Part shown: one piece after another, positions 1 through 64,000 of the stretch | How positions within the stretch are numbered: the stretch's first letter is position 1 | Layout: each line of letters begins with the position of its first letter | Origin: a virus | Taxonomy: Duplodnaviria; Caudoviricetes | DNA: 64,000 bases | Strand: one strand, 5' to 3' | IMG/VR virus record: IMGVR_UViG_3300025016_000004 | Program-made: the position numbers and the translations under genes | Notes under the pieces: generated by a model | Seen by the model: the letters and a program-made list of their open reading frames with translations, nothing else | Told to the model about the DNA's origin: nothing | Databases searched by the model: none

Positions 1-244
1 TATAAAATACAATATGGTTATCAGCACATTTAAGTTCTTTTCCATCACTTAATTTAAGATGATATATTTCGTATGGAATTGTTTCATGTAGTGCTTCTAT
101 ATCAACCCAACCGTTAGGTGTTTCAACTTCATATTCACTTACCTGAGTTGATTTGGTGATTTTCTTCAATGAATTAAATTCATCTTTATCAAATAATAAA
201 ACATTATTACTAACCCTTTTTTTTATTTCCTCAATTCTATCCAT
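1..244 (-). CDS. C-terminal half of a split intein (IntC), presumably fused to the ClpC C-extein; runs off the window edge; not in the ORF track
   Basis: Manual translation from ATG at 244: MDRIEEIKKRVSNNVLLFDKDEFNSLKKITKSTQVSEYEVETPNGWVDIEALHETIPYEIYHLKLSDGKELKCADNHIVFY. This is a Hint-domain segment with a block B-like CADNH and no block A. Linkage to ClpC is inferred because the C-extein lies outside the window. Confidence 0.8.
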   Translation of the reverse strand, partial: MDRIEEIKKRVSNNVLLFDKDEFNSLKKITKSTQVSEYEVETPNGWVDIEALHETIPYEIYHLKLSDGKELKCADNHIVFY

Positions 245-270
245 TTATTTTTATTTTTATGTTAATAACG

Positions 271-301
271 CAAATATATAATTTATTTTTAATTAAACAA
301 A
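271..301 (-). promoter_or_regulatory. Bacteroidota-type primary-sigma promoter upstream of the IntC ORF
   Basis: Minus strand TTTG (301-298), 19 nt, TATATTTG (278-271); matches the TTTG/TAnnTTTG consensus. Confidence 0.7.
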
Positions 302-342
302 ATTATTTATACTTATTCTTTTAATTTTATTTATTAATTGAG

Positions 343-681
343 TTATATTAATTTAAGCTTCTCTTTTAATTTATTAAATTCTTTTCTACCACTAATCAAT
401 CTACATATTTTAGGTTTTATTCTAATGGTATCACCCAAATCTTCTGTTTCTATATCCAAATCTAAAATTATGTTAAACAAATCACCTAAATAATCTTTAT
501 TTATATCAACCCAAGGGTATGGTAACCCATAATTTTTATGACCCCAACAAGATGCTTCAGTACCTATCCCATTATAATTTAAAATGACAACTAATTCTCG
601 AACACCCTCATCAATCCTCATACCCAACCCATCGGTTATGATTTTCGACTTATCATCAATTTTTTTATATCTTTCATCCAT
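343..681 (-). CDS. Hypothetical protein with a TYW3-like IDxxxxxLVxxLNxxGxxTxxSCxGH motif
   Basis: IDEGVRELVVILNYNGIGTEASCWGH; family resemblance by eye only. Confidence 0.5.
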   Translation of the reverse strand: MDERYKKIDDKSKIITDGLGMRIDEGVRELVVILNYNGIGTEASCWGHKNYGLPYPWVDINKDYLGDLFNIILDLDIETEDLGDTIRIKPKICRLISGRKEFNKLKEKLKLI

Positions 682-724
682 AATTAAAATTTTTTATATT
701 CACGTACATACAATAAAGATATCT

Positions 725-1897
725 TTATTTTTTTAAGAAGTTGACACATTTATTTATTACCTCTTCTTTATTATTTTTATAATCGTATTCACTAACATGT
801 AATACTTCATAACAGGATTCTAATATCATTTTATCTCTTTTTTCTTCTCTTAATGAATTTTCTGGTGTACTTCTATGGTAATATGTTCCATCAAACTCAA
901 TAATTCTTCCAGTCGTTTTATCAAAAAAGTCAGGTAATATTACACCGTTTAACAATGATAATCGATATTCATTATTTTTACCACTATCATCTTTAACACC
1001 TTTATCATATGTTGCGAAATAAATTTCATAATTTGGTGGAAATTCTTTGGTTTCCAATATTTCCCAAAATAATTTTTGTGAAACTTTACTAAAATTATTT
1101 CTTTTATAGTTAGTTAACCATTTAATTTGTCTATCGTTAAATCGTTTTAAACCAGCTTCTTCACCGTATTTTTGAATACAAATTTCTAAGCTAAACGTTG
1201 TTTGCCGTTCAATTACTTTAACTTTAGATTGTCTATAATTAAAACCCCTTTCAATCCAATATTCAATATTTGTTGGGGTTAGTCTTTTTTCAAAATTAAC
1301 ATGTTTAGCAGCATTTATTTGGTTTTTACTGACCATATCTTTAGCATCATTTTCAGAAAACCCTTTATTAACCCAAAAATCAATATTTGCTGGTGTTAAA
1401 CAAAGACGTTTTATTTCTTCTTCACTATAACCTTTATGAGCTAACCTTTTTTTAGATTTGCCATGGCGAATTTTAACACATTTAGATGATTTTTGTTGTT
1501 GTTTAGAAATTTCATTAATTGCTTCTTCTTTAGAATAACCTTTATTAACCCAATATTCTCCACATAAACGATTTCTTTGTTTAAGTTCAAGATTTCGTTT
1601 TTCTAATTCATTCAAAGCACTGTCTTTACCCCATCCACGTTCCAAAAAATACTTTAATTCACCCCATTTTTTTGTTTTAAAACCATAGTTTTTGACTAAC
1701 CACCCACGCATCAAAGAATATGAAATAATACCATCATCTTCTTTTAATTTAACCATAAGGTTTTCCATTTCCAATTTTATGCTCTCATTCTCAAAACGTA
1801 TATTTTTATCTAATTTTAAAACGTAATTTTTAAAAGTTTCAAAATCTGGAAAAACTTCATTTACTTCTTTAACTCCTTTACTTGTTTTTATCTTCAT
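725..1897 (-). CDS. Free-standing homing endonuclease, Vsr/DUF559-like PD-(D/E)xK C-terminal domain with repeated N-terminal motifs
   Basis: C-terminal PDFFDKTTGRIIEFDGTYYH...EKRD; repeats EYWVNKGYSKEEA, DFWVNKGFSENDA, EYWIERGF, YFLERGW; lies between the split-intein halves. Confidence 0.75.
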   Translation of the reverse strand: MKIKTSKGVKEVNEVFPDFETFKNYVLKLDKNIRFENESIKLEMENLMVKLKEDDGIISYSLMRGWLVKNYGFKTKKWGELKYFLERGWGKDSALNELEKRNLELKQRNRLCGEYWVNKGYSKEEAINEISKQQQKSSKCVKIRHGKSKKRLAHKGYSEEEIKRLCLTPANIDFWVNKGFSENDAKDMVSKNQINAAKHVNFEKRLTPTNIEYWIERGFNYRQSKVKVIERQTTFSLEICIQKYGEEAGLKRFNDRQIKWLTNYKRNNFSKVSQKLFWEILETKEFPPNYEIYFATYDKGVKDDSGKNNEYRLSLLNGVILPDFFDKTTGRIIEFDGTYYHRSTPENSLREEKRDKMILESCYEVLHVSEYDYKNNKEEVINKCVNFLKK

Positions 1898-1912
1898 GAT
1901 ATCTATTTTATA

Positions 1913-1920
1913 ATAAATAT
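1913..1920 (-). promoter_or_regulatory. ATATTTAT putative phage late-promoter motif (one example; recurs at 6520, 11258, 17557, 19767, 21674 on plus and 29020, 30980, 41612, 57703, 61989 on minus)
   Basis: Same 8-mer found shortly upstream (mostly 10-25 nt) of starts of structural genes and all five free-standing HE genes. Confidence 0.6.
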
Positions 1921-1957
1921 CATGAAGTTTTAAAAAGTTCGGATTAATTGGTGTTGG

Positions 1958-4858
1958 TTAATGTTTTATTTTATCCATCAATTGGTTTATATTCATTTTT
2001 TCAATTAAATTAGTTCTTTTATTCCTTACAACTATCTCAGTATCAGCGGTAAAACATTTACCTACACCAGTTGGGCCTAAGAAGATAAATGAACCAATTG
2101 GTTTTTGACCACTTCTAATACCTAACCTACTACGTCTAATTGCTTTAGAAATCTTTTTAACGGCTTCATCTTGCCCTATAATATCTTTTTTTAAATCATC
2201 TTCAAGGGTTTTAAGGCTATTACTTTCAGTGGTTGTTAATTTAGTCAATGGTATTCCAGTCATAGTTGAAATTACTGTTTCTACCATATCTGAAGTGATA
2301 ATTGTACGTTTTTTTTCGTTTTTTGCTTCCCAATTATACATCAATTCATCAACTTTAATCTCATATTCCTTACGTCTATCTCTTAACATTGCGGCATCCT
2401 CAAAATCTTGTTTATTGATGATTTCTTTCATCTTTTCTTTGAGTTTCTGGATTTCAAGTTTTAATTCCTTAATTTCAATTGGAAGTTTGATATCAATATT
2501 GGTTGATGCACCAACTTCATCTAATATATCAATAGCTTTATCAGGCATTGCTCTATCAGAAATATACCTATCGGCCAATTTAACCATTAATTCAATAATT
2601 TCATTATCATAACTAACATTGTGATAAGTTTCGTAATTTTCTTTTATGTTTTTTAGAATCGTAACAGTTTCAAGTAAACTAGGTTCGTTAATTAATACTT
2701 GTTGAAATCTTCTGGTTAATGCACCATCCGTTTCAATATTTTCTCTAAATTCATCTAATGTTGTGGCACCAATTACTTGGATTTCACCTCTAGCCAACGC
2801 TGGTTTGAATATATTTGATGCGTCTAATGAACCTGATGCGTTACCCGCACCTACAAGTGTATGTAATTCATCAATGAAAAGGATGATATCAGGATTATCT
2901 TTTAATTCAGTTAGAATAACTTTCATTCTTTCTTCGAATTGGCCTCGATATTTAGTTCCAGCAACGATTGAAGCTAGGTCTAGTGCGTAAATCTTTTTAC
3001 CTAATAAGGGTTTTGGCGCATCACCTGAGTTTATCAATAGGGCTAACCCTTCAACTATTGATGTGTTATGTGTTACAATATAATTATCTGTAATATATAA
3101 ATGATAATCATCTTCAACCATTATACATTTAGACTCCTTTCGTCCAATTAACTCTATTTTAACAATATTATTCTTAAGTGTTTTAGAATATTGATAATTA
3201 CTTGATACCTTTTCTTTTTTTCTCTTTAATAAAAATAAATTTTTTGGTGAATGGTATCTAATAGTTAAAATATATGACACTTGACCTAATTTTTTAACAC
3301 CTTTATATGTATAAGAAGTTTGTTTATCGCTTATTTTTGCTATACCACCAATAGACCAAATTAATTCTTGTATGTCTTTAATTAATTGGTAACTAGCACT
3401 TGAATATTGTAATGTACCACTATTGGTTACAGTCCCATAAGAATCCATTAAACCTTGTATGAGAGATATTTTTTGGGATAATGAACCGTTTTTATATTTT
3501 TCTGGGATAAATTTATTATTGGCTTTAGTTTCAGTTAAGTTCAATAAATCAGTCTCCCCCAATAATGGGTGTATTCTATCATTTTTATAATATCTAGTTC
3601 TATCTTCAATTAATTTATCTTCGGATAAATTAATTCTAAACGTATTTGTTTTTATCCCATCACCATTTATATTTAATTTATAATCTGACCCAATTAATTC
3701 CTCAACAGTTTCAGGTATTTCAATATCATCAGTGGTAAGTGAAAGTTCGTATTTACCAAAATGACCATCACCTAATAATAACCCCATTAAATAAGGGTCA
3801 ATAATATAATCTAAATCTTTACCCCTATTTATATTTTCAGACACCAAAGGTAATTTTAACCTATAATTAGTATTTTCAATTTTATTTTTAATATCAACTG
3901 TATTAAGAATAGACCAAGATTTTTTTCTTTCTTTACCTACTGGCATACCATAAACTTTCCATAAATGCTCACCACAAGCTTCAGTGCTTCTGCCATCTTT
4001 AAATGTCATTCTATAAATATCCTTTACGCCTTGTGGGTAAACCCCAATTATTTTAGTAGTTTTACCTTCTGGAGTTAACACAAAATCACCGACACTTATT
4101 TCACCCATAGTTGTCCAACCATTAGGTGTTAATATTTTAGCGTCAAGTGGTTGGGCTTTACCAACGCCAGGTTCGCCAATCAATACAGGGTTGTTCTTTT
4201 TACGTCTTGCTAAGATTGCTGTAACCCTTTTAATTTCATTTTCACGCCCAACTACAGGGTCTATTTTATTTTCAGTTGCATTTTTTGATATATCTATACA
4301 GAATCCATCCAATGCTGGCGTTTTAGACGAAGCTTCAATTGTTGGTCCTCTTCGTTTTTTAGGGTTTAAAGGAGAATTTTCAAAATCCTCATGTGGAATA
4401 TTTGCTTCATTGGTAGGTTCATTCATATCTGACATAAGTTTCGTTTTAAATATTTTATAATTTAGGTTAAGTTTTATTAACATTTTTTGTGCCATACATT
4501 TGGTTCTTAATAACGCTAACATAATATGTGCCTCATTAAGTACAGAATCTTTCATCCTATCACGTTCTCTTTGCATTTCTTCAACTATAAATTTAGTTTC
4601 AGGGCTAGGCAATATTTCATTACTTGATGAGTATGCTCGATTATTATTTATAATACTATTGGTTAAGTGGGTGCTTAACTCTTCGAACAATCCATCAACA
4701 TCAAAATGTAATTTACGAAGAACGGAAACAACCACATTATGGTCATGCAGAATGATAGACATAAGGATATGTTCGGGCCTAAATTTATTATCTTCATAAT
4801 CTTTAGCCTGATATATCGCTTGTTGCATCAACTCCTTGGCTGTTTTGGTCATCTCCAT
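1958..4858 (-). CDS. clpC: ClpC/ClpB-family AAA+ chaperone, N-terminal part: Clp-N, NBD1 with cis intein, UVR-like middle domain, start of NBD2, then IntN
   Basis: [75 protein letters not shown]. The ORF stops 32 aa after the second Walker A. Confidence 0.92.
1961..2056 (-). mobile_element. N-terminal half of a split intein (IntN, 32 aa)
   Basis: [32 protein letters not shown]-stop directly after GPTGVGK; block A with Cys1. Confidence 0.85.
3065..4156 (-). mobile_element. Class-3 (Ala1) intein with LAGLIDADG domain in the ClpC NBD1 Walker A, 364 aa
   Basis: GEPGVGK|[14 protein letters not shown]...CGEHLW...KCIMV...IVTHN|TSIVEG. The WCT triplet is present. LAGLIDADG motifs GLLLGDG and GLMDSYG. 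Confidence 0.9.
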
Positions 4859-4882
4859 AGAATAATTAGTTTAATTTTTATA

Positions 4883-4912
4883 CAAAGATACTAAAAAATT
4901 TTCAATAAACAA
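4883..4912 (-). promoter_or_regulatory. Bacteroidota-type promoter for clpC
   Basis: TTG (4912-4910), 19 nt, TATCTTTG (4890-4883). A divergent plus-strand variant TTG-N20-TATAATTG lies at 4914-4944. Confidence 0.65.
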
Positions 4913-4970
4913 GTTGTTTTTTTATATTTTTTGTAGTATAATTGCGTAATAAAGTAAAACACAATTAATT

Positions 4971-5399
4971 ATGTTATTAAAAAGAATTGTAAATGGTGAT
5001 ATTGTAAAAGGAATTTACAAGTCATCGAACATTTTGGTTTCAGAATATAACCAAGCAAACAATGATTTAATCGTAGTCTTTAAATACGGTGGTAAGTATA
5101 AATACAACAATGTACCTAAAACTGATTTCACCAGATTTGAAATGGCTGATAGTCAAGGTGAAGTCTTAAATTCACATATCAAAAAATACACATTTGAAAA
5201 TTTAGGTAAAGTTGATACTAAGCTACTTCTTGAAAGTGTTCAAGAGGCTGTGAAAGAAAATCTAAAAGATTATCAAGGTGTTATTATTTCTGCAATGAAA
5301 GGGATGACAACTGATTGGGATGGTTCAATCTTCGATGATGATAAACTTACGAAAGTAAAAGAATTTATTAAACTTTATGATGATAAAAAAGCTGAATAG
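4971..5399 (+). CDS. KTSC-domain protein
   Basis: SSNILVSEYNQANNDLIVVFKYGGKYKYNNVP...ADSQGEVLNSHIK matches the KTSC pattern. Confidence 0.75.
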   Translation: MLLKRIVNGDIVKGIYKSSNILVSEYNQANNDLIVVFKYGGKYKYNNVPKTDFTRFEMADSQGEVLNSHIKKYTFENLGKVDTKLLLESVQEAVKENLKDYQGVIISAMKGMTTDWDGSIFDDDKLTKVKEFIKLYDDKKAE

Positions 5400-5787
5400 T
5401 TGGCATTGCCAATATCTTAAAGACGAATTTATGTACTATCTAACAGAGTCTGACCCTGAAGATGGTATTATTTGTGAACATTTTTTTAATACATTTAGTG
5501 AACTTGAAATGTTTGTTATTAAGAATCGAATTCCAGTGTTTCTACCTGAGAATGTGAATGTTGGTGATATTGAGCATGAACACGAATTCTATCTTGGGCA
5601 ACAAGGTCTTACTGTTTTTGAATTTAAGTCACTTGTGAGTATGTATGAGGGAGACCTTAAAGGGAAAATGTTTAAGGCTCAATATAAAATGACCTTGGAG
5701 TTTATACGGTATGCCTCAGAAGAGGCATTGGGTGCCATGTTAAAGCAAATGTTAACTGATTTAGATAATCATATTAAAAAGAAATAA
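5377..5787 (+). CDS. Hypothetical protein
   Basis: ORF on the coding strand overlapping its neighbours; no motif recognised. Confidence 0.55.
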   Translation: MMIKKLNSWHCQYLKDEFMYYLTESDPEDGIICEHFFNTFSELEMFVIKNRIPVFLPENVNVGDIEHEHEFYLGQQGLTVFEFKSLVSMYEGDLKGKMFKAQYKMTLEFIRYASEEALGAMLKQMLTDLDNHIKKK

Positions 5788-5790
5788 ATT

Positions 5791-6084
5791 ATGGGCAAAA
5801 TACCTGAAATTAATATTATTTTAAAGGAAATGATGGTTAAAGGGGGTGATGTTGTTTTTACAAATAAAAGTTTTTACGATAGGACTAATTTATTTGGTAA
5901 ATTAAAAATGATTTGGCGTTGGTATTGGACTGAAAGTGAAACTAAACCTTGGTTAGCTTATCTTAATACAAGAATTAAAATAAAATGGGAACCAGAATTA
6001 GCTCAAGATTTAAATGTGTTTCATAATCCTGACGCTGAATCTGAATTAATTCAATTATTAGAGAAAGAAATAATAGATGGGTAG
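5791..6084 (+). CDS. Small protein ending in a copy of a major-capsid-protein segment
   Basis: WEPELAQDLNVFHNPDAESEL versus the window's MCP WSPELAQDVSAFHNIDAEAEL (15/21 identical). Confidence 0.7.
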   Translation: MGKIPEINIILKEMMVKGGDVVFTNKSFYDRTNLFGKLKMIWRWYWTESETKPWLAYLNTRIKIKWEPELAQDLNVFHNPDAESELIQLLEKEIIDG

Positions 6085-6443
6085 TTAACTTCATTGATGA
6101 TTATAAGGGTATTCAACCATACGCTGTTAAAACTGTAACCAAATCTAAATTAATTGATGGTTCTTGGTCTAATATTATAATTACTCTTTATGACCTTATT
6201 GGCCCATCAACGACTCAAGCATTAATGGATGGTATTCGTTCTGAATGGCAAATTAATTATAGAGAAATTCCACACATCAAATATAAATTAAATATGCTTG
6301 ACCCAACAGGCGCGGTTGTAGAAGAATGGTTAATTACTGGTAAATTAAAAGAAGTTGATTTTGGAGATTTAGATTATGTTAATACTGAAATTACAGAAAT
6401 TAAACTTTTAATTGAACCTATTAGTGTTATTTTAAATTATTAA
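6045..6443 (+). CDS. T4 gp19-like tail tube paralog; reading frame open from 6045, first ATG only at 6225
   Basis: NRWVVNF...WSNIIITLYDLIGPSTTQALMDGIR...LNMLDPTGAVVEEWLITG...DFGDLDY resembles gp19-like tube proteins. Confidence 0.6.
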   Translation: MNSIIRERNNRWVVNFIDDYKGIQPYAVKTVTKSKLIDGSWSNIIITLYDLIGPSTTQALMDGIRSEWQINYREIPHIKYKLNMLDPTGAVVEEWLITGKLKEVDFGDLDYVNTEITEIKLLIEPISVILNY

Positions 6444-6544
6444 TAATTTAAAAAAATAATTAAAAAATAATGGCCTGACTTTAAAATTACTATAAAAAGG
6501 GTTTTTTGTAAGTTTTTCTATATTTATATATAAAAAGATTTTGT

Positions 6545-6775
6545 ATGAATATAATGAATAATGTGATACACCCATCAGCTAGTGCTGATTTCACTGGTTA
6601 CACATATACGAAGGTATATGCTGGTGCTATTGCAACTCCAACAATTAATGGTACTTCAGTAGCAATGGCCGCTGGACATACCATTGATATTCTTGTACAA
6701 TCTATTTCTGGTACAGCTAATGTATATGTATTAGGGTATAAAAAAATTATAGCACCTTCGGTGATAAACGGATAA
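6545..6775 (+). CDS. Small hypothetical protein, possibly virion-associated
   Basis: Preceded by ATATTTAT motif (6520-6527); rich in Ala/Thr/Gly. Confidence 0.55.
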   Translation: MNIMNNVIHPSASADFTGYTYTKVYAGAIATPTINGTSVAMAAGHTIDILVQSISGTANVYVLGYKKIIAPSVING

Positions 6776-6794
6776 AATAAATTAACAGTTAAAA

Positions 6795-7514
6795 ATGGAA
6801 AAGAATAATAATATTAGACCAGTTGGTTTAAAAGGAAATGACCAAGTAAACAGGATGCGTTCATTAATGGGAATGACACCTATTCATGAAAATACAAAAA
6901 CTTCAGTTGTTGAACTAACTAAAATGGGTCCTGATGGTATGGTTTATGGTATCGTTAGAGAAAACCATAAATATTTTATTAAAATAACTAATAAAAAACA
7001 AAATTTAGTTGCTGAAGATTTTATGTACATCGGTGGTTTGAAAAACAAAACCGAAAAAGCATATGATAGCTATTCTCAAGCTACTAAACAATTAAATCTT
7101 AAATTTTTAAGTCTTAATGAAGCTTTGGGTAAAACTGAACAAATCAATGTCTTAAAAAATGATAATTTATTAGCTGAACAATTTGATGCTTATCCTGAAA
7201 GCCCAAAAGGAAGTCAACCAGACAAACCATTAGGAACCGTTAAAGAAATGGGGAAAAATGATGGTCATGAAAAAGAAATTATTGGTGATGAAGGTGAAGA
7301 AGGAAACCCTGATGTTGACACTCCACCTGTTGTAGAAGAAGATGAAGAAATCACTGAAGAAGATGGTGTTGAATTAACTGAATCTGAAAAAGCTATCGAT
7401 AATATTATTCGTGAGTTAAGGGGTGATGTATTAACCGAAAACCAAAAACTTAGTATTTCTACAGCGATTAAAAAAATCCAAGAAGGCGAACAAAGCTCAA
7501 AAAAAAAAGTATAG
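6795..7514 (+). CDS. Putative internal head protein; ends at an A10 run (candidate -1 frameshift)
   Basis: Acidic; LNE/LAE/LTE motifs; ends TCA AAA AAA AAA GTA TAG. Confidence 0.65.
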   Translation: MEKNNNIRPVGLKGNDQVNRMRSLMGMTPIHENTKTSVVELTKMGPDGMVYGIVRENHKYFIKITNKKQNLVAEDFMYIGGLKNKTEKAYDSYSQATKQLNLKFLSLNEALGKTEQINVLKNDNLLAEQFDAYPESPKGSQPDKPLGTVKEMGKNDGHEKEIIGDEGEEGNPDVDTPPVVEEDEEITEEDGVELTESEKAIDNIIRELRGDVLTENQKLSISTAIKKIQEGEQSSKKKV

Positions 7515-9052
7515 TTGAACTTGATAATATTTCAGGTCAAGAAAATATAGGATACCATGATAGACTAAATAAAGTCTATGGTGATATCCCTAATATTATT
7601 GGTTTACATTTTGGTGAGAAGTCAAAAGAATTAACTGGTAAACTACACACAGCTGTTAATAACAGCGATTTCCAAGGTCAAAATAATGTTAGTTGGAGCG
7701 TAAATTATGAAGATGGTTTAATCCTTCGTGGTTATTACGGTAAAAATGGTCGTACTATTAGTGTATGGGCTAAATACTATTCATTCAGTATGGAAAGTGC
7801 TATTGAAGTTTGTAAATTAATTGGTAAATTAATTGGGATGTGGGGTATGGATGCTTCAGAAATCAATTCTCACGTTTCAGAAATAGTAAAAGCTTTAACA
7901 GGTGAGTATAACACTGACCTAGATGTTATTTTAGAGTCAAAAAAATTAGCTGAAACCAAATTTAAACTTAAATTAGATAACCCATCACCTGAGCCACAAG
8001 CTCCAGATATGGGTACTCCAGCTTCAGGTGATGAATTCGGTGGCGATATTCCAAGTGAAGAACCTATGGATGGTGGTTTTGGTGGTGAAGAAACACCTTC
8101 AAGTGAAAAGCCATTTGATGATGAGCCATTCGATGCTGGCGTTGAGGCTGATGAAGATGCAAGTCCAGAAAAATACATACAACAATTATCAGGTAAATTA
8201 GGTCAAAGCTTAAGAAAATACACTGAAGATATGGGCGCACCTGACTATGATTTAGAAAAATTCGCAATCAATTCTGTATTGTCCGCAACCAACTCTGGTG
8301 AAATGGACCAAGAAGACCAATCAGACATCATACAAAAAGTCAAATCATCAACTACTGATGGGACTGGTAAGAAAAATGACGAGCCAGAAACAGCTGATGA
8401 CGGAACTAATGACGAAGCTAATGGTGATGAAGAAGGTTTAGATTTAAGTGGAATCGACATGGAAGAAAGCCATAATTCAAATGCCAATAAAAAAACTGTA
8501 TTTCAAGACCCTACTTTAGGTGTTAAAGATGATGGAATGGAAGAAAATAAGTATTTAAACTTGGAAAATATTAAAAAAAGTAGTAACATTGTAGATAAAC
8601 AAATAATTAAGAAAATGCTTAAAGAAAGTCTAACTACAATTGAGCCACAGGTTAAGCCACAGGTTAAGCCAAGTGTTGCTCCTACTAGAAGAGCTAAACC
8701 TTATAGAATCATTCCTGAACAATTGCCTGACCCAAAGCCAAAAGCTGAAAAAAAAAAGGGTGATGCGACATTCATAAAAGATTCTGGGTTTTCAGAAGAT
8801 GGAAATTCGGTAACTATTAAATTTGATGTTGAAGGTCAACCAAATAGATTTGTCGCTAATTTTATCAATTCTGGCGAAGTGTTGGAGAAACCTAAAGCTT
8901 ATGATGAACCGTATGTTTACGCATACGAAACAGAGAATATAATGCCTAATGGTAAACAATATTATGTAGAAATAGCTAAATTTGGCCATCAAGAAAATCC
9001 TGATGCCCCAATATTTATTGATGGTGATATTCCTGTAATACACGAAGTTTAA
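7472..9052 (+). CDS. Putative internal head protein; frame open from 7472 but first ATG at 7790, so likely the -1 extension of the upstream ORF
   Basis: 106 sense codons with no ATG/GTG/TTG before 7790; acidic Pro/Gly-rich body; PDPKPKA motif. Confidence 0.6.
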   Translation, partial: KNPRRRTKLKKKSIVELDNISGQENIGYHDRLNKVYGDIPNIIGLHFGEKSKELTGKLHTAVNNSDFQGQNNVSWSVNYEDGLILRGYYGKNGRTISVWAKYYSFSMESAIEVCKLIGKLIGMWGMDASEINSHVSEIVKALTGEYNTDLDVILESKKLAETKFKLKLDNPSPEPQAPDMGTPASGDEFGGDIPSEEPMDGGFGGEETPSSEKPFDDEPFDAGVEADEDASPEKYIQQLSGKLGQSLRKYTEDMGAPDYDLEKFAINSVLSATNSGEMDQEDQSDIIQKVKSSTTDGTGKKNDEPETADDGTNDEANGDEEGLDLSGIDMEESHNSNANKKTVFQDPTLGVKDDGMEENKYLNLENIKKSSNIVDKQIIKKMLKESLTTIEPQVKPQVKPSVAPTRRAKPYRIIPEQLPDPKPKAEKKKGDATFIKDSGFSEDGNSVTIKFDVEGQPNRFVANFINSGEVLEKPKAYDEPYVYAYETENIMPNGKQYYVEIAKFGHQENPDAPIFIDGDIPVIHEV

Positions 9053-9053
9053 G

Positions 9054-9470
9054 ATGAATGAGTTATATTTAATATATGTACATGAGATTGGATTCGACCA
9101 TGAAGATAAATACTTCTATGAATTCATTTTTAGTGACAGTATAGAAAATATTGATGCTGAAGGGTGGGACTCTTATCCAGCATCAGGAAATCCTAGCGCA
9201 CCTACGGGTGACTTGGTTAAAGAAGTTGGTAAAATAGAACTTGATGGAAATTTAATTGTTGCACAAAACAATGAACAATTTTCAATGTGGGATGCTACCG
9301 ATGGAATTATACCTTTAGCTTGGGAAAATATAGATGGTATGGAAGAATACCCAGAAAAAAGATTAGTATTTCCTTTTGGGATATCATTGACAGCCGTTAA
9401 TGATATATTATATGAAAGGGATATCAGAATAACATTTAAAAAAGGATTAAAAAATGTCAAACAAAAGTAA
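9054..9470 (+). CDS. Hypothetical protein in head module
   Basis: Tightly packed ORF; WDATDGIIPLAWE motif; function unknown. Confidence 0.6.
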   Translation: MNELYLIYVHEIGFDHEDKYFYEFIFSDSIENIDAEGWDSYPASGNPSAPTGDLVKEVGKIELDGNLIVAQNNEQFSMWDATDGIIPLAWENIDGMEEYPEKRLVFPFGISLTAVNDILYERDIRITFKKGLKNVKQK

Positions 9471-9954
9471 ATTAAAAGAAAATAGCGGGCTTAATCTTAG
9501 CGTTAGTAAGGCAGATTATAAAGATAACGAGCAAACATTAGATAACGCTGTTGGTACTGATGGTTCAATAACTATTTCAAATAAACCTAAAGGGGTTGGG
9601 ATGACAACAGAATCTGATGTAAATGAGTCAATGAATGGTAATTCAGAACAACAAGCTTTTTTTGCTGGGTTAATTGAAGGTAATAGTTCACATGAAGGTA
9701 CTTTTGTTGGTGAGATGAGTAAAAATAGATTAGCTTTAATGGCTTGGGAGCGTTACAAATCGAATCAACTACCAGAAATTCCAGATGAAGAAAGGTTTGA
9801 AAGAGGTAATGAATATGGAATTAGAGGTGAGAGTTTTGATAAATTAATGGAAGATTTAAAAAAATCTAGTGCACCAAAAATTAAAATCAATGAAACTATC
9901 AACCCAAGAATTAAGAAATCAGATTTAATAAATTATATTAAAAACAAAAAATAA
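9454..9954 (+). CDS. Putative internal head protein
   Basis: LKE/VNE/INE motifs; overlaps neighbours. Confidence 0.55.
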   Translation: MSNKSKLKENSGLNLSVSKADYKDNEQTLDNAVGTDGSITISNKPKGVGMTTESDVNESMNGNSEQQAFFAGLIEGNSSHEGTFVGEMSKNRLALMAWERYKSNQLPEIPDEERFERGNEYGIRGESFDKLMEDLKKSSAPKIKINETINPRIKKSDLINYIKNKK

Positions 9955-11180
9955 TGTCAAATAAATATAGAGCACTTGCTATTAAATCTTTAAGTAAACC
10001 TAAAAAGAAAGGTAAGTTATTCGAAAGTAGAATGTCATACGATGACGCTCACAAAGAACGAATGGCACCAGCTTTAGAAAGACAACTTAGAGAAAAAACA
10101 CATTCATTAGGTAAGCACCCAGCTTTTCCTGATGATGATGAAAGTAACTTTGAAGAAAAGTTAATGTCTAAACGTTTTAAAGATGTTTTAAAGGCATTTA
10201 AAAGGCATCACGGTGTTGAAGAAATTAATGTTGATGAATTCTTAAGTGGGCAAGCTGATTTAATGAGACAAATTATTAAATTAGAACATAAACATGAAGA
10301 TGAGTTAATTGAAATGGCTATCAATATGGTTAGAGAAGAATTTGATGTAACTGAAGAAGATGTTATCATAGAAGCTAAATTTACTACTGATATGTCTTTA
10401 AATAAAGATATAAACAAATTAAAAATCAACCCAACAACAAATATTGAATTTGATAATCACGATGAGTTCGTTCAAGCTAATAAAGAAGTATATAAACGTA
10501 GAATGGTTAATGCTTTGATACAAGGTTCAGCTAAGAAAACAAACCATATGTTCCATATGATTGATGCAGAATTACAAGAATTAGAACCAATGTTACCTAA
10601 CTTGTACGCTAAATTAATGAGTGCCGCTGATTATATGTATATGGTTCAAGATGACCATAAACCTAGAATGATTGGTGGGATTGTAAACGTTGAATTTCCT
10701 AAGAGTGAGGGTGATATACCTAAAATCATTGTAGAGGCTATGACGTTGCCTGTATTGATTCATGAGATAGTTAAAGGTGTTATGGAGATACTTTCATATC
10801 ATGGTTTACCAAAAGACCCTAAAATCGCTCAATTTGTAATTGATAAAGCTGATTTTATGGCCGCTGAAAGTTGGGATATGAGATTAGGCCCACCAATTTG
10901 GGAAGCGTTTGCAGAATCAATTCCAGCGGAAGATTTTGGGTTAAAACATCATGTATATGTTGAATTGGTATCATTACCAGTTGATGAATTTAATAAAGCG
11001 TTGAAAGAAATTCTTATGGGTACTAGAGCTGGTAAAGCTAAGGTCGAAGAGATGTTGGAAAACGTTAAAGATGAATTAAAAAATGATGAATTTGATAATG
11101 CTATGGCTATGTTAAGTGATGATGATTACTTTGGGTCTGAAGATTTAGATAACTTAAATGACGAAGATTGGTTCATGTAA
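9954..11180 (+). CDS. Hypothetical protein upstream of terminase
   Basis: 408-aa ORF with acidic C-terminus, followed by a terminator. Confidence 0.65.
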   Translation: MSNKYRALAIKSLSKPKKKGKLFESRMSYDDAHKERMAPALERQLREKTHSLGKHPAFPDDDESNFEEKLMSKRFKDVLKAFKRHHGVEEINVDEFLSGQADLMRQIIKLEHKHEDELIEMAINMVREEFDVTEEDVIIEAKFTTDMSLNKDINKLKINPTTNIEFDNHDEFVQANKEVYKRRMVNALIQGSAKKTNHMFHMIDAELQELEPMLPNLYAKLMSAADYMYMVQDDHKPRMIGGIVNVEFPKSEGDIPKIIVEAMTLPVLIHEIVKGVMEILSYHGLPKDPKIAQFVIDKADFMAAESWDMRLGPPIWEAFAESIPAEDFGLKHHVYVELVSLPVDEFNKALKEILMGTRAGKAKVEEMLENVKDELKNDEFDNAMAMLSDDDYFGSEDLDNLNDEDWFM

Positions 11181-11201
11181 CCATAATATATTTAGTTTAC
11201 G

Positions 11202-11228
11202 AGGGCACCTTTAAAGTGCCCTTTTTTT
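11202..11228 (+). terminator. Rho-independent terminator
   Basis: AGGGCAC-ctttaaa-GTGCCCT followed by a T run. Confidence 0.8.
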
Positions 11229-11277
11229 GTTTTTAGGCATTTATAGCCACTTTTAGTATATTTATATATAAAAAAGT

Positions 11278-13140
11278 ATGCTTACAGCTGGTGAAGTATT
11301 AGAGGAATATGGTAAATGCCTAATGGACCCTTGCTATGCGATTACCGAATTTTTAAAAACATTCGATAAAACGCAAGAAGGTTTTGTGCCTTTTAAATTA
11401 TTCCCAAAACAAGTTGAAATTGTTGAAGCTTATAGAAATCATAGGTTCACAATGGTTACTAAACCTAGACAGGCTGGCGTATCTACTACAACAGCGGCCT
11501 ATGCTTCAGTTATATCAGTTTTTGCTGACCCTAACAACCCTGAACATATATTAATCCTTGCCAACAAACAAGACATGGCCTTTGAATTCTTGGATAAAAT
11601 TAAAGACTTTATTGTTCAATTTCCAAGATGGGTGTGGGGCTCTGATTATTATGGTACACCTGAAAAGGAAAGTAAATCAATATTCTCGACAGAATCTAAA
11701 AAAGAACTTAAATTACCTAACGGTAGTAGGATTAAAGCTGTTGCTACATCTAAAAACGCATTAAGGGGCTTCACACCTACTTGGTTAATTATGGATGAAG
11801 CTGCCTTCATCGATAATGGTGCGGTAACCTATACAACAGCGTTAACAGCTTTAGGTACTGGTGGTCGTGTTTCTTTAGTTTCTACACCTAACGGTTACGA
11901 TGAATTATATCATAAAACATATGAACAAGCAAAAAGTGGTGATAATGATTACCATGTAGTTGAAATGAAATGGTATCAAGACCCACGATACACCACAAAT
12001 CAAAATTCAAAACTAAGAGATTTAGTTTGGATTAATGAAGAAGATGAGACTGATATAATAAAAGAAGTTAAGTACATAAATTTCGGTGATTCTGAAGAAA
12101 CCGTTGAAGGTGTTTATGGTCATTATGAAGATATGATTAGAAAGGGTTATAAACCTAGTTCAAGTTGGTACGTTAGTATGTGTAGGGGTATGAACAATAA
12201 TAAACGTATGATTGCTCAAGAGCTTGATGTATCGTTTATTGGTTCTGGTGGTAACGTTATTGACACCAAAGATATTCAAAGACAGGAAAAATTATTTGTT
12301 ACTGAACCTAATTGGATTGAAAACGATGAGTTTGGTGAGATTTGGTTATGGGAAAAACCAATTGCTGGTCATCAATATATTTTATCTGCCGATGTTGCTA
12401 GAGGTGATGGGGAAGATTATTCAACCATTATCATATTAGATTTCACTACAATGACTCAAGTCATGGAATTTAGAGCTAAATTACAATCTGATTTATTAGG
12501 TTATGTAGTTGATAAATGGGCTAGAATTTATGAAGCTTTGGTTGTGGTTGATATTACTGGTGGTATTGGAGTTGGAACTGTTAATAAATGTATGGAAATT
12601 GGTACACCTAATTTATATTATGGTGAAACAACTAACAAACCACTTGATAAGAAAACTAATAAGGTTAAATTTGAGAGTGATGAAGGTAAGTATCCAGGTT
12701 TTAACTGTTCGGCTGGGCTTAGAACGCCAGTAGTTGCTCGTTTTGAAATGATGATTAGAACTATGGGTGTTAAAGTTCGTTCTAGGAGATTAATTTCAGA
12801 AATGAATACATTCGTATTTAAAAACGGTAGAGCTGACCATCAAGATGGATTTCACGATGATTTAATTATGGCTATGGCTTATGCATTGTGGGTAGCTGAA
12901 TATTCATTTAAAAAATTAGCTGTAGCTAAAGAGAAAACTAAAGCAATGTTAAGCGCATGGTCAATAAATAACGCTGGTAATAGAGCACCTAGTGATGGTT
13001 ATATTAGTGACGCTTTCATTTCTAAGACAGATAGACAGAAAAAAGTAACAGCTAAACAGCCTAAATTCACACCACAGGTTGCAAAAAATATGCAAGACCC
13101 TACAGGTAAATACATGTGGTTATTTAGTGGTAGTAGATAA
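11278..13140 (+). CDS. terL: Terminase large subunit (T4 gp17-like)
   Basis: KPRQAGVSTT Walker A, LIMDEAAF Walker B, VSTPNG, nuclease ADVARGDGEDYS and HDDLIMA. Confidence 0.93.
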   Translation: MLTAGEVLEEYGKCLMDPCYAITEFLKTFDKTQEGFVPFKLFPKQVEIVEAYRNHRFTMVTKPRQAGVSTTTAAYASVISVFADPNNPEHILILANKQDMAFEFLDKIKDFIVQFPRWVWGSDYYGTPEKESKSIFSTESKKELKLPNGSRIKAVATSKNALRGFTPTWLIMDEAAFIDNGAVTYTTALTALGTGGRVSLVSTPNGYDELYHKTYEQAKSGDNDYHVVEMKWYQDPRYTTNQNSKLRDLVWINEEDETDIIKEVKYINFGDSEETVEGVYGHYEDMIRKGYKPSSSWYVSMCRGMNNNKRMIAQELDVSFIGSGGNVIDTKDIQRQEKLFVTEPNWIENDEFGEIWLWEKPIAGHQYILSADVARGDGEDYSTIIILDFTTMTQVMEFRAKLQSDLLGYVVDKWARIYEALVVVDITGGIGVGTVNKCMEIGTPNLYYGETTNKPLDKKTNKVKFESDEGKYPGFNCSAGLRTPVVARFEMMIRTMGVKVRSRRLISEMNTFVFKNGRADHQDGFHDDLIMAMAYALWVAEYSFKKLAVAKEKTKAMLSAWSINNAGNRAPSDGYISDAFISKTDRQKKVTAKQPKFTPQVAKNMQDPTGKYMWLFSGSR

Positions 13141-13199
13141 TAAATAAATTACTATTGATTAATATCAAAAATTTAGTATAATATATAAAAGATTAAAAA

Positions 13200-16100
13200 A
13201 TGACACAACAAAAGTTAACAGTATTTCAAAAACTAGGTAATGTTTTTGGTAAAGATGGGTTAAACCCACATGTTAAAAAAACCAACAAATATTCGTTAGG
13301 TAATAGTGAGTTACTTAAAACTCAAGATAAAGGTGAGTTTGAAGTTGCTAAATTACAAGCGCAACAAAATAAGTATTTACTTAATCAATGGCAAAAAGTT
13401 GATGGTGAATTATATCAACAAGCTATCCATTATGAAACAACAAGAATTGGTTCATATTCTGATTTTGAAACTATGGAATTCTATCCAGAAATTTCAGCTA
13501 CTTTAGATATTTTCATGGAAGAATCAACAACACCAAATGATAAGGGTGATGTAATCAATGTATATTCAGGTAGTAAACGTGTTAAAAGAATATTGGAAGA
13601 TTTATTAATCAATAGATTAGATATTCACACATCTTTACCTATGTGGACCAGAAACCTTCCCGTAAGAGAGGATAGTATAATTCCATTATTGGATGGAACT
13701 GAGGTAACTATTAAAGATTTATCCAAAATAATTAAAAATGGTGAAGAAGTTTGGTCTTATGCAATTCAAGATAATACCAAGGCGATTGTACCAAGTAAAA
13801 TTATTTGGTGTGACCTTACAAGAAAGAATAGTGAATTATTTAGAGTGACCTTTGATGATGGGACGCATATTGATACCACACCAGACCATGAGTATATGCT
13901 TAGGGACGGTTCATTCAAGAGAGCTGACCAGTTGAGTAAGGGGCAGTCGTTGATGCCGTTTTATACTAGAAAAAGTGAAAAGAAAAAAGATTGCATAGAT
14001 GGTTATGAAAAAGTTTATAACCCATCAACTGGTAAGTATAAATTTACACATTCTATGGTTTCACATCAGTGTGTCCGAGATTTGGATTATGAAAAATCTA
14101 TTGGGTGTCAATTTGATACTCACCACGTAGATTTTAATAAATTGAATAATGACCCACGTAATTTAAATAGAATGACGCATTCTGACCACTTTAAATTACA
14201 TGTTAAACATTTTGATAAAATATTAGGTTCACCAGAGGTTATTAAAAAAAGAATGGATGGGATTGATAAATACTTAAGGTCTGATGAGAGAAAAGAACGA
14301 CTTTCTTTAGAAATGAGTGGAATTTACCCAAAATATTTCGAAGAATATAATAATAGTGAGTTACATAGCGAACATAATTTAACCAATTGGAAATCTGGTG
14401 AGTTCATACAAAAAACTAAAAAAGGTATGACGATTGAACTAACAGATGGGTGTTTAAATTATATTTCTGATTTAATTATTAAATCAGATAAATTCATCCC
14501 TATTAGTAAATTATCCAAATTATTAAAAGGTGATGATAAATTTATAGAATTATTTAAAATAAATTATAGATTAAGAAAGGATATTACTAAATCAATTAAC
14601 AAAACCACTTTAAATAAAAATTTAATTAGAAAGATTGGTTTGAATTACTTTGACTATGTATCATCAATTAACCCAAGTTTAGTGTTAGATAAGGGTTACA
14701 TAAAAGCTAAATCAATTAGTTTAGGTAGAAAAAAAGAAAAGGTTTTACTAAATCATAAAGTGGTTTCTGTTGTTAAATTAACTGAAACTTCTGATGTATA
14801 TTGTTTAGAGGCAGTTGGTCCAAATGGTGAAAGTGATAGACATAATTTCCCAATTTGTAGTAAAGATTCTAATAATCAACATACTAGAGGTGGTGTATTT
14901 TTGTCCAACTGTAAATATGGGGATAATTTTGTTCATTTAAATATAGACCAAACTGCTGGTATCATAGGTGCTAGACAATTACCTAATTTTGAGATAGAGC
15001 GTAGAGAAAATGATATTCAAGGTATTATATCACAATCTCAGTTAGAGGGGGTTAATGCTGATGAAGGTAAAAATAAAACTAGATTCTTTTGGAAGGGTAG
15101 GGATATTACATTTAATTCTTGGCAAATAGCTCACTTTAGATTATTAGGTGATGATAGAAAATTACCTTATGGAACTTGTTTAAAAGGTGATACTAGAATT
15201 AATACCATCGATGGGGTTAAAGAAATTTCGGAAATTAAAAAAGGTGATATAGTTTATAGTTTTAACATTAAGACACAGTCTATAGAATCATCACCAGTTT
15301 TAGATACGATAAATTCTGGTAAAAAAGAATGTTTTAGAATTGGTAGTAGACACAATTTTGTTGATGCCTCTAAAGAACATAAAATATTAATATTAGAAAA
15401 TGATGAGTTTATTTATAAAAATGTGTTAGATTTAAAATTAGGTGATTTATTAGTAATTAATAAAAATGAAAAAACTAAAGAACTTATTAAAATAGATAAA
15501 AGTAAACCAAATGATAATAAAAATGGGTGGTCTAATGATATGGATTTATTTCCAGATTATGTAAATGAAGATTTTGCACAATTATTTGGCTTTTTAATTG
15601 GCGATGGATGGGTAAATCACACAGTAAATACGGTATCTTTTGTCTTAGGTGAGGATGAAGAAACAAATGAATATTACATAAATTTATTAAAAAAATTCAG
15701 TGGTGGTAATCCTAGAGTTGTAAATAATGGTAATCAAGTAGTTTTATCATCTAAATTATTATCAACAATTTTAGAAAGGATGGGATTCAAAGGAAAGTCA
15801 TACGAAAAAAGATTACCAAAATGGATTTACAATACAACCCCTGAAATACAAAAATCATTACTAGCTGGTTTAATGGATGCCGATGGTTGGTGGACTAAAG
15901 ATGAGTGGGTTGTTGGTTGTCATATTGAATTGAATAATGAACAATTAATTAAAGATTTAAAGATATTATTACAACGAATTGGTTATAAGTCTGGGTCAAT
16001 TAGAAGTAGGGTTAGAAAATCCCCAATTATTGAAGGTCGTGAAATTAAAAATGTTAGAGAAAGTTTTATGATAACATTTTTTGATTCATATTTAACCCAA

Positions 16101-17531
16101 ATGAAAAAATATGAAAATAGTAATAGGTTATTGGATAACTATATATTAGAGCCGATTACTATAATTGAAAGTATTGGTGAATTTGAGACATTCGATATTT
16201 ATGTGGAAAATGAAAATCATAATTTTTATGCTAATAATATTGTGGTTCATAATAGTTTCTTAGAAAAAGCAAGACGTATCTGGAAACAATTGATATTGGC
16301 TGAAGATGCTATGCTTGTTTATCGTGTAACTAGAGCACCAGAAAGACGTGTATATAAAATATTTGTTGGTAACATTGATAATGAGGATATTCCTGCTTAC
16401 GTAGATGAAATTGCAAATAGATTTAAACGTTCTCCACTTATTGACCCACAAACTGGTCAAATGGATTTAAGATACAATCAATTAGGTATTGACCAAGATA
16501 TTTTCGTTCCAACAAGAAGTGAAGATGCGGCCACACCAATTGATACCCTTCCAGGTGCGCAAAACTTAGACCAAATCGCTGATATTGAATACTTACAAAG
16601 AAAATTATTCACAGCGTTAAGAGTTCCAAAAACATTTTTAGGTTTTGAGGAACCAACAGGTGAGGGTAAAAACCTTGCATTGCAAGATATTAGATTCTCA
16701 AGAACTATAAACAGAATTCAACAAGCAATGCTTCACGAATTAAATAAAATTGCGATTATCCATTTATACTTAATGGGCTTCCATGATGATATAGATAATT
16801 TCACATTAACGCTTAATAACCCATCAACTCAAGCTGAAATGCTTAAGATTGAACATACTGCGGCTAAAGTAACTCTTTACAAAGATGCTGTAGCTGATGC
16901 TGGTAACGGTTTTGGTGCTATGTCAATGACTAGAGCTAAAAGAGAAATCTTAGGTTGGAGTGATGATGAAATTAAGCAAGATTTACTTGAACAAAGAATT
17001 GAAAAGGCTGCGGCTGCTGAATTAGAAAACACTGCTAATGTAATTAAAAATACTGGTGTATTTGATAGAGTAGATAGAGTTTATGGTGATATGGAAATGG
17101 CTAAAATCGGTGGTCAAGTTGATGAAGAAGGTAATGCTGCTGGTGAATCTGGTGGTAGTGCTGGAGGTGGTGGCGGCTTTGGTGGCGGCTTCGATGCTGG
17201 TGAATTAGATTTGGGTGATGAAGAAATTGATACTGAAGGTGAAGAAGGGTTAGGTGAAATTGGGGGTGAAGAAGGATTAGGTGGACCTGAAGCTGGACCT
17301 GAAGATACTACAACTGAAGAAGGTACAACTAAAAAAGGTAGATTAATCAATGAAACGGTTAATAAAAAACCTAAAGACATTTCTACTAAAAAGTACTTAG
17401 AACTGTTAAATGAAAGTGTTAGTGAAGATGATAAGAACAACAACGAAATCACTAAGATTTACGATAAATCCATCAAATTTAATGATGATTTAAATTCAAT
17501 GATTAATGAAATAGATTCGAAATTGGGATAA
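13200..17531 (+). CDS. gp20: Portal protein (T4 gp20-like) with two inteins; predicted spliced length 667 aa
   Basis: YSDFETMEFYPEISATLD, WTRNL/CKYGD, LPYGT/SFLEKARRIWKQLILAEDAMLVYRVTRAPERRVY, YLQRKLFTALRVP. Confidence 0.92.
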   Translation: MTQQKLTVFQKLGNVFGKDGLNPHVKKTNKYSLGNSELLKTQDKGEFEVAKLQAQQNKYLLNQWQKVDGELYQQAIHYETTRIGSYSDFETMEFYPEISATLDIFMEESTTPNDKGDVINVYSGSKRVKRILEDLLINRLDIHTSLPMWTRNLPVREDSIIPLLDGTEVTIKDLSKIIKNGEEVWSYAIQDNTKAIVPSKIIWCDLTRKNSELFRVTFDDGTHIDTTPDHEYMLRDGSFKRADQLSKGQSLMPFYTRKSEKKKDCIDGYEKVYNPSTGKYKFTHSMVSHQCVRDLDYEKSIGCQFDTHHVDFNKLNNDPRNLNRMTHSDHFKLHVKHFDKILGSPEVIKKRMDGIDKYLRSDERKERLSLEMSGIYPKYFEEYNNSELHSEHNLTNWKSGEFIQKTKKGMTIELTDGCLNYISDLIIKSDKFIPISKLSKLLKGDDKFIELFKINYRLRKDITKSINKTTLNKNLIRKIGLNYFDYVSSINPSLVLDKGYIKAKSISLGRKKEKVLLNHKVVSVVKLTETSDVYCLEAVGPNGESDRHNFPICSKDSNNQHTRGGVFLSNCKYGDNFVHLNIDQTAGIIGARQLPNFEIERRENDIQGIISQSQLEGVNADEGKNKTRFFWKGRDITFNSWQIAHFRLLGDDRKLPYGTCLKGDTRINTIDGVKEISEIKKGDIVYSFNIKTQSIESSPVLDTINSGKKECFRIGSRHNFVDASKEHKILILENDEFIYKNVLDLKLGDLLVINKNEKTKELIKIDKSKPNDNKNGWSNDMDLFPDYVNEDFAQLFGFLIGDGWVNHTVNTVSFVLGEDEETNEYYINLLKKFSGGNPRVVNNGNQVVLSSKLLSTILERMGFKGKSYEKRLPKWIYNTTPEIQKSLLAGLMDADGWWTKDEWVVGCHIELNNEQLIKDLKILLQRIGYKSGSIRSRVRKSPIIEGREIKNVRESFMITFFDSYLTQMKKYENSNRLLDNYILEPITIIESIGEFETFDIYVENENHNFYANNIVVHNSFLEKARRIWKQLILAEDAMLVYRVTRAPERRVYKIFVGNIDNEDIPAYVDEIANRFKRSPLIDPQTGQMDLRYNQLGIDQDIFVPTRSEDAATPIDTLPGAQNLDQIADIEYLQRKLFTALRVPKTFLGFEEPTGEGKNLALQDIRFSRTINRIQQAMLHELNKIAIIHLYLMGFHDDIDNFTLTLNNPSTQAEMLKIEHTAAKVTLYKDAVADAGNGFGAMSMTRAKREILGWSDDEIKQDLLEQRIEKAAAAELENTANVIKNTGVFDRVDRVYGDMEMAKIGGQVDEEGNAAGESGGSAGGGGGFGGGFDAGELDLGDEEIDTEGEEGLGEIGGEEGLGGPEAGPEDTTTEEGTTKKGRLINETVNKKPKDISTKKYLELLNESVSEDDKNNNEITKIYDKSIKFNDDLNSMINEIDSKLG
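13659..14909 (+). mobile_element. Portal intein 1: Pro1, HNH-containing, 417 aa
   Basis: WTRNL|PVREDSIIPLLDG...TTPDH...HHVDFNKLNNDPRNL...DVYCLEA...GVFLSN|CKYGD. Confidence 0.85.
15177..16253 (+). mobile_element. Portal intein 2: canonical Cys1 LAGLIDADG intein, 359 aa
   Basis: PYGT|CLKGDTRI...FGFLIGDG...LAGLMDADG...IVVHN|SFLE. Confidence 0.92.
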
Positions 17532-17579
17532 TAATTGTTTTTATATTAATTATAACATATTTATTATAAAAAAGGAACA

Positions 17580-18359
17580 ATGCAAAATTTTGGACAAATA
17601 AATGAGACTTTTAAGAATATACTAGTTGATAGTATAATCACAAAAGACAAAAAAGGTAAAAGTGTTTTCAAAGCTTATGTTAAAGCTTTGAAAGAAAACA
17701 AAATATTAAAAACCCAATATTCGGTTTACCAAAAATTAGAAAATAAAGTCAATGTTGCTAACGAAGAAGAACGTTCAGCAATATTTGTTGAAGAGTGTAT
17801 TTCTATGTTACAAAAATTAGGTAGAGATAATATAGTTGAAACTAACAATAAATTGGTTAATTTTCTAAAGAAAAATGGTTATAAGGTTTATGCTGATGAA
17901 TATGATTTCAAATCACTTCATGAGCATATAAACAATGTGGCTTTTTTAGAAAGAAATGTTAAAAATGTTAATACTATAGTTGAATCTAAAATGTTCATTA
18001 AAAGCTTTTCAAATTTAACTGAGAAAAAAGAATATAAAGTGGTTGAGCCTTATTCAAATAAAATGCTATTACCATTATTGAAGAATAAATTCAATGAAAA
18101 ATACGCTAATTTAAGTGAATTAGAAAAGAAAGTAATTAAATTAAGTATTAATGGTACGGATAGTGATAAAAAGGAATTATATTCTGGAACTATTAAAGAA
18201 TGTGTAGCGTTGGTAAATGAACAACTTAAAGAATGTTCTATAAACCAAAAAGACACTTTATTACAAGTAAAAGATAAGTTATTAAGATATAACTTTAATT
18301 TAGATAACTTTGCATCAGAAATGAGTGAAATGAATTATTTAAAAACAACATTAAATTAA
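17580..18359 (+). CDS. Hypothetical head-module protein (possible prohead core component)
   Basis: Directly after portal; ATATTTAT at 17557-17564; helical composition. Confidence 0.55.
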   Translation: MQNFGQINETFKNILVDSIITKDKKGKSVFKAYVKALKENKILKTQYSVYQKLENKVNVANEEERSAIFVEECISMLQKLGRDNIVETNNKLVNFLKKNGYKVYADEYDFKSLHEHINNVAFLERNVKNVNTIVESKMFIKSFSNLTEKKEYKVVEPYSNKMLLPLLKNKFNEKYANLSELEKKVIKLSINGTDSDKKELYSGTIKECVALVNEQLKECSINQKDTLLQVKDKLLRYNFNLDNFASEMSEMNYLKTTLN

Positions 18360-18362
18360 AAA

Positions 18363-18659
18363 ATGAATTTTTTATTACAAACTGGTGTTGCGCCAGAAAT
18401 ACTATCTTGGCTAGTACAACAAGCACCAGTTATTGTTGTAATGGGAGCTGCTATTTATTGGTTAGCTAAAAAATTAAATAAAGCTGAAACTGATAAAGAC
18501 GATTTAGCAAAAGATGTTATCAAATTAACAACTTTATGGGAAGAAAAAAGTGATAAAATTGATGCTAAAAGTGATAAAATCGATGAACGTAATCTAAAAC
18601 TAACTGAACAGATTTTAGAATTACTTCGGGATATTAAATTAATAGTGAGTAAACAATAA
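18363..18659 (+). CDS. Small membrane protein (one transmembrane helix plus coiled coil), holin-like
   Basis: APVIVVMGAAIYWLAKK hydrophobic stretch followed by a charged heptad tail. Confidence 0.5.
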   Translation: MNFLLQTGVAPEILSWLVQQAPVIVVMGAAIYWLAKKLNKAETDKDDLAKDVIKLTTLWEEKSDKIDAKSDKIDERNLKLTEQILELLRDIKLIVSKQ

Positions 18660-18660
18660 A

Positions 18661-19161
18661 ATGAAAAGTATAATCGATAGATTTTTTCCAGAGAAAAACG
18701 AAAATTACACAAAAGCTATATATGGTCTTGCAAACTTTAAGAAAAGTTTTGATGGTTTCGTTATTGCATTTCCAGATATAACTCCTAATGAAATTATGTT
18801 TGTTAAGGAGAAATGGGAAGAGTTACCTAAAAGTATTTCTAATGGTGTTAAAATTATGGCACTTAGTTTTATTGATGATTATAAAACACTATTGACTTCT
18901 TATAACCCTAATTCTTATGTTATGCCACACAAACATGATGAAGAATTTGAATACGGTTTAGTTATTAAAGGTGAATTGATTGATAAGTTTACAGGCAATC
19001 GTTACAAGGTTGGTGATAGATATGAGTTTGAACCAAAACAACTACACTATTTATGTTCAACCCAAAGAGGTTGTTTGGTATATTCTACATTAAGTGTTAA
19101 TAGCGGGCCAGACGAATTACCAATAACAAAAGACGTAAAAAAAATACTTTCTTACATATAA
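18661..19161 (+). CDS. Cupin-domain protein
   Basis: MPHKHDEEFEYGLVIKGEL...FEPKQLHYL cupin metal motif. Confidence 0.7.
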   Translation: MKSIIDRFFPEKNENYTKAIYGLANFKKSFDGFVIAFPDITPNEIMFVKEKWEELPKSISNGVKIMALSFIDDYKTLLTSYNPNSYVMPHKHDEEFEYGLVIKGELIDKFTGNRYKVGDRYEFEPKQLHYLCSTQRGCLVYSTLSVNSGPDELPITKDVKKILSYI

Positions 19162-19231
19162 CTAGCATATTTTCAGTCGTTAACAACTATTACTAAATTA
19201 TAAATACCTGGTTTTATGGTCGTTAGACCAC

Positions 19232-19261
19232 TTGACTTTTAGCCAAGATGTCGTATATTTG
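19232..19261 (+). promoter_or_regulatory. Bacteroidota-type promoter
   Basis: TTG (19232-19234), 19 nt, TATATTTG (19254-19261); implies the true start is ATG 19266. Confidence 0.7.
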
Positions 19262-19265
19262 TAGC

Positions 19266-19733
19266 ATGAGATATAATAGAGGAACAGAAGTAACATTAGA
19301 CAAGTTTAAATCATTAAACGTTGTTATTGGGTCAATTGATAAGTATAACCCAAAAACTTTATACATTAGAATTAGTGGTTGGGGTAACCCAATTAATTAT
19401 TATGAAAATAATGACTATAAAGTCATAATAAGAAATTTCGATAAAAAAATTAGAAGTTGTTTATTTAGAGAATTAAACTCAGATTTTAATAAAACCATGA
19501 CTATGGTTGATTTAGATATGAGGGATTCTGGCATTGTTGATAATAAATCCAGTTTCATGAGTTGCGAAATAACCTTATTTCAAACAAATAATTATTTGTT
19601 AGATTCTGAAGATATATCTAAAGAACTTAATCGGGTAATTAAACTTGTATTAAAGGATGTATTCGAAAATAACAATCATTTCAAATTTTTTAAGAAAAAA
19701 AAGTCAGCAAAAGAATTATTAATTAAAGCCTAA
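19266..19733 (+). CDS. Hypothetical protein
   Basis: ORF track 19248-19733; start moved to ATG 19266 because of the promoter position. Confidence 0.6.
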   Translation: MRYNRGTEVTLDKFKSLNVVIGSIDKYNPKTLYIRISGWGNPINYYENNDYKVIIRNFDKKIRSCLFRELNSDFNKTMTMVDLDMRDSGIVDNKSSFMSCEITLFQTNNYLLDSEDISKELNRVIKLVLKDVFENNNHFKFFKKKKSAKELLIKA

Positions 19734-19754
19734 TCATAAAGATTAGGTTTTTTT
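19728..19754 (+). terminator. Rho-independent terminator
   Basis: GCCTAATC-ataaa-GATTAGGT followed by a T run. Confidence 0.7.
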
Positions 19755-19790
19755 ATGTTTATTAGCATATTTATTGAGAAAGAGTATAAT

Positions 19791-21605
19791 ATGTCAGATG
19801 AATATAAAATAATTAGAGGGGGTAAAACTGGTACGGGTTTACTTATAGAGGGTGACGCTGGTTTTATCGAACCTAATGATTTAAGAAATAGACCATTCAT
19901 TAATGAGGTTAGTAAGATAGGTAGTACTAGTCAAATTATGATTGAACCCCTTATATTATTTGTTGTATTACAAAAATATGGAGTTGAGAATAGAAACGGT
20001 AGAATTTACCCAGAACACATATTAAAGAGAGAAGCTAAAAACTACGAAGAGCTTATCAGAAATAGATTGGCCATTGGCGAATGCGTTCCAAAGGGTACTG
20101 AAATTTTCACGGAAAATGGTTGGGTAGAAATTCAAGATATGAATGTTGGTGATAATATATTCACTTTAAATGTCGAAAATAATCAATTGGAGATACAACC
20201 AGTTATTAGAACTACCAATAAGAAATATGAGGATGATATGATTCATATATATAATTCATCATCATTGGATATGTTAGTAACTAAAAAACATAAAATAGTT
20301 TTATGGGATAGAAATGATAAACCATACATATTAACCGCTGAAGAATTATATGATAAAATAAATAAAAATGATTCTAGAATATCACATTCATATATTAGAA
20401 ATTCTGGTGAATGGGTTGGTGATGATGTTACACATATTAACATACCTAACTCTAATTATTCAATTGATGCAGAATTATGGGCGAAATTTTTAGGTATATT
20501 CCTAGCCGATGGTCATTGTTCTGGAACTAGAGGTGGTCAAATAAAAAATGCTGTTATTATTACTCAAGTAAAAGATAAATCATCTTTAAAGGTTATTGAA
20601 ATGTTAGATGAATTACCTTTTGAATATTCAATTAGTGATGATAGACAATATATAATTTATGATGAAGCATTACATAAATTTTTATTTGAATTAGGTAATT
20701 CAGAGGAAAAATTTATACCTAACTACGCTAAAAATTGGAATGTTGGGTTATTAAACACTCTATTAGATTGGATGCTTTTGGGTGATGGTAGGAATAGAAC
20801 TGACAGAAATGGTAACTTGATGAAAGAATATTATACGATTTCAGATAAACTTTCGGAAGATGTTTTTGAGGTTATGCTCAAAATATCAAATGGTGCGACA
20901 TTTAACAAACGAATTCAAGAAGATAGGTATATTACCGACACTAAATTTATTACTGAAGAAGTTGAAGTTGATGGGATGTTAGAGTTAATTAAAAGGGAAG
21001 TTAAAGTTAAAAGATTAATTAAAGCTATTAATTCAAAACCTTTACATATAATATCAGAAAGACGTGCTAAAGGTATCACGTTAGATACTAGATTTACTAA
21101 AGCTGAAAAAGTACCGTTTAATGATAATGTTTATTGTGTTACAGTTAACAATGGAACTTGGTTAATGAGATATAATGGGAAAATTTCTTGGACACATAAT
21201 AGTGACCACCCAGAATCATCAGTAATTTCAAACAGTAGAGTTTCACACGAAATCAAAAAAATTTGGTGGGAAGGTCATACGCTTGTTGGTGAAATAGAAA
21301 TCATTATGTCACCTGGTTTTATCAATCAAGGAATCATTTCTTGTGAAGGTGACCAAATAGCTAATATGCTAAGAAAAGGAATTCGTGTTGGTGTATCTTC
21401 AAGAGGTGTTGGTTCACTAGAAGAAGTTGCTGGTAAATTATTGGTGCAAGATGATTTTGAATTAATTTGTTGGGATATTGTGACTAGTCCTAGTACTCCA
21501 GGCTCATATATGTTTAACAAAAGGTCTGACGCTCAGCCATTTATGGAAGGTGAAGAAAAGGGAAAAGACCTATTAATAGATAAATTAAATAAATTTTTAC
21601 TATAA
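19791..21605 (+). CDS. gp21: Prohead core protease (T4 gp21-like) with intein
   Basis: NRNGRIYP, AIGE/SDHP, GVSSRGVGS, DFELICWDIVTSPSTPG. Start placed at ATG 19791, after ATATTTAT (19767-19774). Confidence 0.9.
   Translation: MSDEYKIIRGGKTGTGLLIEGDAGFIEPNDLRNRPFINEVSKIGSTSQIMIEPLILFVVLQKYGVENRNGRIYPEHILKREAKNYEELIRNRLAIGECVPKGTEIFTENGWVEIQDMNVGDNIFTLNVENNQLEIQPVIRTTNKKYEDDMIHIYNSSSLDMLVTKKHKIVLWDRNDKPYILTAEELYDKINKNDSRISHSYIRNSGEWVGDDVTHINIPNSNYSIDAELWAKFLGIFLADGHCSGTRGGQIKNAVIITQVKDKSSLKVIEMLDELPFEYSISDDRQYIIYDEALHKFLFELGNSEEKFIPNYAKNWNVGLLNTLLDWMLLGDGRNRTDRNGNLMKEYYTISDKLSEDVFEVMLKISNGATFNKRIQEDRYITDTKFITEEVEVDGMLELIKREVKVKRLIKAINSKPLHIISERRAKGITLDTRFTKAEKVPFNDNVYCVTVNNGTWLMRYNGKISWTHNSDHPESSVISNSRVSHEIKKIWWEGHTLVGEIEIIMSPGFINQGIISCEGDQIANMLRKGIRVGVSSRGVGSLEEVAGKLLVQDDFELICWDIVTSPSTPGSYMFNKRSDAQPFMEGEEKGKDLLIDKLNKFLL
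20082..21200 (+). mobile_element. LAGLIDADG intein in prohead protease, 373 aa
   Basis: AIGE|CVPKGTEIFTENGW...GIFLADG...MLLGDG...VYCVTV...WTHN|SDHP. Confidence 0.92.
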
Positions 21606-21740
21606 ATATTTTTAATAAATTACGAAAATTTAAGTTTTTTTTACTTAAATCAGGTATTTTAAGAAAATAACACATATTTATTAAGTAAACGTATGATTTT
21701 TATTATACACAATTATAAAACAGCTTAAAAAACAAAAGAA

Positions 21741-23279
21741 ATGGCAGACAAGAAAAAGTCTATTATAGAAGAAGCACTAGCGGAATTTAGCCTTATTGAG
21801 GAAACATTAAATTCAAATGCTAAAGAAATACTTCGTTCCGTTGCGAAAGAAGAAATTACAAGCACGCTAAACGAATCCTTATACGAAGATGAGGATGAAT
21901 ACGATATCGAAGATATCGATAATGTTGACGGAGAACCTGAAATGGGTTCTGATGTTGACACATTACCAGTTGATGATGCTTCAGATGCTGCACCAGATTT
22001 CGGTGGAGAAGAAGAAGGCTCTGAAGAACTTGGATTAGATAGTATTGGAATGGACACTGGAGAAGAAGACTTAAGTCTTGAACCAGAAGAAGGTAGCGAG
22101 GACTACGGATTAGACATGACTAGTGCATCAGACGAGGAAGTTATCTCAGTTTACAAAAAATTAAGCGGAGAAGACGAAATAGAAGTTGTATCATCACAAG
22201 AAGTAATAATAAAAGACCCAGTATCAGGGGCAGAATACAACGTTAAAATGAACGGTGGTGGTGCAGACGAAAGTCTTATCGACCAAGGTGAAATGGATGT
22301 TGATGATTTTGAACCAGAAGCTGAAATGGAACCAGAAATGGGTGCTGAGCCAGAAGCTGATTTTGGCGTTGAAGACGCTGAAGAAGAAGCTGGTGAAGAA
22401 GAAGCTGAAGAAACTGAGGAAGAAGAAGACGAGGATTTAGGAGAAGCCGTTGTTTATGAAATTGAATTATCTGAGGAAGATGAGATTGCAGAAGACATTA
22501 TAAGAGGCAAAGGTCACGATAAAGAGTTAGTTAATACTGCTGCGCCTAATTCAGGTGATATCGAAGGACAAAAAGCTCCTGAAGACAAAGATTCGGGTGA
22601 TAATCTTGAAGGTGGATTTGATGATGATGCTCAAAACGGAAGTGGAGACAATCACGCAAAACACATCATGGAAGATGAAACAATAGAAGAATCAGAAGAA
22701 GTAATTGATGAGGAAGATGTTGTTGAAGGTGAGGAAGCTATCGAAGAAAAAATCTCTACTAATAGAGTTCGTACAAATCAAGCTGGTGGTGACTTAACTG
22801 ACATTACTGGTCCAGGCGGAAAACTTGGCCGTAAAGACGAAAGCGTTAGCAAGAAAAAACTAATCGAGGCTGTTAAAAAATACAACACCTTATTAAGTGA
22901 AGCTAAAACTCTTAAAGCTGAAAATGAAACTTTCAAAAAAGCTTTAAAAGATTTCAGAAAAACAATTACTGAAACAGCTGTATTTAATATTAACTTAACT
23001 CACGCTACTAAATTATTCTTAGAACACTCAACTACTAGTGAAGAGAAAAAGAATATTTTAACTAGATTTGACGAACAAGTTAGTACTATTGAAGAGTCTA
23101 AAAAACTTTATAAAACAATCAACTCTGAATTAGGTAATAAAATACCTATGAACGAATCAGTTGAGAATAAATTAGTGTCTGAGCAAAAATCAGGTCAATC
23201 ATCTCAAATTAACGAGACAGTGGCTTATATAGACCCAGCACAAAAAAGAGTTCTTGATTTAATAAACAGAACTAAATAA
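21741..23279 (+). CDS. Prohead scaffold/core protein (gp22-like position)
   Basis: Extremely acidic with C-terminal coiled coil; lies between protease and MCP. Confidence 0.7.
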   Translation: MADKKKSIIEEALAEFSLIEETLNSNAKEILRSVAKEEITSTLNESLYEDEDEYDIEDIDNVDGEPEMGSDVDTLPVDDASDAAPDFGGEEEGSEELGLDSIGMDTGEEDLSLEPEEGSEDYGLDMTSASDEEVISVYKKLSGEDEIEVVSSQEVIIKDPVSGAEYNVKMNGGGADESLIDQGEMDVDDFEPEAEMEPEMGAEPEADFGVEDAEEEAGEEEAEETEEEEDEDLGEAVVYEIELSEEDEIAEDIIRGKGHDKELVNTAAPNSGDIEGQKAPEDKDSGDNLEGGFDDDAQNGSGDNHAKHIMEDETIEESEEVIDEEDVVEGEEAIEEKISTNRVRTNQAGGDLTDITGPGGKLGRKDESVSKKKLIEAVKKYNTLLSEAKTLKAENETFKKALKDFRKTITETAVFNINLTHATKLFLEHSTTSEEKKNILTRFDEQVSTIEESKKLYKTINSELGNKIPMNESVENKLVSEQKSGQSSQINETVAYIDPAQKRVLDLINRTK

Positions 23280-23314
23280 TAATAAAAGATTAAAAAAAAT
23301 TAAAATATAAAATT

Positions 23315-25114
23315 ATGTCAAATTTTTTAACTTCAGGTCAAGTTGGTAATATCGGACTTAACCATATGAAACAAGTGAGAGAAAATACTATCAACAAGTG
23401 GGATAGTTTAGGATTCTTAGATGGTCTTAAAGGTCATGTAAAAGAAAACATCGCTCAATTATATGAGAACGAAGCTTCTCATTTATTAAACGAATCAACT
23501 GACGCTTCTAGCTCAGGTTCTTTCGAAACAGTGGTATTCCCTATCGTTAGGAGAGTATTCTCTAAATTATTAGCAAATGATATTGTATCTGTACAAGCTA
23601 TGAATATGCCAATTGGTAAATTATTCTTCTTCGTACCTCAAACATCTGCTAGGTATGACAACGTAACTAATACTTACGGTGACCCTCACAAAGATGGTTC
23701 ACAATATTCTGCACACACTTCAATGGGTGCTGATGGTCTTCCATTAGTAAGAAACGCTTCTACAGGTTATGCTGTAACTGACTATTTAGCTAAAAACTTA
23801 TATGATATTTACTATAATGACGGATTATTTGATGCGTCTAAAGGTGCTATCACTATTAAAGTTGGCTCTGGTAACTTAGTGGTTTTATCTGCTAGTGGTA
23901 CTTACAGTGCTGCTGGTGCTTTAAGTACTCTTCCAACTGCAACTGATGGGTCTTTAAGAAACGCAATTTTACAAGTTTCTGGATTTAGCTCAACAGCTAA
24001 AGGTAGATTAACTGGTCCAGATGGTAACCAAATGGATACTGAATCTTTCTTAGCTTCTTTAAAAGTAACTTCTACAGTTGCTTTAAATGACCAAGATGGT
24101 AATGCTATCATTGCTGCTGCTGGTGAAGTTCCTTTCAGATTAGTAACTCAAAAATATGGTAAAGGTATCGTTTCTTACGATGACATTTGCGATGTTAACG
24201 GTGTTATCTACTTAGAATTAGATATGACTCACCCAGTAGATGCTGCTGGTACATCAACTTATGATGGTTATGTTGGTCTTGACGCAACAGGTGCTACCGT
24301 ATCTGGTTTAACAGCTAGTAACTTCCCAGTTTCTTGGGCAGAATATGCTACATTAGAACTTGAAACTGAAATGGGAGAAGTATCTTTCAAATTAGATGAA
24401 GTTGTTGTTTCTGTTGAAGAAAGAAAATTGAGAGCTACATGGTCTCCAGAATTAGCACAAGATGTTAGTGCATTCCACAACATTGACGCTGAAGCTGAAT
24501 TAACTGCTATGTTATCTGAGCAAGTTGCTGCTGAAATCGATAGAGAAATCTTAAGAGACATCAGAAAAGCCGCTGCATGGCAATTGAGATGGGATTGGAA
24601 CGGATGGAGAAAAGCTTCTCTAGCTGCTAATGCTTATACTCAAAAAGACTGGAATCAAACTTTAATTACTAAAGTTAACCAAATTTCAGCACAAATCCAT
24701 AAATCTACTCTTAGAGGTGGTGCAAACTTCATCGTGGTTTCTTCTGAAATCTCTGCTGTGTTTGACGATTTAGAATACTTCCACGTATCTGATGCATCTC
24801 CAGAGCAAGACCAATATAATATGGGTATCGAGAAAATCGGTTCATTAAGCGGAAGATACCAAGTGTATCGTGACCCTTATGCTCCATCTTGGTCACTTAT
24901 TATGGGACATAAAGGTAAATCATTGTTAGACACTGGTTACATCTACGCACCTTACGTGCCAATGCAACTTACACCTACAATGTACAACCCATTCAACTTT
25001 GCACCAGTAAAAGGTATTATGACTCGTTATGCGAAAAAAATTGTTAACAACAGATTTTATGGGGCTGTAAGAGTTGATGGTCTACAAACATTCAACATTA
25101 ACGAATTAAGATAA
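23315..25114 (+). CDS. gp23: Major capsid protein (T4 gp23-like)
   Basis: VSVQAMNMPIGKLFF, RKLRATWSPELAQD, AEIDREI, RGGANFIVVS, YIYAPYVP, GIMTRYA. Confidence 0.95.
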   Translation: MSNFLTSGQVGNIGLNHMKQVRENTINKWDSLGFLDGLKGHVKENIAQLYENEASHLLNESTDASSSGSFETVVFPIVRRVFSKLLANDIVSVQAMNMPIGKLFFFVPQTSARYDNVTNTYGDPHKDGSQYSAHTSMGADGLPLVRNASTGYAVTDYLAKNLYDIYYNDGLFDASKGAITIKVGSGNLVVLSASGTYSAAGALSTLPTATDGSLRNAILQVSGFSSTAKGRLTGPDGNQMDTESFLASLKVTSTVALNDQDGNAIIAAAGEVPFRLVTQKYGKGIVSYDDICDVNGVIYLELDMTHPVDAAGTSTYDGYVGLDATGATVSGLTASNFPVSWAEYATLELETEMGEVSFKLDEVVVSVEERKLRATWSPELAQDVSAFHNIDAEAELTAMLSEQVAAEIDREILRDIRKAAAWQLRWDWNGWRKASLAANAYTQKDWNQTLITKVNQISAQIHKSTLRGGANFIVVSSEISAVFDDLEYFHVSDASPEQDQYNMGIEKIGSLSGRYQVYRDPYAPSWSLIMGHKGKSLLDTGYIYAPYVPMQLTPTMYNPFNFAPVKGIMTRYAKKIVNNRFYGAVRVDGLQTFNINELR

Positions 25115-25138
25115 TATCTTAAGCTCGTATGAAAATAC

Positions 25139-25167
25139 AAAAGGTCTAGATTTTCTAGACTTTTTTT
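25139..25167 (+). terminator. Rho-independent terminator after MCP
   Basis: GTCTAGA-ttt-TCTAGAC followed by T7. Confidence 0.7.
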
Positions 25168-25217
25168 ATTTTATAAAAGAACCATAATTTCGATTATTTA
25201 CTTGACTTTCAATATAT

Positions 25218-25376
25218 TTATAAAGGAGCGTAAAACCCATTAAGTTTCATATCATATAGTTGACCTAAAACTGTTTGTTCTTGTGTTGCGGCTAATTCTT
25301 TAGCTTTTTTAATTTCAGAACTATCGCAAGAAAATAGTAAAGAAAAGATTGTTAATACTAATAAGATTTTTTTCAT
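25218..25376 (-). CDS. 52-aa predicted lipoprotein; not in the ORF track
   Basis: MKKILLVLTIFSLLFS|CDSSEIKKAKELAATQEQTVLGQLYDMKLNGFYAPL; signal peptide II with lipobox LFSC. Confidence 0.65.
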   Translation of the reverse strand: MKKILLVLTIFSLLFSCDSSEIKKAKELAATQEQTVLGQLYDMKLNGFYAPL

Positions 25377-25449
25377 AATATTTAATATTTTATTAATAAT
25401 CGTAATTGTTCACTGGCCGCAAAATATGTGTCTATTTTATCTTTTGTCA

Positions 25450-25677
25450 TTACTTAGCTTCTTTAATCAGCGTATAACGAGCATATCTTACATCGTCACC
25501 AAATTTATTCTTACCAGTTTCAGTTGTAGATGTAATTACATGACCATCTTTCTTAAGTTGAAAAATAGTTGCAGCTAATCTGGTGTTACCCAATTTATTA
25601 AAAGCATACCATGGACTAATTGACCCATGACCTCTCATTGCATCTAATACTCGTTGTTTTTGCGTTACTTTTGACAT
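25450..25677 (-). CDS. Winged helix-turn-helix protein (HTH_39-like)
   Basis: TQKQRVLDAMRGHGSISPWYAFNKLGNTRLAATIFQLKKDGHVI. Confidence 0.7.
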   Translation of the reverse strand: MSKVTQKQRVLDAMRGHGSISPWYAFNKLGNTRLAATIFQLKKDGHVITSTTETGKNKFGDDVRYARYTLIKEAK

Positions 25678-25699
25678 AAATTTTTAAATTAATATTCTA

Positions 25700-25730
25700 C
25701 AAATATAAGGATAATATTTTACTTATCCAA
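25700..25730 (-). promoter_or_regulatory. Bacteroidota-type promoter
   Basis: TTG (25730-25728), 20 nt, TATATTTG (25707-25700). Confidence 0.65.
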
Positions 25731-25733
25731 ATT

Positions 25734-25889
25734 TTAATCAACTCTTTTTTTAATTATCTGAAATACCATATCTTCAACCTCTTTTTTAATGTCATCTTCA
25801 AGGTTATACCACCAATCATCAAACCCACTTCTATCACATAGTGCGTCAAATATTTCTGCAACCGTTTTTTTTATTTCTCTATTTTTCAT
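25734..25889 (-). CDS. 51-aa hypothetical protein; not in the ORF track
   Basis: MKNREIKKTVAEIFDALCDRSGFDDWWYNLEDDIKKEVEDMVFQIIKKRVD; overlaps the upstream ORF. Confidence 0.55.
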   Translation of the reverse strand: MKNREIKKTVAEIFDALCDRSGFDDWWYNLEDDIKKEVEDMVFQIIKKRVD

Positions 25890-26022
25890 TTAATTTATCT
25901 TTTATTAAATCCAATTTCCTATTTTCCATTTGATTTATTAAACTCAATGATTTAGTTATTGGGTTATTCTCAACCCAGAATTTAGCTCTTTTTAATTCAA
26001 GAGTTACTTCACTCAGTGACAT
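25879..26022 (-). CDS. 47-aa hypothetical protein; not in the ORF track
   Basis: MSLSEVTLELKRAKFWVENNPITKSLSLINQMENRKLDLIKDKLNEK; overlaps the rmlB stop. Confidence 0.4.
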   Translation of the reverse strand: MSLSEVTLELKRAKFWVENNPITKSLSLINQMENRKLDLIKDKLNEK

Positions 26023-27028
26023 TTCTTTGATTCTCATAATATTTTATAGTTTCAACCATACCTTCCTCAAAGTTTTTTTCAGGTTTCCAATTAAGGTTTG
26101 TTTGTAGTTTATTTGAATTGATTGCATATCTTAAATCATGACCCTTTCTATCTGTAACAAACTCTATTGGCATAGGGATATTGAAATTGTGGGGACCCTT
26201 CAAAAATATTTGATACTGTGCACTTATTTTTCTGATTAATTCAATATTAGTCATTTCATTATCACCACCAACATTATATGTTTGGCCAGTTTTACCATTA
26301 TGAAATATTTCGTCAATGGCTGTTACATGGTCACCAACCCATAACCAATCTCTTACGTTTTCACCTTTACCATAAACTGGTATCTTCTCACCATCCATTA
26401 ATTTATTGATAACAACTGGTATCAATTTTTCTTTATGTTGGTGTGGACCATAATTGTTTGAGCAGTTAGATATTGTTACATTCATGTTATACGTTCTACC
26501 ATAAGCTCTCACAAAGTGGTCAGAAGCCGCTTTAGAAGCCGAATAAGGTGAACTGGGGTCATAAGGCGTTGATTCACTGAAAGGGGCTTCATCAAGCTCT
26601 AAATCACCGTAAACTTCATCAGTTGAAACATGATGGAATCTATTATCTGAACCTTCACCCCAAAATTCTTTTGCAACATTTAATAAATTAACCGTTCCCA
26701 TAACGTTGGTATCAACAAATATGTTAGGGGTTAATATTGAATTATCTACGTGAGATTCTGCGGCCAAATGGATTATATCGGTAATATCATGTAATTTGAA
26801 TAAATGAGTTACTAATTCAGTATCCCTAATATCACCTTTACAAAAAAATATATTTTCTTTCCACCCAACTCTATTACCTTCAACATGCATTATGTTGTGA
26901 ATATTAGAAGCATAAGTTAGTAAATCTAAAACTACAAATTTATAGTTTGGGTATTTATCTGTGAAGAAGTTAACAACGTGGGAACCTATAAACCCAGCTC
27001 CACCTGTTATTAATATTGTTTTTTTCAT
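26009..27028 (-). CDS. rmlB: dTDP-glucose 4,6-dehydratase
   Basis: ITGGAGFIGS, HLAAESHVD, HVSTDEVYG, PYSASKAASD, CSNNYGP, DRKGHDLRY. Confidence 0.93.
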   Translation of the reverse strand: MKKTILITGGAGFIGSHVVNFFTDKYPNYKFVVLDLLTYASNIHNIMHVEGNRVGWKENIFFCKGDIRDTELVTHLFKLHDITDIIHLAAESHVDNSILTPNIFVDTNVMGTVNLLNVAKEFWGEGSDNRFHHVSTDEVYGDLELDEAPFSESTPYDPSSPYSASKAASDHFVRAYGRTYNMNVTISNCSNNYGPHQHKEKLIPVVINKLMDGEKIPVYGKGENVRDWLWVGDHVTAIDEIFHNGKTGQTYNVGGDNEMTNIELIRKISAQYQIFLKGPHNFNIPMPIEFVTDRKGHDLRYAINSNKLQTNLNWKPEKNFEEGMVETIKYYENQRNVTE

Positions 27029-27197
27029 TATTTAAATGGGTTATATTTTTCTTTCAAATTTTCAATAAAGGTCATCTTAGATTCAAAAAAACCTACTTTC
27101 CATGAAATATAAATCGTTATTAATGCTATTATTCCGAAGATGATATATTTTAAATTCTTTTTATTCATATTTCAGTAAATTATTTACAATTATACAC

Positions 27198-27229
27198 AAA
27201 AAAAGGGGAAAAACAAAATTTCCCCTTTT
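27198..27229 (-). terminator. Rho-independent terminator
   Basis: AAAAGGGGAAA / TTTCCCCTTTT inverted repeat with a U tract on the minus strand. Confidence 0.7.
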
Positions 27230-27263
27230 AATTTATATCGTAATTAACTATTATTATTTAATT

Positions 27264-28178
27264 TTATAATTTTCTACCACATTTTGAGCAGAAATTATCT
27301 TTAGCTTTCGCTTTTGCACCACAATTGGTACAGTAAGATTTGTGTAAATCTTGTGTTTCCACATTTTTTTGTGAAATCGGTAATAGTTTATAAGAAACTC
27401 TATGAAATGCATATGTTTCAAATTCAATGTTTACCGTTTGGAATTTTTGATTTGACTGAGCACCTTGCTCCACTCTACCTGTTTCAATCTTTTTGGCAGA
27501 CCTTAATACACTTTTAAGCTTTTTTTCTGAAGGTTGACCTAAAGATGTTGATTTAAAAGCGTCTGGTATTTGAGGTTGTGGTGCGAAATCGTTAGATAAA
27601 CTACCTTGTGACATCATATCTAATGTCGCTGTACTTGAATATAGGGCATTTGTACTAACAGTAGTGCTAGTATTACCAAATGCTACACCATTTGTTGTTG
27701 TAGTATGAGCATACCCGCCACTTGAAGTACCATCAGAATAGGTCCATGTTGGGCCTGAGAATGGAGTCCAAGTAGTACTATTACCAGAATTTATAAAAAT
27801 AGGGTTTAATTTTGTGGTTTGTTCTTTATAGAACAAAACTTCAACATCACCATTATCTCTAATAGCTTGTTTTACTTCATCACCACCTGATACTTCATAG
27901 GTATCAAATTTAAATTTCTTATCTATATCAAAATACCTATCAAGAAATACACGCTCACCAGGTCTCAACACCAATCCACTTTGTGAAATTAGTTTGTTGT
28001 TCAACTTGATTTTGGCTAAAACCTTATCGGTTGTTGGATTGAATAATTCAATTTGGAATTGACTTGATTTATGTAAATAATACACAGGTATTTCATTTTT
28101 TTTATCATATTGTTTAATTCTACTTTTATTTATTGCTAAATAAGCTGTAGGTTCATTATTTTTCATTATATTTTTCAT
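27264..28178 (-). CDS. Hypothetical protein with C-terminal zinc ribbon; its N-terminal 37 aa are a replacement segment carried behind the HE
   Basis: YCTNCG...FCSKCG at the C-terminus; N-terminus paralogous to the stub at 29027-29194; ATGA overlap with the HE stop. Confidence 0.75.
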   Translation of the reverse strand: MKNIMKNNEPTAYLAINKSRIKQYDKKNEIPVYYLHKSSQFQIELFNPTTDKVLAKIKLNNKLISQSGLVLRPGERVFLDRYFDIDKKFKFDTYEVSGGDEVKQAIRDNGDVEVLFYKEQTTKLNPIFINSGNSTTWTPFSGPTWTYSDGTSSGGYAHTTTTNGVAFGNTSTTVSTNALYSSTATLDMMSQGSLSNDFAPQPQIPDAFKSTSLGQPSEKKLKSVLRSAKKIETGRVEQGAQSNQKFQTVNIEFETYAFHRVSYKLLPISQKNVETQDLHKSYCTNCGAKAKAKDNFCSKCGRKL

Positions 28179-29005
28179 TTTTTTAAATTTTTATATTTCC
28201 AAATAAACCCATAAGATGTTCTTGCTTTATTATTACAACACATCCAAATATTACCTACAGATAAATTTAACGCTTTCGAAGCTATTCCAGCTGAATCCCA
28301 TTCAGTTATTAAATTCATTTCTAAATCATATTGTAATACAGGTTTAGATTTTTTATTATTTTTACCACTATTTGCGGAACCAATTTTTTGTTTATGCTCG
28401 TTTGTTAGAGTTTTACCTAACATTGGTCCTAACCCAAAATGTGGATTTTTATTACCTCTTTTAGCTTCAGACATTTTTTGTTTTGATTCTTCTGAATGTT
28501 TTTTATTGAAAAAGGGGTTAGTTTTATCTTTACTAATTTCTAAATTAGAAGATTCATTAATAAAATATTGATTTTCGTCTTTATTTAATAAAGTTTTTGT
28601 TAATATTATGTGATGACCTTTTAAGTTAGATTTTAATTTAGCTTCAGACATTTTTTGTTTTGATTCTTCTGAAAATTTAAAACCAAGAGTAGACCCCGCA
28701 ATCCCACTAATATTATAACCAATGTTTTTGTCACAAACATTTAAATTATCAATAAATGTTTGTTCTTCCATTAATAATAAATTTTTTTCTGGTTTAACTT
28801 CTAAAATAGGTTTGAATTCAAAAGAAGTTTCACCATATTTATTCCAAGCATTTTGTAAATGTGAGTTGGGATGCTTATTTTTACGCAATAATTTTTTATG
28901 GTCATTAAATCTTATTTTAAAATTTTTTGTTGACCCAATATATAATTTATGGTTATTTAAATTAATTATTTTATAAACACCTGATTTGTATTCTATTTTT
29001 TTCAT
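28175..29005 (-). CDS. Free-standing GIY-YIG homing endonuclease with NUMOD3 repeats and C-terminal HTH
   Basis: SGVYKIINLNNHKLYIGST...RFNDH; HSEESKQKMSEAK repeats; KPVLQYDL...YGFIWKY. Confidence 0.9.
   Translation of the reverse strand: MKKIEYKSGVYKIINLNNHKLYIGSTKNFKIRFNDHKKLLRKNKHPNSHLQNAWNKYGETSFEFKPILEVKPEKNLLLMEEQTFIDNLNVCDKNIGYNISGIAGSTLGFKFSEESKQKMSEAKLKSNLKGHHIILTKTLLNKDENQYFINESSNLEISKDKTNPFFNKKHSEESKQKMSEAKRGNKNPHFGLGPMLGKTLTNEHKQKIGSANSGKNNKKSKPVLQYDLEMNLITEWDSAGIASKALNLSVGNIWMCCNNKARTSYGFIWKYKNLKK
28460..28673. repeat. 37-nt perfect direct repeat (two copies, 28460-28496 and 28637-28673)
   Basis: tttagcttcagacattttttgttttgattcttctgaa twice; encodes duplicated SEESKQKMSEAK (NUMOD3). 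Confidence 0.85.
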
Positions 29006-29026
29006 AATATTATTTTTATATAAATA

Positions 29027-29194
29027 TTAAATTAAATAGAAGTATTCAACCCTAATGGGGTTTAAAATTAATAAAATTTTTTGAAGATAGTAAGTCGGAA
29101 TATTTGACTTATTGTTATACATTTTTACTCTACCTTTGTTGATAGCAAGAGTCGCTGTTGGGTTAGGATTACCCACCTTTACATTTGTTTTCAT
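29027..29194 (-). pseudogene. Displaced original 5' end (stub) of the zinc-ribbon gene
   Basis: MKTNVKVGNPNPTATLAINKGRVKMYNNKSNIPTYYLQK then unrelated ILLILNPIRVEYFYLI-stop; 18/28 identical to PTAYLAINKSRIKQYDKKNEIPVYYLHK. Confidence 0.85.
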
Positions 29195-29217
29195 AATTAC
29201 TTTTAATTTTTAATTAT

Positions 29218-29277
29218 GTACCAATCTTTTTGTTACCGAAATAACTCCAAAGCCGTTTATCGACTCAAGACCAATAC
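29218..29277 (-). ncRNA. Candidate structured cis-regulatory RNA (three-way junction) in a 5' leader
   Basis: P1 GUAUUGGUCUU/AAGAUUGGUAC, P2 GAGUCG-AUAAA-CGGCUU, P3 GUUAU-UUCG-GUAAC; folded by hand only. Confidence 0.4.
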
Positions 29278-29395
29278 GTATTGTTAATCACGTTATATAA
29301 GTAAATATATGAAATCTAAAAAAAACGTCAAGTTTTTTTAAAAAAATAATCTATTTATTATATGTCTCTTGGCTTAGAAATAAGGTTTTTAAAGC

Positions 29396-29560
29396 TTAAT
29401 AAGTTTTGGTAAAATTATCACACCCAACGTGATTTCCATTAATAAAGAAAAATTTACAACGTATTTTTTTTACGTTATTATCCGCTTTATTGAAAGTATT
29501 ACAATATTGCTTAATGGGGCAATCTTTGTTAGTACATTTTATATTATCCTTTTCTTTCAT
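29396..29560 (-). CDS. 54-aa Cys-rich protein; not in the ORF track
   Basis: MKEKDNIKCTNKDCPIKQYCNTFNKADNNVKKIRCKFFFINGNHVGCDNFTKTY. Confidence 0.45.
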   Translation of the reverse strand: MKEKDNIKCTNKDCPIKQYCNTFNKADNNVKKIRCKFFFINGNHVGCDNFTKTY

Positions 29561-30965
29561 CTACTTGGCTAGTAATGTCAAAACTAATTATATTTTTAGT
29601 TGTGGTCACTTCGTAGCTTGATGTTGCTTTAACATCTAAGTAGTATCTATTTGGAACAAGACTTGCAGTATCCAATAGGAAATAATTATAATTGAAGGCT
29701 AATTCAACTGGTGTGTAATCAATTACAGTATATTCAGCTTTACCTTCCTTAACATATAATCTATATTCTAAAGAATCTAAAACCTCTTGTTGATTAACAG
29801 TATACGGAATTCTAGCCATAACCCTAACCTTTCTAATATCACCTCTATTAATTTTTTCACCATCTTTTATTCCTGATACATTAAATGTGTAATTTTTAGG
29901 TATTGACGAATCTGACCCTATTTTATAGTATTCGTCAGCTGATTTCAATTCAAATTCTAATTCAGCGTTTGGTCTGGTAACGCCATTGATGGTAATTCCA
30001 CTCCAAATATCTTCGTATAATACACATCCTACTGGTGTAGTTGGTACCAATAATTGAATTGAGTATACACCTTTGGTTTCATGAGTAATATCAGCACCCG
30101 TAAATGCAGAAACTACATCACCTAAATTATCTAATATTGTAACACCCATACCTGACATAGAATCAACATTGGTTGGGACGCCACCGACATTAACATATAG
30201 GTATAATTTATTAAGCTTATCTAAATAAAAATTACCTCTGTTATCAAGAATGGTATTATTATATCTAGATTCTACATAAGGTTCGTAAAAAGTTTGTGTA
30301 TGTCTGGTAAAGAAACCAACATATTTTAAATTGTCTTCAATAGCGTTTTCAAGTGCATCATCAAATGCTAAACCTAAACCATAATTTGTATCACCAGTTA
30401 AATATCCATTTACGATATCTGTAATGTCCATCTCAAGATTTTCATTACCATCTGCGAAGTGTTGTGTTACCAATGTAACTCCTGATGTTGCGCCAGTATA
30501 CACACCGCTACCACTTGGCCAGTTGGTACCAGTTTGAGCGTCAATCCAATTGGATGGTGCATCACTTAAAACAGTTGCATTAGAAGATGTGAAGTATTTT
30601 TGACCAGCAAAATCATAACCTATACCTTCGTCCCATTCTTGGTCAATAGCAAATAAATTTAAGTTGAAAGAACTTGTTCTATCTTTACCATCACCAGTCT
30701 CTTTACCCAATAATGAAGTATCGAAAGTGCTGGTATTGGTCATTCTAAGTGTATGGGTTAAACCAGTTAATTCTGGGTACATACCAGTATTATAAAATTC
30801 TTTTAATCTAGTAATATCAAAATGGAAGATATACCTAGTATATAGTGGGTTTTCCGTTAACCAAACCCCACCGTAAAATAGTTCGGCCACAGGGTTTTTA
30901 CCAGTGTTAACGTTTTGATTGTACACCAGTGTATTATTTTTATCAAAGTAACTTCTTACTACCAT
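29544..30965 (-). CDS. Probable virion structural protein (DNRLRE-like beta domain)
   Basis: YTRYIFHFDITRLK, FAIDQEWDEGIGYD; Thr/Gly-rich; adjacent to the gp5-like gene; ATATTTAT upstream. Confidence 0.55.
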   Translation of the reverse strand: MVVRSYFDKNNTLVYNQNVNTGKNPVAELFYGGVWLTENPLYTRYIFHFDITRLKEFYNTGMYPELTGLTHTLRMTNTSTFDTSLLGKETGDGKDRTSSFNLNLFAIDQEWDEGIGYDFAGQKYFTSSNATVLSDAPSNWIDAQTGTNWPSGSGVYTGATSGVTLVTQHFADGNENLEMDITDIVNGYLTGDTNYGLGLAFDDALENAIEDNLKYVGFFTRHTQTFYEPYVESRYNNTILDNRGNFYLDKLNKLYLYVNVGGVPTNVDSMSGMGVTILDNLGDVVSAFTGADITHETKGVYSIQLLVPTTPVGCVLYEDIWSGITINGVTRPNAELEFELKSADEYYKIGSDSSIPKNYTFNVSGIKDGEKINRGDIRKVRVMARIPYTVNQQEVLDSLEYRLYVKEGKAEYTVIDYTPVELAFNYNYFLLDTASLVPNRYYLDVKATSSYEVTTTKNIISFDITSQVDERKG

Positions 30966-30996
30966 TTCTCGCTTTTATAATAAATATCTAGTTTTT

Positions 30997-31938
30997 TTAA
31001 TTAATCTTTATATTTCTAGATAGTAATGATTCTAAGTTAAATTCCAATACTTTAGTTATATCATTAGAACCAGAAAGGTCTTGTGGTTTCATGCCTGGAT
31101 ATGGATGAACATGATTAATAAAAGCATTGATGAATAATTTCAAAAATTCCACTAAATTATCACCAAAAACCAATGGATGGGCATCTTTTATAATTTTTTG
31201 TATTTCTTTATCGGTAATCATAGAATCTTGGTCATTCAATCTAAATCTAGGGCTTCCATTCTTATGGGTTAATAAATTAATTTTATTACTAACAACATTT
31301 ACTACACCACCTAATTGATTATTTCTGGTATCATCAGATTCAGTTAAAACTACATCATGTTTAACTTGAATAAACGATGGGTTAATTGAATTAAATTTTG
31401 GTATATCTCCATTCCCTGTTGTAGAGTCAGATTGACCAGCTCTAATCAACACTTCCTTTTCTTTAAATATGATGTCAGAATTATTTCTACCTTGTATTGC
31501 TATTGTATCTAAATCTGGATATACACCTCGGTTTTCTGGTATAGTAAATGGTGCTGGTTTAGCTTGTTTAATTCCACTATTCAAAGTTGATTTTGCTGAA
31601 AATAAATCACTATCTTTTTGTAAATTTTGAGGTTGTGAAATAATAGGACCCAAATACATTCTATCAATATATGGGTTTTTCACGTCTGGTATGAAAATCA
31701 TAACCGTTTCACCTATTTTAGGTATAACATGAAAGAATTTTTGGAGCATAGGGAATGCATAGTTCAAATCACCATCTACCACAGGGTCATCTATGCCCGT
31801 TATACGTACTTTAATGCGATTTGCACCCACTTCATCATAATTTGATATAACTCTACCATAATAGAATACTGTGGTCTCTAATAGCTTACCAGAACCTTTA
31901 TTATATATACTACCACCACCGTATGCGTATTTACTCAT
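30997..31938 (-). CDS. Baseplate hub / gp5-like N-terminal OB-fold protein
   Basis: GRVISNYDEVGANRIKVRI...AFPMLQKFFHVIPKIGETVMIF; C-terminal HVHPYPG. Confidence 0.7.
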   Translation of the reverse strand: MSKYAYGGGSIYNKGSGKLLETTVFYYGRVISNYDEVGANRIKVRITGIDDPVVDGDLNYAFPMLQKFFHVIPKIGETVMIFIPDVKNPYIDRMYLGPIISQPQNLQKDSDLFSAKSTLNSGIKQAKPAPFTIPENRGVYPDLDTIAIQGRNNSDIIFKEKEVLIRAGQSDSTTGNGDIPKFNSINPSFIQVKHDVVLTESDDTRNNQLGGVVNVVSNKINLLTHKNGSPRFRLNDQDSMITDKEIQKIIKDAHPLVFGDNLVEFLKLFINAFINHVHPYPGMKPQDLSGSNDITKVLEFNLESLLSRNIKIN

Positions 31939-31943
31939 TATAT

Positions 31944-32108
31944 TTACCCTCTTTTATTTAAAATCGCTTTACCTTTGGCATATTCAGCATCTAATTTATC
32001 TAATTTATCAACCAATTGCCCAATTTGAGTTTTAATTGCTTCGTATTCTTGAAGCATTTTAAGATGATGGGCGTTTATTTCCATATTTGACATTTCTTCG
32101 TAATTCAT
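31944..32108 (-). CDS. 54-aa coiled-coil protein; not in the ORF track
   Basis: MNYEEMSNMEINAHHLKMLQEYEAIKTQIGQLVDKLDKLDAEYAKGKAILNKRG; fills the gap between flanking genes. Confidence 0.6.
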   Translation of the reverse strand: MNYEEMSNMEINAHHLKMLQEYEAIKTQIGQLVDKLDKLDAEYAKGKAILNKRG

Positions 32109-32110
32109 AA

Positions 32111-32515
32111 TTATCGTATTACACCTTCACCCACACCAACGTTTGTTGTTGCGCCTTGACTTATTACTGGCCCACCCATATTACCTAAACCAGTTGTGGT
32201 TACTTGGACTCCAGGCGGTACAACCACTTCTATTTTAGCATCAAGTTGCATAGCACTTATAATTTCTTCAATTAAAATTACGGTCATAGATTCCATAATA
32301 TTTGAATTTTGAGAGAATACATCACCAACAGGTGCTCCAGCTTCCGATTGTCTGGCTATAACCCTTGAAGCAATATTCCTTGCGCTTAACCCCGGCCTCA
32401 ATCTAGCACCAACTAATATTAATTGTGGTGGTAAACTTTCTAGTGGTGTTCTAGGTGTTGAAAATGCCGCCTTTAACGTATTGATGACGTTTGTCATTGA
32501 ACTCCTTTGTGCCAT
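32111..32515 (-). CDS. Probable baseplate-associated structural protein
   Basis: Position next to the gp5-like gene; C-terminal beta-rich VTTTGLGNMGGPV. Confidence 0.5.
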   Translation of the reverse strand: MAQRSSMTNVINTLKAAFSTPRTPLESLPPQLILVGARLRPGLSARNIASRVIARQSEAGAPVGDVFSQNSNIMESMTVILIEEIISAMQLDAKIEVVVPPGVQVTTTGLGNMGGPVISQGATTNVGVGEGVIR

Positions 32516-32518
32516 GAT

Positions 32519-33973
32519 TTAATTTATTAATCCAGATATTTGTCTAAGTACTTCACCTTTAACCCCTACTAAACTAGCTATCTGAGCTTTTTTATATTTA
32601 ACCCTTTCTATTTGAGTTTTAATTATATTATCACTTACCAAGATTTTAATTTGCTTAAGAATTTTATCCATTAATATGCCAACAACAGCATCTCTTATCG
32701 ATTGCATTACCGCTGTAATTAAACCCCTATTCTTTTTAATAAAATCTTCAGTATTTTCAAATGCTTCACCATGAATTATAGTGTGATTAACCGCTAAGAT
32801 AACAATTAACTTAGGTGATAATATCACACTCACAATTGCAGACATTAAGCTTTTTAACATTTTTTCGATAAAATTAATCTTTACGTTTAATTTATCTTTT
32901 TCATTAGCATTACTAGCTGAATCATTGGCTAAATCATCTAAACCGTTTCTAACGATAGTGGTAATAGCTTCAATCAATTGACTTGTGCTTTCTTGATTTG
33001 ATAATGGTGTTAATTGAGCGTTTAGACTACTTAAAGTATCAAATGAAACTGAAGAATCCAAATCACCACAAGTGGTTACTATAGTTTTACCTTTTCTTCT
33101 ATCTTCAGCTCTAGAATCAATTGAATTTAATTCTTCATTGGTAAAAATAAAATAGCTATCATCAATAACCATATTATCATCAGTATTGATGATTCTATCG
33201 ATTATATCTTGAATTTTTATTTCATTTTTTATTTGTTTTTTATCTTTATTTATACTTAAACTAACGGTGCCAAAAACAGATTCAATTATATTATTGATTA
33301 ATTTAGCTGAATCAAAAAGTTTGATGCTATCAATATAATCATTATTTAAATCTGGTAATTTTTTACCATTTGCGCTATCAGCATAATAAGCACTAGGTTT
33401 TATATTAAGTGTATTGTTTGGTAATTCTGGGCCTACACCTTCCTCATTAAACGTAATTTGTAGGATGTCATTACCTGTTGTTACAGCTCCCCAAGAATCT
33501 GTAGTATTACCTTGTATTGTATTGTATAAGAATGTGTTGAAATCTGTGCTATCTGATAATCCATTTGGGTCATTGTATAGTAATTGCCCAGCGGAACTAA
33601 ACGGACTAGTTTTAAACATACCTAATAGGTCTATTTTACTAAGTTCTACATCTATTCCATTATCAATGAATGATTGTGGTATTTTTGGATTCACACTACA
33701 ACTTACCATGGATTTTAAAGCTTTTTTAATTGCTTGTTTAATATCCAATTCAATTTCATTTAAATTATAAGTTAATACGTCAACCAAAGATTCTTTAAGT
33801 GATTCAAAACCAATTAATGCTTTATGTAAGTCTACTAAAAAATCTAGGCTATTTGTTTTTTGTGAAATTGATGCAATGGAGTTAGTCAATGACTGTTTAG
33901 GGTAACCTTCAGCGGAAACCCTTAATGCGGCTATTTGACCGAATACATTAGATTTTTCTCTAGTAACATCCAT
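32519..33973 (-). CDS. Probable virion structural protein
   Basis: 484-aa ORF in the baseplate cluster; no enzyme motif seen. Confidence 0.5.
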   Translation of the reverse strand: MDVTREKSNVFGQIAALRVSAEGYPKQSLTNSIASISQKTNSLDFLVDLHKALIGFESLKESLVDVLTYNLNEIELDIKQAIKKALKSMVSCSVNPKIPQSFIDNGIDVELSKIDLLGMFKTSPFSSAGQLLYNDPNGLSDSTDFNTFLYNTIQGNTTDSWGAVTTGNDILQITFNEEGVGPELPNNTLNIKPSAYYADSANGKKLPDLNNDYIDSIKLFDSAKLINNIIESVFGTVSLSINKDKKQIKNEIKIQDIIDRIINTDDNMVIDDSYFIFTNEELNSIDSRAEDRRKGKTIVTTCGDLDSSVSFDTLSSLNAQLTPLSNQESTSQLIEAITTIVRNGLDDLANDSASNANEKDKLNVKINFIEKMLKSLMSAIVSVILSPKLIVILAVNHTIIHGEAFENTEDFIKKNRGLITAVMQSIRDAVVGILMDKILKQIKILVSDNIIKTQIERVKYKKAQIASLVGVKGEVLRQISGLIN

Positions 33974-33981
33974 TATGTGGT

Positions 33982-34353
33982 TTATTCAGGTTTTTTATTT
34001 CTAGCTTCAACTAATTCTCTAACTCTTTGGAAACTATCTTTGTTGACAATTTCTGAATTATTAGAAAATGCGGCTGCAACATTACCACTATGCTTTATAA
34101 TATCACTTTGTAATTTACCAACATCTAATTTAATCTTAATTGCAGAGTCTTTAAGTTTTAATGCGTCAGTCTTAGCTTTAGCTATTTTAGTCCAATCATC
34201 AACATCTTCTGGTGTTGCTGCGGCAGAAACCTCATTAATTACCTTTTGAGCGTCTTGAATTTGGTTACATGCGTTATTATAAACTTCTTGCATCACATTT
34301 TGAAGTGAGTCATTATCGTTTATCTCTATTTGTTGTCTTTTACTTCTAGGCAT
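33982..34353 (-). CDS. Hypothetical helical protein
   Basis: CTATTTAT variant motif upstream (34370-34377). Confidence 0.55.
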   Translation of the reverse strand: MPRSKRQQIEINDNDSLQNVMQEVYNNACNQIQDAQKVINEVSAAATPEDVDDWTKIAKAKTDALKLKDSAIKIKLDVGKLQSDIIKHSGNVAAAFSNNSEIVNKDSFQRVRELVEARNKKPE

Positions 34354-34394
34354 AATAAGTCTTTTTATTATAAATAGATAGTTTTAGGCTTTTA

Positions 34395-35141
34395 TTATAA
34401 ATAACCTTCATCTATTTTCTCTTCTTTAACTATATCATATATAGTTTTATACCTACGCATTGCAACCCTAATTTCTTTAGTAACTAAATTAGTGTTTTCT
34501 CTTATGGTTGCTAAAATAACATTTTTGTTAAATTTAGAACCACCTTGTAACGATGAAAATAACATTTCCCAATTATTAAGAATATCAATTAACGCTTCAC
34601 CAACCTTTCTTTCATTATCAGTCATTTTCTTTTTACTACCCTTCCCTTCATTCTCAATCTCAACCCTAATTTCCTCAGAAATAGTATCTATTAAATCCGA
34701 TAATGTATAATCAGATTCTGGTAAAGTATAAATGAATTTTTCATCTTGGTGTATCGTTGAAATTGAGGTGTCAAAATCTAGGGCCTGATTAAGCGTTTTT
34801 GTATCTTTAATCATCAAACCTAAAATATAATGTTTACATATCGTTCCGTAATAAGAATAAGCTCTTTTACCCATAGTTGGGTCGAACTTATCGGCTTTTA
34901 ATATAAGGTATGATAAGGTATCACTGTGTAGATTATCAAATGTGTAAGTTTTTCTATATAATTTATAACGTCTAATAATAGATTCAATCATTGTATCGAA
35001 TGCACCTCTTAGATGTTCATTATATATTTTATTCCTTATTAGAGGGTCTTCCTCATTTAAAAAATCTACTACAGCTTTTTCTTGTTCTTCACCAAAATAT
35101 AAACCATTTTTTCTTTTACGACCTCTTCTTCGTTTAGCCAT
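34395..35141 (-). CDS. Phage sigma factor, T4 gp55-like (late transcription)
   Basis: LILKADKFDPTMGKRAYSYYGTICKHY resembles the sigma region 2 motif of gp55-like proteins (FDPxKxxxxxxYFT). Confidence 0.55.
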   Translation of the reverse strand: MAKRRRGRKRKNGLYFGEEQEKAVVDFLNEEDPLIRNKIYNEHLRGAFDTMIESIIRRYKLYRKTYTFDNLHSDTLSYLILKADKFDPTMGKRAYSYYGTICKHYILGLMIKDTKTLNQALDFDTSISTIHQDEKFIYTLPESDYTLSDLIDTISEEIRVEIENEGKGSKKKMTDNERKVGEALIDILNNWEMLFSSLQGGSKFNKNVILATIRENTNLVTKEIRVAMRRYKTIYDIVKEEKIDEGYL

Positions 35142-35147
35142 GAAATG

Positions 35148-35951
35148 TTAATCCTTTTTTTCGTAAAGAATTACCCTATCATTGATATGGTAACATTCTT
35201 TTTTTGCTAAAGATAACCACCATCTGGATTCATCCATAGATAGCTCTTTTTTATATGTATTGAAAAGGCTTCCTTCTCTATCGTTAACATGTTTGTAAGC
35301 CAATTTTGGGATTACTTTAACTCTGCATGGATTGTAAGTCATTCTTAATAGAAATTCATAAATAAAACTTAATTTAATACTTTCTTTAAGCCCACCATAT
35401 TCTTCATAAGCTTCTTTAAGTACCGCCATTCCATCAATGTTAAAGTTTTGGTATCTTAATAATGCTGCATTATCTAAGACACCAAGTTCATCTGAAAATT
35501 GTGAAGCCCAAACAGCTTCATTCGTAAAGTTCAAAAATTGGTCATTAGGTGTAACATCTAATATCATCGGTAAGAAGATATTTACGTTAGGGTCATCTTT
35601 TCTATATTTAATTACGTTATCAACCCATATAGTAGCTATCTCATCATCTTGTTCAAGGAAAATAAACCATTCTGTTTTAGATTCTTTAACACCTAAATTT
35701 AATTGAGCTTGAAAATTTGTGTCACCTTCATTAGCAACAACCCTAAAATTTAATGTTTTTTCAAACTCACTTTTTAATTTTAATGCTAATTTATAGTCAT
35801 CAGATTCTGCTTTAGCCACCAAAATTAATCCATCTGGTTTTACCTTTTGATTATTAACGCTAGTTACAGCCCTTCTTAAGAAAGTTTCATCAGCTTCAAA
35901 CACTGGAATAATTACACTTATTTCGTTTTTTTCTTTCATCTTATTTTTCAT
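35148..35951 (-). CDS. Glycosyltransferase family 2
   Basis: ISVIIPVFE, EWFIFLEQDD. Confidence 0.8.
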   Translation of the reverse strand: MKNKMKEKNEISVIIPVFEADETFLRRAVTSVNNQKVKPDGLILVAKAESDDYKLALKLKSEFEKTLNFRVVANEGDTNFQAQLNLGVKESKTEWFIFLEQDDEIATIWVDNVIKYRKDDPNVNIFLPMILDVTPNDQFLNFTNEAVWASQFSDELGVLDNAALLRYQNFNIDGMAVLKEAYEEYGGLKESIKLSFIYEFLLRMTYNPCRVKVIPKLAYKHVNDREGSLFNTYKKELSMDESRWWLSLAKKECYHINDRVILYEKKD

Positions 35952-37032
35952 TTTTTTCTTCTATTTGTAATAATGTTTCGAATTCAGCTTTTCTGCTAGA
36001 AACAAAATTAGTATATAACTCTTTTATTAATTCAGCTTCTTTTTCTTCAGTAAATAAATCTTTAGAGTCATTGATTCCATCAATAAATTCTTGAGGAATT
36101 GAATCTTCTAACCAAGCTCTCATAAATTCAGCAATTAAATTTGGTATCGCTAAAATATCGTTGGTCCAAATACCATTATTTTTTAATTTAATACTATTTG
36201 AAGTTGAATCTTCACTTTCCATCCATTCTGGTACCATATCAGGTATTTTACCAATTACTGGTGTGTTACATTGAATTGATTCCAATGGAAACGTACCGAA
36301 GCTAGAAATATCATCTACCCATACAGCTAAACAAGATTCACCTAATTGTTCAGCAAATGTTTTTCTAGGCAAGCCTCTTAATTCCCTAAATGTAATCCAC
36401 TTATACATTGGATATCTAAGGTAAAAAGCTTTAACTATTTTTAGAGCTGATTTTTGGTCCCTAGTTAAGATTGATATAATTGGTTTTTTTAATTTTTCAC
36501 TAGGTTTAAAATACTCTGGAATAGACGGTGCTACAATATGAGTTTTTATACTAGGAAATAAACTTTTGATATAATCAGCTTGTTTTTGACTACTTGTTAT
36601 TACATCTCTAAAACCATAATTTAAATCCCATCTTTCAGTCATTTTTAATAATTCTAAAATATAAGTATATGATTGAGATAATACTATTTTCTTACATGGA
36701 AATTCTTTTACCTGTTCCATTACGTTAGCAAAAATTTCAGGTATGATTAAATAATCAATTGCAGTTAAATTTAATTTTTGTTCTTCGATTGATACGTGAG
36801 GTAAACTTGAATAGCTTTCACCTAACCAATCACCAACACCATGGTAATCATTTTTTTCATGTAAGATACTGGCTTTGTAGCCTAAATCATTTAATATTTT
36901 TACGTGTTCGTAAATATTGGCAATCCCAGCTGTTGGATTTCCTTTAGTGTCTAGAGTAAAGAAATAAAAACCAAAATCTTTATTATCTATTTTCTCAATT
37001 AACTGTAATACTTTTTCTTGTTTACTTTCCAT
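35941..37032 (-). CDS. Glycosyltransferase, GT-B/GT4-like
   Basis: DYLIIPEIF, SFGTFPLESIQCNTPVIG. Confidence 0.7.
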   Translation of the reverse strand: MESKQEKVLQLIEKIDNKDFGFYFFTLDTKGNPTAGIANIYEHVKILNDLGYKASILHEKNDYHGVGDWLGESYSSLPHVSIEEQKLNLTAIDYLIIPEIFANVMEQVKEFPCKKIVLSQSYTYILELLKMTERWDLNYGFRDVITSSQKQADYIKSLFPSIKTHIVAPSIPEYFKPSEKLKKPIISILTRDQKSALKIVKAFYLRYPMYKWITFRELRGLPRKTFAEQLGESCLAVWVDDISSFGTFPLESIQCNTPVIGKIPDMVPEWMESEDSTSNSIKLKNNGIWTNDILAIPNLIAEFMRAWLEDSIPQEFIDGINDSKDLFTEEKEAELIKELYTNFVSSRKAEFETLLQIEEKNEK

Positions 37033-37036
37033 TTTT

Positions 37037-37387
37037 TTAATTCATTTTTTTTAATATTCCATAAGCTAATAGCGTGTTAAAGGCCAATTTAAACCTAATA
37101 CTAGTCTTATCTAAATTATTACGACCTAACATTGGGTCGTCTTCTTTTTCATCTGTCTCATCACCTAAATCAGTAATGAATTGTCTGATTAACTCAAACT
37201 TAACTCCATTAATTTCTTTATGTTTTATATGTTCTTTTGTGGTAAGCCACCTATCAGTTGTGCCATTATGATTAATTTTTTCCACCTTTTTTTTAGTTTC
37301 AACTATATCTTCTTTATCATCAAAGGCTAAAAAAACATCAAGTTCTTCAAAATCTATATAATATAAATCACCAAATATTTTAATCAT
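37037..37387 (-). CDS. Hypothetical protein
   Basis: Tightly packed ORF; no motif recognised. Confidence 0.55.
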   Translation of the reverse strand: MIKIFGDLYYIDFEELDVFLAFDDKEDIVETKKKVEKINHNGTTDRWLTTKEHIKHKEINGVKFELIRQFITDLGDETDEKEDDPMLGRNNLDKTSIRFKLAFNTLLAYGILKKMN

Positions 37388-37958
37388 TATTTATAATTTT
37401 ATTAAACATATCTTCGTCATTAACGAAGTCTAAAATGCTGTCTAATTCATAATCAGCTTCAACATTTTTGTTATAAGACGCATTTATCTTAACAGAAAAT
37501 TTACCTTCTGGTTTAGCTTCTAATGCGATTGGGTTTGCAGTAACTAAAATGTCAATACCATCCCATTTTTTGGTTGTGTCTGTTACAAACTTAATATTAT
37601 CACCAGTGAACCCTAATTTAGATAAAAAGAAGAGTGTTGAAGGTCTGCTTTTATGTGCATCCCTACTAATGATTACAATCTCATGTTCCTCATAATCATT
37701 TATATCAGCTATAAATCTATTTAAAATTGGTCCGATGTTATTATGTAACTGGTCCGCATGTGCATATATTTCCATTGGTGCCTCGCTATAAAGAAATTCA
37801 TTTAATTTTGTTTCATTTGGAAATTGGAAATATTTTAATAAATCCCATTCCTCAATTACAACATCATCTAAATCTTCATTATAGTATTTACCATAAACAT
37901 ATTTTAGTTGTCCGATGAAGTCACGTATGACCTCATTTAAGCTTATTCCTATTCTCAT
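37380..37958 (-). CDS. 5'(3')-deoxyribonucleotidase-like HAD-fold protein with degenerate motif I
   Basis: MRIGISLNEVIRDF in place of IGIDIDGV; KINASYNK at the C-terminus. Confidence 0.55.
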   Translation of the reverse strand: MRIGISLNEVIRDFIGQLKYVYGKYYNEDLDDVVIEEWDLLKYFQFPNETKLNEFLYSEAPMEIYAHADQLHNNIGPILNRFIADINDYEEHEIVIISRDAHKSRPSTLFFLSKLGFTGDNIKFVTDTTKKWDGIDILVTANPIALEAKPEGKFSVKINASYNKNVEADYELDSILDFVNDEDMFNKIINND

Positions 37959-38006
37959 ATTATTATTTTACTAATTTTTTATTGAAAGTAAACAAAAAGA
38001 TAAAAA

Positions 38007-39812
38007 TTATTTATCAGTGTCTGGTTTTTTATAATTCCTAACCATTTTAGTTATTAATGGATTTCTAACGATATCATTTTCATCAAATTCAAAGAACCCA
38101 ATTTCATCGATATTTCTATGTCTATTCATGGCATCATATAACCCCGTTTTAGTGGCATCATCATATCTATCAGATTGGTCCATATCTCCAGAAACAATAT
38201 ATTTTGAACCGTACCCGATTCTAGTTAAAAGACTTTTCATTTGAGATGGTGACATATTTTGAGCTTCCTCACCGATTAAGATTGAATTATCTAAGGTTTT
38301 ACCTCTAATAAAACCCAAAGGTTCAACCATTAATTCTTTAGAATCTTCTAATTTCCTTCTAGCATCTTCACCTATAATTTTATCAACAATGTCGATTGAT
38401 GCAGCTAAATATGGCTCTAGTTTTTCTTTTAGATTTCCAGGTAAGAATCCTAAGTTCTCTTCAGCTTCAACGGCTGGTTTAACTATTAAAATTTTATTGA
38501 ATGAATTATCTGGGTCTTGAAGTAGTTCTAAAGCTACTGCGATAGCTACGAAAGAATTATGTGTAACTATGAAGTTATCTGTAATATATAAAGAATCTTT
38601 ACTATCAATTGAGATACATTTAGCTTCTGATTGACCTATAGGTTCTATGTCAGTGATATAACGTTTTGGTATATATTTAGTTTTAGGTTTAACTAATTGT
38701 GCTTTTCTTTTTAATTTAAATGGATTAACCTCTGGTGGTAGTGATATAGTTAAGGTGTATGCTTTTTTACATAAAATTTTTTCACCATTATTATCAATAT
38801 ATGAACCTATTTTATCGTTTAACTTAAAAACACCCCCTAAACTATTAACGATAAAACAAACTCCATCAATTAAATCTTTAGATGTGTTAGTGAAAAATGT
38901 GGAAGTACCATTCTTATTTACATAACCATCGGTATCCATTAACCCTCTTAATACTTCTAATCTAACTTTTTTAGTATTAAAAAGGTATTTATCTGGTATT
39001 TTTTTATTTATTGTTGCAATATTTTTTAAGTTTAATTCATTTAAATTATTTAAAATTTCATTATTATTATTTTCACCAATAATTGAGTATTGATACTTAC
39101 CACTTTTTTTATTTATTGTGTGATAATCATTTAATCTTTCGGAAATAAGTTCTACGATTTCAGTATCTTGAGTTGTAAATGTAATTCTATTTTGCGTTAA
39201 ACCACCATCACCTAATAAACATCCTAGAACATAGGGGTCAATAAATAATTCCTTTTCTTCAAATTCAATTGATTTAACTAATGGGATTGTGTGATTTTTA
39301 TCACCTCTACTGGTATTTAAGGTTTCCATTATTTCACTCAAAGGTTTTACATGACCCTTTCTGGGTGAGTAAAATCTTTTACCACCTTTTTTTACTCTAT
39401 AATTTCTATCGTAATATGTGTCAGTTAACCATAAATGCTCATCACAACAATCTGTATAAGAACTATCATTAAAATATACCCTATAAATTTCTTTAATACC
39501 TTGAGGGTGAATTTGAATAACTTTTGTTGGTTTACCTTCAGGGGTTAAAACTTCATCACCAACTCGTATCTCACCCATAGTAGTCCAACCGTTAGGTGTA
39601 AGTATTTTAGAATACAATGGTTGTGCTTTCCCTACGCCAGCAGGCCCAGAACAAAGAACAATTTCTTTCTCTTTAATTAAATTTACAAAATCTTTTTGTT
39701 TAGTGTTTTTGCACTTTAATCTTACCTTGAGTGGTAAGATTTTATTTACAGACCTTTCCTTTGTGGTTGGTTGTGTTGGTGTACTTGTTGTACTTCTTTT
39801 ACCTTTTGCCAT
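38007..39812 (-). CDS. phoH: PhoH-family ATPase with intein
   Basis: SGPAGVGK/SF, KPAVEAEENLGFLPG, PLGFIRGKTL, EEAQN, SGDMDQSD, IVRNPLI. Confidence 0.93.
   Translation of the reverse strand: MAKGKRSTTSTPTQPTTKERSVNKILPLKVRLKCKNTKQKDFVNLIKEKEIVLCSGPAGVGKAQPLYSKILTPNGWTTMGEIRVGDEVLTPEGKPTKVIQIHPQGIKEIYRVYFNDSSYTDCCDEHLWLTDTYYDRNYRVKKGGKRFYSPRKGHVKPLSEIMETLNTSRGDKNHTIPLVKSIEFEEKELFIDPYVLGCLLGDGGLTQNRITFTTQDTEIVELISERLNDYHTINKKSGKYQYSIIGENNNNEILNNLNELNLKNIATINKKIPDKYLFNTKKVRLEVLRGLMDTDGYVNKNGTSTFFTNTSKDLIDGVCFIVNSLGGVFKLNDKIGSYIDNNGEKILCKKAYTLTISLPPEVNPFKLKRKAQLVKPKTKYIPKRYITDIEPIGQSEAKCISIDSKDSLYITDNFIVTHNSFVAIAVALELLQDPDNSFNKILIVKPAVEAEENLGFLPGNLKEKLEPYLAASIDIVDKIIGEDARRKLEDSKELMVEPLGFIRGKTLDNSILIGEEAQNMSPSQMKSLLTRIGYGSKYIVSGDMDQSDRYDDATKTGLYDAMNRHRNIDEIGFFEFDENDIVRNPLITKMVRNYKKPDTDK
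38556..39626 (-). mobile_element. Class-3 (Ala1) LAGLIDADG intein in the PhoH Walker A, 357 aa
   Basis: GPAGVGK|[14 protein letters not shown]...CDEHLW...AKCISI...IVTHN|SFVA; WCT triplet; GCLLGDG and GLMDTDG. Confidence 0.9.
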
Positions 39813-39844
39813 AAAAAAATGTGAGCTTTTTAATAACTCACATT
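39813..39844 (-). terminator. Terminator-like hairpin immediately before the phoH start
   Basis: AATGTGAG / CTCACATT inverted repeat (39818-39844) followed on the minus strand by a T run and then ATG. Confidence 0.45.
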
Positions 39845-39882
39845 TAATATAATCACAAAAAATAAAAATTAAATAATAAAAG

Positions 39883-40875
39883 CTATATTTTAGCTTCTTT
39901 ATTTTCGTAGCGTTTTTCTAATTCAGCTAACTTGTACTTTTCGAATATGTTATCTCCATTTACTGTAACTTCAGCAATGAATTTAATTACATAGTGTCCG
40001 TTAAATTCAACGATTTTATCGAATTTTTTTACCTCATATTCATATTCTAAACCATCAATTGCACCTATGGTTTTATCAGTAATGAAACCAATCTTAGTAA
40101 TATCAAGTATATTTGAAGCTCTAGGGTTTTTTATAGCTTTTTTAATTTCACCTATTAAAAATTTGGTTTTCTTATCATATTCATCTTGGTAAGAAGATAC
40201 GTAAAATTCCAATAATTTTTCAGTTTCGTTGATATTTCTAACTAACAATTTTTTGGCATAATATTCAATTTCAAATTTCGGTCTAATATCCCTGTCCACA
40301 TATAGAGCCTTTTTTGATTGCATTGTGGACACCATATCATCAAAAGAAATCTCAGCCAACGTATTACCACTCCAAACATCCGCACCAACTAAATCAAACA
40401 TTATTTTACCATCAATAGGTGTATTATCACCTTTTGGGTTAAGTTTTAATTTATCGTTGCTGAAGGCTTCATAAGCTGATTTGGTGATGTCTTCATTCAT
40501 GACAACTAGCTCAACTGGATACGGGTCGAAGTTATCACGGGTTACTTTATCTAATTTATATTTCTCAATATTATAGGTTTCAACTATTGGTAATCCATCA
40601 GCATCATAACCAACTATTTTAGCTGTTTTATTTTTAGATTCACTTAAAACTTTATACAACCGCCATCTCAACTCTTTAACTTGTTGATTCGTTATCTGAT
40701 TTTTTAACCCATGTAATAATGTACCTTGGTCCTTTTCTATTATTAATCCAACACCTGACAAGTCGGAAGTTTTTGATTGAGATAATATCTTTTTATCAAA
40801 AACTGATAAACCAATCAAAAGCCCCATAATTTTATTTTTTATCCACGTCATATTTGTATTGCCATTTAAATCCAC
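39883..40875 (-). CDS. Hypothetical protein; N-terminus (to VKE) is a replacement segment behind the HE; likely start ATG 40851
   Basis: N-terminus aligns without gaps to the stub at 41643-41828; start overlaps the HE 3' end. Confidence 0.7.
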   Translation of the reverse strand: MDLNGNTNMTWIKNKIMGLLIGLSVFDKKILSQSKTSDLSGVGLIIEKDQGTLLHGLKNQITNQQVKELRWRLYKVLSESKNKTAKIVGYDADGLPIVETYNIEKYKLDKVTRDNFDPYPVELVVMNEDITKSAYEAFSNDKLKLNPKGDNTPIDGKIMFDLVGADVWSGNTLAEISFDDMVSTMQSKKALYVDRDIRPKFEIEYYAKKLLVRNINETEKLLEFYVSSYQDEYDKKTKFLIGEIKKAIKNPRASNILDITKIGFITDKTIGAIDGLEYEYEVKKFDKIVEFNGHYVIKFIAEVTVNGDNIFEKYKLAELEKRYENKEAKI

Positions 40876-41596
40876 CCGTTTTATTTCTTTTACCTAAACA
40901 AACCGCACTTATTTTACCTCTAATTATATTTAATTCTTTTTCAGCTTCCCCAGCGTGTGACCATAATTTAATTATTTCACCATCTAACCCAATTTGGTAG
41001 ACGTGTTTTCTTTTATTAGAAACTTCACCCTTTTTACTTTCACTTATTTTAGCCCTAACTACTTCACTAACTATTCTACCTGTTAATTTTTTTGATAGTT
41101 TTATTTTAGTTTCTTCTGATGTAACTCTCCCCATATTAGCTTTACTAATTTTTAATTTAGTTTCTTTGGACAATTTACTACCAGTTCTTAATTTTTTCAT
41201 TCTAATAGAAATCTCTTTTGAATATCTTTTAGCTAAATTCGACATTTTTTTCTTGGTTTCATCACTATGCTTATGCCCTATATTACCATGACCACCCTCA
41301 TTACAATTTAAACCAAACTTAAAACAATCATAATGTTTAATCCAATACTTTTCACGATTATTTAAATATTCTTTATTTACCCCACATAAACATTCTTCGA
41401 TTATTTCATAAGTATCAACAGGGTTCCATTTATGTTTTTCGCAACTAGCCCATAATTTTATTTGCGATTTAAAACCCCCCTTTTTATAATTATATTTTCT
41501 TTTTTTATTATTTATTGTTTGACCTATATAAATTTTACCGTTTGGGCTAGTTAATTTATAAATATAACCCTTTACATTTCTTAAATCTTTTTTCAT
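40832..41596 (-). CDS. Free-standing GIY-YIG homing endonuclease with NUMOD repeats
   Basis: GYIYKLTSPNGKIYIGQT; HSDETKKKMS-type repeats; KTGGFKWQY; ATG at 41596. Confidence 0.9.
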   Translation of the reverse strand: MKKDLRNVKGYIYKLTSPNGKIYIGQTINNKKRKYNYKKGGFKSQIKLWASCEKHKWNPVDTYEIIEECLCGVNKEYLNNREKYWIKHYDCFKFGLNCNEGGHGNIGHKHSDETKKKMSNLAKRYSKEISIRMKKLRTGSKLSKETKLKISKANMGRVTSEETKIKLSKKLTGRIVSEVVRAKISESKKGEVSNKRKHVYQIGLDGEIIKLWSHAGEAEKELNIIRGKISAVCLGKRNKTGGFKWQYKYDVDKK

Positions 41597-41642
41597 AAAC
41601 ACTATTTATTAATAAATATATAATTTTTAATAAAAGTGAAAA

Positions 41643-41828
41643 TTATTCTTTAACAGGCATCGTTATCTCACCTCGTAATAGAGCATCAGCTAACATGCCT
41701 TGTTGATATGTTTGTTCCATGGAACCAATATCACCCAAAGCGTCAGACTTTTGAGTTAGCATGCTCTTTTCAACCCTAGATAATGATAGGGATAGTAATG
41801 CGAATTTTCGTTTTAAGTAGTTAAGTAT
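41643..41828 (-). pseudogene. Displaced original 5' end (stub) of the 39883-40875 gene
   Basis: ILNYLKRKFALLSLSLSRVEKSMLTQKSDALGDIGSMEQTYQQGMLADALLRGEITMPVKE-stop; ends exactly at VKE, where the downstream gene reads VKELRWR. Confidence 0.75.
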
Positions 41829-43412
41829 TTATGTTCTTATATCTGGGTAATTATTATTAAACCAATCAATACTTTCTTTCAACCCATCACGTAATGAAGT
41901 GAATTCAAAATCTGGTAAGTATTTTTTAATTTTACTATTATCACTTGGTTTTCTATATTGTCCATCAGGTTTACTTGTATCCCAAATAACTTCACCATCA
42001 AATTCCATCAATTCAACTATCATATTAACAACTTCTCTTATTGAATGTTCAGTAGATGTGGTTAAAATAATGGGTTCATCTTCATCATAGTTATATAAAA
42101 CCCATTCAGCTAATTTTGCAACGTCTTTAACATATATAAATTCTCTTAAAGGTATTCCACTACCCCAAATAGTAAACGGAGTGTTGTCACGCTTAGCTAT
42201 ATAACATTTATGTATCAATGAAGGTATAACATGGCCATCTTCGATGTTAAAATCATCATTTGGGCCATAAATATTAGTCGGCACTACACACTTATAATTT
42301 AACCCATGTTGCTCCCTATAAGCTCTTATTTGGACTTCAGCCATACGTTTAGCATAACCATAACCATAATTAGATTCATGTGGAGGACCTAAATGTATTT
42401 TATCTTCAGTTAGGGGGTATTCAATTTTAGCTGGGAATATACATGTAGATAAAAAACAAACTAAATTTTTTACACCATGTTTTCTAGCCGCCTCAATAAC
42501 GTTGGTGTTAATCATTAAATTTTCATAAAAATAATCGCCCATATGTTTCATATTACCACCTAACCCACCAACTTTACCAGCACAGTGTATTACATTATTT
42601 ACTGGGTTAGTTTTAAAATATTCATCAACTGAATTTTTATCCATTAAGTCACATTCTGCTCTAGTTAACTTAATAGAATTGTTGGTAAATTGCGACCCAA
42701 CTAATCCGTTTGCCCCAGTGATTAATTTACTATTTAAAAAAGTAGATAATTTTTGGTGATGTTGGTCAATAACGTGTTCCATATTATCTGGGTATCTTCG
42801 CATTTGAATTAATTCAGCCTTTACGCTTTGGTGCGTTTCATCATTATTATTTCCAGTTACATCAAATCTATCATGAGATATGACAATTAATGGTTCTTTT
42901 ATTGTTAAACCTAAGCGTTTCCCCAATATATCTATCCATGAGTCACAAGCAGCAACTTGTGACCATGAGCCAGTCACTTCAAACCATTTTTTTGGGATTA
43001 TTGGAAATAACACACCTTGTTTTTCCCAAAATTCAATCATTGTGTCAACTTTTGGTGAAATAACACAAAATTTATTTTTATATTTTAATATTTCTAAATC
43101 CCAATGCACACTATTCATAATAGCATCATCATTCCATAATAATAAAAATTCTCCTGATGATTTAGTACTTAAATCATTATAATAATTATGTAACCCACGA
43201 TAAAATTGCCTTTCATAAAAAAAGAGTTTAACATTTGGTTTATCCATTGCATACTCTTTTATTTCATTTATAGAGTGAATATCATCATTATCTAAAGCAA
43301 CTAAAACCTCAAAATTATTAACATCACTACAACTTTCAAAAAGAGAATTAATTGATTTTTTAAATAGTTTACCTCTATTTCTTGTTGGTATTAAAACACT
43401 TACTTTATTCAT
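41829..43412 (-). CDS. fcl: Fusion of a GT2 glycosyltransferase with GDP-L-fucose synthase
   Basis: VSVLIPTRNR...LWNDD then LITGANGLVG, HCAGKVGG, LSTCIFP, GYGYAKR, PTNIYGPND, WGSGIPLREFIY. Confidence 0.88.
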   Translation of the reverse strand: MNKVSVLIPTRNRGKLFKKSINSLFESCSDVNNFEVLVALDNDDIHSINEIKEYAMDKPNVKLFFYERQFYRGLHNYYNDLSTKSSGEFLLLWNDDAIMNSVHWDLEILKYKNKFCVISPKVDTMIEFWEKQGVLFPIIPKKWFEVTGSWSQVAACDSWIDILGKRLGLTIKEPLIVISHDRFDVTGNNNDETHQSVKAELIQMRRYPDNMEHVIDQHHQKLSTFLNSKLITGANGLVGSQFTNNSIKLTRAECDLMDKNSVDEYFKTNPVNNVIHCAGKVGGLGGNMKHMGDYFYENLMINTNVIEAARKHGVKNLVCFLSTCIFPAKIEYPLTEDKIHLGPPHESNYGYGYAKRMAEVQIRAYREQHGLNYKCVVPTNIYGPNDDFNIEDGHVIPSLIHKCYIAKRDNTPFTIWGSGIPLREFIYVKDVAKLAEWVLYNYDEDEPIILTTSTEHSIREVVNMIVELMEFDGEVIWDTSKPDGQYRKPSDNSKIKKYLPDFEFTSLRDGLKESIDWFNNNYPDIRT

Positions 43413-44634
43413 TTTTATAATTTATTAATTTAAATTTAGGGCATGGTACTATAAAAGTCCCGCCATTTTTTAAATATTCATCTTCCCTAATGGTAAATTC
43501 ATTAATAAAATGCCATGGTAATACTAATAAATAATCAGGTTTAGTTTCTCTCATTTCTTTTTCAGAAAAAATAGGAATATTTGTGCCAACGGTTTTCAAC
43601 CCCCATTTTTGATGGTTTTTTTCAGCAATACCATCAATTAAAGAGTTATCTAGCTCAAAATATTGTAACAGGGTGTTTCCCTTGGTTGATGCACCATAAC
43701 CCCAAATAGACTTACCATTACTTTTTTCTGTTTTGATAAAACTAACCAGTTTATTTTTTAAACTTTCAATTTCATTAAAAAAATTAACCCACGTTTCTTT
43801 TTTATCTAAATTTAATGTTTTTTCATAATTTAATAATGAATTTACTCTAAATTTAGCAACATCTCTATATGGTTGTGTACCAAATTTACTTTTATCGGCT
43901 TCATTTTTCATTGCATAGACTCTAAATGACCCACCATTAACATCATTTAATTGAGCATCCATAATATCCAACCCACATTCTTTAAATAATTTTTCAATAT
44001 TGAATAATGAATAATAAAATATATGCTCATGGCATATATTATCAAACGCTAATTGTTTCAACATTAAAGGTGTATAGGATAATTGTATAACCCAAATACC
44101 ATCATCATCTAAAATTTCTTTTAAATCATTAATAAAATTTTTAGGAGTTTCCAAATCATAAAACATTGCTATTGTTGTAACAACTTTAGCTTTAAGATTT
44201 CCAAATCTACTTTTTTTAAAACCTTCAGCTGAAAAATAATCTTGTATTATTAAATCTGAATGTTCTTCAGCTTCAATTTTAAAGGAATCATCGCATGGGT
44301 CAATACCCACTCTTATTAAATTTTTTGGTACAAAACTTAATAATGTACCATCATTAGACGCAATATCTAACCAAATATCATTATCAGATAATTTTGTTAT
44401 TTTTAAAATAGAATTAACTATACTATTTAATTCATTTTTCATTGTATTATTAATCCCAGAACGATACCAATATTTACCATACATTTCATTAATTTTTGGT
44501 GGGTTGGCAATCTTTACAGCTGAACTTTCCTCATCAAACACCAAAGCTAATTCGTGTTTACCCCCTCTAGGTGTTTCACCTTCATTAATGAAGTCTGAAA
44601 TATATAAGTCGCCTAATGTTAACATTTTTTCCAT
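43405..44634 (-). CDS. NDP-sugar C-methyltransferase
   Basis: LDIASNDGTLL, MFYDL, ICHEH, NGGSFR, GYGASTKGNTLLQ, LPWHF. Confidence 0.8.
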   Translation of the reverse strand: MEKMLTLGDLYISDFINEGETPRGGKHELALVFDEESSAVKIANPPKINEMYGKYWYRSGINNTMKNELNSIVNSILKITKLSDNDIWLDIASNDGTLLSFVPKNLIRVGIDPCDDSFKIEAEEHSDLIIQDYFSAEGFKKSRFGNLKAKVVTTIAMFYDLETPKNFINDLKEILDDDGIWVIQLSYTPLMLKQLAFDNICHEHIFYYSLFNIEKLFKECGLDIMDAQLNDVNGGSFRVYAMKNEADKSKFGTQPYRDVAKFRVNSLLNYEKTLNLDKKETWVNFFNEIESLKNKLVSFIKTEKSNGKSIWGYGASTKGNTLLQYFELDNSLIDGIAEKNHQKWGLKTVGTNIPIFSEKEMRETKPDYLLVLPWHFINEFTIREDEYLKNGGTFIVPCPKFKLINYKNE

Positions 44635-44637
44635 ATT

Positions 44638-45684
44638 TTATTTATAATAATTCATCCAATATTCTATCATTTCATCAATCATAGTTTCAAAGGTATATTT
44701 AGGATTCCATCCTAAGTTATTTTTAATTTTAGAAGAATCACCTTTTAAATCTCTTAATTCTTCTGGCCTTAAGAATTTAATGTCTTGTTTCACATAATCT
44801 TTGTAATCCAAACCTAATTTGTTAAATGTATATTCACATAGGTCTCTAACTGAATGTGATATACCTGTTGAACAGACATAATCTTCTGGTGTTTCTGATT
44901 GTAACATTAACCACATAGCTTCAACATAATCTTTTGCATGACCCCAATCTCTGGTAGCTTCTAAATTACCTAAATTTAATTCACTTTGTAATCCACCTTT
45001 TATCCTTACGGCAGCTTTAACAACTTTGTTAGTTACAAAATTAGTCCCCCTTCTAGGTGATTCATGATTGAATAAAATTCCATTCCATATTTTCATACCA
45101 TAAGAATTTCTATAATTCCTACAGATATTGTAACCATACACCTTAGCGCACCCATAAGGGCTTACTGGTGACATTGGTGTTGTTTCTCTCTGATAACCAT
45201 CTTCATCTATATTATTACCAAACATTTCAGAAGAACTTGCTTGGTATATTTTAGAATCTGGTGATACCATTCTAACAGCTTCCAATAAATTTAAAATTCC
45301 TAAACCTACAACACTTGTGGTATAGATTGGTTGGTCAAAACTAACTCTAACATGTGATTGAGCGGCCAAGTTATATATTTCATCTGGTTTACATAAAAGC
45401 AACACTCTAACCAAAGATGCCATATCGGTCATGTCAGCATATTCCAATTTAATTAATTTATTTACCCTTAATTTTTCAATTCTAGTTGATTGGGTTTCAG
45501 CCACAGAATTTCTTTTAACAATTCCCCAAACTTCATAACCCTTCTCTATTAAAAACTCAGCTAAATATGAACCATCTTGCCCATTTATGCCCGTGATTAA
45601 TACGATTTTTTTACGTTCATTCAAGATAGGTTGTATATCATCTTCAGTATAATAATCATGTTCACTAATTATATCTTTTTTCAT
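44638..45684 (-). CDS. gmd: GDP-mannose 4,6-dehydratase
   Basis: ITGINGQDGSYL, YNLAAQSHV, QASSSEMFG, PYGCAK, FNHESPRRG, LGNLEATRDWGHA. Confidence 0.95.
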   Translation of the reverse strand: MKKDIISEHDYYTEDDIQPILNERKKIVLITGINGQDGSYLAEFLIEKGYEVWGIVKRNSVAETQSTRIEKLRVNKLIKLEYADMTDMASLVRVLLLCKPDEIYNLAAQSHVRVSFDQPIYTTSVVGLGILNLLEAVRMVSPDSKIYQASSSEMFGNNIDEDGYQRETTPMSPVSPYGCAKVYGYNICRNYRNSYGMKIWNGILFNHESPRRGTNFVTNKVVKAAVRIKGGLQSELNLGNLEATRDWGHAKDYVEAMWLMLQSETPEDYVCSTGISHSVRDLCEYTFNKLGLDYKDYVKQDIKFLRPEELRDLKGDSSKIKNNLGWNPKYTFETMIDEMIEYWMNYYK

Positions 45685-45688
45685 TATA

Positions 45689-46348
45689 TCAATTTTTTAT
45701 TTTATAATTTGGGTTGAAAATATAACATTCTAACCTCTCTATCATCCAAGGGCCTGTAATATCATTTGTTAATAAATCAATGATTTTTTTGTAAAACTCA
45801 CGAGGTCTTAGTTTAATTTGCTCTTTTGTTATAGCAAAATGTCCACCTGGCATAAATTCATACCTATTCGGTGGTCTACCTTCAAATAAAATTTCCCAAT
45901 ATGAATCAACATTAATATTTGGATTATTATCATGCGGGTATCCGTTACTATGACATATTAAGACGCTTCCATTACCAAATTGTATGGATTGATGTAACGG
46001 CCAAGCACTACCAAAAGTGTTATTATGAAATCCATAATAACCACCAAAATTTAATGACACTGTATTTTTAATATCATTAACGTCACCATTTAATACATTT
46101 AATAGATTACCCCAATGGTCAAATGGGAAATCCTGAACAAAAAAAGTATAATCACTTAATTTATCGTAATTAGTGTAGATATGGTAAAAAAATGAATGGA
46201 CGCATCGCCCCATATTAGGTTCAATTAATGTTTCCACTCTATTAGAAGTTTTATCACCTTTTCGATAGATACTAACTAATATATTATCATTAACTTCATC
46301 AACCCAACCTAAATCTTTATCATATGCTGCAATTACTAATTCTTTCAT
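45689..46348 (-). CDS. DUF3431-like protein
   Basis: LVIAAYDKDLGW, NMGR, YHIYTNYDKL, TFFVQ. Confidence 0.65.
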   Translation of the reverse strand: MKELVIAAYDKDLGWVDEVNDNILVSIYRKGDKTSNRVETLIEPNMGRCVHSFFYHIYTNYDKLSDYTFFVQDFPFDHWGNLLNVLNGDVNDIKNTVSLNFGGYYGFHNNTFGSAWPLHQSIQFGNGSVLICHSNGYPHDNNPNINVDSYWEILFEGRPPNRYEFMPGGHFAITKEQIKLRPREFYKKIIDLLTNDITGPWMIERLECYIFNPNYKIKN

Positions 46349-47181
46349 TTAAACAAATGTTTATATTTTTCTTTATTATTTAAAATATATTCGGGTAAAC
46401 TATTCTCATCAATCACTGACCCCGCTTCTCTACCCTTCATATAACCAATAGTATATATTGGGTGTTTAAAGCTATTAATTTTATTAATTATACCACCTAA
46501 TGCATTAAAATGCCAACCACCATCTTCAATATAAATTGATTCAGTTTTTCTGATTGTTCTTAAATGATTTAAACAACTTTCTTTTACGTTTTTATAAGTG
46601 GTAACTATCGGCCCAGTAAATGGGTTTGAAGCTACAGTCCACTTTTCTGATGTTTTCACATTTAGATAATTAATATAACAGTTAGTAATCATCGGTTTAT
46701 ACACCTTATATTTAGTATTATATTTTTCAGCTAAATGTGGGTTATTAGGGATATCTTCAACGTTTATAGTTAAATTATAATTCCATATTTCATCTACATC
46801 TGAAATATAACAAATATCTTCGTCATGTAAAGATGTTAGAGCATTTTTAATTAATTCTTTTTGGTAGAATTCTTTTAACCAACATAAAATATCACGACTA
46901 ACATTATCACTATTACATGCTAAATTAAATGCATGTTGGTCACAATCTTTATCATTAAAATCTTTTGGTGTGTCAGTAATGACATAATGAATTATTTTAT
47001 GAGCAAACTCCTTAAACCTTTCTTTATTAAGTTCGTAATAAAGTGGTTTCGGAACACCACTAAAAGTTTCAGTAGCTTCTACGATAACGAAATAATCGAC
47101 ATAATCATTTAAAATATTTAATCTTATTTCAAGCATATCTAATTCATCGTTAAAAGTGAAGATATCGTATTTTAAGGCCAT
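46345..47181 (-). CDS. GT17-like glycosyltransferase
   Basis: FNDELDMLEIRLNIL, VEATETFSG, SDVDEI, GGWHF. Confidence 0.8.
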   Translation of the reverse strand: MALKYDIFTFNDELDMLEIRLNILNDYVDYFVIVEATETFSGVPKPLYYELNKERFKEFAHKIIHYVITDTPKDFNDKDCDQHAFNLACNSDNVSRDILCWLKEFYQKELIKNALTSLHDEDICYISDVDEIWNYNLTINVEDIPNNPHLAEKYNTKYKVYKPMITNCYINYLNVKTSEKWTVASNPFTGPIVTTYKNVKESCLNHLRTIRKTESIYIEDGGWHFNALGGIINKINSFKHPIYTIGYMKGREAGSVIDENSLPEYILNNKEKYKHLFK

Positions 47182-48068
47182 AAGTGTTTATTTTTTATTT
47201 TATATTCTTCAAATTCACTTATACACTCGTCATAAGTAAATAATTTATTTTCTCTATCAATATAGTTATGGTTTCTAAAAATATTATACCCACAACTCCA
47301 ATATCCATCTGAGATGTTGTGACGACCCCAATATTTAGGTGCTAAAAGATATTTTATAGTATCACTAGTTAATGTAGCAAAATATGGGAAACTAGAATTA
47401 GAAACTATCAAATAATGCGCATTTTTAACAATTGAATAGTCTGTACCAATATCAAAATGACGTACTTTAAAGTTAGGGAAAAATTGAGATGCTCTCACGA
47501 CATCATCCGTAATTACTATAAACTCAAAATTTGGGTTTATCTTTAACATCCTATTAACAGCGTCATTCCAATAATTTTTATTTAAATAAAATTGTGGATG
47601 GTTGGCCCACTCACCACCTCTAAAATTAATTACACAAATATTTTCATTAGAATAATCAAAACAATCTTTTTCAGGTTTAACTCTTAACCATTCTTTTATT
47701 TCTTCTTTTCTATGGATTATTCTATTTTCTGATTGAAAATATCCATCTAATTTAGTATTATCTGTTATTTCTTCTAATAATGGGTCATCAATTCTAATTT
47801 CACTCCCATTAGGGTGTGTGATAGCTCTTTCTCTAAAATAATTTGTTATACCATTTGGTAATGTTGTTGGTGGCGCACCTTCAGCTGGGCTACTACCACC
47901 AATTACTTCCAGACCAAAATCTAAATCCATAAAATCTAAACATTTAAATTTATGTGGATTCATTATTCCAAAATCATAACCTTTGTCTAATGCAACTACT
48001 CTAGTTGTTACATAACAAGCTAATTGATTACCCAAACCTTGGCCATTATATATTTCTGTTACTATCAT
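47172..48068 (-). CDS. GT11-like (alpha-1,2-fucosyltransferase family)
   Basis: GQGLGNQL, DGYFQSE, INFRGG, SNSSF. Confidence 0.8.
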   Translation of the reverse strand: MIVTEIYNGQGLGNQLACYVTTRVVALDKGYDFGIMNPHKFKCLDFMDLDFGLEVIGGSSPAEGAPPTTLPNGITNYFRERAITHPNGSEIRIDDPLLEEITDNTKLDGYFQSENRIIHRKEEIKEWLRVKPEKDCFDYSNENICVINFRGGEWANHPQFYLNKNYWNDAVNRMLKINPNFEFIVITDDVVRASQFFPNFKVRHFDIGTDYSIVKNAHYLIVSNSSFPYFATLTSDTIKYLLAPKYWGRHNISDGYWSCGYNIFRNHNYIDRENKLFTYDECISEFEEYKIKNKHLWP

Positions 48069-48759
48069 ATCTAGCGTTTACTATTTGATGTTCTTTATTT
48101 TTAACTTCCATAGGTGTTGTACTAGATAATCCTGTCCCATGAGTTCTATTAACGTAGGTTGGTTTATCTATAATGTATGGTCCCCCATGTTTATCAAACA
48201 TTTTTTTATAATGGTCAACATCAACCAACCAATTTAAAGTTTCATCAAAAGGTATTATATCTTCGTTTCTTAATGTCATTCCAGATGGGCATCCCATAGT
48301 ATTATTACCTGTCCATATTAAATCATTCCATCTTGGTACAAAATACCTATAAAAATCAGTACCAGTATTGCTATGATAAAATGTTGTCATAGCCCATTTA
48401 ATATCAGGTTGTGATTCTAACTCATCGGCTTGTATTTGTAATGAATTTTCATCATATAAAAAATCATCTTGAAATAATATTTTTATCCATTTACCCGTAC
48501 AACTACGCATAGCTACATTAAGGTTGGGTGAGATAAACCCACGACCTTGTTCATTCGAAACATAAACAATATTTAAATCGTATTTACTATACATTGATAG
48601 TACGTCAACTATGGTATTATCAGTGCTATGGTCAGAAATAACCACTTCGAAATTTTTAAATGTTTGCTTTTTTAATATATCTAAATTAAAGATAAGAAAT
48701 TCAGCACCTTTCCCAGCATATCCAAAGGCTGGTATTGCTATTGAGAAAAATGGTTTCAT
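48046..48759 (-). CDS. Glycosyltransferase family 2
   Basis: FSIAIPAF, VVISDHSTD, ILFQDD. Confidence 0.82.
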   Translation of the reverse strand: MKPFFSIAIPAFGYAGKGAEFLIFNLDILKKQTFKNFEVVISDHSTDNTIVDVLSMYSKYDLNIVYVSNEQGRGFISPNLNVAMRSCTGKWIKILFQDDFLYDENSLQIQADELESQPDIKWAMTTFYHSNTGTDFYRYFVPRWNDLIWTGNNTMGCPSGMTLRNEDIIPFDETLNWLVDVDHYKKMFDKHGGPYIIDKPTYVNRTHGTGLSSTTPMEVKNKEHQIVNARYDSNRNI

Positions 48760-49445
48760 AATAAATCTTTTTTAAGCTTATCTACGTTCATTGTTGTGTT
48801 TGTTGGTACATTATTGGGTGCCCAAGCCGTACCGACATCTTTAGTCTCTTTAGCCAACTCAAACATAGTTTTAGTTTCAGTCCCAACATTATAAACACCA
48901 TTTAAATCCTTATTAACCATTTTAATTATAAGGTCAGCTATGACATCAACATAATCAAAATTACCTGTTTGGTTTGTCCATGCGTTATCATATGGGAACG
49001 GCCTTGGTTTATGTGTACACCTACAAATCAAATAATCGTTTGACTCTAATTGTACTAAACCATCGGCTAATAATTTTGTATAGCCATACCAAGTATTACA
49101 ATGAACAGGTACGTTATTTTCAGACGCATTTTCTACTGAGTCAGCATATAAATAATCAGTTGATATATGAACCAACTTAATTCTAAAAGCATTACAATAT
49201 TTTATTAATCTATTAACAAAAACGTAATTAGTATTCCAATGAGATTCTCTATCTTCAGAATACGTGTCAGTATTTGCTATGCAATTAATAATAACATTTG
49301 GTTCGTAATCTAATTTAAATAATTCTCTTATATTATTAATATCAAACCCATCTTTTTTTCTGGAAAAATATTCCCACCCAGTTTGTTTAACAATTTCTGA
49401 ACCTAATAATCCATCCCCTAAAATTAATACTTTTAATTCACCCAT
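48756..49445 (-). CDS. RmlD-like NDP-sugar reductase
   Basis: ILGDGLLG, HISTDY, WYGYTK. Confidence 0.75.
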   Translation of the reverse strand: MGELKVLILGDGLLGSEIVKQTGWEYFSRKKDGFDINNIRELFKLDYEPNVIINCIANTDTYSEDRESHWNTNYVFVNRLIKYCNAFRIKLVHISTDYLYADSVENASENNVPVHCNTWYGYTKLLADGLVQLESNDYLICRCTHKPRPFPYDNAWTNQTGNFDYVDVIADLIIKMVNKDLNGVYNVGTETKTMFELAKETKDVGTAWAPNNVPTNTTMNVDKLKKDLL

Positions 49446-51883
49446 TTTTCTTTAAAAATTTTATCTATATAATCAAAGACTTCACTAGTATAATGCGGTG
49501 CTGCACCTAAAAAGAATACTTTATCCAATACAGTGTTGGCTTTTGGGTAAGAGTTTAAGTTACCTAAATGTTTATAACCATCATGCATAAGAATATTACC
49601 AGCAAAATAATTTCTTGTTTGGATTTTATTCTCTTCTAAAAACGCAACCAATTTATCTTTCAATGTTTTTGTTTCACAAATGAAAGGAGTTCCAAACCAA
49701 CAAGCGTCAGCTTTAGATAACATCTTAACTCCACTTAAACCTTCAACATAATTTAATAATATATTTTCAATATTATATTTACTAGCCTTTCTGTTAGAGT
49801 CAATTTCATCAAATTTTCTAAGTTGAACCAATCCAATTGAACCTTGAAGGTCCATAGGTTTAAGGTTATAACCCATATTTGCGAATACATATTTATGGTC
49901 AATAATACCATCATAAGAATCTAACCATTGGTCAAATCTATTTCCACATGTACCACAAGGTAATAAGTTGGCCGAACCAACGCAATAGCAATTGTGTGAA
50001 ACGATACCATTCGCATGATAACTTTCGTCTTTTTCAACTTCGAAATTAAAAACTTCTAAATCTTTAACATCATTTACTTCAATTGATGTGATTTCATGAA
50101 TCGCATATTTTTTATCCTCAGTGAAATATTCACTAACGTAGTGATTTTTCTTTTTACTCCAACCTTCATTTATTAAATCACTAAATATTTCAGCATTTTT
50201 ACCATAAGAAACTAAATTATATAAATCACGTTTCGCTTCTATTAATTTACCATTAACAATACTAGGGGTATGTTTATCTGGGGTTCTAACTAATAAATTT
50301 GGTGAAATATTAAATCTACTTAAAATTAATCTAAATTGGTTTGCTAAATTTATATTAGTGGTTGCTAATGACACAGATTGGAAATCATTTGAACCGTCAC
50401 CTCTCCAATAACCTTTAACCAATTCTATTAATAAATTTTTATCATAATGTATAAATTCATATGGTAACATTTTATTATATGATGAAGTTTTTAACGTTTT
50501 ATTAAAAAATTCGTAACCTTTTCTAGTCTTAAAAGTTATTGACACTCCATTTCCTTTAGGTTTTCTAGTAATCATAGACACCCCGAAATATTTTTTCATT
50601 AAATATTTTACATCATCAATATAATTAATCTCTTTCACGTTAAAAGAGAAATCAACCCTATAATATAAATATTTATTTTTAACATTTTGTTTATTTTTAC
50701 CATTAGACCCCTTATTCCCTTTACCTAAAGAACCTTCCGCTAACCAATAACCAATTAACCTAAATAAATCACCTTCAATGTTTAACTTAAAATTTTTAGT
50801 TTTAAGCAATGTTTTGTATGAATATTCCAAATTTTTAGGGGTAGCTTTATTGTCTGGTACTTTTTGAACTAGGAAATCACCTTTAATTATATCTTTAGGT
50901 TGTGTCCACTCAATTTTATTACCCCTCATTACGTATAATGGGTGATTTTCAGTGACTTTTATATCTTCATTTCTCATTGATTTAATTGTGAAAAGATTTC
51001 CATTATAATTTTTTTTAATTAAATCATAAACTTTCTCATAATTACCATTATGCGTATAAACTTTATCACCAATAACTATATTCTCAATATTTTTAACACC
51101 GTTAGTTGTATATATTGACGTTCCAGCTGGGTGACAATCCCTTCCCCACCAAGTAAAACTAGTGAATAACTTGCTTAATTGATGTATGTTGGTACAAACC
51201 ATTCCACCTTCACCCGTTGAAATATGGTGAGCTGGATAAAATGATGATGACCAAGCAACATAATAATCACTGATATCATTACCATCCCATTTACTACCGA
51301 TACTATCACAACTATCACCAATTAATTGCAAGCTATATTTATTACATAATCTAGTTAAGTAATCCATATCGGGTGGGTTACCTAAAACTGGTGAAACAAA
51401 TATAGCTTTTGTTCTATGAGTTATTTTATTTTCTATTTTGGTAATATCAAAATTCAACGTATCAAACTCAATGTCAACGAATACTGGTTTTAAACCATTC
51501 TGTACAACTGTTGATATGGTAGTAGGGAAGCCTACAGGGGACACAATAACTTCATCACCATCTTCCCATCCAAAATACTTTTTAAGACCCGCAATCAGCA
51601 CTAAATTAGCTGAACTACCAGAATTTACCATTTGGGCATACTTCGCACCAAATTTTTTGGCAAACATACGTTCAAATTTTCTAACATTTTCTCCAGCAAC
51701 TACCCATTTACCTGTAACTAAAGTATTGACCGCTTCTATTATTTCAGTTTCATCCCAATAAGGGCCTGAATATAAAACTTGGGATTCCCCAGCCACAAAG
51801 TTTTTATTATAAAGATACTTAGGGTTATTTTCCTTAACGTATTCTTTTAAATCATTTAATATTTTTTCTAATTTATTATCCAT
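49433..51883 (-). CDS. rfbH: RfbH/DdhC-like PLP-dependent (DegT/DnrJ family) sugar enzyme with intein
   Basis: VNSGSSANL, PVLGNP, SSFYPAHHISTGEGG, WGRD/CYC, YDHKY-like IIDHKY, GYNLKP, RNYFAGN. Confidence 0.85.
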   Translation of the reverse strand: MDNKLEKILNDLKEYVKENNPKYLYNKNFVAGESQVLYSGPYWDETEIIEAVNTLVTGKWVVAGENVRKFERMFAKKFGAKYAQMVNSGSSANLVLIAGLKKYFGWEDGDEVIVSPVGFPTTISTVVQNGLKPVFVDIEFDTLNFDITKIENKITHRTKAIFVSPVLGNPPDMDYLTRLCNKYSLQLIGDSCDSIGSKWDGNDISDYYVAWSSSFYPAHHISTGEGGMVCTNIHQLSKLFTSFTWWGRDCHPAGTSIYTTNGVKNIENIVIGDKVYTHNGNYEKVYDLIKKNYNGNLFTIKSMRNEDIKVTENHPLYVMRGNKIEWTQPKDIIKGDFLVQKVPDNKATPKNLEYSYKTLLKTKNFKLNIEGDLFRLIGYWLAEGSLGKGNKGSNGKNKQNVKNKYLYYRVDFSFNVKEINYIDDVKYLMKKYFGVSMITRKPKGNGVSITFKTRKGYEFFNKTLKTSSYNKMLPYEFIHYDKNLLIELVKGYWRGDGSNDFQSVSLATTNINLANQFRLILSRFNISPNLLVRTPDKHTPSIVNGKLIEAKRDLYNLVSYGKNAEIFSDLINEGWSKKKNHYVSEYFTEDKKYAIHEITSIEVNDVKDLEVFNFEVEKDESYHANGIVSHNCYCVGSANLLPCGTCGNRFDQWLDSYDGIIDHKYVFANMGYNLKPMDLQGSIGLVQLRKFDEIDSNRKASKYNIENILLNYVEGLSGVKMLSKADACWFGTPFICETKTLKDKLVAFLEENKIQTRNYFAGNILMHDGYKHLGNLNSYPKANTVLDKVFFLGAAPHYTSEVFDYIDKIFKEKWVN
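49991..51136 (-). mobile_element. LAGLIDADG intein in the RfbH-like enzyme, 382 aa
   Basis: WGRD|CHPAGTSI...VTENHP...GYWLAEG...GYWRGDG...VFNFEV...IVSHN|CYCV. Confidence 0.92.
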
Positions 51884-51886
51884 ATT

Positions 51887-52696
51887 TTATATTTTAATCC
51901 AATTTTCTGGTATTATATCTTGAGTGTCTTTTGGACCTCTTGGGCCAAACCATTGTTTAGGTGCAATCACCTTAGATTCAGCTAATTCATTTTTTCTCAA
52001 ATAAGCACCCCACCAACTAAAACTACTGTTGGCTATTATTTGACTTCCACAATATGATATCAATAGTAAATCTTCTATCTCTTCAGTAAGAGTTGAATAT
52101 GTGATGTTATCACCTTTAAAAGTTTCTTTACACCAATCGATATCATCTGAAACAAATATAAAATATTTATTTTCAAATATATCCATAGCCTCTTTATAAT
52201 AATTGGTAGTGGTTAAGTTTGTGTGAAAATCACTATTCTTTAAGTAATCACCCCTACGCACATGTACCGCCACTAAATCACTATAATTTAGTTTTTTATC
52301 TACAATAAAATTATATAAAAATGTTACAGCTGTATGTTTAAATCTAATAAATTTTGGATTATAAGGGTTAAATAATTTAATTAAACCATCTTTATAATTT
52401 TTAAAATATTTATCACTTTGGAAATACCCATCTAAAACAATATTGTCGTTTTTAGGGATTTCATTAAATGAAAAAGAAGGCTCCCTATACTCCATATTAA
52501 ACCGAGTATTATCTAACCTATTTATATCTTTAAAAAAACTATCTTTATATTTACTTGATGCATTCCCTTGATTTGGCGTATAGCAAGCGTCAAAATTAAA
52601 TCCATACTCAAATCCATGCCGTTTAGCATAAGCATATACGGTTGCTATTTGAAACATTTGGTTACCTATTCCCCCACACAATTTTGTTGTTACCAT
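51887..52696 (-). CDS. GT11-like fucosyltransferase
   Basis: GGIGNQMFQ, DGYFQS, VHVRRGDY, ANSSFSWW. Confidence 0.88.
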   Translation of the reverse strand: MVTTKLCGGIGNQMFQIATVYAYAKRHGFEYGFNFDACYTPNQGNASSKYKDSFFKDINRLDNTRFNMEYREPSFSFNEIPKNDNIVLDGYFQSDKYFKNYKDGLIKLFNPYNPKFIRFKHTAVTFLYNFIVDKKLNYSDLVAVHVRRGDYLKNSDFHTNLTTTNYYKEAMDIFENKYFIFVSDDIDWCKETFKGDNITYSTLTEEIEDLLLISYCGSQIIANSSFSWWGAYLRKNELAESKVIAPKQWFGPRGPKDTQDIIPENWIKI

Positions 52697-53415
52697 TTAC
52701 TTAATCTATGATATTTTGGTAATTGTCTTATTTTTGTTGCATGTTCAGTCACCATTTTCATATCTAATTTATGCTCATTAATCGGATTTGTTTCATTATA
52801 AACATAATTAATATCAGTCATAAAATGATAATGTTCGGGGCCAGCCATTTCTAACATTGGAAACATGAAACATACATCACCACTCCATTGCCAGTAATCA
52901 CCGTTTTCATCTCTTAAATCTTGTTCTCTAATTGCTCTCCATAACCCAGCTCTCCATGTTCTAATGTGTGAAGCTGTAAATCGGCCAGTTCTAAGATTGT
53001 CAAAATCTTTTTGTCTTTCAGCAAAACCACGAGCACCGCTAGAATACATAAAACTTCCATTGGCAATCCAAATATCTTGGTTTTTATAAACTTCATTTAT
53101 TCTCTCAAAAACCTTTGTATCTGGTAACCAATCATCACCATCGACTTCAATGCAAACATCGTTATCATCAATATTAAGGTTATGTCTTATTGACGTATCA
53201 AAGTTACCCGTTTGATATAGTTTCTTTTCATAGTCATCAAATAAAATAAATCTATCATCATCTTTGATAAAATCTTTGATTAATTGAACTGAATTATCAG
53301 TTGACATATCATGTGTGATATAACAAGTAAAATCTTTATAAGTTTGACTTTGGATTGTTGCCAAAGACCTTTCTATATAATCTTTCGCATTATAAAATCC
53401 ACATAATACTATCAT
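52690..53415 (-). CDS. Glycosyltransferase family 2
   Basis: YNAKDYIERSL, DMSTD, EVDGDDWL. Confidence 0.82.
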   Translation of the reverse strand: MIVLCGFYNAKDYIERSLATIQSQTYKDFTCYITHDMSTDNSVQLIKDFIKDDDRFILFDDYEKKLYQTGNFDTSIRHNLNIDDNDVCIEVDGDDWLPDTKVFERINEVYKNQDIWIANGSFMYSSGARGFAERQKDFDNLRTGRFTASHIRTWRAGLWRAIREQDLRDENGDYWQWSGDVCFMFPMLEMAGPEHYHFMTDINYVYNETNPINEHKLDMKMVTEHATKIRQLPKYHRLSKW

Positions 53416-54092
53416 TGTAAATATTTTTTTAAAACTCTTTTAATATAACCTTTTCGCATACTTTCTAGTTTATCCATACACTCATTAACAATATCACTAT
53501 TTTCAAAACTCCAATCATCGTATTTCTCATTTTTAACTAAATTAATGATGGGTTTAATTTTTAAAACACTACCAATTATTTTACAAATTTCCAAAACTTT
53601 AATCTTCTCAAAACCAGAAATATAAATCGTTTTATTGGTTACTTTATTTTTAGTATAATAAACAATTGATGTAACATCATCCACATCAATAATCGACCTA
53701 CTAATATTTTTATAGATTGAGATTTGTTCACCTTCGATTATAGAAGTTTTTAAAAAATTAACTAGGTTATCTTGGTTACCTTTTTCACCTATTACTTGGG
53801 GCAATTTAACTATCAAATAACTATTTGAATTACTTTTGATTAAATCTTCCATTTCTTGTTTATGGTTGTAATAAGGGTTATTGGTTATACCCGCTAATAT
53901 AGTGGTAAAGTAAATAAACTTTAAATCGTTATTTTTAGTTAATGTTTTTAGAATTAAATCAGCTTCACGTTTAAATTCTAAATCGGATATTTCTTTTGAG
54001 GAAGACACACCCGATGCAAAAACAACGCAATCATCGAACAAGTCGATGGATTCTCTAAAACTTGAGGCTATTAGCCCGTTACCTATAATCAT
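53412..54092 (-). CDS. NAD-dependent epimerase/dehydratase-like protein
   Basis: MIIGNGLIA, FASGVSSS, YYNHK. Confidence 0.65.
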   Translation of the reverse strand: MIIGNGLIASSFRESIDLFDDCVVFASGVSSSKEISDLEFKREADLILKTLTKNNDLKFIYFTTILAGITNNPYYNHKQEMEDLIKSNSNSYLIVKLPQVIGEKGNQDNLVNFLKTSIIEGEQISIYKNISRSIIDVDDVTSIVYYTKNKVTNKTIYISGFEKIKVLEICKIIGSVLKIKPIINLVKNEKYDDWSFENSDIVNECMDKLESMRKGYIKRVLKKYLQ

Positions 54093-54838
54093 TAATCTAT
54101 TATTTTTATTCTTCTATTTAGATAATATCTATAATCATCTATATTTTGTTCATCACTAAAAAGATAATAAGTCCCACAATCATATTTTAAGTTGAAATCA
54201 CTCAACCTTTTACCTTTTGGTGTACACTTTTTTAGGTGGTTTTTTAACCCAACATATTTGTAATGCAATAATTTTAAATCTTCACCATCGTAAGTTTTAA
54301 CTTCACCAATTGGTCTAGCAACGTGTGCACCTAAACTATAATTGATTTCTTGTATCTTATTACAATCAAACATCATTGGTTTATTCATTACATCAACAGG
54401 AAAACCAGATTTAACCAATTCAAATATATCATCTTCAGGTTTTAATTCTAATTCCTCATCAGCAATCATATGAACACCATGTGGTTTGAAAAATGTGTAC
54501 CCTTCTTCGAAAGATTTAATTAAAAACTCTTCCATATTTTCATGATATAAAAACTCGTCAATATCACCAATTATTACATAATCAGCCTCACCAACACTTT
54601 GTTTCCAAACCGTATTTTTTATTTGAGCATGTTTTAAATCATCAAATTTTTCATTTGAATTATATGGAATCACTTCCGTATTTTCAAATGAGTTTATAAT
54701 TTCAACACTACTATCGGTTGACATATTATCTATGATGGTAATCTTCTCACAAAACTTTGAATAATATTTCAAAACATGTGGTAAGATATATTCTTCATTA
54801 TAACATAAAAAATACGCATGCATTATTGGTTTTTTCAT
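54092..54838 (-). CDS. GT2-like glycosyltransferase
   Basis: YNEEYILP, IIDNMSTD, GDIDEF. Confidence 0.78.
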   Translation of the reverse strand: MKKPIMHAYFLCYNEEYILPHVLKYYSKFCEKITIIDNMSTDSSVEIINSFENTEVIPYNSNEKFDDLKHAQIKNTVWKQSVGEADYVIIGDIDEFLYHENMEEFLIKSFEEGYTFFKPHGVHMIADEELELKPEDDIFELVKSGFPVDVMNKPMMFDCNKIQEINYSLGAHVARPIGEVKTYDGEDLKLLHYKYVGLKNHLKKCTPKGKRLSDFNLKYDCGTYYLFSDEQNIDDYRYYLNRRIKIID

Positions 54839-55620
54839 AATTCTAATAATTTAACCCATTTTTGTATTATTTCTTCATTGGTTAAGCTCTCACCATCATG
54901 TACCGTTGCATCGTTGCCAAAAAATTTAGTTCCAGTGGTTTCGCACTCATCTTTAACCAAAGACGCCACTTCACTTTTTGATGACATAAATACAGCACCT
55001 ACCATATCGTACATCCCTTGTTTATCACCAATAAAACCATATTCAATTACATCCTCACTTACCAATGGTTTTACGTAGTTATTATAATATGGACTATCAT
55101 TTACAGTACCAAATAAAATTACTTTTTCATAACCCTCACTTAAAGCTCTTTGTATTGAAGTGTGGGTTTGTTTATTCTCATCAATTGAACCTATTATCCC
55201 AGCAACCTTTTCAACTTCAGGTGATTTTTCTTTTTTCGCTAAAACTTCTTTTAGGTTAGGGATAATTTCATATTTACCATAATATCCACTATGATACATT
55301 TGTTGTTTCTTATTTAAAAATACGGCAGTATCCCAATATTTTTTCACTTTAGCAACTTCAAATATATTCTTTTCATGACAACATAAAATTGTTTTTTTTA
55401 CATCTAATTTATTAGGTAATTGTAAAAAATGTGCAATAACAACATCATCTTTAGATGGTCTGAATTTATTTAGTTTATCAGCTTTACACTTATCTAAATG
55501 CCAATCGTGTGGCCCATAGAATGTTGTTTCATAACCAGCTTCATTTAAAGCGTTTGTTAATCTAACAAATGCAAATGTAGAACCACCTTTTTCACTCCAA
55601 CCTGATATTATTTTTATCAC
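54835..55620 (-). CDS. GT-B/GT4-like glycosyltransferase
   Basis: GGSTFAFVRL, IIGSIDENK, EVASLVKDEC. Confidence 0.6.
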   Translation of the reverse strand: MIKIISGWSEKGGSTFAFVRLTNALNEAGYETTFYGPHDWHLDKCKADKLNKFRPSKDDVVIAHFLQLPNKLDVKKTILCCHEKNIFEVAKVKKYWDTAVFLNKKQQMYHSGYYGKYEIIPNLKEVLAKKEKSPEVEKVAGIIGSIDENKQTHTSIQRALSEGYEKVILFGTVNDSPYYNNYVKPLVSEDVIEYGFIGDKQGMYDMVGAVFMSSKSEVASLVKDECETTGTKFFGNDATVHDGESLTNEEIIQKWVKLLEL

Positions 55621-56705
55621 GCTAATATTTTTTTATATTTTCCCACGTAATCTTCTAATTTAATTTCAGGGTCTATCTTAGTATAGGTTATTTCTGGAAA
55701 AAATTTAGGTAAAACTGCTTCAATTGGTTCAGATGGCCCCACAGTATGAACAATATCATAATTTAAAGGTTTAAATTTATATAATTTACCTTCTTCTGAT
55801 TTTACATTTCCGTTAGGTGTCTTCATTTCGAATTTACCATCACCTTTAATAAAACCTCTAGGAGTGTCTAAAGGGAAAAAATCAATTTTATCCGCTTTAT
55901 ATAATTTAAATGCTTCTGCATCAAATTGTGAGGTTACAGTAACAAAATGACCATCATCTTGTAATAGTTTGGCTAAATCAAATGCAAGCTCCATTGTTAT
56001 TGAAGCTAATAAGATTCTGAATTTATGGTCATCTTTAAACTCTCTACTAATCTTTATTGGTAAATCCTCTTTATATTTCTCAGCAAAAAGACCTCTATTA
56101 ACTTCCCATTGGTCATTGGTTTCACCAATTGACATATGGTTGATTGAAATATTTGTGTGAACTCCAATCTTAACCCCATCTAAATAATTCCTAAAACAAA
56201 AATCAATATCATAAAAATGAAAACCTTCAACAGATTCATCAAAATTATGTTTAAGCCTAGATTTCATTACTGAAAAAAATACACCATCAACAACAACCGC
56301 TTCTTCAATATGATTATTTTGGTCTTCGCTATAACTTGATAATGTTTTTTTACCCTGATGAGTGTGCCAAACACGCCCATACATAGTTTTCCTATCTTCC
56401 CACCATCTACCAGTATCAGCTAAGTATTTTGTACCAGCAACACCTAAAATACCATAATCAGAATTATCATAATGCTTTAATAATTTTTTAGCAAATTGCT
56501 TGGTTTGAATTTCTATATCGTGGTGTAAGAAAACCACAACATCAAATTTAGAATCGTTTAAACCTTTATTATATATTTCAGTTAATGAAAATTCACCTTC
56601 ATTTTTATAAGCTAAAAATTCTACTTTAGGGTGCCCCGCCATTTTTTTTATACCCTTACCATAATCCGTCAAATCATGCGGTGAAGAACAAACAATACTT
56701 ATCAT
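55617..56705 (-). CDS. GT2-like glycosyltransferase with additional C-terminal domain
   Basis: SLTEIYNKG, FLHHDI, GVAG, VVVDGVF, FHFYD. Confidence 0.75.
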   Translation of the reverse strand: MISIVCSSPHDLTDYGKGIKKMAGHPKVEFLAYKNEGEFSLTEIYNKGLNDSKFDVVVFLHHDIEIQTKQFAKKLLKHYDNSDYGILGVAGTKYLADTGRWWEDRKTMYGRVWHTHQGKKTLSSYSEDQNNHIEEAVVVDGVFFSVMKSRLKHNFDESVEGFHFYDIDFCFRNYLDGVKIGVHTNISINHMSIGETNDQWEVNRGLFAEKYKEDLPIKISREFKDDHKFRILLASITMELAFDLAKLLQDDGHFVTVTSQFDAEAFKLYKADKIDFFPLDTPRGFIKGDGKFEMKTPNGNVKSEEGKLYKFKPLNYDIVHTVGPSEPIEAVLPKFFPEITYTKIDPEIKLEDYVGKYKKILA

Positions 56706-56721
56706 AATTTATATTTATTTA

Positions 56722-57075
56722 TTAATCGTTATCTTTCACAAAAATTCCATCAACCATTTTACCAGTTCTTTTTGAAATTACATTATAAGCTGACTCTAAA
56801 CAATCTTCTATTGTTAAACCTTGTATTTCAGTTTGAATTATTAGTGTTACTAATATATCACCTATTGCATCTTTAATCTCATGTTCAGTGTTTTTTAAAT
56901 TACCTTTAGGACAAGTAAATTCAAGATTACCCCTTTCTTGAGCATTTAATGCCATGGTTAATTCACCAACTTCTTCTAGAGTTTTTGTGTGTTGGCTAAT
57001 TGGTGTGGCTTTATCAAAAATAGTTTTATCTTTAGCCCAATCAATCACTTTTATATTTAATTCTTTAAAATTCAT
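56722..57075 (-). CDS. mazG: MazG-like nucleotide pyrophosphohydrolase
   Basis: KTLEEVGEL, IKDAIGDILVTL, CLESAYNVISKRTGKMVDGIFVK. Confidence 0.82.
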   Translation of the reverse strand: MNFKELNIKVIDWAKDKTIFDKATPISQHTKTLEEVGELTMALNAQERGNLEFTCPKGNLKNTEHEIKDAIGDILVTLIIQTEIQGLTIEDCLESAYNVISKRTGKMVDGIFVKDND

Positions 57076-57679
57076 TTTTTTGTTTTAGTATATTAAGAGG
57101 TAATAACTTCTCTGTTTTTTTTTTATTATTTGACCACACTATTAATTCATCTAAAGTCACTCTACCATTATAATACGCCCATAATGTTGCGTTACCAAAT
57201 TGTTTATGTAACCATCTATGGTCAGATGGTGTTATTAATACTAAATTATTTGGGTCGTTATTATTAATATTACAATCTCTATGGTGGGTAATATACCCTT
57301 CTGGTAATTTATTAATATTTAACGTTTCAAATACAATTTTATGGTGTAACTTTATTCTACCAAATTTAGGTAAATAATCTAATTTATAACCACCGTCAGT
57401 TGTTACGTTTTCCCTAAAATTTGGGTTATTCTCACCTAAATATTCTTTTTTTCTAAAATTAGCAACACATTTAGTTGAACAGAAATAACCTTGACTTCTT
57501 TTATATCTTTTCTTAGAAGACTCTTTTAAATGAAACCCTACACCACATTGAGTACAGGTCGTATTAGGTTTACTTTTCCTAAAATTTGCTGAACACTCAA
57601 TACTACAAGTATGAGCGTTTTTAATTTGCTTCCCATATCTTTTAAATAGTTTACCACATATTTTACATTCTATTTCCAT
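57065..57679 (-). CDS. Free-standing HNH homing endonuclease with N-terminal CxxC zinc motifs
   Basis: CKICG, CSIEC, CTQCG, CSTKC; HHRDCNINNNDPNNL...HRWLH. Confidence 0.85.
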   Translation of the reverse strand: MEIECKICGKLFKRYGKQIKNAHTCSIECSANFRKSKPNTTCTQCGVGFHLKESSKKRYKRSQGYFCSTKCVANFRKKEYLGENNPNFRENVTTDGGYKLDYLPKFGRIKLHHKIVFETLNINKLPEGYITHHRDCNINNNDPNNLVLITPSDHRWLHKQFGNATLWAYYNGRVTLDELIVWSNNKKKTEKLLPLNILKQKNEF

Positions 57680-57758
57680 AATTTTTTACCTTTAATATGA
57701 ATATAAATATAACGAAAATGGTTTTATTGAAAATATGGGTTAAATCTATTACACCGAC

Positions 57759-58328
57759 TTACTTAGCTAAAAATTTTTCTTCTATTATGGCTAATTTAAT
57801 GGCGATTTTTAAAACGTCACCTAACGTAGAATTGTACCATTCTGATTGTACATCATCAACTTTATCATAATTAACGATAGCCGCAAATTCTTCATCAGTT
57901 AATTTAATACCACAACTCAAAGCATAATAAGCTGAACGCTCACCAACTTTCATTGAGACTAAATCATTATTGAAATCGTAGAACTTACCTCTTTTTTCTC
58001 TTTGCCATGCGTCTTTTTCTGGAATGTATAATTTTACTTTACCAATTCCATGTAATAAAACCACTTTAAATAATGAATCTTCTTTTATTTTTAGCCCATC
58101 GGTTAAATTATTTTCATTTATTTTATATGCATGTTTCATAACTCTAAGTGTGTGGTCAATTAAACCACCCTCAAATGCATTGTTTAAATGCTCAAAGCTA
58201 GATTCTGGTGCTTTTATTAAATCTTCACCTAAAAGATTTTCCAATTCTTCTGTCATAGCACCATGTTTTCTCGCTGCTTCCAAATACCTTTTGGTATTCT
58301 TTACGATTTTTTCTTTTGTTAGTTCCAT
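57759..58328 (-). CDS. HD-domain-like protein (HD motif reads HG)
   Basis: AFEGGLIDHTLRV, VLLHGIGK. Confidence 0.6.
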   Translation of the reverse strand: MELTKEKIVKNTKRYLEAARKHGAMTEELENLLGEDLIKAPESSFEHLNNAFEGGLIDHTLRVMKHAYKINENNLTDGLKIKEDSLFKVVLLHGIGKVKLYIPEKDAWQREKRGKFYDFNNDLVSMKVGERSAYYALSCGIKLTDEEFAAIVNYDKVDDVQSEWYNSTLGDVLKIAIKLAIIEEKFLAK

Positions 58329-58329
58329 T

Positions 58330-58776
58330 TTATACCTCTGTTTTTATTTTTTTATTTCTAAGTCGTTCTTGAAGTTTTTGAAATGCTTCATCCAATTCTT
58401 TTATATCTGTCTTATGTTTTTTATAAGCCTCTATTTTATCCGATTCATCATTTTTTAGAAATTTTTTCATCCTAGCACTAATCCAAAGTGGTCTACGGTA
58501 GTTATATCGATTACCATATAAATCTAAGGCTCCCTTCAATTCTTCATTATACTTCTCCGCTTCTTTTATTGTTTTAATATCTGTGATGGAAGACTTATTT
58601 TTCTGGTACATTAAGTACTGAAGTCTTTTTTTATTTTCTTCTAAGAATGAATACAACGCTTCTTCTCTTGTTAGTTCCATAGGTCTAACAAAATCTTTAT
58701 TTACCAACGAATATAATATCCTAATTATATAAATTGATATCTTTGATAATACACTTTTAATTGTTTTTATATTCAT
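58330..58776 (-). CDS. Hypothetical protein
   Basis: Tightly packed ORF; no motif recognised. Confidence 0.5.
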   Translation of the reverse strand: MNIKTIKSVLSKISIYIIRILYSLVNKDFVRPMELTREEALYSFLEENKKRLQYLMYQKNKSSITDIKTIKEAEKYNEELKGALDLYGNRYNYRRPLWISARMKKFLKNDESDKIEAYKKHKTDIKELDEAFQKLQERLRNKKIKTEV

Positions 58777-58807
58777 TTTTACTTAAAATATTCATAACGC
58801 AATTATA

Positions 58808-61147
58808 CTACTTTTCAGTGCCAAAAACAAGTTTTTTGTAATATTTAGCACGATTTTCTGTAACTTTATCCATTGAGTAGGTTTCAGCCACAGTATTATA
58901 TAAATTATCCCCAAGTATTTTTATCATCTCAGGGTTTTGTATCAATTTTTTAAGGTATTGATACCATTGTTTATGATTCCTATGAGAATCAACCAATAAA
59001 CCATTTTTAGTTAAATCAATTTCACCACCTTTTTGAAATGCATTTTGAATATCAATTGTATAAGGACCATAATTTTGAGCGATTAACGCCTTTTTATGGA
59101 AACCGCTTTCAATTACCTTTAATTGACTTTTAACTTTATTGAAGGTATGTTCAGTCAACGGTGCTAATGAAATATCAAATAAATTATAATTGGTCGCATA
59201 ATTGGTGATTGGTTTTGTCCAAACTCTTCTGTACGGCTCTTGCATAATGCTAGGGAATTCTTCAGTCACATATCTCAATAAATGCTCTTTATATTCTTTT
59301 GAAATTGTCGTATAATCATTGGTGAATATTTTTTCATATTCACACCAAACTGTTTCGTGTGGTAATATATCTCTTTGAGTTTGTTCACCTGTATCTTTGT
59401 TAATTGAATTAACCTTACCTCTAGTATCAAACCCACATAACACAAATTGTATTTTATCTAATAACCCGTCACCTTTTAATTTAGAAACTAATTGATTTAA
59501 TAATTTTAAATCTGCTAAATGACTATTCCCAATCCAAAATGCTTTACCATTTCGTCTAATATATATTATATGATTTTGAACTTCAACGCAATAAACATTT
59601 CCTTTATAATATTTTTTATATTGGTCATCTGTTTTAATTAAAGGGGTATTTTTATTATGTTTACTAACACTAGGGTGTTTTGTAAAATTAACAACTAATG
59701 AATCAAATTGGTTAGTGATTTTACGGCCTTTAATCATAGACGTTCTTTTACCTCGATTAGTAATGGTGGCTGAAATACCTAATTTTAATGCCATTTCTTG
59801 TAAATCATTGGCTAACGCTGATGAAGAGGTAAAAGCTCTAGTTCTACCATATTTGTTATTTTCAATATGACCATCACCATTAATAAACCATTCTAAAAAT
59901 ATCTTTAATTGCCTAGATGACAAATTTAATATTTCTTTAGGTATAAATTTTTCTGTAGCGGTACCAAAATCAGATAAATAATTCCATAATTGTTTATCAA
60001 AGACTCTCAATTGTTTTTTATCTTTAGTGTATTTTGGGTTAAATCCCATTTTAGTTAACAAATTAAACATATGCTCCAAATAATGATTATCTTTAGATTG
60101 AGCAATACCTACTTGATGTAAACCCTTACTTTTACTAGTCCAACCTTCAGCCATCCAAAAGCCGAAAAACTCTAACCAATCATTCATTTCTATCATAGTA
60201 TCAGTCCCATATTTTTCATATAAATCAACCCCATACTTATTTTTTTTATGTCCTTTTATAAAATTTTCATTATAAGCTTCTTCAAATTCGAACTTTAATT
60301 CAGTATAACTAGCTAAATTAGGTAATATAAAATATTCTACCTCATTACCAATCCAATTAGCATTTTTTCTAACATGAAAATTTTTACCATATATTTTTTC
60401 TGATTGTACTAACCCTAAATTCAATTTTTTATGAGTTAAATTCTTAGCTTCTGATGCGTACATATTATGGTTTGGTGTAACTTCATACTCAATTAACCCA
60501 TTTTTAGCACAATTTAATTCACCATCGAATGGTTCACATATATACCCACTTGGTTTATGATATTCCAAATAATTAGTTTCTGGGTTTAATGTTACTACTT
60601 TTTCAGTCTTATCTAACTCATCAAATCGTTTCCAACCACCATCAGTTAAAATTTCGGTATCTGGAGTCATACAACTCCCACCTAACCAACCAATTCTGAT
60701 TTTATCAGAAGGTTCTGGGTTTGAAGTGTATTGTTTTTCTGTTGGGTCAATAGCATTTGGTAAGACTACAACATTCTTGTTATGTTTTTTAATTTCATTT
60801 GCAAAAATTTCTGTTGTTGTTATAATATTCTCAGCAATTTTTAAATTATTAAGGATTTTTTTATCCAAATCATTATTTTTTATAATATGATATGCTGGGT
60901 GAGTCATATCTGGTAACCAATAATCATCTAAATCCATAACTGTAGGGATTCCTAATGATTTTAATTTTTCTAATAATCCTTCCATTTGGTCATAATTACC
61001 CAAAGCTCTATGATAATGAATTAGGTCGTATTGTTTTAACCAATCGTCATCATGTAATTTTGGCTCATATTCAATATCCACATGAAATTCATCTGGATAT
61101 AATTTTTCTAAATGTAAGTTTGGCTTGGTTGAACGAAAATAGCTCAA
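58808..61147 (-). CDS. GT4-like glycosyltransferase with intein; N-terminal strand lies in another frame (61144-61188)
   Basis: MDLDDYW, LPNAID, IGWLGGS/SH, DISLAPL, FNKVKSQLKVIE. Confidence 0.85.
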   Translation of the reverse strand: MSYFRSTKPNLHLEKLYPDEFHVDIEYEPKLHDDDWLKQYDLIHYHRALGNYDQMEGLLEKLKSLGIPTVMDLDDYWLPDMTHPAYHIIKNNDLDKKILNNLKIAENIITTTEIFANEIKKHNKNVVVLPNAIDPTEKQYTSNPEPSDKIRIGWLGGSCMTPDTEILTDGGWKRFDELDKTEKVVTLNPETNYLEYHKPSGYICEPFDGELNCAKNGLIEYEVTPNHNMYASEAKNLTHKKLNLGLVQSEKIYGKNFHVRKNANWIGNEVEYFILPNLASYTELKFEFEEAYNENFIKGHKKNKYGVDLYEKYGTDTMIEMNDWLEFFGFWMAEGWTSKSKGLHQVGIAQSKDNHYLEHMFNLLTKMGFNPKYTKDKKQLRVFDKQLWNYLSDFGTATEKFIPKEILNLSSRQLKIFLEWFINGDGHIENNKYGRTRAFTSSSALANDLQEMALKLGISATITNRGKRTSMIKGRKITNQFDSLVVNFTKHPSVSKHNKNTPLIKTDDQYKKYYKGNVYCVEVQNHIIYIRRNGKAFWIGNSHLADLKLLNQLVSKLKGDGLLDKIQFVLCGFDTRGKVNSINKDTGEQTQRDILPHETVWCEYEKIFTNDYTTISKEYKEHLLRYVTEEFPSIMQEPYRRVWTKPITNYATNYNLFDISLAPLTEHTFNKVKSQLKVIESGFHKKALIAQNYGPYTIDIQNAFQKGGEIDLTKNGLLVDSHRNHKQWYQYLKKLIQNPEMIKILGDNLYNTVAETYSMDKVTENRAKYYKKLVFGTEK
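59525..60673 (-). mobile_element. LAGLIDADG intein in the glycosyltransferase, 383 aa, penultimate Gly
   Basis: WLGGS|CMTPDTEILTDGGW...VTPNH...GFWMAEG...FINGDG...VYCVEV...WIGN|SHLAD. Confidence 0.9.
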
Positions 61148-61227
61148 CTTACCCCAGTACGGTCTGAAGGGACTACAAGTATCTTCATTTTTTGACCTAC
61201 TGGGGTATCAATTTTGTTTGTTTTCAT
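61144..61227 (-). CDS. Recoded replacement N-terminus of the glycosyltransferase (27 aa, or 14 aa from ATG 61188), out of frame with the gene body
   Basis: MKTNKIDTPVGQKMKILVVPSDRTGVS-stop; body continues (TTG) AGC TAT TTT CGT = SYFR. Confidence 0.75.
   Translation of the reverse strand: MKTNKIDTPVGQKMKILVVPSDRTGVS
61150..61207 (-). other. Strong RNA hairpin starting immediately after the HE stop codon and enclosing the replacement AUG
   Basis: TACCCCAGTA-GGTC ... GACC-G-TACTGGGGTA (14 bp, one bulge) plus inner TGAAG/CTTCA. Confidence 0.75.
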
Positions 61228-61975
61228 AATATTTTATTATTTCGTTTATTAGTTCTGGGTTTCTTTTATAATCACTTTCCCAAATAACTTTACTATTATA
61301 ACCATTTTTTTTCGCTAAGTAAAGCTTTTTATTATCACATAACCAAATTTCTTTGGCTGTTTTACTTTTTTTCTTATGCCAATACTCAGCATTATATTTT
61401 TTTGGGTTACAATGCCAATAATCACCATTATACTCTATTAATAAATTAAATTGTGGGACGTAAATATCAAAAATTTTACTTCCTATTCTATAATTAGGTT
61501 CACAATTAATACCTACTTCACTTAATTTATTTATTATTTCATCTTCAGCTTTAGACCTATTATAACTTTTTAATTCACCATTCATTATCCTTTCTTTCAT
61601 CAACTTACTCATTTTAACCCTAACACCTTCCATTTCACCACTTGCCCATAATTTTTTTTTCATATCACTAAACATTTTTCTATATTTTGGTTTAGACATG
61701 TGATTACTGGTGGAAACCCCTATTTTTGATTTACTTATCTTGTTTTTAGTTTCTTCAGTATGGGTTTTATTATAAAATGGGTTACCAACACCTTTTTGTT
61801 TTTTTAATGAACATTTTTTACATATACCTTTCTTTTTTAAATTTCTAGCTAAATAATATTCTTTTGAGGCTTCAACTAATATTTTATTTTTACATAAATG
61901 GCATTTGTAAAAAGAATACCATTTCTGGTTATCAACATTAAATTTGAAGTGTTTATATTTTTCATTTGATTCCAT
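61208..61975 (-). CDS. Free-standing homing endonuclease, DUF559/Vsr-like
   Basis: SKAEDEI, FDIYVPQFNLLIEYNGDYWHCNP, VIWESDY; N-terminal CHLC/CKKC. Confidence 0.85.
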   Translation of the reverse strand: MESNEKYKHFKFNVDNQKWYSFYKCHLCKNKILVEASKEYYLARNLKKKGICKKCSLKKQKGVGNPFYNKTHTEETKNKISKSKIGVSTSNHMSKPKYRKMFSDMKKKLWASGEMEGVRVKMSKLMKERIMNGELKSYNRSKAEDEIINKLSEVGINCEPNYRIGSKIFDIYVPQFNLLIEYNGDYWHCNPKKYNAEYWHKKKSKTAKEIWLCDNKKLYLAKKNGYNSKVIWESDYKRNPELINEIIKYYENKQN

Positions 61976-62004
61976 AAATTATTTATTAATAAATATGGAA
62001 AAAT

Positions 62005-62076
62005 TTATAAAAAGTTTAAGTATGATACACCTGTTCTGTCACTTGGGACAACTAAGATTTTTATTTTTTTACTCAT
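62005..62076 (-). pseudogene. Displaced original 5' end (stub) of the glycosyltransferase gene
   Basis: MSKKIKILVVPSDRTGVSY then LNFL-stop. Confidence 0.88.
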
Positions 62077-62125
62077 TCTAAAATTCACTTAAACAAGTAT
62101 AAGGAAATAAAAAGAATAAGTAAAT

Positions 62126-62153
62126 AAAAAAACCCACTTAAAGTGGGTTTTTT
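62126..62153. terminator. Bidirectional terminator
   Basis: AAAAAAACCCACTT-a-AAGTGGGTTTTTT. Confidence 0.75.
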
Positions 62154-62156
62154 ATA

Positions 62157-62750
62157 TTATTTAGTTGATTTTGGTGTAACTTTTATCTTACCTTCTTTGA
62201 TAAGAGTGGTAATAGTCCTTTTAATTGTAGTTTCAGTTAAATTTTTGGTAAAGGTAGTAGCCATAAAATCTAATAATTTATCTTGAATCTTTTTATCTAA
62301 CTCAGCTTCAGTCATTGTAATTAACATTTGACCTTTTGAATTTACGATTGTAGTTTCATTAATTTGAGAAACTTGAGTTTGTGTAGGTTGTACATATTGA
62401 GCTTGTGGTGCTATTTGTGGTCTAACTAATTTCTTAACATCATCTAAAGAAAATGTTGGCCCACCACCACTAGCCATTTCAAATTTAGGTATTGGGTTTT
62501 CTACCATAGCTCTTTTTATTGCTTCAGGCATTTTACTTTTTTCTAAATTTTGATATGTATTACTGATTTGTCTAGCTGGGTTTGTATGAGGTGTTGCGCC
62601 ATCTGGCAACGCTTCTAATAAATCAACATTACCCGTTAATGTTTCATTTATTATTGTATGGTCAACTTTAAAGTTCGTATTATTAACTTTATCCATTACA
62701 GCTTTGGCCCCACCAAGCATTGCTTCTAATCTTTCTTTACTTACGTCCAT
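62157..62750 (-). CDS. Hypothetical protein, putative internal head protein
   Basis: IINE and QINE motifs; Gln/Pro-rich linker. Confidence 0.55.
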   Translation of the reverse strand: MDVSKERLEAMLGGAKAVMDKVNNTNFKVDHTIINETLTGNVDLLEALPDGATPHTNPARQISNTYQNLEKSKMPEAIKRAMVENPIPKFEMASGGGPTFSLDDVKKLVRPQIAPQAQYVQPTQTQVSQINETTIVNSKGQMLITMTEAELDKKIQDKLLDFMATTFTKNLTETTIKRTITTLIKEGKIKVTPKSTK

Positions 62751-62753
62751 TTT

Positions 62754-63419
62754 TTAATTCTTTATATTTTCTATTTCCTCTTGGTCAGTATCTTGGTTAT
62801 TAACTTGGTTATTAACTTGGTTACTAACTCGGTTACCTTTTTCATCCGCTACTTTATCGCTATATAAATTACTATATTGGTAATCTTTAGCTGTTGGATA
62901 ATTAGGTTGAGGCTTTTCTTCATTATCAGCTCTATTTCTAACTAGTGGCTCATTAGTTTTTTTAGTATCTAAATTACTTTGCCAGTTAGCATGTCTTTGT
63001 CTATATTTATCTAAATTTTTATCACTAAATATAGCCATATTAGCCATACCATCATTATTTGGTATGTTAAGTGTTTTATCACCTAAAGCGTTATATAACT
63101 CATCAGGTGGTGCATAAAACGTAAAGTTAGTGGGGGTTATTGTCATTTTATTAGTTAAAAATGTTTTCCAACGAATTATTTTACCGTTTTTATCCCTTTT
63201 TAAATTTGGCCCAGATATTTGATAAACCCTAACTGCGTTATTACCTTTAGATGTTTTACCCATTGCCAAAATTTGACAATACCTAGGCCCACTATTACTA
63301 TCTATACTGTTATCTTCATAACTAATATTAACCGCACGATTGTTATTTATTACATCTTGGATGGTTTTTATATCAGTTCCTTCTAATATAACCTCTTTAT
63401 ATAAATTGTAAAGCTTCAT
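62754..63419 (-). CDS. WYL-like domain protein with low-complexity C-terminal tail
   Basis: AVNISYED...GPRYCQILAMGKTSKGNNAVRVYQ...WKTFLTNKM; tail NQVNNQVNNQD. Confidence 0.45.
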   Translation of the reverse strand: MKLYNLYKEVILEGTDIKTIQDVINNNRAVNISYEDNSIDSNSGPRYCQILAMGKTSKGNNAVRVYQISGPNLKRDKNGKIIRWKTFLTNKMTITPTNFTFYAPPDELYNALGDKTLNIPNNDGMANMAIFSDKNLDKYRQRHANWQSNLDTKKTNEPLVRNRADNEEKPQPNYPTAKDYQYSNLYSDKVADEKGNRVSNQVNNQVNNQDTDQEEIENIKN

Positions 63420-63427
63420 TTAAAAAT

Positions 63428-63754
63428 TTATTCAATAGTTACTTGCCCTACGTTACCAGTTGTATCTGGATGCTTGTAAGTGTTATCACTATTAAATTGA
63501 TTAATAATAGTGTTACCAATCCTACCAGACCCCGCAGCACTAGGTACTCCATAGATATCATAATACCCACCACCATTAGCACTGTCAAATTGTACGCCAG
63601 TACCTTTACCATGAATTGGTGTAATATCATCACTCTTAGCTCTAGTATGTATAGCTGAGTAATTGTGACTAATGTCGAAATTATTAAACGTGTTGTTTGT
63701 TAATAATTGTTGTCTTGCTGCAATTGCAGCTTCTTCTAATTTGTTAGATGCCAT
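63428..63754 (-). CDS. Small Gly/Asn-rich probable virion protein
   Basis: HTRAKSD...HGKG...GGGYYDIYG...SGR. Confidence 0.5.
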   Translation of the reverse strand: MASNKLEEAAIAARQQLLTNNTFNNFDISHNYSAIHTRAKSDDITPIHGKGTGVQFDSANGGGYYDIYGVPSAAGSGRIGNTIINQFNSDNTYKHPDTTGNVGQVTIE

Positions 63755-63767
63755 AATTAATTGTTTT

Positions 63768-64000
63768 TTATTTTCTATTCATATACTCTATTAAATATTT
63801 AATAGATTCTATTTCTTTATTATAAGCTTCAGTTTTCCTGTCACTTGATTTATATATTTCATCACCTCTTAATATCTTATCTGATACTTTACCTTTGGTG
63901 ATATCAATCATTCCACTATCTGGATTCGTTGGGTTTGCGTTATCGTTATCCTTTTCATGTGTTCGAATGAATTGGTTTTCTAACCCAGCATCCATTTTAG
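63768..64000 (-). CDS. C-terminal part of a hypothetical protein, probably starting beyond the window
   Basis: Frame stays open to the window edge upstream of ATG 63995. Confidence 0.5.
   Translation of the reverse strand, partial: KMDAGLENQFIRTHEKDNDNANPTNPDSGMIDITKGKVSDKILRGDEIYKSSDRKTEAYNKEIESIKYLIEYMNRK

Follow-up and report, generated by a model that had tools for sequence, protein, structure and literature searches.

Phage-derived fractured genes, as described by Dassa et al. (2009, PMC2677866), carry on one strand the N-terminal half of an enzyme gene fused to an IntN, a short spacer, a Vsr-like endonuclease gene and an IntC that continues into the C-terminal half of the enzyme. Hairpins were found in 15 of the 16 5′ regions of endonuclease genes in such loci, placed before the start codon, and derivatives without the endonuclease also occur. 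A second group of relevant systems comprises the atypically split inteins AceL-TerL, GOS-TerL, Cat (6DSL) and VidaL (6VGV), which follow the Walker A Lys of their host and consist of a short IntN and a long IntC containing block B. Inteins of this kind are in demand, since a piece as short as their IntN can be produced by synthesis. IntN is 25 aa long in AceL-TerL, 37 aa in GOS-TerL and 16 aa in VidaL, whereas gp41-1, from a phage P-loop helicase, is split at the canonical site, so that its IntN is the long fragment and its IntC the short one. The endonuclease side is represented by I-Bth0305I, the EDxHD prototype (PMC3239194, 3R3P), a two-part enzyme with an N-terminal DNA-binding region and conserved Asp, Glu and His residues that is encoded by an intron in recA.

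The locus analyzed here lies at the beginning of a 64,000-nt stretch of viral DNA (the window), with all of its features on the minus strand, and it shares the gene order, Vsr-like endonuclease, hairpin, phage origin and endonuclease-less derivatives of the fractured genes. It differs from the loci of Dassa et al. (PMC2677866) in its host, a Clp/Hsp100 chaperone ATPase instead of an enzyme of DNA synthesis or repair (Clp is unmentioned in that paper), in its atypical split between blocks A and B, and in the extra passenger genes that lie between the endonuclease and IntC both here and in the related loci L003 and L005. In contrast to AceL-TerL, GOS-TerL, Cat and VidaL, the extein is ClpC, Cys1 is combined with a Thr at +1, and IntC carries an extra head of about 25 residues (MDRIEEIKKRV...), which is missing from L013 and from the NBD1 copy of L006. 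As detailed below, the clpC gene has very probably been fractured by a mobile cassette of split intein and endonuclease, the two products being rejoined by protein trans-splicing.

The N-terminal piece is a 966-aa ORF (4858-1958), assigned by Pfam and by collinearity with the uninterrupted relatives L007 and L009. It encodes, in order, Clp_N, the first ATPase module (NBD1) with a contiguous intein, a middle region and the Walker A motif of NBD2 (GPTGVGK), and it then ends in a 32-aa IntN (2056-1961) and a TAA stop codon (1960-1958). This IntN, supported by the alignment of ten fragments and by its predicted docking on IntC, begins with CFTADTEI, ends with MDKIKH and contains block A (Cys1, DTEI) plus the next strand and helix. 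The C-terminal piece starts on a separate ORF 1,713 nt after the IntN stop, and its first 81 codons (244-2) are inside the window, covering the IntC head, the first strands and block B (KCADNH). Two metagenome contigs, L001 and L002, match the window at 100% identity over 2.1 kb and complete this ORF past the window edge to 405 aa (L001:10438-11655; P0001), which consist of a 146-aa Hint fragment ending in NGILSHN, then TFLSKVLAAHVFG, then AAA_2 and ClpB_D2-small. The sequence-only reading had proposed a ClpC fractured at the NBD2 Walker A motif by an atypically split intein, with a Vsr-like endonuclease and a 112-aa ORF between the halves, and it had predicted that the downstream ORF would continue with HN, then Thr, Ser or Cys, and ClpC NBD2 sequence. 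Each of these points was borne out: the intein is a class-1 element with an IntN of 32 aa and an IntC of 146 aa, an EDxHD-type gene and a second ORF separate the two, and the contigs lead from HN and Thr directly into Clp NBD2, not into a non-Clp extein or a stop codon. The identical sequence is present in contigs of many samples. The data sets listed as containing the locus are DNA sets, groundwater and aquifer metagenomes of 2017 that may be its source samples, with no RNA set among them, and a megablast search of the locus against phage records returned zero matches.

The two pieces together carry the Pfam domains Clp_N, AAA, AAA_lid_9, AAA_2 and ClpB_D2-small, that is, two AAA+ modules and a D2-small domain as in a class I Clp/Hsp100 ATPase, and LAGLIDADG_3 is found in the NBD1 intein. 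L007, a relative without the interruption, does not reach the equivalog cut-offs for ClpB (856 versus 1232) or ClpA (783 versus 993), and in the window a UVR motif match falls just below its cut-off. Judged by these matches, ClpC-like would be the safe name, relative to ClpA or ClpB. The NBD1 intein (4156-3065, 364 aa) interrupts the Walker A motif of the first module (GEPGVGK / A...THN / T) and shows the signatures of class 3, namely, Ala1, H-L-W in block B, a Cys in block F and a T-H-N end. Among solved structures, the Msm DnaB intein (6BS8, 3.8e-10) matches it best; the NBD1 intein is missing from L007 and L009 and is found in L010. Throughout public data, the pieces of fractured ClpC are annotated as "hypothetical protein."

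The insertion point in NBD2 is defined by L007 and L009, which are 83 to 85% identical and run through GPTGVGK-T over exactly the same point without a gap, and removal of the intein leaves a collinear host protein. All 10 family members examined match Pfam Intein_splicing (PF14890), the window copy at 36.1 bits (cut-off, 35.8; E, 7e-9), and a profile of IntC recovers gp41-1 (6QAZ; 1.7e-8) as the best solved match, followed by CatC (6DSL_B; 3.3e-8) and VidaL (6VGV; 1.5e-7). Block B (C-A-D-N-H) and the end Y-Y-T-N-G-I-L-S-H-N align with the equivalents in all three; with gp41-1 the locus shares the C-S/A-x-x-H form of block B and the T/S-H-N end. The catalytic positions are strictly conserved among the relatives: Cys1 directly follows the N-extein (GPTGVGK, then C-F-T-A-D-T-E-I) in 10 of 10 of them, block B (L-K-C-A-D-N-H-I-V-F, including the conserved His) is invariant, and so is S-H-N-T at the other end, where N-G-I-L-S-H-N is followed by the +1 Thr and F-L-S-K. 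At +1, a Thr nucleophile generally reacts more slowly than Cys or Ser would. Block F has an Arg here, against a His in gp41-1 and VidaL, and Cat likewise lacks the His. Block B occupies residues 71 to 80 of P0001, the alignment with CatC begins at IntC residue 33, and IntN is 28 to 36 aa long in all nine split relatives. The split is thus atypical, between blocks A and B, because block B sits in the C piece.

The two fragments are predicted to dock, with an ipSAE of 0.83 against 0.00 for the best control. Of 80 solved complexes, 58 attain the mark applied to such predictions, as do 2 of 110 mismatched pairs. Contact agreement between runs was at least 70%, partner pLDDT was at least 69, and the predicted interface brings IntN residues together with IntC strand 33-41, block B and blocks F and G. 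Since like complexes have been solved (Cat and VidaL), the prediction indicates likeness to these inteins, not independent proof, and it may reflect prior exposure of the predictor to solved relatives. It would be equally compatible with a loss of splicing, in which case the intein fragments would act as a tight noncovalent clamp between the ClpC pieces. There are precedents for such assemblies, since a fragmented phage NrdA assembles via interaction domains with no splicing (PMC3045599), and genes of the SbcD and thyA type are also known to be split where no intein is present (L093). However, the break here separates the Lys of the Walker A GKT from its Thr, and the P-loop of an unligated NBD2 would hold 32 plus 146 foreign residues. 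Moreover, a clamp would not call for conservation of the residues (Cys1, the block B His, the terminal His-Asn and the +1 Thr/Ser) that remain invariant at 52 to 77% identity. We consider a clamp unlikely and infer that the fragments splice.

The sequence between the two fragments is headed by a free-standing endonuclease ORF (1897-725, 390 aa), assigned as Vsr-like, EDxHD type, by structural match. Its C-terminal residues, from about 265 to 390, form a nuclease domain with a Vsr-type fold (model pLDDT 77), which matches the catalytic domain of I-Bth0305I (3R3P; Z, 10.7; rmsd, 2.5 Å; 93 of 97 residues), DUF559 (3HRL; Z, 9.9) and Vsr itself (1CW0; Z, 9.5; 1VSR; Z, 9.1). With Foldseek alone the E-values were weak, a consequence of the several domains in the model, and the fold matches came from a second structural aligner. 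At the sequence level, similarity to I-Bth0305I is too low for HMMER, Pfam matches stay below the curated cut-offs (DUF559, 17.4 versus 20.6 bits; MTES_1575, 18.2 versus 38.2), no PHROG matches were obtained, and searches of the PDB with the single sequence or a 7-sequence profile found nothing relevant. The protein has 417 homologues, and D323, E334 and H341 are invariant across 28 sequences; two subtypes of the nuclease domain align poorly with each other, which makes the alignment of the last catalytic Asp ambiguous. The N-terminal part consists of helical repeats, with three to four W-V-N-K-G-Y/F-S repeats, and is presumably DNA binding. The protein shares the two-part build and the conserved Asp, Glu and His of I-Bth0305I, whereas the latter is encoded in an intron and the former stands free inside a split intein.

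An RNA hairpin (1936-1885) is predicted within the 60-nt spacer upstream of the endonuclease gene. Its inner stem comprises 16 bp, and the endonuclease start codon (1897-1895) is located in the 3′ arm. The folding energy is −18.8 kcal/mol (z, −7.8), a value equaled by 0 of 200 shuffled sequences, and the hairpin is kept in L003, L004, L005 and L008, where all substitutions retain pairing as G-U.

The second ORF between the halves (681-343, 112 aa) belongs to a conserved phage family with 34 homologues at 49 to 72% identity and gave zero Pfam or PHROG matches. Its model (pLDDT 90) has a TYW3-like fold (Z, 8.0 to 8.9), an assignment made from structure and unsupported by Pfam or a PDB sequence profile; the protein atlas led to unnamed clusters only. 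Homologues with 68 to 72% identity are situated between the halves of a fractured NrdA gene that also has a canonical split intein and a GIY-YIG endonuclease. Others separate two thymidylate synthase halves that lack an intein, where the homologue is either the sole ORF or is accompanied just by one of 45 aa; zero Rfam introns were found in these loci, and in a related phage a homologue lies immediately upstream of an intact thyA. A tentative and rather doubtful reading of this distribution is that the passenger might be more than inert cargo, either as a member of a hitherto undescribed family of small elements that invade genes or as a factor that assists endonuclease cassettes. If so, a small TYW3-like protein would itself invade conserved genes and fracture them.

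Eight or more diverged viral contigs have the same architecture, and in metagenomes the arrangement is represented by 916 protein clusters. The sequence-only reading had expected a Clp host to be unusual. This holds for the literature searched (coverage partial), in which we found no description of an intein in a Clp/Hsp100 protein, including ClpC and ClpB, and only Chlamydomonas ClpP was mentioned; in metagenomes, however, the arrangement is common. Most IntC relatives in a library of 1.84 billion proteins are in terminase large subunits with the identical split point, and many other ATPases carry inteins of the same family in their Walker A loops.

Both the intein fragments and the ClpC halves are under purifying selection (dN/dS of 0.08 to 0.33 for IntC and 0.11 to 0.40 for the exteins). 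These data bear on the view that invasion by the endonuclease killed clpC and that the pieces are decaying remnants. ClpC is in principle dispensable for many phages, and the endonuclease gene has decayed in L013, a locus that keeps the split. Nevertheless, neither half and neither intein fragment is truncated or frameshifted here, regular inactivating mutations were not seen in split lineages, the sequence is identical across contigs of many samples, and the arrangement is retained in the many clusters mentioned above, all of which makes decay very unlikely. That the 1.7-kb insert is removed as a group I or II intron RNA with an endonuclease ORF, the intein ends being coincidental, is hardly credible even though EDxHD endonucleases also occur in group I introns (for example, I-Bth0305I in recA): Rfam gave zero matches at E values up to 1 over L001:8400-11000 (introns with large ORF inserts may escape it), both ends of the insert are recognizable Hint-domain halves with catalytic residues, and in L012, which keeps the split with intact motifs and lacks the endonuclease gene, the stop-to-start spacer of 42 nt is too short.

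Divergence between phages speaks to mobility. L003 and L005 compared with L008 show 87% identity in IntN, 84 to 85% in IntC and 83 to 91% in the endonuclease (dS, 0.13 to 0.33), whereas their ClpC exteins are only 51 to 54% identical (dS, 1.3 to 2.6). The cassette being far more alike than ClpC between some phages, it follows that the intein and the endonuclease move horizontally as a unit.

Two further proposals of the sequence-only reading fared less well. The resemblance between the end of IntN (MDKI) and the start of IntC (MDRI) had been taken as a possible relic of the insertion. The D-K/R-I-K-H/Y tail does recur within the IntN subtype of the window (L006 and P0279), but the K-x-K-H tail is native sequence in contiguous terminase inteins (K-N-K-H in P0285), the M-x-R-I-E-E head of IntC is variable or absent (not in L008, L011, L012, L013 or the NBD1 copy of L006), and L003-type loci combine the head with a different tail and have no echo. 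The reading as a relic of insertion is thus unsupported and was rejected. As for a promoter of its own for the C-terminal half, the motif TTTG-N19-TATATTTG is indeed present (301-271), ending 27 nt before the ATG of the IntC ORF. Although suggestively placed, it shows no significant enrichment across the window (5 copies versus 3.2 expected), and there is no room for a promoter in L003, where the IntC start lies in overlap with the preceding ORF. The claim, drawn from the motif, is thus a weak one.

Taken together, the trans-splicing reading would run as follows. The cassette (IntN, the putatively hairpin-controlled endonuclease gene, the 112-aa gene and IntC, in this order) sits in the Walker A loop of the second ATPase module, and the two ClpC pieces would be translated separately. 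The short strand pair of IntN would then dock on the larger IntC to complete the Hint fold, and class-1 trans-splicing via Cys1, the block B His, the terminal His-Asn and the +1 Thr would join GPTGVGK to TFLSK..., restoring the P-loop. With the contiguous first intein also spliced out, an ATPase of about 829 aa would result. The endonuclease would be the selfish driver, presumably cleaving intein-less clpC alleles during coinfection such that the whole cassette is copied in, and the hairpin, by burying the AUG, may keep its translation low.

What is new at this locus is the host, whereas elements of this kind were already known. The locus extends the hosts of inteins and fractured genes from DNA-metabolism enzymes to a protein-unfolding chaperone. 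The locus, the hundreds of naturally occurring loci related to it and the broader Walker A family together provide a large pool of candidate split inteins with Cys1/Thr+1 chemistry and native GK/T junctions. Some relatives have ClpC in three pieces, with one of two homologous split inteins at each break. Such loci are natural examples of the tandem trans-splicing that three-segment protein labeling tries to engineer. Finally, the loci form a series, from an empty site, through an intein at the other site only, to a split with a nuclease, with a decayed nuclease and without a nuclease, which illustrates the proposed life cycle of such elements.

On the minus strand of the window, a 966-amino-acid (aa) ClpC-like ORF (4858-1958) with Clp_N, AAA, and AAA_lid_9 domains ends in GPTGVGK, then 32 residues opening C-F-T-A-D-T-E-I, and a TAA stop. 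A 390-aa endonuclease ORF (1897-725) starts 60 nt downstream and is followed by a 112-aa passenger ORF (681-343), and a 98-nt spacer separates the latter from a further minus-strand ORF that starts at 244 and leaves the window. An exact-protein look-up with the 112-aa ORF recovered two metagenome contigs (94.7 and 83.5 kb). Both match the window at 100% identity across the 2.1 kb that were compared, and in them the final ORF is complete at 405 aa (P0001). The sequence-only reading had proposed a split intein here and predicted that its C-fragment (IntC) would end in HN and lead into Clp NBD2 sequence. This was borne out by P0001, whose residues 1-146 close with N-G-I-L-S-H-N; the chain continues with T-F-L-S-K-V-L-A-A-H-V-F-G, after which come AAA_2 and ClpB_D2-small domains. 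Other parts of the window gave PHROG matches to terminase, portal, and head protease, which mark it as phage DNA, and DNA of the locus occurs in groundwater and aquifer metagenomes.

The closest ClpC relatives among the viral contigs, L007 and L009 (83-85% identical), carry an uninterrupted GPTGVGK-T and zero inserted residues at either Walker A motif. Thus, the 32-residue N-fragment (IntN) and the 146-residue IntC constitute an insertion that falls precisely between P-loop residues Lys and Thr. Ten C-fragments were aligned (A2), and the alignment also served as a search profile. The Pfam model Intein_splicing matched all ten, the window copy barely exceeding the curated cut-off, and the profile matched the solved inteins gp41-1 (1.7e-8), CatC (3.3e-8), and VidaL (1.5e-7), with block B and the terminal block aligned to their equivalents. 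CatC is an engineered consensus atypical intein whose alignment opens at IntC residue 33, which places the split where it is in the CatC family. Since block B (K-C-A-D-N-H) resides in the C piece and the N piece comprises only block A and the next strand, the split is of the atypical type. Relatives only 52-77% identical share, without exception, Cys1, the His of block B, the terminal His-Asn, and Thr or Ser at +1. The locus has all the testable defining features of a class-1 split intein and, likewise, of the atypical split kind.

Because the break falls within the GKT of Walker A and the catalytic residues are invariant, protein splicing is the best reading of the locus. Joining of the halves at the RNA level was considered as an alternative, and a search of the locus for Rfam families at E values up to 1 gave zero matches. 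Were the ClpC pieces assembled merely non-covalently, the NBD2 P-loop would stay disrupted. As to protein splicing, complex prediction docked IntC onto the N piece with an ipSAE of 0.83 (best of three controls, 0.00), a mark that 58 of 80 solved complexes and 2 of 110 mismatched pairs attained; contact agreement between runs was at least 70%, with a partner pLDDT of 69 or more. In the predicted complex, the IntN strands pair with IntC residues 33-41, block B, and blocks F/G. Since related complexes have already been solved, this result speaks for likeness and is not independent proof. Pairwise dN/dS values for IntC were 0.08-0.33, and those of the ClpC exteins were in the same range. The split was kept in viral contig L013 although the nuclease gene has decayed, and in L012, which lacks that gene altogether and has only 42 nt from stop to start.

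Sequence matches of the endonuclease to DUF559 and MTES_1575 fell under curated thresholds. In a model built from a 28-sequence alignment (pLDDT 77), residues 265-390 best matched the catalytic domain of I-Bth0305I (Z 10.7, rmsd 2.5 Å, 93 of 97 residues), followed by a DUF559 protein (Z 9.9) and Vsr (Z 9.5); D323, E334, and H341 are invariant. The model indicates that the enzyme carries the EDxHD/Vsr fold. I-Bth0305I is the prototype EDxHD homing endonuclease, a class first recognised in fractured genes. Nearly all of the 417 homologues of the window enzyme are labelled 'hypothetical'. The spacer 5' of the gene forms a predicted hairpin (-18.8 kcal/mol, z -7.8) with the AUG within its 3' arm. 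The hairpin was also found in viral contigs L003, L004, L005, and L008, and all three substitutions retain pairing as G-U, which points to a structure acting at the RNA level. Of 16 endonuclease 5' regions in Dassa et al. (2009), 15 had such a hairpin, a feature that the authors tied to translational attenuation. The endonuclease is also a mosaic (window 728-1897 (-) versus L003:4141-5358): residues 1 to ~260 and the hairpin-bearing 5' spacer are near-identical across loci, and the nuclease domain occurs in two subtypes, a short one in the window and L006 and one ~20 residues longer in L003, L004, L005, L008, and L011.

The same split was found at the same site in at least eight diverged viral contigs. 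When L003/L005 were compared with L008, amino acid identity was 87% for IntN, 84-85% for IntC, and 83-91% for the endonuclease (dS 0.13-0.33) versus 51-54% for the ClpC exteins (dS 1.3-2.6). Because the cassette is far more alike than its host gene, we infer that it moved as a unit between distant clpC genes. The closest extein relatives of the window are without the cassette, which fits a recent gain in the window, its precise loss from those relatives being a possible alternative.

IntC fused to the C-terminal half of Clp was found in 916 clusters of large protein collections. Searched with the profile, 1.84 billion representatives yielded 1775 IntC relatives (142 at 1e-30 or better), and in most the match begins by protein residue 17, that is, with the same atypical split. 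Exteins after HN/[S/T] are chiefly terminase large subunits, which include contiguous forms, e.g., P0285; the other exteins, assigned by eye on their first 22 residues, are ClpC NBD2, ClpC NBD1, ClpX-like, DnaB-like, ABC, clamp-loader-like, and SbcC/Rad50-like ATPases. In the contiguous forms (mostly terminase) whose upstream sequences were printed, the intein follows the Walker A G-K every time. The family (P0278-P0427) looks like a Walker A specialist. Contiguous terminase forms carry the K-x-K-H tail of IntN at the split point, showing it to be native intein sequence; therefore, the earlier proposal that the echo between MDKI (IntN end) and MDRI (IntC start) is an insertion relic is unnecessary.

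One relative, L006:2743-6480 (IMGVR_UViG_3300042888_002852), has ClpC in three pieces, with two homologous atypically split inteins. The split at the NBD1 Walker A has a 33-aa IntN and a ~57-nt spacer without an endonuclease, and that at the NBD2 Walker A has the endonuclease. The two IntCs are 60% identical and the IntNs only 38%, as selection for orthogonal pairing would give. Such middle pieces (IntC, ClpC middle, and IntN; 514 aa) form separate protein clusters (P0279).

The window ClpC carries another intein at the NBD1 Walker A (3065-4156 (-), 364 aa) with a LAGLIDADG domain and class-3 signatures (Ala1, block B H-L-W, block F Cys, and T-H-N/T at the end); of the solved structures, the Mycobacterium smegmatis DnaB intein matches it best (6BS8, 3.8e-10). 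L007 and L009 lack this NBD1 intein, and L010 has it at 69% identity. Several large ORFs (13200-17531 (+), 19755-21605 (+), 38007-39812 (-), and 58808-61147 (-)) give composite PHROG matches, pairing portal with HNH endonuclease, head protease with a 'PhoH-like' family, and PhoH with 'terminase' families, which suggests further inteins in a phage that appears intein-rich. On L001, one of the identical metagenome contigs, a 589-aa Hom_end_hint protein lies ~6 kb past the window edge. The ORF that adjoins the ClpC C-terminal half tail-to-tail, just past the left edge of the window (L001:11657-12037 (-)), encodes 126 aa with a Cas12f1-like/TnpB zinc-ribbon domain; 2 kb beyond it is the gene for a 170-aa IF3 homologue.

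The 112-aa ORF has 34 homologues and is a genuine, conserved gene. Its high-confidence model (pLDDT 90) resembles TYW3-like proteins at only Z 8-9, and no sequence support was found for this likeness or for a family assignment. Homologues also sit within other fractured genes (L089:4259-6485, L093:3168-4814, and L100:9-1556), either between NrdA halves, with a GIY-YIG endonuclease and a canonical IntC of 33 aa as neighbours, or between two intein-free thymidylate synthase halves, broken immediately before the active-site P-P-C-H and bearing extra tails of 20 and 33 residues. A further homologue lies directly upstream of an intact thyA (L091:4001-5904); Rfam searches of these thyA loci revealed no introns. 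Others are close to RNA ligase and kinase genes. The endonuclease-IntC gap gathers other small genes as well, of 72 and 136 aa in L003 (5378-6008) and of 66 and 70 aa in L005 (5463-5868). In several metagenomic proteins an upstream ORF is joined to IntC as an in-frame fusion, adding 100-250 N-terminal residues (P0158, P0182, P0207, P0223, and P0259), and in L004:5821-6510 a TTA occupies the usual IntC start and the ORF opens 60 codons upstream.

Every testable defining feature of the fractured-gene arrangement described by Dassa et al. (2009) was found at this locus. New are a Clp/Hsp100 chaperone as the host, additional passenger genes between endonuclease and IntC, and relatives with ClpC in three pieces; a literature search of partial coverage found no publications on inteins in Clp/Hsp100. 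The locus is of interest chiefly for the natural short-IntN split inteins that it can supply, and together with its relatives it forms an orderly evolutionary series.

Follow-up and report, generated by a model that had tools for sequence, protein, structure and literature searches.

Apparent homing endonuclease cassettes with replacement 5′ gene ends at three sites in an uncultured giant phage, one with a candidate ribosomal hop

The closest known system to the loci analyzed here is the MobA/gene 60 element of T4; the MobA element of T4-like phages was reportedly described by Bonocora et al. in PNAS in 2011. A mobile endonuclease ORF carrying a replacement gene terminus is said to have been found in atp6 of Allomyces macrogynus by Paquin et al. 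in 1994, and synthetic stop-hops were reportedly obtained in E. coli reporters by Weiss, Dunn, Atkins and Gesteland in 1987. The MobA element is a free-standing homing endonuclease (HE) element of ~1.1 kb at a fixed site inside the ORF of a topoisomerase gene, consisting of mobA and the gene 60 bypass cassette; the insert encodes homR, its N-terminal extension and the HE overlap, and the bypass blocks self-cleavage (bioRxiv 10.1101/2022.08.31.505936). The HE can be lost with the bypass retained, some metagenomic copies have it swapped for a Vsr-type or GIY-YIG nuclease, and the 2022 survey of MobA by Manning & Atkins still calls the gene 60 bypass cassette unique (bioRxiv 10.1101/2022.08.31.505936). 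HE insertions that split genes within the ORF include mobE in Aeh1 nrdA and seg43(25) in gene 43 (PMC2988022), and intronless homing has been described for the T4 seg/mob genes SegB, SegF, SegG, and MobE (PMC2988022, PMC2330249).

The window, by which we mean the whole stretch of 64,000 nt that was analyzed, comes from an uncultured giant phage (Duplodnaviria; Caudoviricetes) and holds three loci with the same order on the minus strand: a resident 5′ stub, an AT-rich spacer, an HE gene, a replacement 5′ end of the target gene (N′), and the gene body (Table 1). This layout had been proposed in a first-pass annotation and is present at all three sites. It is probable that each locus is a discrete mobile cassette of ~1 kb—spacer, free-standing HE, and N′—sitting at a fixed codon in the 5′ part of its gene. 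Each HE ORF has its own start and stop codons, and the start codon of N′ overlaps the HE stop or 3′ end in every cassette. The annotated spacer motif, ATATTTAT, occurs in each of the three spacers, although its extended form ATATTTATWAA shows no significant enrichment in the window (5 matches vs. 2.2 expected); each spacer is conserved where its cassette recurs in other phages. That two unrelated nuclease families are involved was borne out by Pfam, with GIY-YIG domains in HE1 (plus NUMOD3/NUMOD1) and HE2 (plus NUMOD3) vs. NUMOD3 and a Vsr/REase-like C-terminal domain in HE3, the latter being MTES_1575 (below Pfam's cut-off) in a protein assigned to a PHROG “homing endonuclease.” The targets are a zinc-ribbon protein (cassette 1), an unknown protein (cassette 2), and a glycosyltransferase (cassette 3).

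Table 1. Features of the three loci in the 64,000-nt window.
Feature	Position	Strand	Description
Cassette 1	28061–29077	−	
Stub 1	29027–29194	−	Native part 29078–29194 (39 codons), then 16 codons into spacer before stop
Cassette 1 spacer	29006–29077	−	Left end of cassette; GC 14%; contains ATATTTAT
HE1	28175–29005	−	GIY-YIG/NUMOD homing endonuclease, 276 aa (Pfam, PHROGs)
N′1	28061–28178	−	Gene 1 replacement 5′ end, about 40 codons, signature KSSQF; ATG overlaps HE1 stop (ATGA)
Gene 1 body	27264–28060	−	Conserved phage protein, C-terminal zinc ribbon
Cassette 2	40674–41646	−	
Stub 2	41643–41825	−	Native part 41647–41825, 60 codons; start lost (ATA); stop is first cassette codon
Cassette 2 spacer	41597–41646	−	GC 8%; contains ATATTTAT
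HE2	40832–41596	−	GIY-YIG/NUMOD homing endonuclease, 254 aa (Pfam, PHROGs)
N′2	40672–40851	−	Gene 2 replacement 5′ end, 60 codons, MTWIKNK...QQVKE; start 20 nt inside HE2 3′ end
Gene 2 body	39883–40671	−	Conserved phage protein of unknown function adjoining phoH
Cassette 3	61145–62019	−	
Stub 3	62005–62076	−	Native part 62020–62076, MSKKIKILVVPSDRTGVSY, then 4 spacer codons and stop
Cassette 3 spacer	61976–62019	−	GC 7%; contains ATATTTAT
HE3	61208–61975	−	NUMOD3 plus Vsr/REase-like endonuclease, 255 aa
Leader/N′3	61147–61227	−	27 codons, MKTNKIDTPVGQKMKILVVPSDRTGVS; start 20 nt inside HE3 3′ end; last codon is take-off AGT
RNA hairpin	61150–61207	−	58 nt; closes immediately 5′ of take-off codon
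Putative hop site	61142–61149	−	Take-off AGT 61147–61149, stop TGA 61144–61146, landing AGC 61142–61144; +5 shift
Glycosyltransferase body	58808–61144	−	From landing codon; also contains LAGLIDADG intein

Like MobA, the cassettes occupy a fixed site within an ORF, include a region homologous to the displaced host sequence, and carry an N-terminal extension lying in a different frame over the 3′ end of the HE; cassette 3 also shares with MobA/gene 60 a stop right after the take-off codon and a matched landing codon. In MobA, however, the split gene yields two polypeptides, both functional, the upstream one bearing a conserved C-terminal extension, whereas our loci have the entire 5′ end replaced, leaving upstream a decaying stub of 19–60 native codons. 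The nucleases are GIY-YIG or Vsr-like instead of HNH, the target genes differ from topoisomerase, and cassettes 1 and 2 have no bypass. At the cassette 3 junctions the gap is 2–10 nt rather than the 50 nt of gene 60, whose bypass also involves a take-off stem-loop and a nascent-peptide signal, and a strongly conserved 5′ hairpin stands in place of the stem-loop. The mobE/nrdA and seg43(25)/gene 43 pairs resemble our loci in placing a free-standing HE in a conserved gene without intron or intein, function presumably being kept, but they yield two reassembling polypeptides without duplicating or replacing any of the gene. With the T4 seg/mob genes the cassettes share GIY-YIG/NUMOD nucleases, presence/absence polymorphism, flank co-conversion, and host transcription signals; those HEs are nevertheless intergenic, need homology in both neighboring genes, and have neither replacement segment nor stub. 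Fungal mitochondrial elements likewise combine an HE in a gene without splicing, a foreign copy of the displaced gene end, and a hybrid gene, yet there the 3′ end is replaced, often by in-frame HE fusion, in organelle genomes, while the phage cassettes replace the 5′ end and give it a start codon of its own that overlaps the HE stop. The idea of a 5′ replacement therefore has partial precedents in MobA homR and the replacement 3′ ends of fungal mitochondria. As in synthetic stop-hops, where peptidyl-tRNA detaches from a codon that precedes a stop and pairs again at a synonymous one a few nt further on (+5, +6), the cassette 3 junction pairs synonymous codons across a stop; the synthetic cases were inefficient and artificial, whereas this signature is conserved in natural genes together with a dedicated, covarying hairpin.

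In cassette 1, the stub is identical at 39/39 residues to the HE-free relative P0002, and over 200 nt, 5′ UTR included, its DNA identity to HE-free L224 is 99% up to the break; homology to L224 stops after 29078 and resumes in the gene 1 body at 28060, the body having 88.6% DNA identity. Stub 1 and N′1 are recognizably related (BLASTP E 1e-10, 19/31 identical), and the N′1 type is also found in L226, L227, and P0001. Homologues of HE1 occur in an identical layout in L226 and L227 (75% and 68% identity), the spacer being conserved in the L226 cassette, and gene 1 itself has 1535 homologues.

Stub 2 begins immediately behind the stop codon of the gene upstream (41825), which makes the extent first annotated for it too short, and its start has been lost because ATA stands where relatives have ATG. 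It matches HE-free P0122 at 57/61 residues (93% DNA identity; DNA aligned with L175). Direct comparison of stub 2 with N′2 is not significant alone (BLASTP E 2.4; local score 49 vs. a null 95th percentile of 41), but the relation is secure because the stub matches P0122 and N′2 matches P0167, its best hit (39/60 identical). Gene 2 is a chimera, since the body of P0167 is only 46% identical to that of the window, which in turn is 90% identical (236/261) to the body of P0122; N′2 is thus foreign to the local lineage. No family in Pfam or PHROG matched the gene 2 body. HE2 is 69% identical to the HE of L177, with further homologues in L228, L229, and L230.

Stub 3 matches the intact N-termini of HE-free relatives (e.g. 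L016 and L017) in MSKKIKILVVPSDRTGVS. Compared with stub 3, N′3 is identical at 13/13 residues despite changes at 16/39 bases, all synonymous (counted on the sequence), and the leader retains the native N-terminal residues through AGY/TCN switches of serine codons. The cassettes of L024 and L025 conserve the spacer, and the genome of the window has a near-copy of it at another position. For HE3, 80 related loci were kept, and most of those examined adjoin this glycosyltransferase gene. The annotated succession of replacement and body holds here only in part: N′ is present as at the other two sites, but the replacement ORF (61144–61227) terminates in TGA and is not in frame with the body, the leader ending AGT-TGA and the body resuming at AGC 5 nt on.

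We tabulated 22 distinct diverged junctions of this kind. A stop codon follows the take-off codon in 22/22, and take-off and landing codons are synonymous in all except L075, where AGT/GGC are unmatched (21/22). The shifts range from +5 to +13 (gap 2–10 nt), six of them not multiples of 3. The structure at the gap is the 5′ hairpin ending at the take-off codon, with its 5′ arm in the leader extension (TPVGQ) and its 3′ arm in the SDRTGV codons. Its energy is −27.1 kcal/mol (z −5.0), and the same fold was obtained for all 22 homologous leaders. Pairs of the outer and middle helices are 90% canonical vs. 79% in shuffles, with 0/1000 shuffles reaching the observed value, and one pair occurs as five canonical pair types. 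The junctions share a conserved hop signature with hairpin covariation. Given this combination of a kept stop, a synonymous landing codon (21/22), shifts between +5 and +13, and hairpin covariation, a programmed ribosomal hop is indicated, and ribosomes most likely hop from AGT to AGC in cassette 3.

It is unlikely that cassette 3 involves no hop at all and that the glycosyltransferase is either made in two pieces, a leader peptide and a body initiated at TTG 61147 or at some later start, or is inactive. Genes split by HEs can stay functional, as in Aeh1 nrdA (PMC2988022), and a truncated product is possible in the window because TTG directly precedes the landing codon. Against this, a possible start codon lies ahead of the landing codon at only 3/22 junctions, the next start of the body is 5–106 codons downstream, and the body ORFs stay open for 378–778 codons with one exception at 280. 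The native residues kept by the leader through its serine switches also speak for an intact product, and the synonymous codon pairs and the gaps that are not multiples of 3 would be left unexplained. On balance we favor reading cassette 3 as a second, independently evolved family of HE-borne programmed translational bypass, in which the stop-containing gap of 2–10 nt would serve as an immunity device, with a covarying hairpin of ~58 nt, refolding behind the ribosome, as the driving force of the hop across it. The three cassettes together would then represent a general splicing-free way for HEs to sit inside essential phage genes with both homology arms within the target.

Presence/absence polymorphism is found at all three sites, each of which has HE-free syntenic relatives, and in these the intact gene corresponds to stub plus body, as had been predicted. 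Intact and syntenic HE-free relatives are L001 and L224/P0002 for cassette 1 and L007–L013 and L175/P0122 for cassette 2; for cassette 3, most of the 80 loci are HE-free, intact, and stub-like. N′-like N-termini occur in 18/120 gene 2 homologues. Among the five examined, no HE-free relative with an N′-type N-terminus appeared: all five have an HE or its remnant directly upstream and four have their own stub, so they are further cassette copies and not HE-free alleles. The layout also recurs in other phages, with spacer-HE-N′ units beside lineage-specific stubs in other contigs: two for cassette 1 (L226, L227), four for cassette 2 (L177, L228, L229, L230, with an HE remnant in L176), and three for cassette 3 (L024, L025, L095, with decayed stubs in L113 and L117). 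Between lineages, the position of the junction varies by no more than 0–3 codons. The tails of stubs past the junction show no conservation.

It is quite unlikely that the loci are accidental scars, one-off products of illegitimate repair after co-conversion from a diverged donor with an intergenic HE, in which case stub and N′ would be by-products and would not make up a mobile unit. More distant HE3 homologues do occupy the usual place between genes, just upstream of a glycosyltransferase gene that is intact and of native type, which fits the intronless T4 seg/mob type and shows a plausible ancestral state, and the N′2 type resembles a natural family variant. Such an accident may account for the origin of a cassette, but not for its spread, since for each cassette 3 to 5 diverged phages share junction codon, spacer, and N′ while their stubs differ by lineage. 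Moreover, HE and N′ are transferred together, both being more alike between carrier phages than the host bodies: HE identity is about 70% against about 50% for the host gene, for instance 69% vs. 47% between the window and L177 and 68–75% vs. 53–55% for the cassette 1 copies. N′ is under purifying selection, with differences mostly at codon positions 1 and 3 (e.g. 13/4/18), a bias that reads as typical of translated sequence. The cassette apparently behaves as one mobile unit in several diverged phages. Co-conversion tracts are unreadable from identity profiles because relatives agree unusually well in their N-terminal DNA (99% and 93% vs. 86–91% in the flanks). No stub layout was seen at the more distant GIY-YIG HE loci inspected, which makes it a property of particular cassettes and not of nuclease families.

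A group I intron or similar element, with stub and body as spliced exons and N′ as intron sequence, is very improbable. HEs inside genes are usually intron-borne or intein-borne, and the end of the stub coincides with the resumption of body homology within 0–3 codons. Nonetheless, no family reached its gathering score in an Rfam search of the whole window, so no intron family was detected, in agreement with the absence of introns noted in the first-pass annotation for these sites. The HE ORFs are free-standing, flanked neither by a ribozyme core nor by intein splicing blocks. Furthermore, stub 2 has no start codon, N′ is constrained at the protein level with an ATG overlapping the HE stop, and many cassette 3 loci keep the leader with the stub missing or decayed. 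That the duplications are assembly chimeras or sequencing errors has a negligible probability even though the genome is a metagenome assembly with a spacer near-copy, given that positions 60900–62300 are spanned with zero differences by one contig in each of four separate aquifer/groundwater run assemblies (which may include the source sample), that the gene 2 and HE1 proteins of the window are on record in 46 and 52 contigs, and that identical layouts occur in unrelated JGI, ENA, and Logan assemblies.

From these arrangements we infer a route in which the HE would cut the intact HE-free allele near the insertion codon and the break would be repaired from a cassette-bearing genome, the conserved resident 5′ end (the later stub) serving as left arm and the gene body as right arm. 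As with introns and inteins, the target gene itself would supply both homology arms, yet no splicing would take place. N′, starting inside the HE 3′ end, would restore a full-length ORF, after which the stub would be dispensable and decay. The carrier should be immune because neither the stub-spacer joint nor the diverged N′-body joint rebuilds the target. The N′-body joint of cassette 3 also contains a stop codon and a 5-nt register offset, and the hop across it would be aided by an A site occupied by the stop and by the long hairpin refolding behind the ribosome. Cleavage specificity, immunity, and the repair route are deduced from sequence, and the divergence of N′ could stem from foreign origin instead of selection for immunity. 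Translation of the repaired gene may be coupled to that of the HE, the basis for this being the start/stop overlaps.

To our knowledge, HEs inside genes have been thought to survive only through introns or inteins or, rarely, by splitting the gene into two working pieces. The cassettes would be a further splicing-free route, used by two unrelated nuclease families in one genome and recurring across many uncultured T4-like phages. Because a substitute gene start is carried and both homology arms lie inside a conserved target, such a cassette would be independent of gene order. For annotation, it accounts for orphan ORFs of small size and for N-termini of chimeric origin in phage genomes, and it warns against labeling the glycosyltransferase a pseudogene. 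The cassette 3 family, with 22 junctions and shifts of +5 to +13, offers natural variation for the study of ribosome hopping outside T4 gene 60.

The layout that the first-pass annotation had ascribed to three of the five free-standing homing endonuclease (HE) genes is confirmed at all three sites. On the minus strand of each, ORF maps and sequence give the same order: a short ORF holding the N-terminus of a gene (the stub), an AT-rich spacer (44–72 nt, GC 7–14%), the HE gene, a second copy of the N-terminus (N′), and the remainder of the gene (the body). The start codon of N′ overlaps the 3′ end of the HE gene, as ATGA in cassette 1 and by 20 nt in cassettes 2 and 3. The split genes encode a zinc-ribbon phage protein (gene 1), a phage protein adjoining phoH (gene 2), and a glycosyltransferase (cassette 3). 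Stub and replacement are strongly similar in cassette 1 (E 1e-10); in cassette 3, 13/13 residues are identical, and a manual count on the sequence gave 16 of 39 bases changed, all synonymously; in cassette 2, direct comparison is weak (E 2.4) and the relationship is secured via homologues. The other endonuclease-like genes of the window lack a stub or duplicate, in line with the annotation's count, and a phmmer search for additional paralogues of the three HEs was negative. At the loci of IMG/VR relatives of HE1 and HE2, all distant (≤44% identity), the stub layout did not rise above a shuffled-pair null, so it is not general to GIY-YIG HEs. Considered as a promoter-like motif, ATATTTATWAA occurs five times where 2.2 occurrences are expected, a non-significant excess. 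Compared by blastn with 50,697 phage records, the three regions gave at most weak Lak-phage and HE matches, or none.

Positions of endonuclease genes and neighboring features (window coordinates; domains of HE1–HE3 from Pfam and PHROGs)
Feature	Position	Strand	Description
Endonuclease-like ORF	725–1897		Neither stub nor duplicate found
HE1	28175–29005	−	GIY-YIG plus NUMOD
Cys-rich ORF	29396–29560	−	54 aa, between a 473-aa gene and stub 1
phoH	38007–39812	−	601 aa
HE2	40832–41596	−	GIY-YIG plus NUMOD
HNH_3 endonuclease gene	57065–57679	−	204 aa, free-standing; no stub or duplicate around it
Glycosyltransferase body	58808–61147	−	LAGLIDADG intein, Pfam LAGLIDADG_3 at residues 416–470
HE3	61208–61975	−	NUMOD3 plus Vsr/REase-like domain
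Terminator-like hairpin	62124–62150	−	Strong, followed by a T run
Gene upstream of the hairpin	62157–62750		

The stub had been taken as the original end of each gene, and syntenic HE-free relatives in IMG/VR and a large protein collection bear this out, with intact genes and stub-like N-termini for all three sites. Gene 1 is single and intact, without an endonuclease, in the related loci L001 and L224. The N-terminus of the HE-free homologue P0002 is identical to stub 1 (39/39 residues), and stub 1 plus its 5′ UTR is 99% identical in DNA to L224 as far as base 29078. Homology picks up again in the body at 28060, so cassette 1 spans 28061–29077 and displaces only ~7 nt of host sequence. Close relatives differ in the upstream flank of this gene, since L224 has two reverse-strand genes in place of the Cys-rich ORF.

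Of the 120 best homologues of gene 2, 102 are stub-like, and the HE-free homologue P0122 matches the window at 57 of 61 stub residues and 236 of 261 body residues. The first 60 residues of gene 2 are closest to P0167 (39/60) and P0165 (34/59), whose bodies are only ~46% identical to that of the window; judged by sequence comparison, the window gene is a chimera, with cassette breakpoints at 41647/41646 and about 40673. Stub 2 extends to 41825 and has ATA where relatives have ATG, so its own start is no longer usable for translation. Synonymous recoding was considered for a tract immediately 3′ of the N′ junction and rejected: its 5 changes in 24 nt do not clearly exceed the background divergence of 13%. 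In the neighboring PhoH, the P-loop (GPAGVGKA...) is followed by an intein-like insert; PhoH in HE-free relatives is 240–241 aa long (L175 1823–2545; L007 5012–5737). In genes 1 and 2, the 5′ UTR together with the N-terminal coding DNA (29078–29277 and 41647–41827) stands out as unusually conserved or as recently exchanged, and these islands coincide exactly with the HE target regions. At the third site, most of 80 related glycosyltransferase loci start M(S)KKIKVLVVPSDRTGV(S/G)(Y/K)FRS in one frame, matching stub 3.

HE and N′ recur together in other phages. L226 and L227 each have an HE1 homologue (75% and 68% identity, respectively) flanked by a local stub and an N′ that shares the KSS(E/Q)F signature; the cassette 1 spacer is conserved. 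Five N′-type gene 2 loci were looked up: a GIY-YIG HE lies directly upstream in L177, L228, L229, and L230 and an HE remnant in L176, and four of the five have a lineage-specific stub ending at the same codon. Cassette 3 stubs with homologous spacers are found in L024, L025 (HE frameshifted), and L095; L113 and L117 have decayed versions, and other loci have none. L053 and L070 keep the leader (N′ of cassette 3) and the gap behind it without an HE. When phages are compared, the HEs are more alike than the host bodies (69% vs 47% identity; 68–75% vs 53–55%). Most differences within N′ are at codon positions 1 and 3, which shows that this segment is translated and under constraint. Sequence relationships of this kind, with the same HE–N′ units beside local stubs, support the earlier proposal that each cassette is a horizontally moving unit supplying a replacement gene start. 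In nine loci (L124, L125, L127, L128, L131, L133, L138, L144, L145), more distant HE3 homologues (33–42% identity) immediately precede a glycosyltransferase gene of native type that is intact and lacks leader, hairpin, and gap; this is probably the ancestral, intergenic arrangement. In L024, the stub end and body start (~2978–2985 and ~4004–4011) both read AGCTACTT, an 8-nt direct repeat flanking the cassette that resembles a target-site duplication and is less clear at other loci.

The last codons of the leader ORF in the window are GTA AGT TGA, and 5 nt on the body resumes with AGC TAT TTT... Two findings show that this break in frame is no error: its sequence is identical in four run assemblies, and the break is kept at 22 distinct junctions, which come from diverged phages. 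All 22 have a Gly or Ser codon followed by TGA or TAA, and in 21 the codon at which the body resumes is synonymous with it; the shift is +6 in 15 junctions, and +5, +7, +8, +9, +10, +11, and +13 once each. Body ORFs are open for 378–778 codons (one exception, 280 codons). Unlike native genes, the leader has an N-terminal extension; it supplies the 5′ arm of a hairpin, and the SDRTGV codons form the 3′ arm. Folded singly, and thus independently of any alignment, all 22 sequences form it at −25 to −33 kcal/mol (z −3.2 to −7.1). With RNAalifold, a plain MAFFT alignment yielded a weak consensus, its 5′ arms being misaligned, and was replaced by a covariance-model alignment. The latter was fitted to the structure, which biases pair counts towards it; canonical pairs make up 90% of the outer and middle helices, compared with 79 ± 1.5% after shuffling of partners (0/1000 shuffles reach the observed value), and one pair takes five canonical forms across 20 of 21 sequences.

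The best reading of these junctions, as we infer it, is a short programmed hop, in which the ribosome would jump from take-off to landing codon over the stop, helped by the hairpin refolding behind it; such refolding has been discussed as a driver for gene 60 (bioRxiv 10.1101/2024.12.09.627546). The glycosyltransferase of this window may instead be made in two pieces or be inactive, as a TTG precedes the landing codon here, but this fits the cassette 3 family poorly as a whole: only 3 of the 22 junctions have a start codon of any sort before the landing codon. The sole non-synonymous junction (L075 ~3989–3997, AGT TAA GGC) may reflect imperfect landing of the hop or, alternatively, read-through that adds one extra residue. 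A Shine–Dalgarno-like role for the GGGG upstream of the take-off codon was set aside, as gene starts here lack such sequences.

The window body is 779 aa long, against ~405–425 aa in most relatives, and contains an intein, so that one gene bears an HE cassette, a putative hop site, and an intein. Because the terminator-like hairpin follows the upstream gene, the promoter for the stub and cassette 3 should lie between ~62080 and 62140. A 35-nt spacer (61979–62013) is matched, with one mismatch and one gap, by a second contig, whose depth equals that of the phage, in each of four runs; the genome therefore has a further copy of this HE upstream region, which may precede another HE gene.

An accidental scar may describe how such a structure originated, but leaves its recurrence unexplained. 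Placement of the HEs in introns or inteins is excluded: an Rfam search found no intron family, the start of stub 2 is dead, N′ is under constraint, and some loci have no stub at all. Assembly chimeras, one of the cases that the first-pass annotation had named against itself, are likewise excluded, as independent assemblies carry the structures.

In fungal mitochondrial elements, it is the 3′ ends that are replaced. No published 5′-replacement HE cassette in phages was found in the literature searched, whose incomplete coverage does not prove absence; a review of free-standing HEs inside phage ORFs gives only gene-splitting cases (PMC2988022). The MobA/gene 60 element is the closest known system, sharing a fixed site inside an ORF, a homologous region encoded by the insert, an N-terminal extension overlapping the HE, a bypass (which in MobA guards against self-cleavage and is putative here), and decay of the HE while the bypass stays. 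It differs in that MobA splits its gene into two working polypeptides and in the 50-nt gap of gene 60.

The 5′ regions share 99% and 93% DNA identity with relatives, against 86–91% for the flanks, an unusual conservation that would suit a segment serving as homing target and homology arm alike. In the mechanism that we propose, each HE would cut the intact allele at the junction codon, and repair would copy spacer, HE, and N′ from the carrier genome, with the conserved 5′ end and the body serving as homology arms; carriers, with their target split by the cassette, would be immune.

What the first reader, a model, noticed from the sequence alone, without database searches (positions are those of the whole stretch)
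28068..29194. Zinc-ribbon gene split by a GIY-YIG endonuclease with a duplicated N-terminus
Stub PTATLAINKGRVKMYNNKSNIPTYYLQK and the annotated gene's PTAYLAINKSRIKQYDKKNEIPVYYLHK share 18/28 residues without gaps. Similarity stops at YYL(Q/H)K, which marks the insertion point. The replacement start overlaps the HE stop (ATGA at 28175-28178). The stub keeps the native promoter-like sequence (TTG-N19-TATATTTA, 29331-29302) and leader, so the repaired gene may now be expressed behind the HE.
Basis: seen in the sequence. Interest (0 to 1): 0.7.

Follow-up and report, generated by a model that had tools for sequence, protein, structure and literature searches.

The report
Endonuclease cassette replacing a gene start
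A selfish DNA-cutting-enzyme gene has inserted 39 codons into a conserved gene of a huge uncultured phage and brought a foreign copy of the gene's first 40 codons, so the gene stays whole without splicing while its original start, promoter and structured RNA leader are left behind as a dead stub.

Summary

**Layout, minus strand**
- Promoter-like site and conserved leader.
- 39-codon native stub (29194-29078).
- 72-nt AT-rich flank.
- Intact I-TevI-like GIY-YIG/NUMOD endonuclease (29005-28175).
- Replacement codons 1-40 (N', 28178-28059), whose ATG overlaps the endonuclease stop.
- Native gene body.

**Evidence**
- An endonuclease-free allele (P0002) starts with the stub's 39 residues exactly. 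It matches the body 79/80 just after the junction, but N' only 22/40.
- N' is AT-richer than the native parts. It shares rare residues with a distant subclade (P0064/P0085).
- N' carries unique changes at the junction, including Q for an otherwise invariant E.
- None of 67 related loci has the endonuclease, and gene order is kept in the relatives inspected.

Foreign DNA runs three codons past YYL(Q/H)K. The native site reads CTT CAA AAA GGN CAA GAA TTC, not the proposed chimera.

**Extra finding**
The leader stranded in front of the stub is a three-way-junction RNA with strong covariation.

**Not shown**
Cleavage, current mobility and expression by translational coupling are inferred.

**Context**
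The scan has noted this design in about 100 other genomes and twice more in this one. The closest published parallel is the fungal mitochondrial endonuclease ORFs that replace gene ends.

The parts
29304..29331 (-). Native promoter-like site TTGACG-N16-TATATT of the invaded gene
   Evidence: 10/12 match. The same position holds TTTACA/TTTACT plus TATATTTAT in the endonuclease-free relatives L037, L087 and L101. The consensus scan as a whole is not above shuffled expectation, so the support is conservation, not the scan.
29218..29277 (-). Conserved three-way-junction RNA in the native 5' leader, now in front of the dead stub
   Evidence: The leader is detectable by blastn directly upstream of the gene in 36 family loci. 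On 27 distinct sequences 98% of cells pair, 10 of 21 pairs show changes on both sides, and slid controls pair at 38-49%. No Rfam match.
29078..29194 (-). Native codons 1-39 (stub), ending ...TAC TAT CTT CAA AAA
   Evidence: 39/39 identical to the N-terminus of endonuclease-free P0002. 73-74/84 nt identical to L101 and L037 over codons 12-39. GC 32.5%, like the native body.
29006..29077 (-). Left flank of the inserted cassette (72 nt, 14% GC). It holds the stub's 16 out-of-context codons, its TAA (29029-29027) and 21 nt before the endonuclease ATG
   Evidence: Similarity to endonuclease-free alleles ends after AAA at 29078. Composition.
28175..29005 (-). GIY-YIG homing endonuclease gene, 276 aa, I-TevI-like
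   Evidence: Pfam GIY-YIG 7e-10, NUMOD3 5e-17 (4 stretches), NUMOD1 6e-5. PHROG homing endonuclease 1.6e-35. Aligns to the I-TevI catalytic domain 1MK0/1LN0 at E 1e-12, with residues aligned to I-TevI Y6, Y17, R27, H31, H40, E75 and N90 all conserved. The exact protein is on 52 contigs.
28059..28178 (-). Foreign replacement codons 1-40 (N'), with ATG overlapping the endonuclease TGA
   Evidence: 22/40 identical to P0002, against 79/80 for the next 80 residues (Fisher p 1.6e-9). GC 19% and GC3 7.5%, against 34% and 20% in the body. Nearest N-termini are P0064/P0085. Residues Y13, H36 and Q40 are found in 0 of 119 homologues.
27264..28058 (-). Native body of the invaded gene (codons 41-304): beta-sandwich domain, disordered middle, C-terminal zinc ribbon
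   Evidence: Pfam Zn_Ribbon_1 7.5e-7. AlphaFold model. 1535 homologues. Order p473 - gene - dTDP-glucose 4,6-dehydratase seen in L101, L037 and L038.

Best explanation
A 1019-bp cassette (28059-29077) is inserted in the 5' part of a conserved huge-phage gene. It consists of a short AT-rich flank, a free-standing I-TevI-like GIY-YIG homing endonuclease gene and a foreign copy of the target gene's first 40 codons.

Shown:
- The insertion lies after native codon 39.
- Nine native bases (GGN CAA GAA) are absent.
- The native start survives as a stub that still carries the native promoter-like site and structured leader.
- The working reading frame is a chimera of foreign codons 1-40 and native codons 41-304.
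- Close relatives lack the insert.

Inferred history: in a donor phage of the P0064/P0085-like lineage the endonuclease sat directly upstream of its own cleavage-resistant allele. That is where most of the 36 relatives of this endonuclease fetched from IMG/VR sit relative to a same-strand gene. During a mixed infection it cut the sensitive allele in the conserved block around codons 36-42. Repair copied the endonuclease plus the donor's gene start. It joined by homology on the right (TTC CAA ATT GAA...) and illegitimately on the left.

Inferred function:
- The recognition site must straddle the junction, because both native halves are still present in the genome (stub and body) and only their junction is gone. 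The replacement copy is changed at 10-11 of the 24 bases of codons 33-40.
- The stub can now serve as the left homology arm, so the whole cassette can home into naive alleles.
- The chimeric gene is probably made from the native promoter on a stub-endonuclease-gene transcript, by termination-reinitiation at the ATGA overlap.
For: - Endonuclease-free allele P0002 equals stub + GQE + body: 39/39, then 79/80.
- P0122 and P0126 are further endonuclease-free close alleles.
- No endonuclease in any of 67 family loci.
- Order p473 - gene - dehydratase is seen in the closest full loci (L101, L037, L038). The p473 homologue also lies upstream in L087, L097, L039 and L042.
- Native junction DNA was read from L101, L037 and L087.
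- Composition step: cassette 14-24% GC against 33-34%.
- N' groups with P0064/P0085 (SH-aLRT 92). It shares Q23, V32, S38 and S39, each present in 2-4 of 119 homologues.
- Unique changes cluster at codons 36-40, including E40Q where E is 119/119.
- The junction lies in the most conserved DNA block of the family's 5' part.
- Catalytic residues are intact.
- The arrangement is seen on about 50 contigs from several sources.
- No intron family hit.
- Published parallels: fungal mitochondrial endonuclease ORFs that carry replacement gene ends (PMC3630166) and intronless homing in T4 (PMC2988022).
Against: - Only one lineage carries the cassette: a single 90% cluster has the N' type and there is a single stub type. 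Movement is therefore inferred from one event.
- No donor with the endonuclease next to an N'-like allele was found. The contexts of P0064/P0085 could not be fetched.
- The AU test on 32 columns does not reject N' grouping with the native clade (p 0.22-0.26).
- None of the 36 IMG/VR relatives of the endonuclease (44% identity or less) shows an upstream duplicate.
- N' replaces an invariant Glu and a near-invariant Gly, so full function of the chimera is not assured.
- No cleavage, transcript or protein data exist.
Confidence: 0.8

Rival explanations
1. One-off accident, now inert. The structure is the scar of a single illegitimate recombination. The endonuclease no longer homes (or never recognised this site), and the stub is neutral debris awaiting deletion.
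For: Only one lineage carries it. Relatives of the endonuclease are ordinary free-standing genes without duplicates. No second genetic background with the same cassette is clearly shown.
Against: - The endonuclease ORF is full length with all catalytic residues, and is identical on 52 contigs.
- The stub has no change relative to P0002, so the event is recent.
- P0001 carries N' on a body that is partly P0002-like: residues 233-262 are 30/30 identical to P0002. This shows exchange between cassette-bearing and naive lineages.
Confidence: 0.12
2. In-place tandem duplication of the gene's 5' end, followed by divergence of one copy and insertion of an endonuclease between the copies.
For: The AU test cannot reject N' within the native clade on 32 columns. 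N' shares L14 and I16 with the native clade.
Against: - It needs 18 of 40 residues and 39% of bases changed in the working copy while the unused copy and the adjacent 80 codons changed by 0 and 1 residues (Fisher p 1.6e-9).
- N' matches the endonuclease in AT-richness.
- N' shares four rare residues with P0064/P0085.
Confidence: 0.04
3. A self-splicing element (group I intron or intein) that rejoins stub and body.
For: GIY-YIG endonucleases of this type are often intron-encoded. The endonuclease ORF is in frame with the stub ORF (189 nt apart).
Against: - No intron family at E<=1 in 27000-30000.
- A TAA stop separates stub and endonuclease, and there are no Hint/intein domains.
- A complete replacement start with its own ATG makes splicing unnecessary.
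- Nine native bases needed for a spliced product are missing.
Confidence: 0.02
4. Assembly chimera.
For: The window is of metagenomic origin.
Against: The stub is on 56 contigs, the endonuclease on 52 and the chimeric gene on 48 + 27. The endonuclease and gene sequences are held by JGI, ENA, Logan and MetaClust; the longest contig is 314,960 bases.
Confidence: 0.01

Closest known systems
Mobile endonuclease ORFs of fungal mitochondria that create gene hybrids (Allomyces macrogynus atp6; Glomus atp6, atp9, cox2, nad3; Rhizopus atp9), as described in PMC3630166
   Same: An endonuclease ORF is inserted in a protein gene together with a foreign, diverged duplicate of the displaced gene end. The native end is kept next to it and matches the endonuclease-free close relative. 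The two copies are about 60% identical in DNA (63.5% there, 61% here). The gene works without splicing.
   Different: There the 3' end (C-terminus) is replaced and the endonuclease ORF is often fused in frame. Here the 5' end with the start codon is replaced, in a phage, and the native promoter and leader are stranded on the dead copy.
Intronless homing by free-standing T4 endonucleases (SegF/gene 56, SegG/gene 32, MobE/nrdB), reviewed in PMC2988022
   Same: A free-standing GIY-YIG gene next to its target gene. It is inherited together with flanking donor sequence. Several such genes lack their own promoter and overlap neighbouring ORFs.
   Different: In T4 the endonuclease lies between genes, and co-conversion replaces the recipient sequence cleanly. 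Here the recipient's own start is retained as a stub, so the insert lies inside the gene.
T4 MobA / gene 60 cassette and other endonuclease insertions into genes (mobE in Aeh1 nrdA), PMC2988022 and bioRxiv 10.1101/2022.08.31.505936
   Same: A homing endonuclease is inserted inside a coding region of a phage gene, and the gene stays functional without splicing.
   Different: Those insertions split the protein into two polypeptides (with a ribosomal bypass in gene 60). Here there is no split protein, no stop and no gap: N' and body form one open frame.
I-TevI (phage T4 td intron endonuclease; PDB 1MK0, 1LN0)
   Same: Catalytic domain alignable at E 1e-12 with all catalytic residues. Modular NUMOD DNA-binding tail.
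   Different: Not intron-encoded. Its target and cleavage distance are unknown.

Membership tests
GIY-YIG homing endonucleases (I-TevI-like) | GIY-YIG catalytic domain with the conserved Tyr, Tyr, Arg, His, Glu and Asn residues | tested here: met
   Pfam PF01541 at 7e-10. The alignment to 1MK0/1LN0 shows GVY, YIG, R32, H36, H45, E81 and N98 aligned to I-TevI Y6, Y17, R27, H31, H40, E75 and N90.
GIY-YIG homing endonucleases (I-TevI-like) | Modular C-terminal DNA-binding region (NUMOD repeats / helix-turn-helix) | tested here: met
   NUMOD3 5e-17 in 4 stretches; NUMOD1 6e-5 at residues 221-256.
GIY-YIG homing endonucleases (I-TevI-like) | Presence/absence polymorphism among close relatives at a fixed site | tested here: met
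   P0002, P0122 and P0126 lack it and read through the site. 0 of 67 family loci hold it.
GIY-YIG homing endonucleases (I-TevI-like) | Site-specific cleavage of the endonuclease-free allele, and resistance of the carrier allele | not testable with these tools
   Only indirect support: the junction lies in the most conserved DNA block, and the replacement copy differs at 10-11 of the 24 bases of codons 33-40.
Gene-end-replacing endonuclease cassettes (fungal mitochondrial type) | Endonuclease ORF plus a foreign duplicate of the displaced gene end, with the native end retained and matching the endonuclease-free relative | tested here: met
   Stub 39/39 to P0002; N' 22/40; N' nearest to P0064/P0085. 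However, it is the 5' end rather than the 3' end, and the host is a phage.
Gene-end-replacing endonuclease cassettes (fungal mitochondrial type) | The same cassette found in several hosts or genes (demonstrated mobility) | tested here: not met
   N' occurs in one 90% cluster only and there is one stub type. The nearest endonuclease in IMG/VR is 44% identical.
Group I intron with endonuclease ORF | Ribozyme core flanking the ORF | tested here: not met
   No Rfam intron match at E<=1. A complete replacement start is present.
Intein | In-frame insertion with Hint splicing blocks | tested here: not met
   Stop codon between stub and endonuclease; only nuclease and NUMOD domains.
T4 gene 60-type bypass cassette | Stop-containing coding gap between replacement start and gene body | tested here: not met
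   N' runs into the body as one open frame of 304 codons.

The most novel reading that the evidence does not exclude
Start-replacing homing cassettes may be a general, active way for free-standing endonucleases to live inside phage genes without introns or inteins. In this reading the stranded native stub is not debris. It is the left homology arm for homing, and together with the conserved three-way-junction leader it is the entry point of a translation relay (stub stop, 21 nt, endonuclease ATG; endonuclease TGA overlapping the gene's ATG). That relay would keep both the endonuclease and the chimeric gene under the invaded gene's native control.
Probability: 0.3. Interest if true: 0.7.

Novelty: new variant of a known kind. 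Interest (0 to 1): 0.5.

Why it matters
- It shows how a homing endonuclease can occupy a coding region with no intron, intein or split protein, by carrying a spare, cleavage-resistant gene start.
- This instance is unusually clean. The empty allele, the stub, the foreign start and a likely donor lineage are all identifiable, so the recognition site can be predicted and tested directly.
- Such cassettes create chimeric genes and orphan short ORFs that annotation pipelines misread.
- They move gene pieces between distant phages.
- Here the cassette separates a gene from a conserved structured leader RNA. That gives a natural test of whether the leader acts on the transcript or on the start codon.

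Tried and rejected
The DNA and neighbours of P0001, P0002, P0064 and P0085 could not be read, so nucleotide-level breakpoints rest on more distant endonuclease-free loci.
- No whole genome is held for the window.
- Megablast of the region against phage records found nothing.
- P0002 against viral contigs found no relative. The single metagenome scan gave three loci, none a close full-length endonuclease-free allele.
- A degenerate DNA pattern for PVYYLxKSS(E/Q)FQ found nothing in viral contigs.
- The duplicate search around 36 relatives of the endonuclease was negative apart from the positive control.
- A window-wide scan for other start duplicates at E<=1e-3 found only this one. The second GIY-YIG locus gave only a weak match.
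- The AU test for foreign origin was inconclusive on 32 columns.
- The structure model of the invaded protein was mediocre (pLDDT 61) and had no PDB match at E<=0.001. Its function stays unknown.
- Alternative genetic codes give little gain, so table 11 is kept.
- The promoter scan as a whole was not above chance.
- The group I intron, intein and bypass readings were rejected.

Full report
**What is there.** On the minus strand the region reads, 5' to 3':
- a promoter-like TTGACG-N16-TATATT (29331-29304);
- a leader of about 110 nt;
- a 55-codon ORF (29194-29027);
- a 276-codon ORF (29005-28175);
- a 304-codon ORF (28178-27264), whose ATG overlaps the previous TGA as ATGA.

The 276-aa protein is a GIY-YIG homing endonuclease:
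- Pfam gives GIY-YIG, four NUMOD3 stretches and NUMOD1.
- It matches PHROG homing-endonuclease families.
- Its catalytic domain aligns to I-TevI (1MK0, 1LN0) at E 1e-12, with every catalytic residue in place.

The 304-aa protein ends in a zinc ribbon. An AlphaFold model (pLDDT 61) shows an N-terminal beta-sandwich (residues about 10-120), a disordered middle and the ribbon. No solved structure matches at E<=0.001, so its function stays unknown.

**The duplication is real.** Stub residues 12-39 and gene residues 10-37 share 18/28 residues. Shuffled upstream DNA never gave more than 10, and tblastn gives E about 1e-10. The DNA copies are only 61% identical, and 11 of 18 conserved residues are spelled with different codons.

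**Which copy is native.** The gene family is large: 1535 proteins at E<=0.001. It occurs in huge phages, including Lak megaphages at 30-37% identity.
- The closest endonuclease-free member, P0002, begins with exactly the stub's 39 residues and continues GQEFQIELF. It is 79/80 identical to the window over residues 41-120.
- P0002 is only 22/40 identical to the annotated start (Fisher p 1.6e-9).
- P0122 and P0126 are further such alleles.
- In L101, L037 and L038 the order is p473, then this gene with a stub-type start, then dTDP-glucose 4,6-dehydratase. L087, cut short by its contig end, shows the first two. None of 67 family loci contains the endonuclease.

The stub is therefore the native start, and the annotated start (N') came in with the endonuclease.

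**Breakpoints.** Endonuclease-free DNA reads TAC TAT CTT CAA AAA GGN CAA GAA TTC CAA ATT GAA.
- The stub follows this up to AAA and then runs into 14%-GC sequence.
- N' reads TAT TAT TTA CAT AAA TCA AGT CAA and rejoins at TTC CAA ATT GAA.
- The insert is therefore 28059-29077 (1019 bp), and nine native bases are missing.
On the right side the foreign sequence continues for three more codons, so the proposed reconstructed junction is a chimera and not the natural site.

**Foreign origin of N'.**
- The cassette is AT-richer than its surroundings: endonuclease 24% GC, N' 19% with GC3 7.5%, against 33-34% for stub and body.
- N' shares Q23, V32, S38 and S39 with P0064 and P0085. Each of these residues occurs in only 2-4 of 119 homologues. 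The bodies of P0064 and P0085 are only 56-59/80 identical to the window.
- In a tree of the 32 N-terminal columns N' groups with these two (SH-aLRT 92). The stub sits on P0002, and the body also sits on P0002.
- With so few columns the AU test cannot reject other placements (p 0.22-0.26).
- In-place duplication is nevertheless excluded in practice. It would need the working copy to change at 18 of 40 residues while the unused copy changed at none.

**Where the endonuclease must act (inference).**
- Codons 31-49 are the most conserved DNA of the gene's 5' part (79-97% per codon over 44 distinct loci), and the junction lies in the middle of this block.
- Both native halves remain in the carrier genome. 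A site lying wholly in either half would be self-cut, so the site should straddle codons 39-42.
- N' carries a cluster of unique or rare residues exactly there: H36, S38, S39 and Q40, with E40 otherwise invariant. It differs at 10-11 of the 24 bases of codons 33-40. This is what a cleavage-resistant allele would look like.
- In the model the junction falls in the turn between strands 32-35 and 41-46.

**How it probably arose and moves (inference).** Most of the 36 IMG/VR relatives of this endonuclease sit directly upstream of a same-strand gene, and none has a duplicate. The simplest history has three steps:
1. A donor carried the endonuclease in front of its own resistant allele.
2. The endonuclease cut a sensitive allele during mixed infection.
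3. Repair was homologous on the right and illegitimate on the left, which stranded the recipient's start.

From then on the stub gives a perfect left homology arm, so the cassette could home as a unit. The low identity between stub and N' would hinder loss by repeat recombination.

Mobility itself is not shown:
- One 90% cluster has N'.
- There is one stub type.
- The nearest endonuclease in IMG/VR is 44% identical.

Some exchange with naive lineages is visible. P0001 carries N' but equals P0002 30/30 at residues 233-262, where the window has 25/30.

**Expression (inference).** The promoter-like site and leader are nearly invariant between the window and L101, L037 and L087, more so than the coding sequence. 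The leader is found upstream of the gene in 36 family loci. It folds into a three-way junction with strong covariation: 98% of cells paired, 10 of 21 pairs with double changes, slid controls 38-49%. It has no Rfam family.

In the window this RNA (29218-29277) sits in front of the dead stub, 1.02 kb from the working ATG, and no second copy exists. No convincing promoter or terminator lies inside the cassette. The stub's TAA is 21 nt before the endonuclease ATG, in the same frame, and the endonuclease TGA overlaps the gene's ATG. A single transcript with coupled translation is the most economical reading, but it is untested.

**Comparison with what is known.**
- The design mirrors the mobile endonuclease ORFs of fungal mitochondria, which insert with a foreign C-terminal gene piece and leave the native piece beside it (PMC3630166). 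Here the gene start is replaced, in a phage.
- It shares the logic of T4 intronless homing (PMC2988022).
- It differs from the T4 mobA/gene 60 and Aeh1 mobE cases, which split the protein.
- My literature searches found no phage description of a start-replacing cassette. They cover only open-access texts.
- Earlier notes of this scan report the same design in about 100 other genomes and at two more places in this genome. I only partly checked one of those.

**Verdict.** This is a real, clean, well-supported endonuclease cassette that replaces a gene start. It is a variant of a known kind, of moderate interest, made more useful by the identifiable empty allele and by the stranded structured leader.

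Noticed in passing
window 29218-29277 (-); also directly upstream of the gene in L101, L037, L087, L103 and about 30 further family loci: The 5' leader of this gene family is a conserved three-way-junction RNA. On 27 distinct sequences 98% of cells pair, 10 of 21 pairs show compensatory double changes, and slid controls pair at 38-49%. There is no Rfam family. Between the window and L101 it is more conserved than the protein it precedes.
   Followed up: partly
window 29194 to 29005 (-): The endonuclease ORF is in the same frame as the stub ORF. They are separated by one TAA (29029-29027) and seven sense codons. This may be chance (one in three), or it may relate to reinitiation.
   Followed up: no
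window 28460-28496 and 28637-28673: A 37-nt exact direct repeat inside the endonuclease gene, encoding the repeated NUMOD3 motif (S/H)EESKQKMSEAK. It is a possible substrate for in-frame deletion or expansion of the DNA-binding region.
   Followed up: no
P0001, window protein and P0002, residues 233-262: Mosaic patch: P0001 (with the replacement start) is 30/30 identical to endonuclease-free P0002 here, whereas the window is 25/30. This indicates recombination within the gene between carrier and naive lineages.
   Followed up: partly
L050:3989-4885: A family member reads YYLKPSSEFQ (SS in place of the usual GQ at the junction) and has no endonuclease upstream. It could be a naturally resistant allele or a lineage that lost the endonuclease.
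   Followed up: partly
window 40832-41602 (-) and 41646-41828 (-): A second, distantly related GIY-YIG/NUMOD endonuclease lies directly upstream of a 330-codon gene. The stretch upstream of it has a weak same-strand match to that gene's start (28% over 64 aa, E 0.12).
   Followed up: partly
phage records LR756501.1 and LR756503.1, 262874-264091: The homologue of the invaded gene matches in two pieces spread over 1218 nt, longer than in other records. This is a possible insertion in that gene.
   Followed up: no
window 29396-29560 (-): A 54-codon Cys-rich ORF overlaps the end of the p473 gene, in the spacer upstream of the promoter-like site. tblastn found no match to it in the nine family loci tabulated. 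It was not examined further.
   Followed up: no

Follow-up and report, generated by a model that had tools for sequence, protein, structure and literature searches.

The window analyzed here, a whole stretch of 64,000 nucleotides, derives from a giant uncultured groundwater phage and carries an endonuclease cassette in the 5' region of a gene for a GT-B glycosyltransferase (GT); the features described below are given in window positions and lie on the minus strand. Four groundwater/aquifer runs each contain one contig that spans positions 61000-62200 with zero differences from the window, and these are possibly the source samples. None of the sequencing runs listed is an RNA run by its record. 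A megablast search against deposited phages found no close relative, and the sole tblastn match among them was a 35%-identical GT from a 735-kb uncultured phage. We found no published description of the cassette in the literature.

The glycosyltransferase locus and its endonuclease cassette

The body of the GT comprises 777 codons including an intein (58808..61141) and begins with the codon TAT (61141-61139), at which the native reading resumes. Its exteins are 80% identical to the GT of L003, a native allele, that is, one with an uninterrupted gene start. The AlphaFold model of this native GT (pLDDT 93.4) has a two-Rossmann GT-B (GT4-like) fold, and Foldseek with the model retrieved MshA, BshA, PimA, GlgM and PglA with E values of 1e-15 to 1e-10; the Pfam model Glyco_transf_4 matched the GT below its cut-off only. 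The intein (59525..60673) carries a LAGLIDADG endonuclease domain (Pfam LAGLIDADG_3, E=3e-11) and lies between GGS and SH of a conserved motif, its boundaries being derived partly from the native consensus GWLGGSSHLHD.

Upstream of the body, a free-standing homing endonuclease gene (61208..61975) encodes a 255-aa protein in which a NUMOD3 motif is combined with a Vsr/PD-(D/E)XK-like nuclease core. The NUMOD3 match is above the Pfam cut-off (E=3e-7), the PHROG match is a homing endonuclease, and a block IEY.GDYWHCNP is invariant in the endonuclease alignment. An earlier note on this DNA had named the protein DUF559; Pfam gave no DUF559 match, and the label Vsr-like that we use for the core comes from motif reading and a sub-threshold match to MTES_1575 (22.3 bits vs a cut-off of 38.2). 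Among relatives the dN/dS of the endonuclease is 0.10-0.40. Since the window protein lacks the N-terminal DNA-binding domain, a helix-turn-helix of ~40 aa found in relatives, its cassette may be in decay. A terminator scan detected a terminator-like hairpin (62127..62153) 3' of a gene for a 197-aa protein (62750-62157). When positions 58500-62800 were scanned with Rfam at E values up to 1, the weak leader/sRNA matches near 62127..62153 reflected this terminator hairpin only, and no group I/II ribozyme core was found around the endonuclease ORF. An intron carrying the endonuclease was rejected, as the scan returned no intron model.

The 3' end of the endonuclease gene is overlapped by 20 nt by the N-peptide ORF (61147..61227; 27 codons, MKTNKIDTPVGQKMKILVVPSDRTGVS), which consists of a 14-aa extension and a replacement of GT codons 1-13. 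N-peptides are 26-29 aa long in alleles that, like the window, have a gap in front of the body (gapped alleles), compared to 17-22 aa in native alleles. In the L003 model the N-peptide corresponds to the first strand (beta-1) of the GT-B fold and the loop leading into helix 1. The gap is flanked by invariant residues, with S12, D13 and G16 on its N-terminal side and R21 on its C-terminal side.

What was originally the start of the GT gene is present as a stub (62005..62076) with the ORF MSKKIKILVVPSDRTGVSYLNFL and a stop. It is native through a Tyr codon (62022-62020), continues with LNFL and the stop, and matches the native GT starts MSKKIK[VI]LVVPSDRTGVSY (L001-L003). The duplication of the GT N-terminus reported earlier was confirmed: stub and replacement both encode KILVVPSDRTGVS with 13/13 identical amino acids, whereas 16/39 nt and 10/13 codons are different between them, all synonymously. 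The range 62076-62005 reported for the stub is the whole stub ORF, and the 13 shared codons occupy only 62061-62023 of it, corresponding to 61185-61147 in the replacement. A codon comparison shows more recoding than chance or simple saturation would give. The segment shows 1.23 nt differences per codon for an identical amino acid, which is 2-4 times the gene-wide synonymous divergence of 0.33-0.53 between the window GT and relatives free of the endonuclease (dS 1.0-2.1). Pairs of native alleles differ in these 13 codons by a mean of 0.68 nt per codon, and only 0.7% of the pairs reach 1.23. Compared to other cassette copies, the window replacement differs by merely 0.38 nt per codon. The copy belongs to a cassette lineage and came with the endonuclease; recoding in place is not supported.

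Gaps between matched codons in the gapped alleles

The replacement is not a simple new start of the gene, as the earlier note had it. Its last codon, AGT (Ser, 61147..61149), is directly followed by TGA (61144..61146), and the register of the replacement is offset from that of the body by 5 nt. The final base of the stop is the first base of a second Ser codon, AGC (61142..61144), which precedes TAT. At this junction (AGT-TG-AGC-TAT) the body resumes 5 bases on in a changed frame, and native relatives read TGV[SG]-[YKF]FRS without interruption. In the following, AGT is called the take-off codon, AGC the landing codon (+5 hop) and TAT the resume codon. By standard wobble rules, AGT and AGC are read by the same tRNA-Ser.

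From metagenomes 58 distinct gapped alleles were obtained. Together they make up 24 take-off/gap types, the gap measuring +5 to +13 nt; nine of these types are in frame 2, three are in frame 1 and 12 are in frame 0. The family uses only GGT, GGC, AGC or AGT as take-off codon, and a stop lies immediately 3' of it in 24/24 types. The first retrieval, by DNA pattern, forced CGT, GGG and the stop, and is therefore no test of their conservation; retrieval based on the endonuclease removed this bias and showed that the Arg codon is variable and that the stops of the unbiased alleles are TGA (20), TAA (14) and TAG (1). Adjoining the resume codon, a landing codon GGN follows a Gly take-off and AGC follows a Ser take-off in 23/24 types (5/6 of the Ser types); the sole exception is the L054/L090 type (AGT taa GGC), in which the first base is mismatched. 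The interiors of the gaps are free of G (A 24, C 11, T 9) and therefore contain no premature landing triplets. Near-identical N-peptides are followed by unlike gaps, with +7, +8 and +9 in one sublineage and +11, +12 and +12 in another. Comparison of the alleles establishes both the anatomy of the cassette and this family-wide pattern. Pairs of GGT with GGA presuppose either two-out-of-three pairing or that a single tRNA-Gly decodes the four GGN codons, and the landing codon could partly be left over from codon 13 of the recipient.

The gap state requires three changes on the endonuclease tree vs at least 18 on the GT tree, and near-identical gapped/native pairs display short co-conversion tracts of 60-120 nt. 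Conserved catalytic and DNA-binding motifs, selection and a sporadic spread that conflicts with the phylogeny of the host gene are as expected of a free-standing homing endonuclease cassette. A second stub is present in L082/L083/L092/L145 and ends at the same codon as that of the window. One old event as the origin of the two stub-bearing loci was rejected because their left junctions differ. Both stubs break off at codon 14, and the gap lies between codons 13 and 14, which makes it plausible that the nuclease target is located in the shared codons, a part of the earlier proposal that can be upheld to this extent.

Wherever the locus of a gapped allele extends far enough, the body is full length (377-422 aa; 776-777 aa if the intein is present). 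Its dN/dS is 0.04-0.09 between close gapped pairs (dS 0.2-0.9) and 0.04-0.2 across gapped alleles, and this comparison establishes purifying selection. We therefore consider it very improbable that the GT is dead or dying, broken by the cassette and visible as undecayed relics, although the truncated endonuclease and the persisting dead stub of the window, as well as the often recent arrival of cassettes, would agree with such a state. Besides the low dN/dS, the ~30 complete gapped alleles have bodies of ~385 codons without stop or frameshift, and in some alleles that have lost the endonuclease, N-peptide and gap persist in front of an intact body. In addition, the core motif of the N-peptide is retained in ~50 cassette alleles despite many synonymous changes, in line with the protein-level selection on the replacement that had been proposed from the window.

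N-peptide and body could also be synthesized as two polypeptides by termination-reinitiation and assemble non-covalently, comparable to the endonuclease-split nrdA or T4 gp39/gp60. The body of the window GT would then start at a TTG that overlaps the TGA, and in TTGA stop and start do overlap, so that reinitiation is conceivable for this single allele; insertions of MobA and MobE are known to give split proteins with added tails. However, the neighborhood of the resume codon is free of start codons in most alleles (GGT TAA GGA AAA TTT...), and the first ATG/GTG is located 9-14 codons downstream, beyond the conserved KFRS..PH motif. The 27-aa peptide would have to provide the central beta-1 strand in trans, and the matched landing codons, the G-free gaps and a hairpin ending at the take-off codon (see below) would be left unexplained. 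Such a split gene thus appears unlikely.

Alternatively, RNA editing, tiny splicing or transcriptional slippage might take out or recode the gap ahead of translation, or in-frame gaps might be read through with a phage suppressor tRNA; that one half of the gap types is in frame speaks for this. The chances of such a solution seem slim: the Rfam scan found no intron model and no known ribozyme would fit into 5-13 nt, there is no homopolymer run at the gap, readthrough would be useless for the 12 out-of-frame gap types, and all three stops (TAA, TGA, TAG) occur. For the in-frame +6 alleles, suppressor-tRNA readthrough is also conceivable. A -1 frameshift was rejected because it would add 2-4 residues and need re-pairing on non-cognate triplets.

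A conserved hairpin upstream of the take-off codon

Folding and covariation revealed a conserved RNA hairpin (61150..61207). It is composed of an outer stem (61207-61194 with 61164-61150) and two inner stems (61187-61183 with 61169-61165, and 61180-61178 with 61174-61172), and its 3' arm ends with the base that precedes the take-off codon. In the window the hairpin has -30 kcal/mol (z = -4.6), with 22/24 model pairs formed, and it is found in all gapped alleles, whose mean MFE is -29.7 vs -13.1 in natives. Because a plain MAFFT alignment leaves the 5' arms of the sublineages out of register, RNAalifold recovered only 7 pairs from it; the hairpin was determined instead by folding of each sequence, with a gapless subset and with a covariance-model alignment. 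In the latter alignment, which is fitted to the structure, 79% of cells from 47 distinct sequences are paired vs 31-45% with the partner slid, and compensatory changes occur in 13/24 pairs. The covariation score of 0.248, which drops to 0.03-0.07 with slid partners and is reached by 0/500 shuffles, establishes covariation of the hairpin by comparison. With regard to a stimulatory nascent peptide, as in gene 60-type bypassing, the N-peptide of gapped alleles is of constant length (26-29 aa), but the conserved TPVG/SPLNG motif of its extension coincides with the 5' arm, and selection on peptide and RNA is inseparable there. The sequence GGGGT is enriched before the take-off codon (29/35 vs 5/60). 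A function as Shine-Dalgarno-like stimulator (prfB-type) was dropped because the G's pair and covary with the CCCC of the hairpin, GGA occurring with TCC and GGC with GCC.

The hairpin bears on the reason for the synonymous changes, which the earlier note attributed mainly to escape from the endonuclease, the replacement serving directly as the new gene start. Twelve of the 16 changed bases sit in hairpin pairs, 11 of which would be broken by the stub base, and three more belong to the take-off codon AGT, matching the landing codon AGC; hairpin pairing or the take-off codon account for 15/16 changes. The divergence of the segment is real and above the gene-wide level, and cassette copies differ from natives by 0.81 nt per codon, somewhat above the 0.68 among natives themselves; both points speak for escape. 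Against it, the codons GAC CGT ACN GGG GTN are shared with three native, gap-free alleles, and the replacement copy stops and is out of frame. Moreover, for MobA, polymorphisms alone left nicking unblocked and the insert blocked it, in the form in which this work is cited (Bonocora et al., 2011). Escape as the chief cause of the recoding thus has hardly any probability left.

A proposed ribosomal hop and its relation to known systems

We think it likely that the locus contains a mobile homing-endonuclease cassette with a self-protecting gap that is crossed by a programmed ribosomal hop. Such a cassette would consist of the endonuclease gene, the N-peptide ORF with GT codons 1-13 behind an extension of ~10-14 aa, and a short untranslated gap placed exactly at the presumed endonuclease cut site of cassette-free alleles. 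In the window, the peptidyl-tRNA-Ser would leave AGT while TGA waits in the A site, slide 5 nt, and re-pair on AGC, and translation would restart at TAT, yielding ...RTGVS-YFRS..., which equals the uninterrupted native sequence. The hairpin probably re-forms behind the ribosome and pulls the mRNA forward, and the gap probably destroys the nuclease site, rendering the carrier immune. Comparison of alleles is the basis on which we infer that the ribosome hops, that the hairpin assists it and that the carrier is immune. With somewhat less assurance, we favor the more general view that the cassette represents a portable natural stop-hop module, in which an upstream 'spring' hairpin leads to an RGY take-off codon, and this is followed by a stop, 2-10 bases devoid of G and a landing codon that matches. 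This module would allow crossing in any frame without signals inside the gap, and homing endonucleases would carry it to immunise their target while the host protein is kept whole.

To our knowledge, established natural programmed bypassing is, apart from the mitochondrial byp inserts discussed below, confined to T4 gene 60 and its homologues, all of them in one topoisomerase gene. The T4 gene 60 bypass rides a MobA homing-endonuclease element (Manning and Atkins, bioRxiv 10.1101/2022.08.31.505936). Like the GT cassette, that element has an endonuclease gene and, downstream of it, an ORF that adds a new N-terminal extension to insert-derived host codons ('homR'). Also as in the GT cassette, the take-off codon, often one for Gly, is immediately followed by a stop, a matched or wobble-matched landing codon sits beside the resume codon, and the gap contains no premature landing triplets. 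Both share an upstream stem-loop that is thought to drive forward movement (10.1101/2024.12.09.627546), and in both cases the endonuclease is progressively lost and the gap stays. The GT cassette displays several hallmarks of gene 60-type bypassing: take-off and landing codons for the same tRNA, a stop 3' of take-off, and an apparently undecoded gap of variable length in any frame. The two differ in the size of the gap, which is ~50 nt in gene 60 and 5-13 nt in the GT cassette, leaving no room for an internal Shine-Dalgarno element. A take-off stem-loop of the gene 60 type, with the take-off codon on its 5' side, was not seen in the GT cassette; the hairpin lies wholly 5' with the take-off codon at its 3' foot, whereas the gene 60 stem-loop is inside the gap. 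The host gene encodes a GT-B glycosyltransferase instead of topoisomerase II, the endonuclease is NUMOD3 plus Vsr-like instead of MobA, and the upstream remnant is a dead stub of 18 codons, in contrast to a working half-protein in T4 gene 60/MobA. No sequence homology between the GT cassette and the T4 gene 60/MobA element was seen.

According to a review from 2016, no natural in-frame stop-hop was known, and shorter counterparts with matched codons had long been expected (PMC5009743). The stop-hops reviewed there resemble the GT cassette in using GGT-TAA-GGN, with a slow stop in the A site and a P-site tRNA that re-pairs on a matched codon, but they are engineered and of low efficiency. The GT cassette, known from sequence comparison, is natural and conserved, has a dedicated hairpin and occurs in all three frames. 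The byp inserts of Magnusiomyces capitatus mitochondria (27-55 nt), as outlined in summary form, are likewise mobile coding inserts neutralised by bypassing and tolerate two-out-of-three take-off/landing matches; in the same outline they are much longer, lack an endonuclease and place an unused sense codon, not a stop, in the A site. Free-standing endonucleases of T-even phages (MobE in nrdA, SegH, Vsr-like replacements) share with the GT cassette the position next to the target gene, the sporadic distribution, the co-conversion of flanks and the occasional splitting of genes with added tails. Two proteins assemble in those cases, whereas the GT cassette appears to restore continuity at translation.

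Gene callers will label gapped glycosyltransferases as truncated or as pseudogenes. The natural variants, available by the dozen with gaps of 5-13 nt, two take-off amino acids, three stops and a covarying hairpin, constitute a ready mutational series. If the proposed hop is true, the cassette would be a natural case of such a stop-hop and a second, independent pairing of a homing endonuclease with a bypass element as self-immunity. If the view of a portable module holds as well, short programmed bypassing would be a recurring device of phages and not a near-unique oddity of gene 60.

Layout of the interrupted glycosyltransferase locus

PHROG matches to portal, protease and terminase-like proteins elsewhere in the window identify it as phage DNA. 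The locus lies on the minus strand, downstream of a 197-aa gene for which a terminator scan gave a terminator-like hairpin at its end (62153-62127). The ORF listing contains a 23-codon ORF encoding MSKKIKILVVPSDRTGVSYLNFL and a stop (62076-62005), the original 5' end of a glycosyltransferase (GT) gene, termed stub here. It is followed by an endonuclease gene of 255 aa (61975-61208) and by a 27-codon ORF encoding MKTNKIDTPVGQKMKILVVPSDRTGVS and a stop (61227-61144), which overlaps the 3' end of the endonuclease gene. The latter encodes the N-peptide, composed of a new N-terminal extension and a second copy of GT codons 1-13 (the replacement). The remainder of the GT gene, the body, is listed as an ORF of 779 codons with a TTG start at 61147, in a frame that differs from that of the N-peptide ORF. 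The replacement ends with ...GGG GTA AGT TGA; five bases past AGT, the body resumes with TAT TTT CGT. The replacement is thus neither joined to the body nor in its frame, a point missed by an earlier note on this DNA. One contig from each of four groundwater/aquifer runs, possibly the source samples themselves, matches region 61000-62200 with zero differences, so that the frame break cannot be put down to a record error. An Rfam scan found no match to an intron model at the GT/endonuclease locus.

The long ORF shows only weak matches to Glyco_transf_4. The structure predicted for L003, a relative with an uninterrupted (native) GT, is that of a GT-B enzyme (pLDDT 93.4), and the solved structures nearest to it are MshA, BshA, PimA, GlgM and PglA. 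In the predicted model, strand beta-1 of the GT-B fold and the loop that precedes helix 1 are contributed by the N-peptide.

A 35-nt AT-rich stretch between the stub and the endonuclease start (61979-62013) might be a promoter-like motif. In four runs a different contig of equal depth also carries it, with one gap, and it is therefore probably repeated elsewhere in the phage genome. About 1.1 kb downstream of the GT gene is another free-standing gene for an HNH endonuclease (Pfam HNH_3; 57065-57679, minus strand). Two large ORFs (1958-4858 and 38007-39812, both minus strand) have composite PHROG matches, to protease or PhoH together with terminase-, primase- or helicase-loader-like segments, which would fit inserted inteins.

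Gapped alleles and mobility of the cassette

We fetched 80 GT relatives from IMG/VR, most of which encode an uninterrupted protein starting with MSKKIKVLVVPSDRTGVS-YFRS.... Four of them are interrupted in the same manner at the identical position, by stop-initiated inserts of 11 nt in one and 6 nt in the others. Alleles were collected with DNA patterns in viral and metagenome contigs and, in a second collection, with a protein profile of the endonuclease, which leaves the GT codons unconstrained. Both collections together comprise 62 distinct native alleles and 58 gapped ones, in which a stop and a short gap separate N-peptide and body. The latter represent 24 distinct combinations of gap and take-off codon (the last codon before the stop), with gap lengths of +5 to +13 nt; frames 2, 1 and 0 account for nine, three and twelve types, respectively. 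The take-off codon is always GGT, GGC, AGC or AGT, the stop always follows directly, and the gap interiors contain no G. Near-identical N-peptides occur with differing gaps between the take-off codon and the proposed landing codon directly 5' of the resume codon (AGC..AGC with +7, +8 and +9; GGT..GGT with +11, +12 and +12). This landing codon matches the take-off codon in 23 of the 24 types, as GGN with Gly and as AGC with Ser.

Judged from its sequence conservation, the GT gene is kept working in the gapped alleles. The body is full length in every gapped allele whose locus reaches far enough, its dN/dS is 0.04-0.09 at dS 0.2-0.9 in close gapped pairs, and invariant residues are found on both sides of the gap (S12, D13 and G16 before, R21 after). 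Separate translation of the body is argued against by the absence of a start codon near the resume point in most gapped alleles.

In the endonuclease, a NUMOD3 motif scores above the Pfam cut-off, and a PD-(D/E)XK restriction-like family is matched below threshold; the DUF559 label it had been given was not recovered. A profile built from this protein and related ones touches the DNA-binding domain of I-TevI, as well as helix-turn-helix domains of the resolvase type. Endonuclease genes of the family evolve under purifying selection. The copy in the window (255 aa) lacks the ~40-aa N-terminal helix-turn-helix present in all 290-325-aa relatives and may be a crippled copy from an untidy insertion; persistence of the old 5' end as a stub suggests an untidy left junction. 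In a second stub-bearing lineage (L082 and relatives) the stub ends at the same Tyr codon, with a different left junction. About 200-300 nt past the stub of L082 (also L083, L092 and L145), the endonuclease keeps the helix-turn-helix and shows a frame change after an A-run (KKKKYKRI and two stops), which could reflect a pseudogene, a slippage site or a sequencing error.

The element is a mobile homing-endonuclease cassette. The gapped state changes 25 times on the GT tree, with at least 18 changes forced by well-supported branches, and three times on the endonuclease tree. In near-identical gapped/native pairs the bodies are 92-100% identical; identity is 77-88% in the first 60-120 nt past the gap and 51-67% in the 13 N-terminal codons, a drop that, from the sequence comparison, is a co-conversion tract. 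Some alleles have lost the endonuclease and kept N-peptide and gap. More distant members of the endonuclease family lie upstream of GT genes that lack the gap and encode short native N-termini. The endonucleases of L217/L218 and L228/L240/L248 are nested in the gapped clade, yet are also located upstream of such GT genes, which suggests that gap and extension were lost secondarily.

A hairpin and the synonymous divergence

In the window the fold has -30 kcal/mol (z = -4.6). Its outer stem is formed by 61207-61194, in the extension, and 61164-61150, the 3' arm ending one base before AGT. The same fold is found in all gapped alleles, with a mean MFE of -29.7 kcal/mol vs -13.1 in native ones. In an alignment of 17 sequences free of gaps, 81% of cells are paired, compared to 36-47% with a slid partner. 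A covariance-model alignment of 47 distinct sequences, which is model-fitted and favours pairing, gave 79% vs 31-45%; in this fitted alignment 13 of 24 pairs show compensatory changes, and the covariation score is 0.248 vs 0.03-0.07 for slid partners, a value reached by none of 500 shuffles. The codons for Thr, Gly and Val immediately 5' of the take-off codon covary with the extension at their third positions.

The earlier note had observed that the stub and replacement ORFs share KILVVPSDRTGVS yet differ, always synonymously, at 16 of 39 bases, which affects 10 of 13 codons. This observation stands, and the interpretation given there holds in part. The divergence also exceeds saturation, with 1.23 differences per codon between stub and replacement vs 0.33-0.53 gene-wide and a mean of 0.68 for native pairs in the same segment. 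In-place recoding to dodge the nuclease, the cause proposed there, was not borne out: 12 of the 16 changed bases are in hairpin pairs, three are those of the take-off codon and the remaining one is unpaired. For 11 of the 12, the base present in the stub would disrupt pairing, and substituting the stub codons into the replacement weakens the fold from -27.1 to -11.6 kcal/mol. Hairpin pairs and take-off codon thus account for 15 of the 16 differences, which answers the question of the codon divergence. It most likely reflects selection acting on the recoding signals that the cassette lineage carries, not nuclease dodging.

A candidate ribosomal hop

On comparative evidence, we interpret the feature as a homing-endonuclease cassette that has its own hairpin and, as a candidate, a programmed ribosomal hop of 5 nt. 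Gap lengths, frames, stop, matched codons and G-free interiors are quite probably all covered by this single mechanism. The peptidyl-tRNA would leave the take-off codon with the stop in the A site and re-pair on the matched codon a few bases downstream; in the window, a +5 hop from AGU to AGC would give TGVS-YFRS. When AGU occupies the P site and UGA the A site, the hairpin's 3' arm would be inside the ribosome and its 5' arm already outside; re-formation of the stem would then draw the mRNA forward and favour codon-anticodon separation. The 5' stem-loop of gene 60 has been proposed to drive movement in a similar way (10.1101/2024.12.09.627546). The tRNA-Ser would re-pair at the first cognate triplet, no earlier one being available because the gap contains no G. 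Comparison with the window's nearest cassette relative (L167, GGT TAA GGA) indicates that the change of the take-off codon to AGT goes together with the AGC landing codon in a new register. AGT taa GGC (L054/L090) is the only type in which the landing codon mismatches the take-off codon at the first base; a hop on this allele would require G-U pairing at the first codon position; alternatively, the allele may be poorly functional.

The cassette resembles MobA/gene 60 in its endonuclease, new N-terminal extension, insert-derived copy of host codons, take-off codon with stop, and matched landing codon; in both, the endonuclease is lost while the gap is retained. Host gene and endonuclease family are different, and the gap of the GT cassette is 5-13 nt long, compared to ~50 in gene 60, and is without any internal signal, unlike that of gene 60. 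The gene 60 cassette was called unique to the topoisomerase gene in a 2022 preprint (10.1101/2022.08.31.505936), and no natural stop-hop was known according to a 2016 review (PMC5009743). Our literature search for bypassing, glycosyltransferase and homing endonuclease in combination found no report.

The GT gene also contains a LAGLIDADG intein (60673-59525, minus strand), located in the conserved GGS/SH motif between GGS and SH; the related L082 and L177/L182 alleles also have bodies of ~770 aa. To make the enzyme, a hop and splicing of the protein would thus both be required. In analogy to MobA, protection of the carrier from its own nuclease may come from the gap and not from the synonymous changes.
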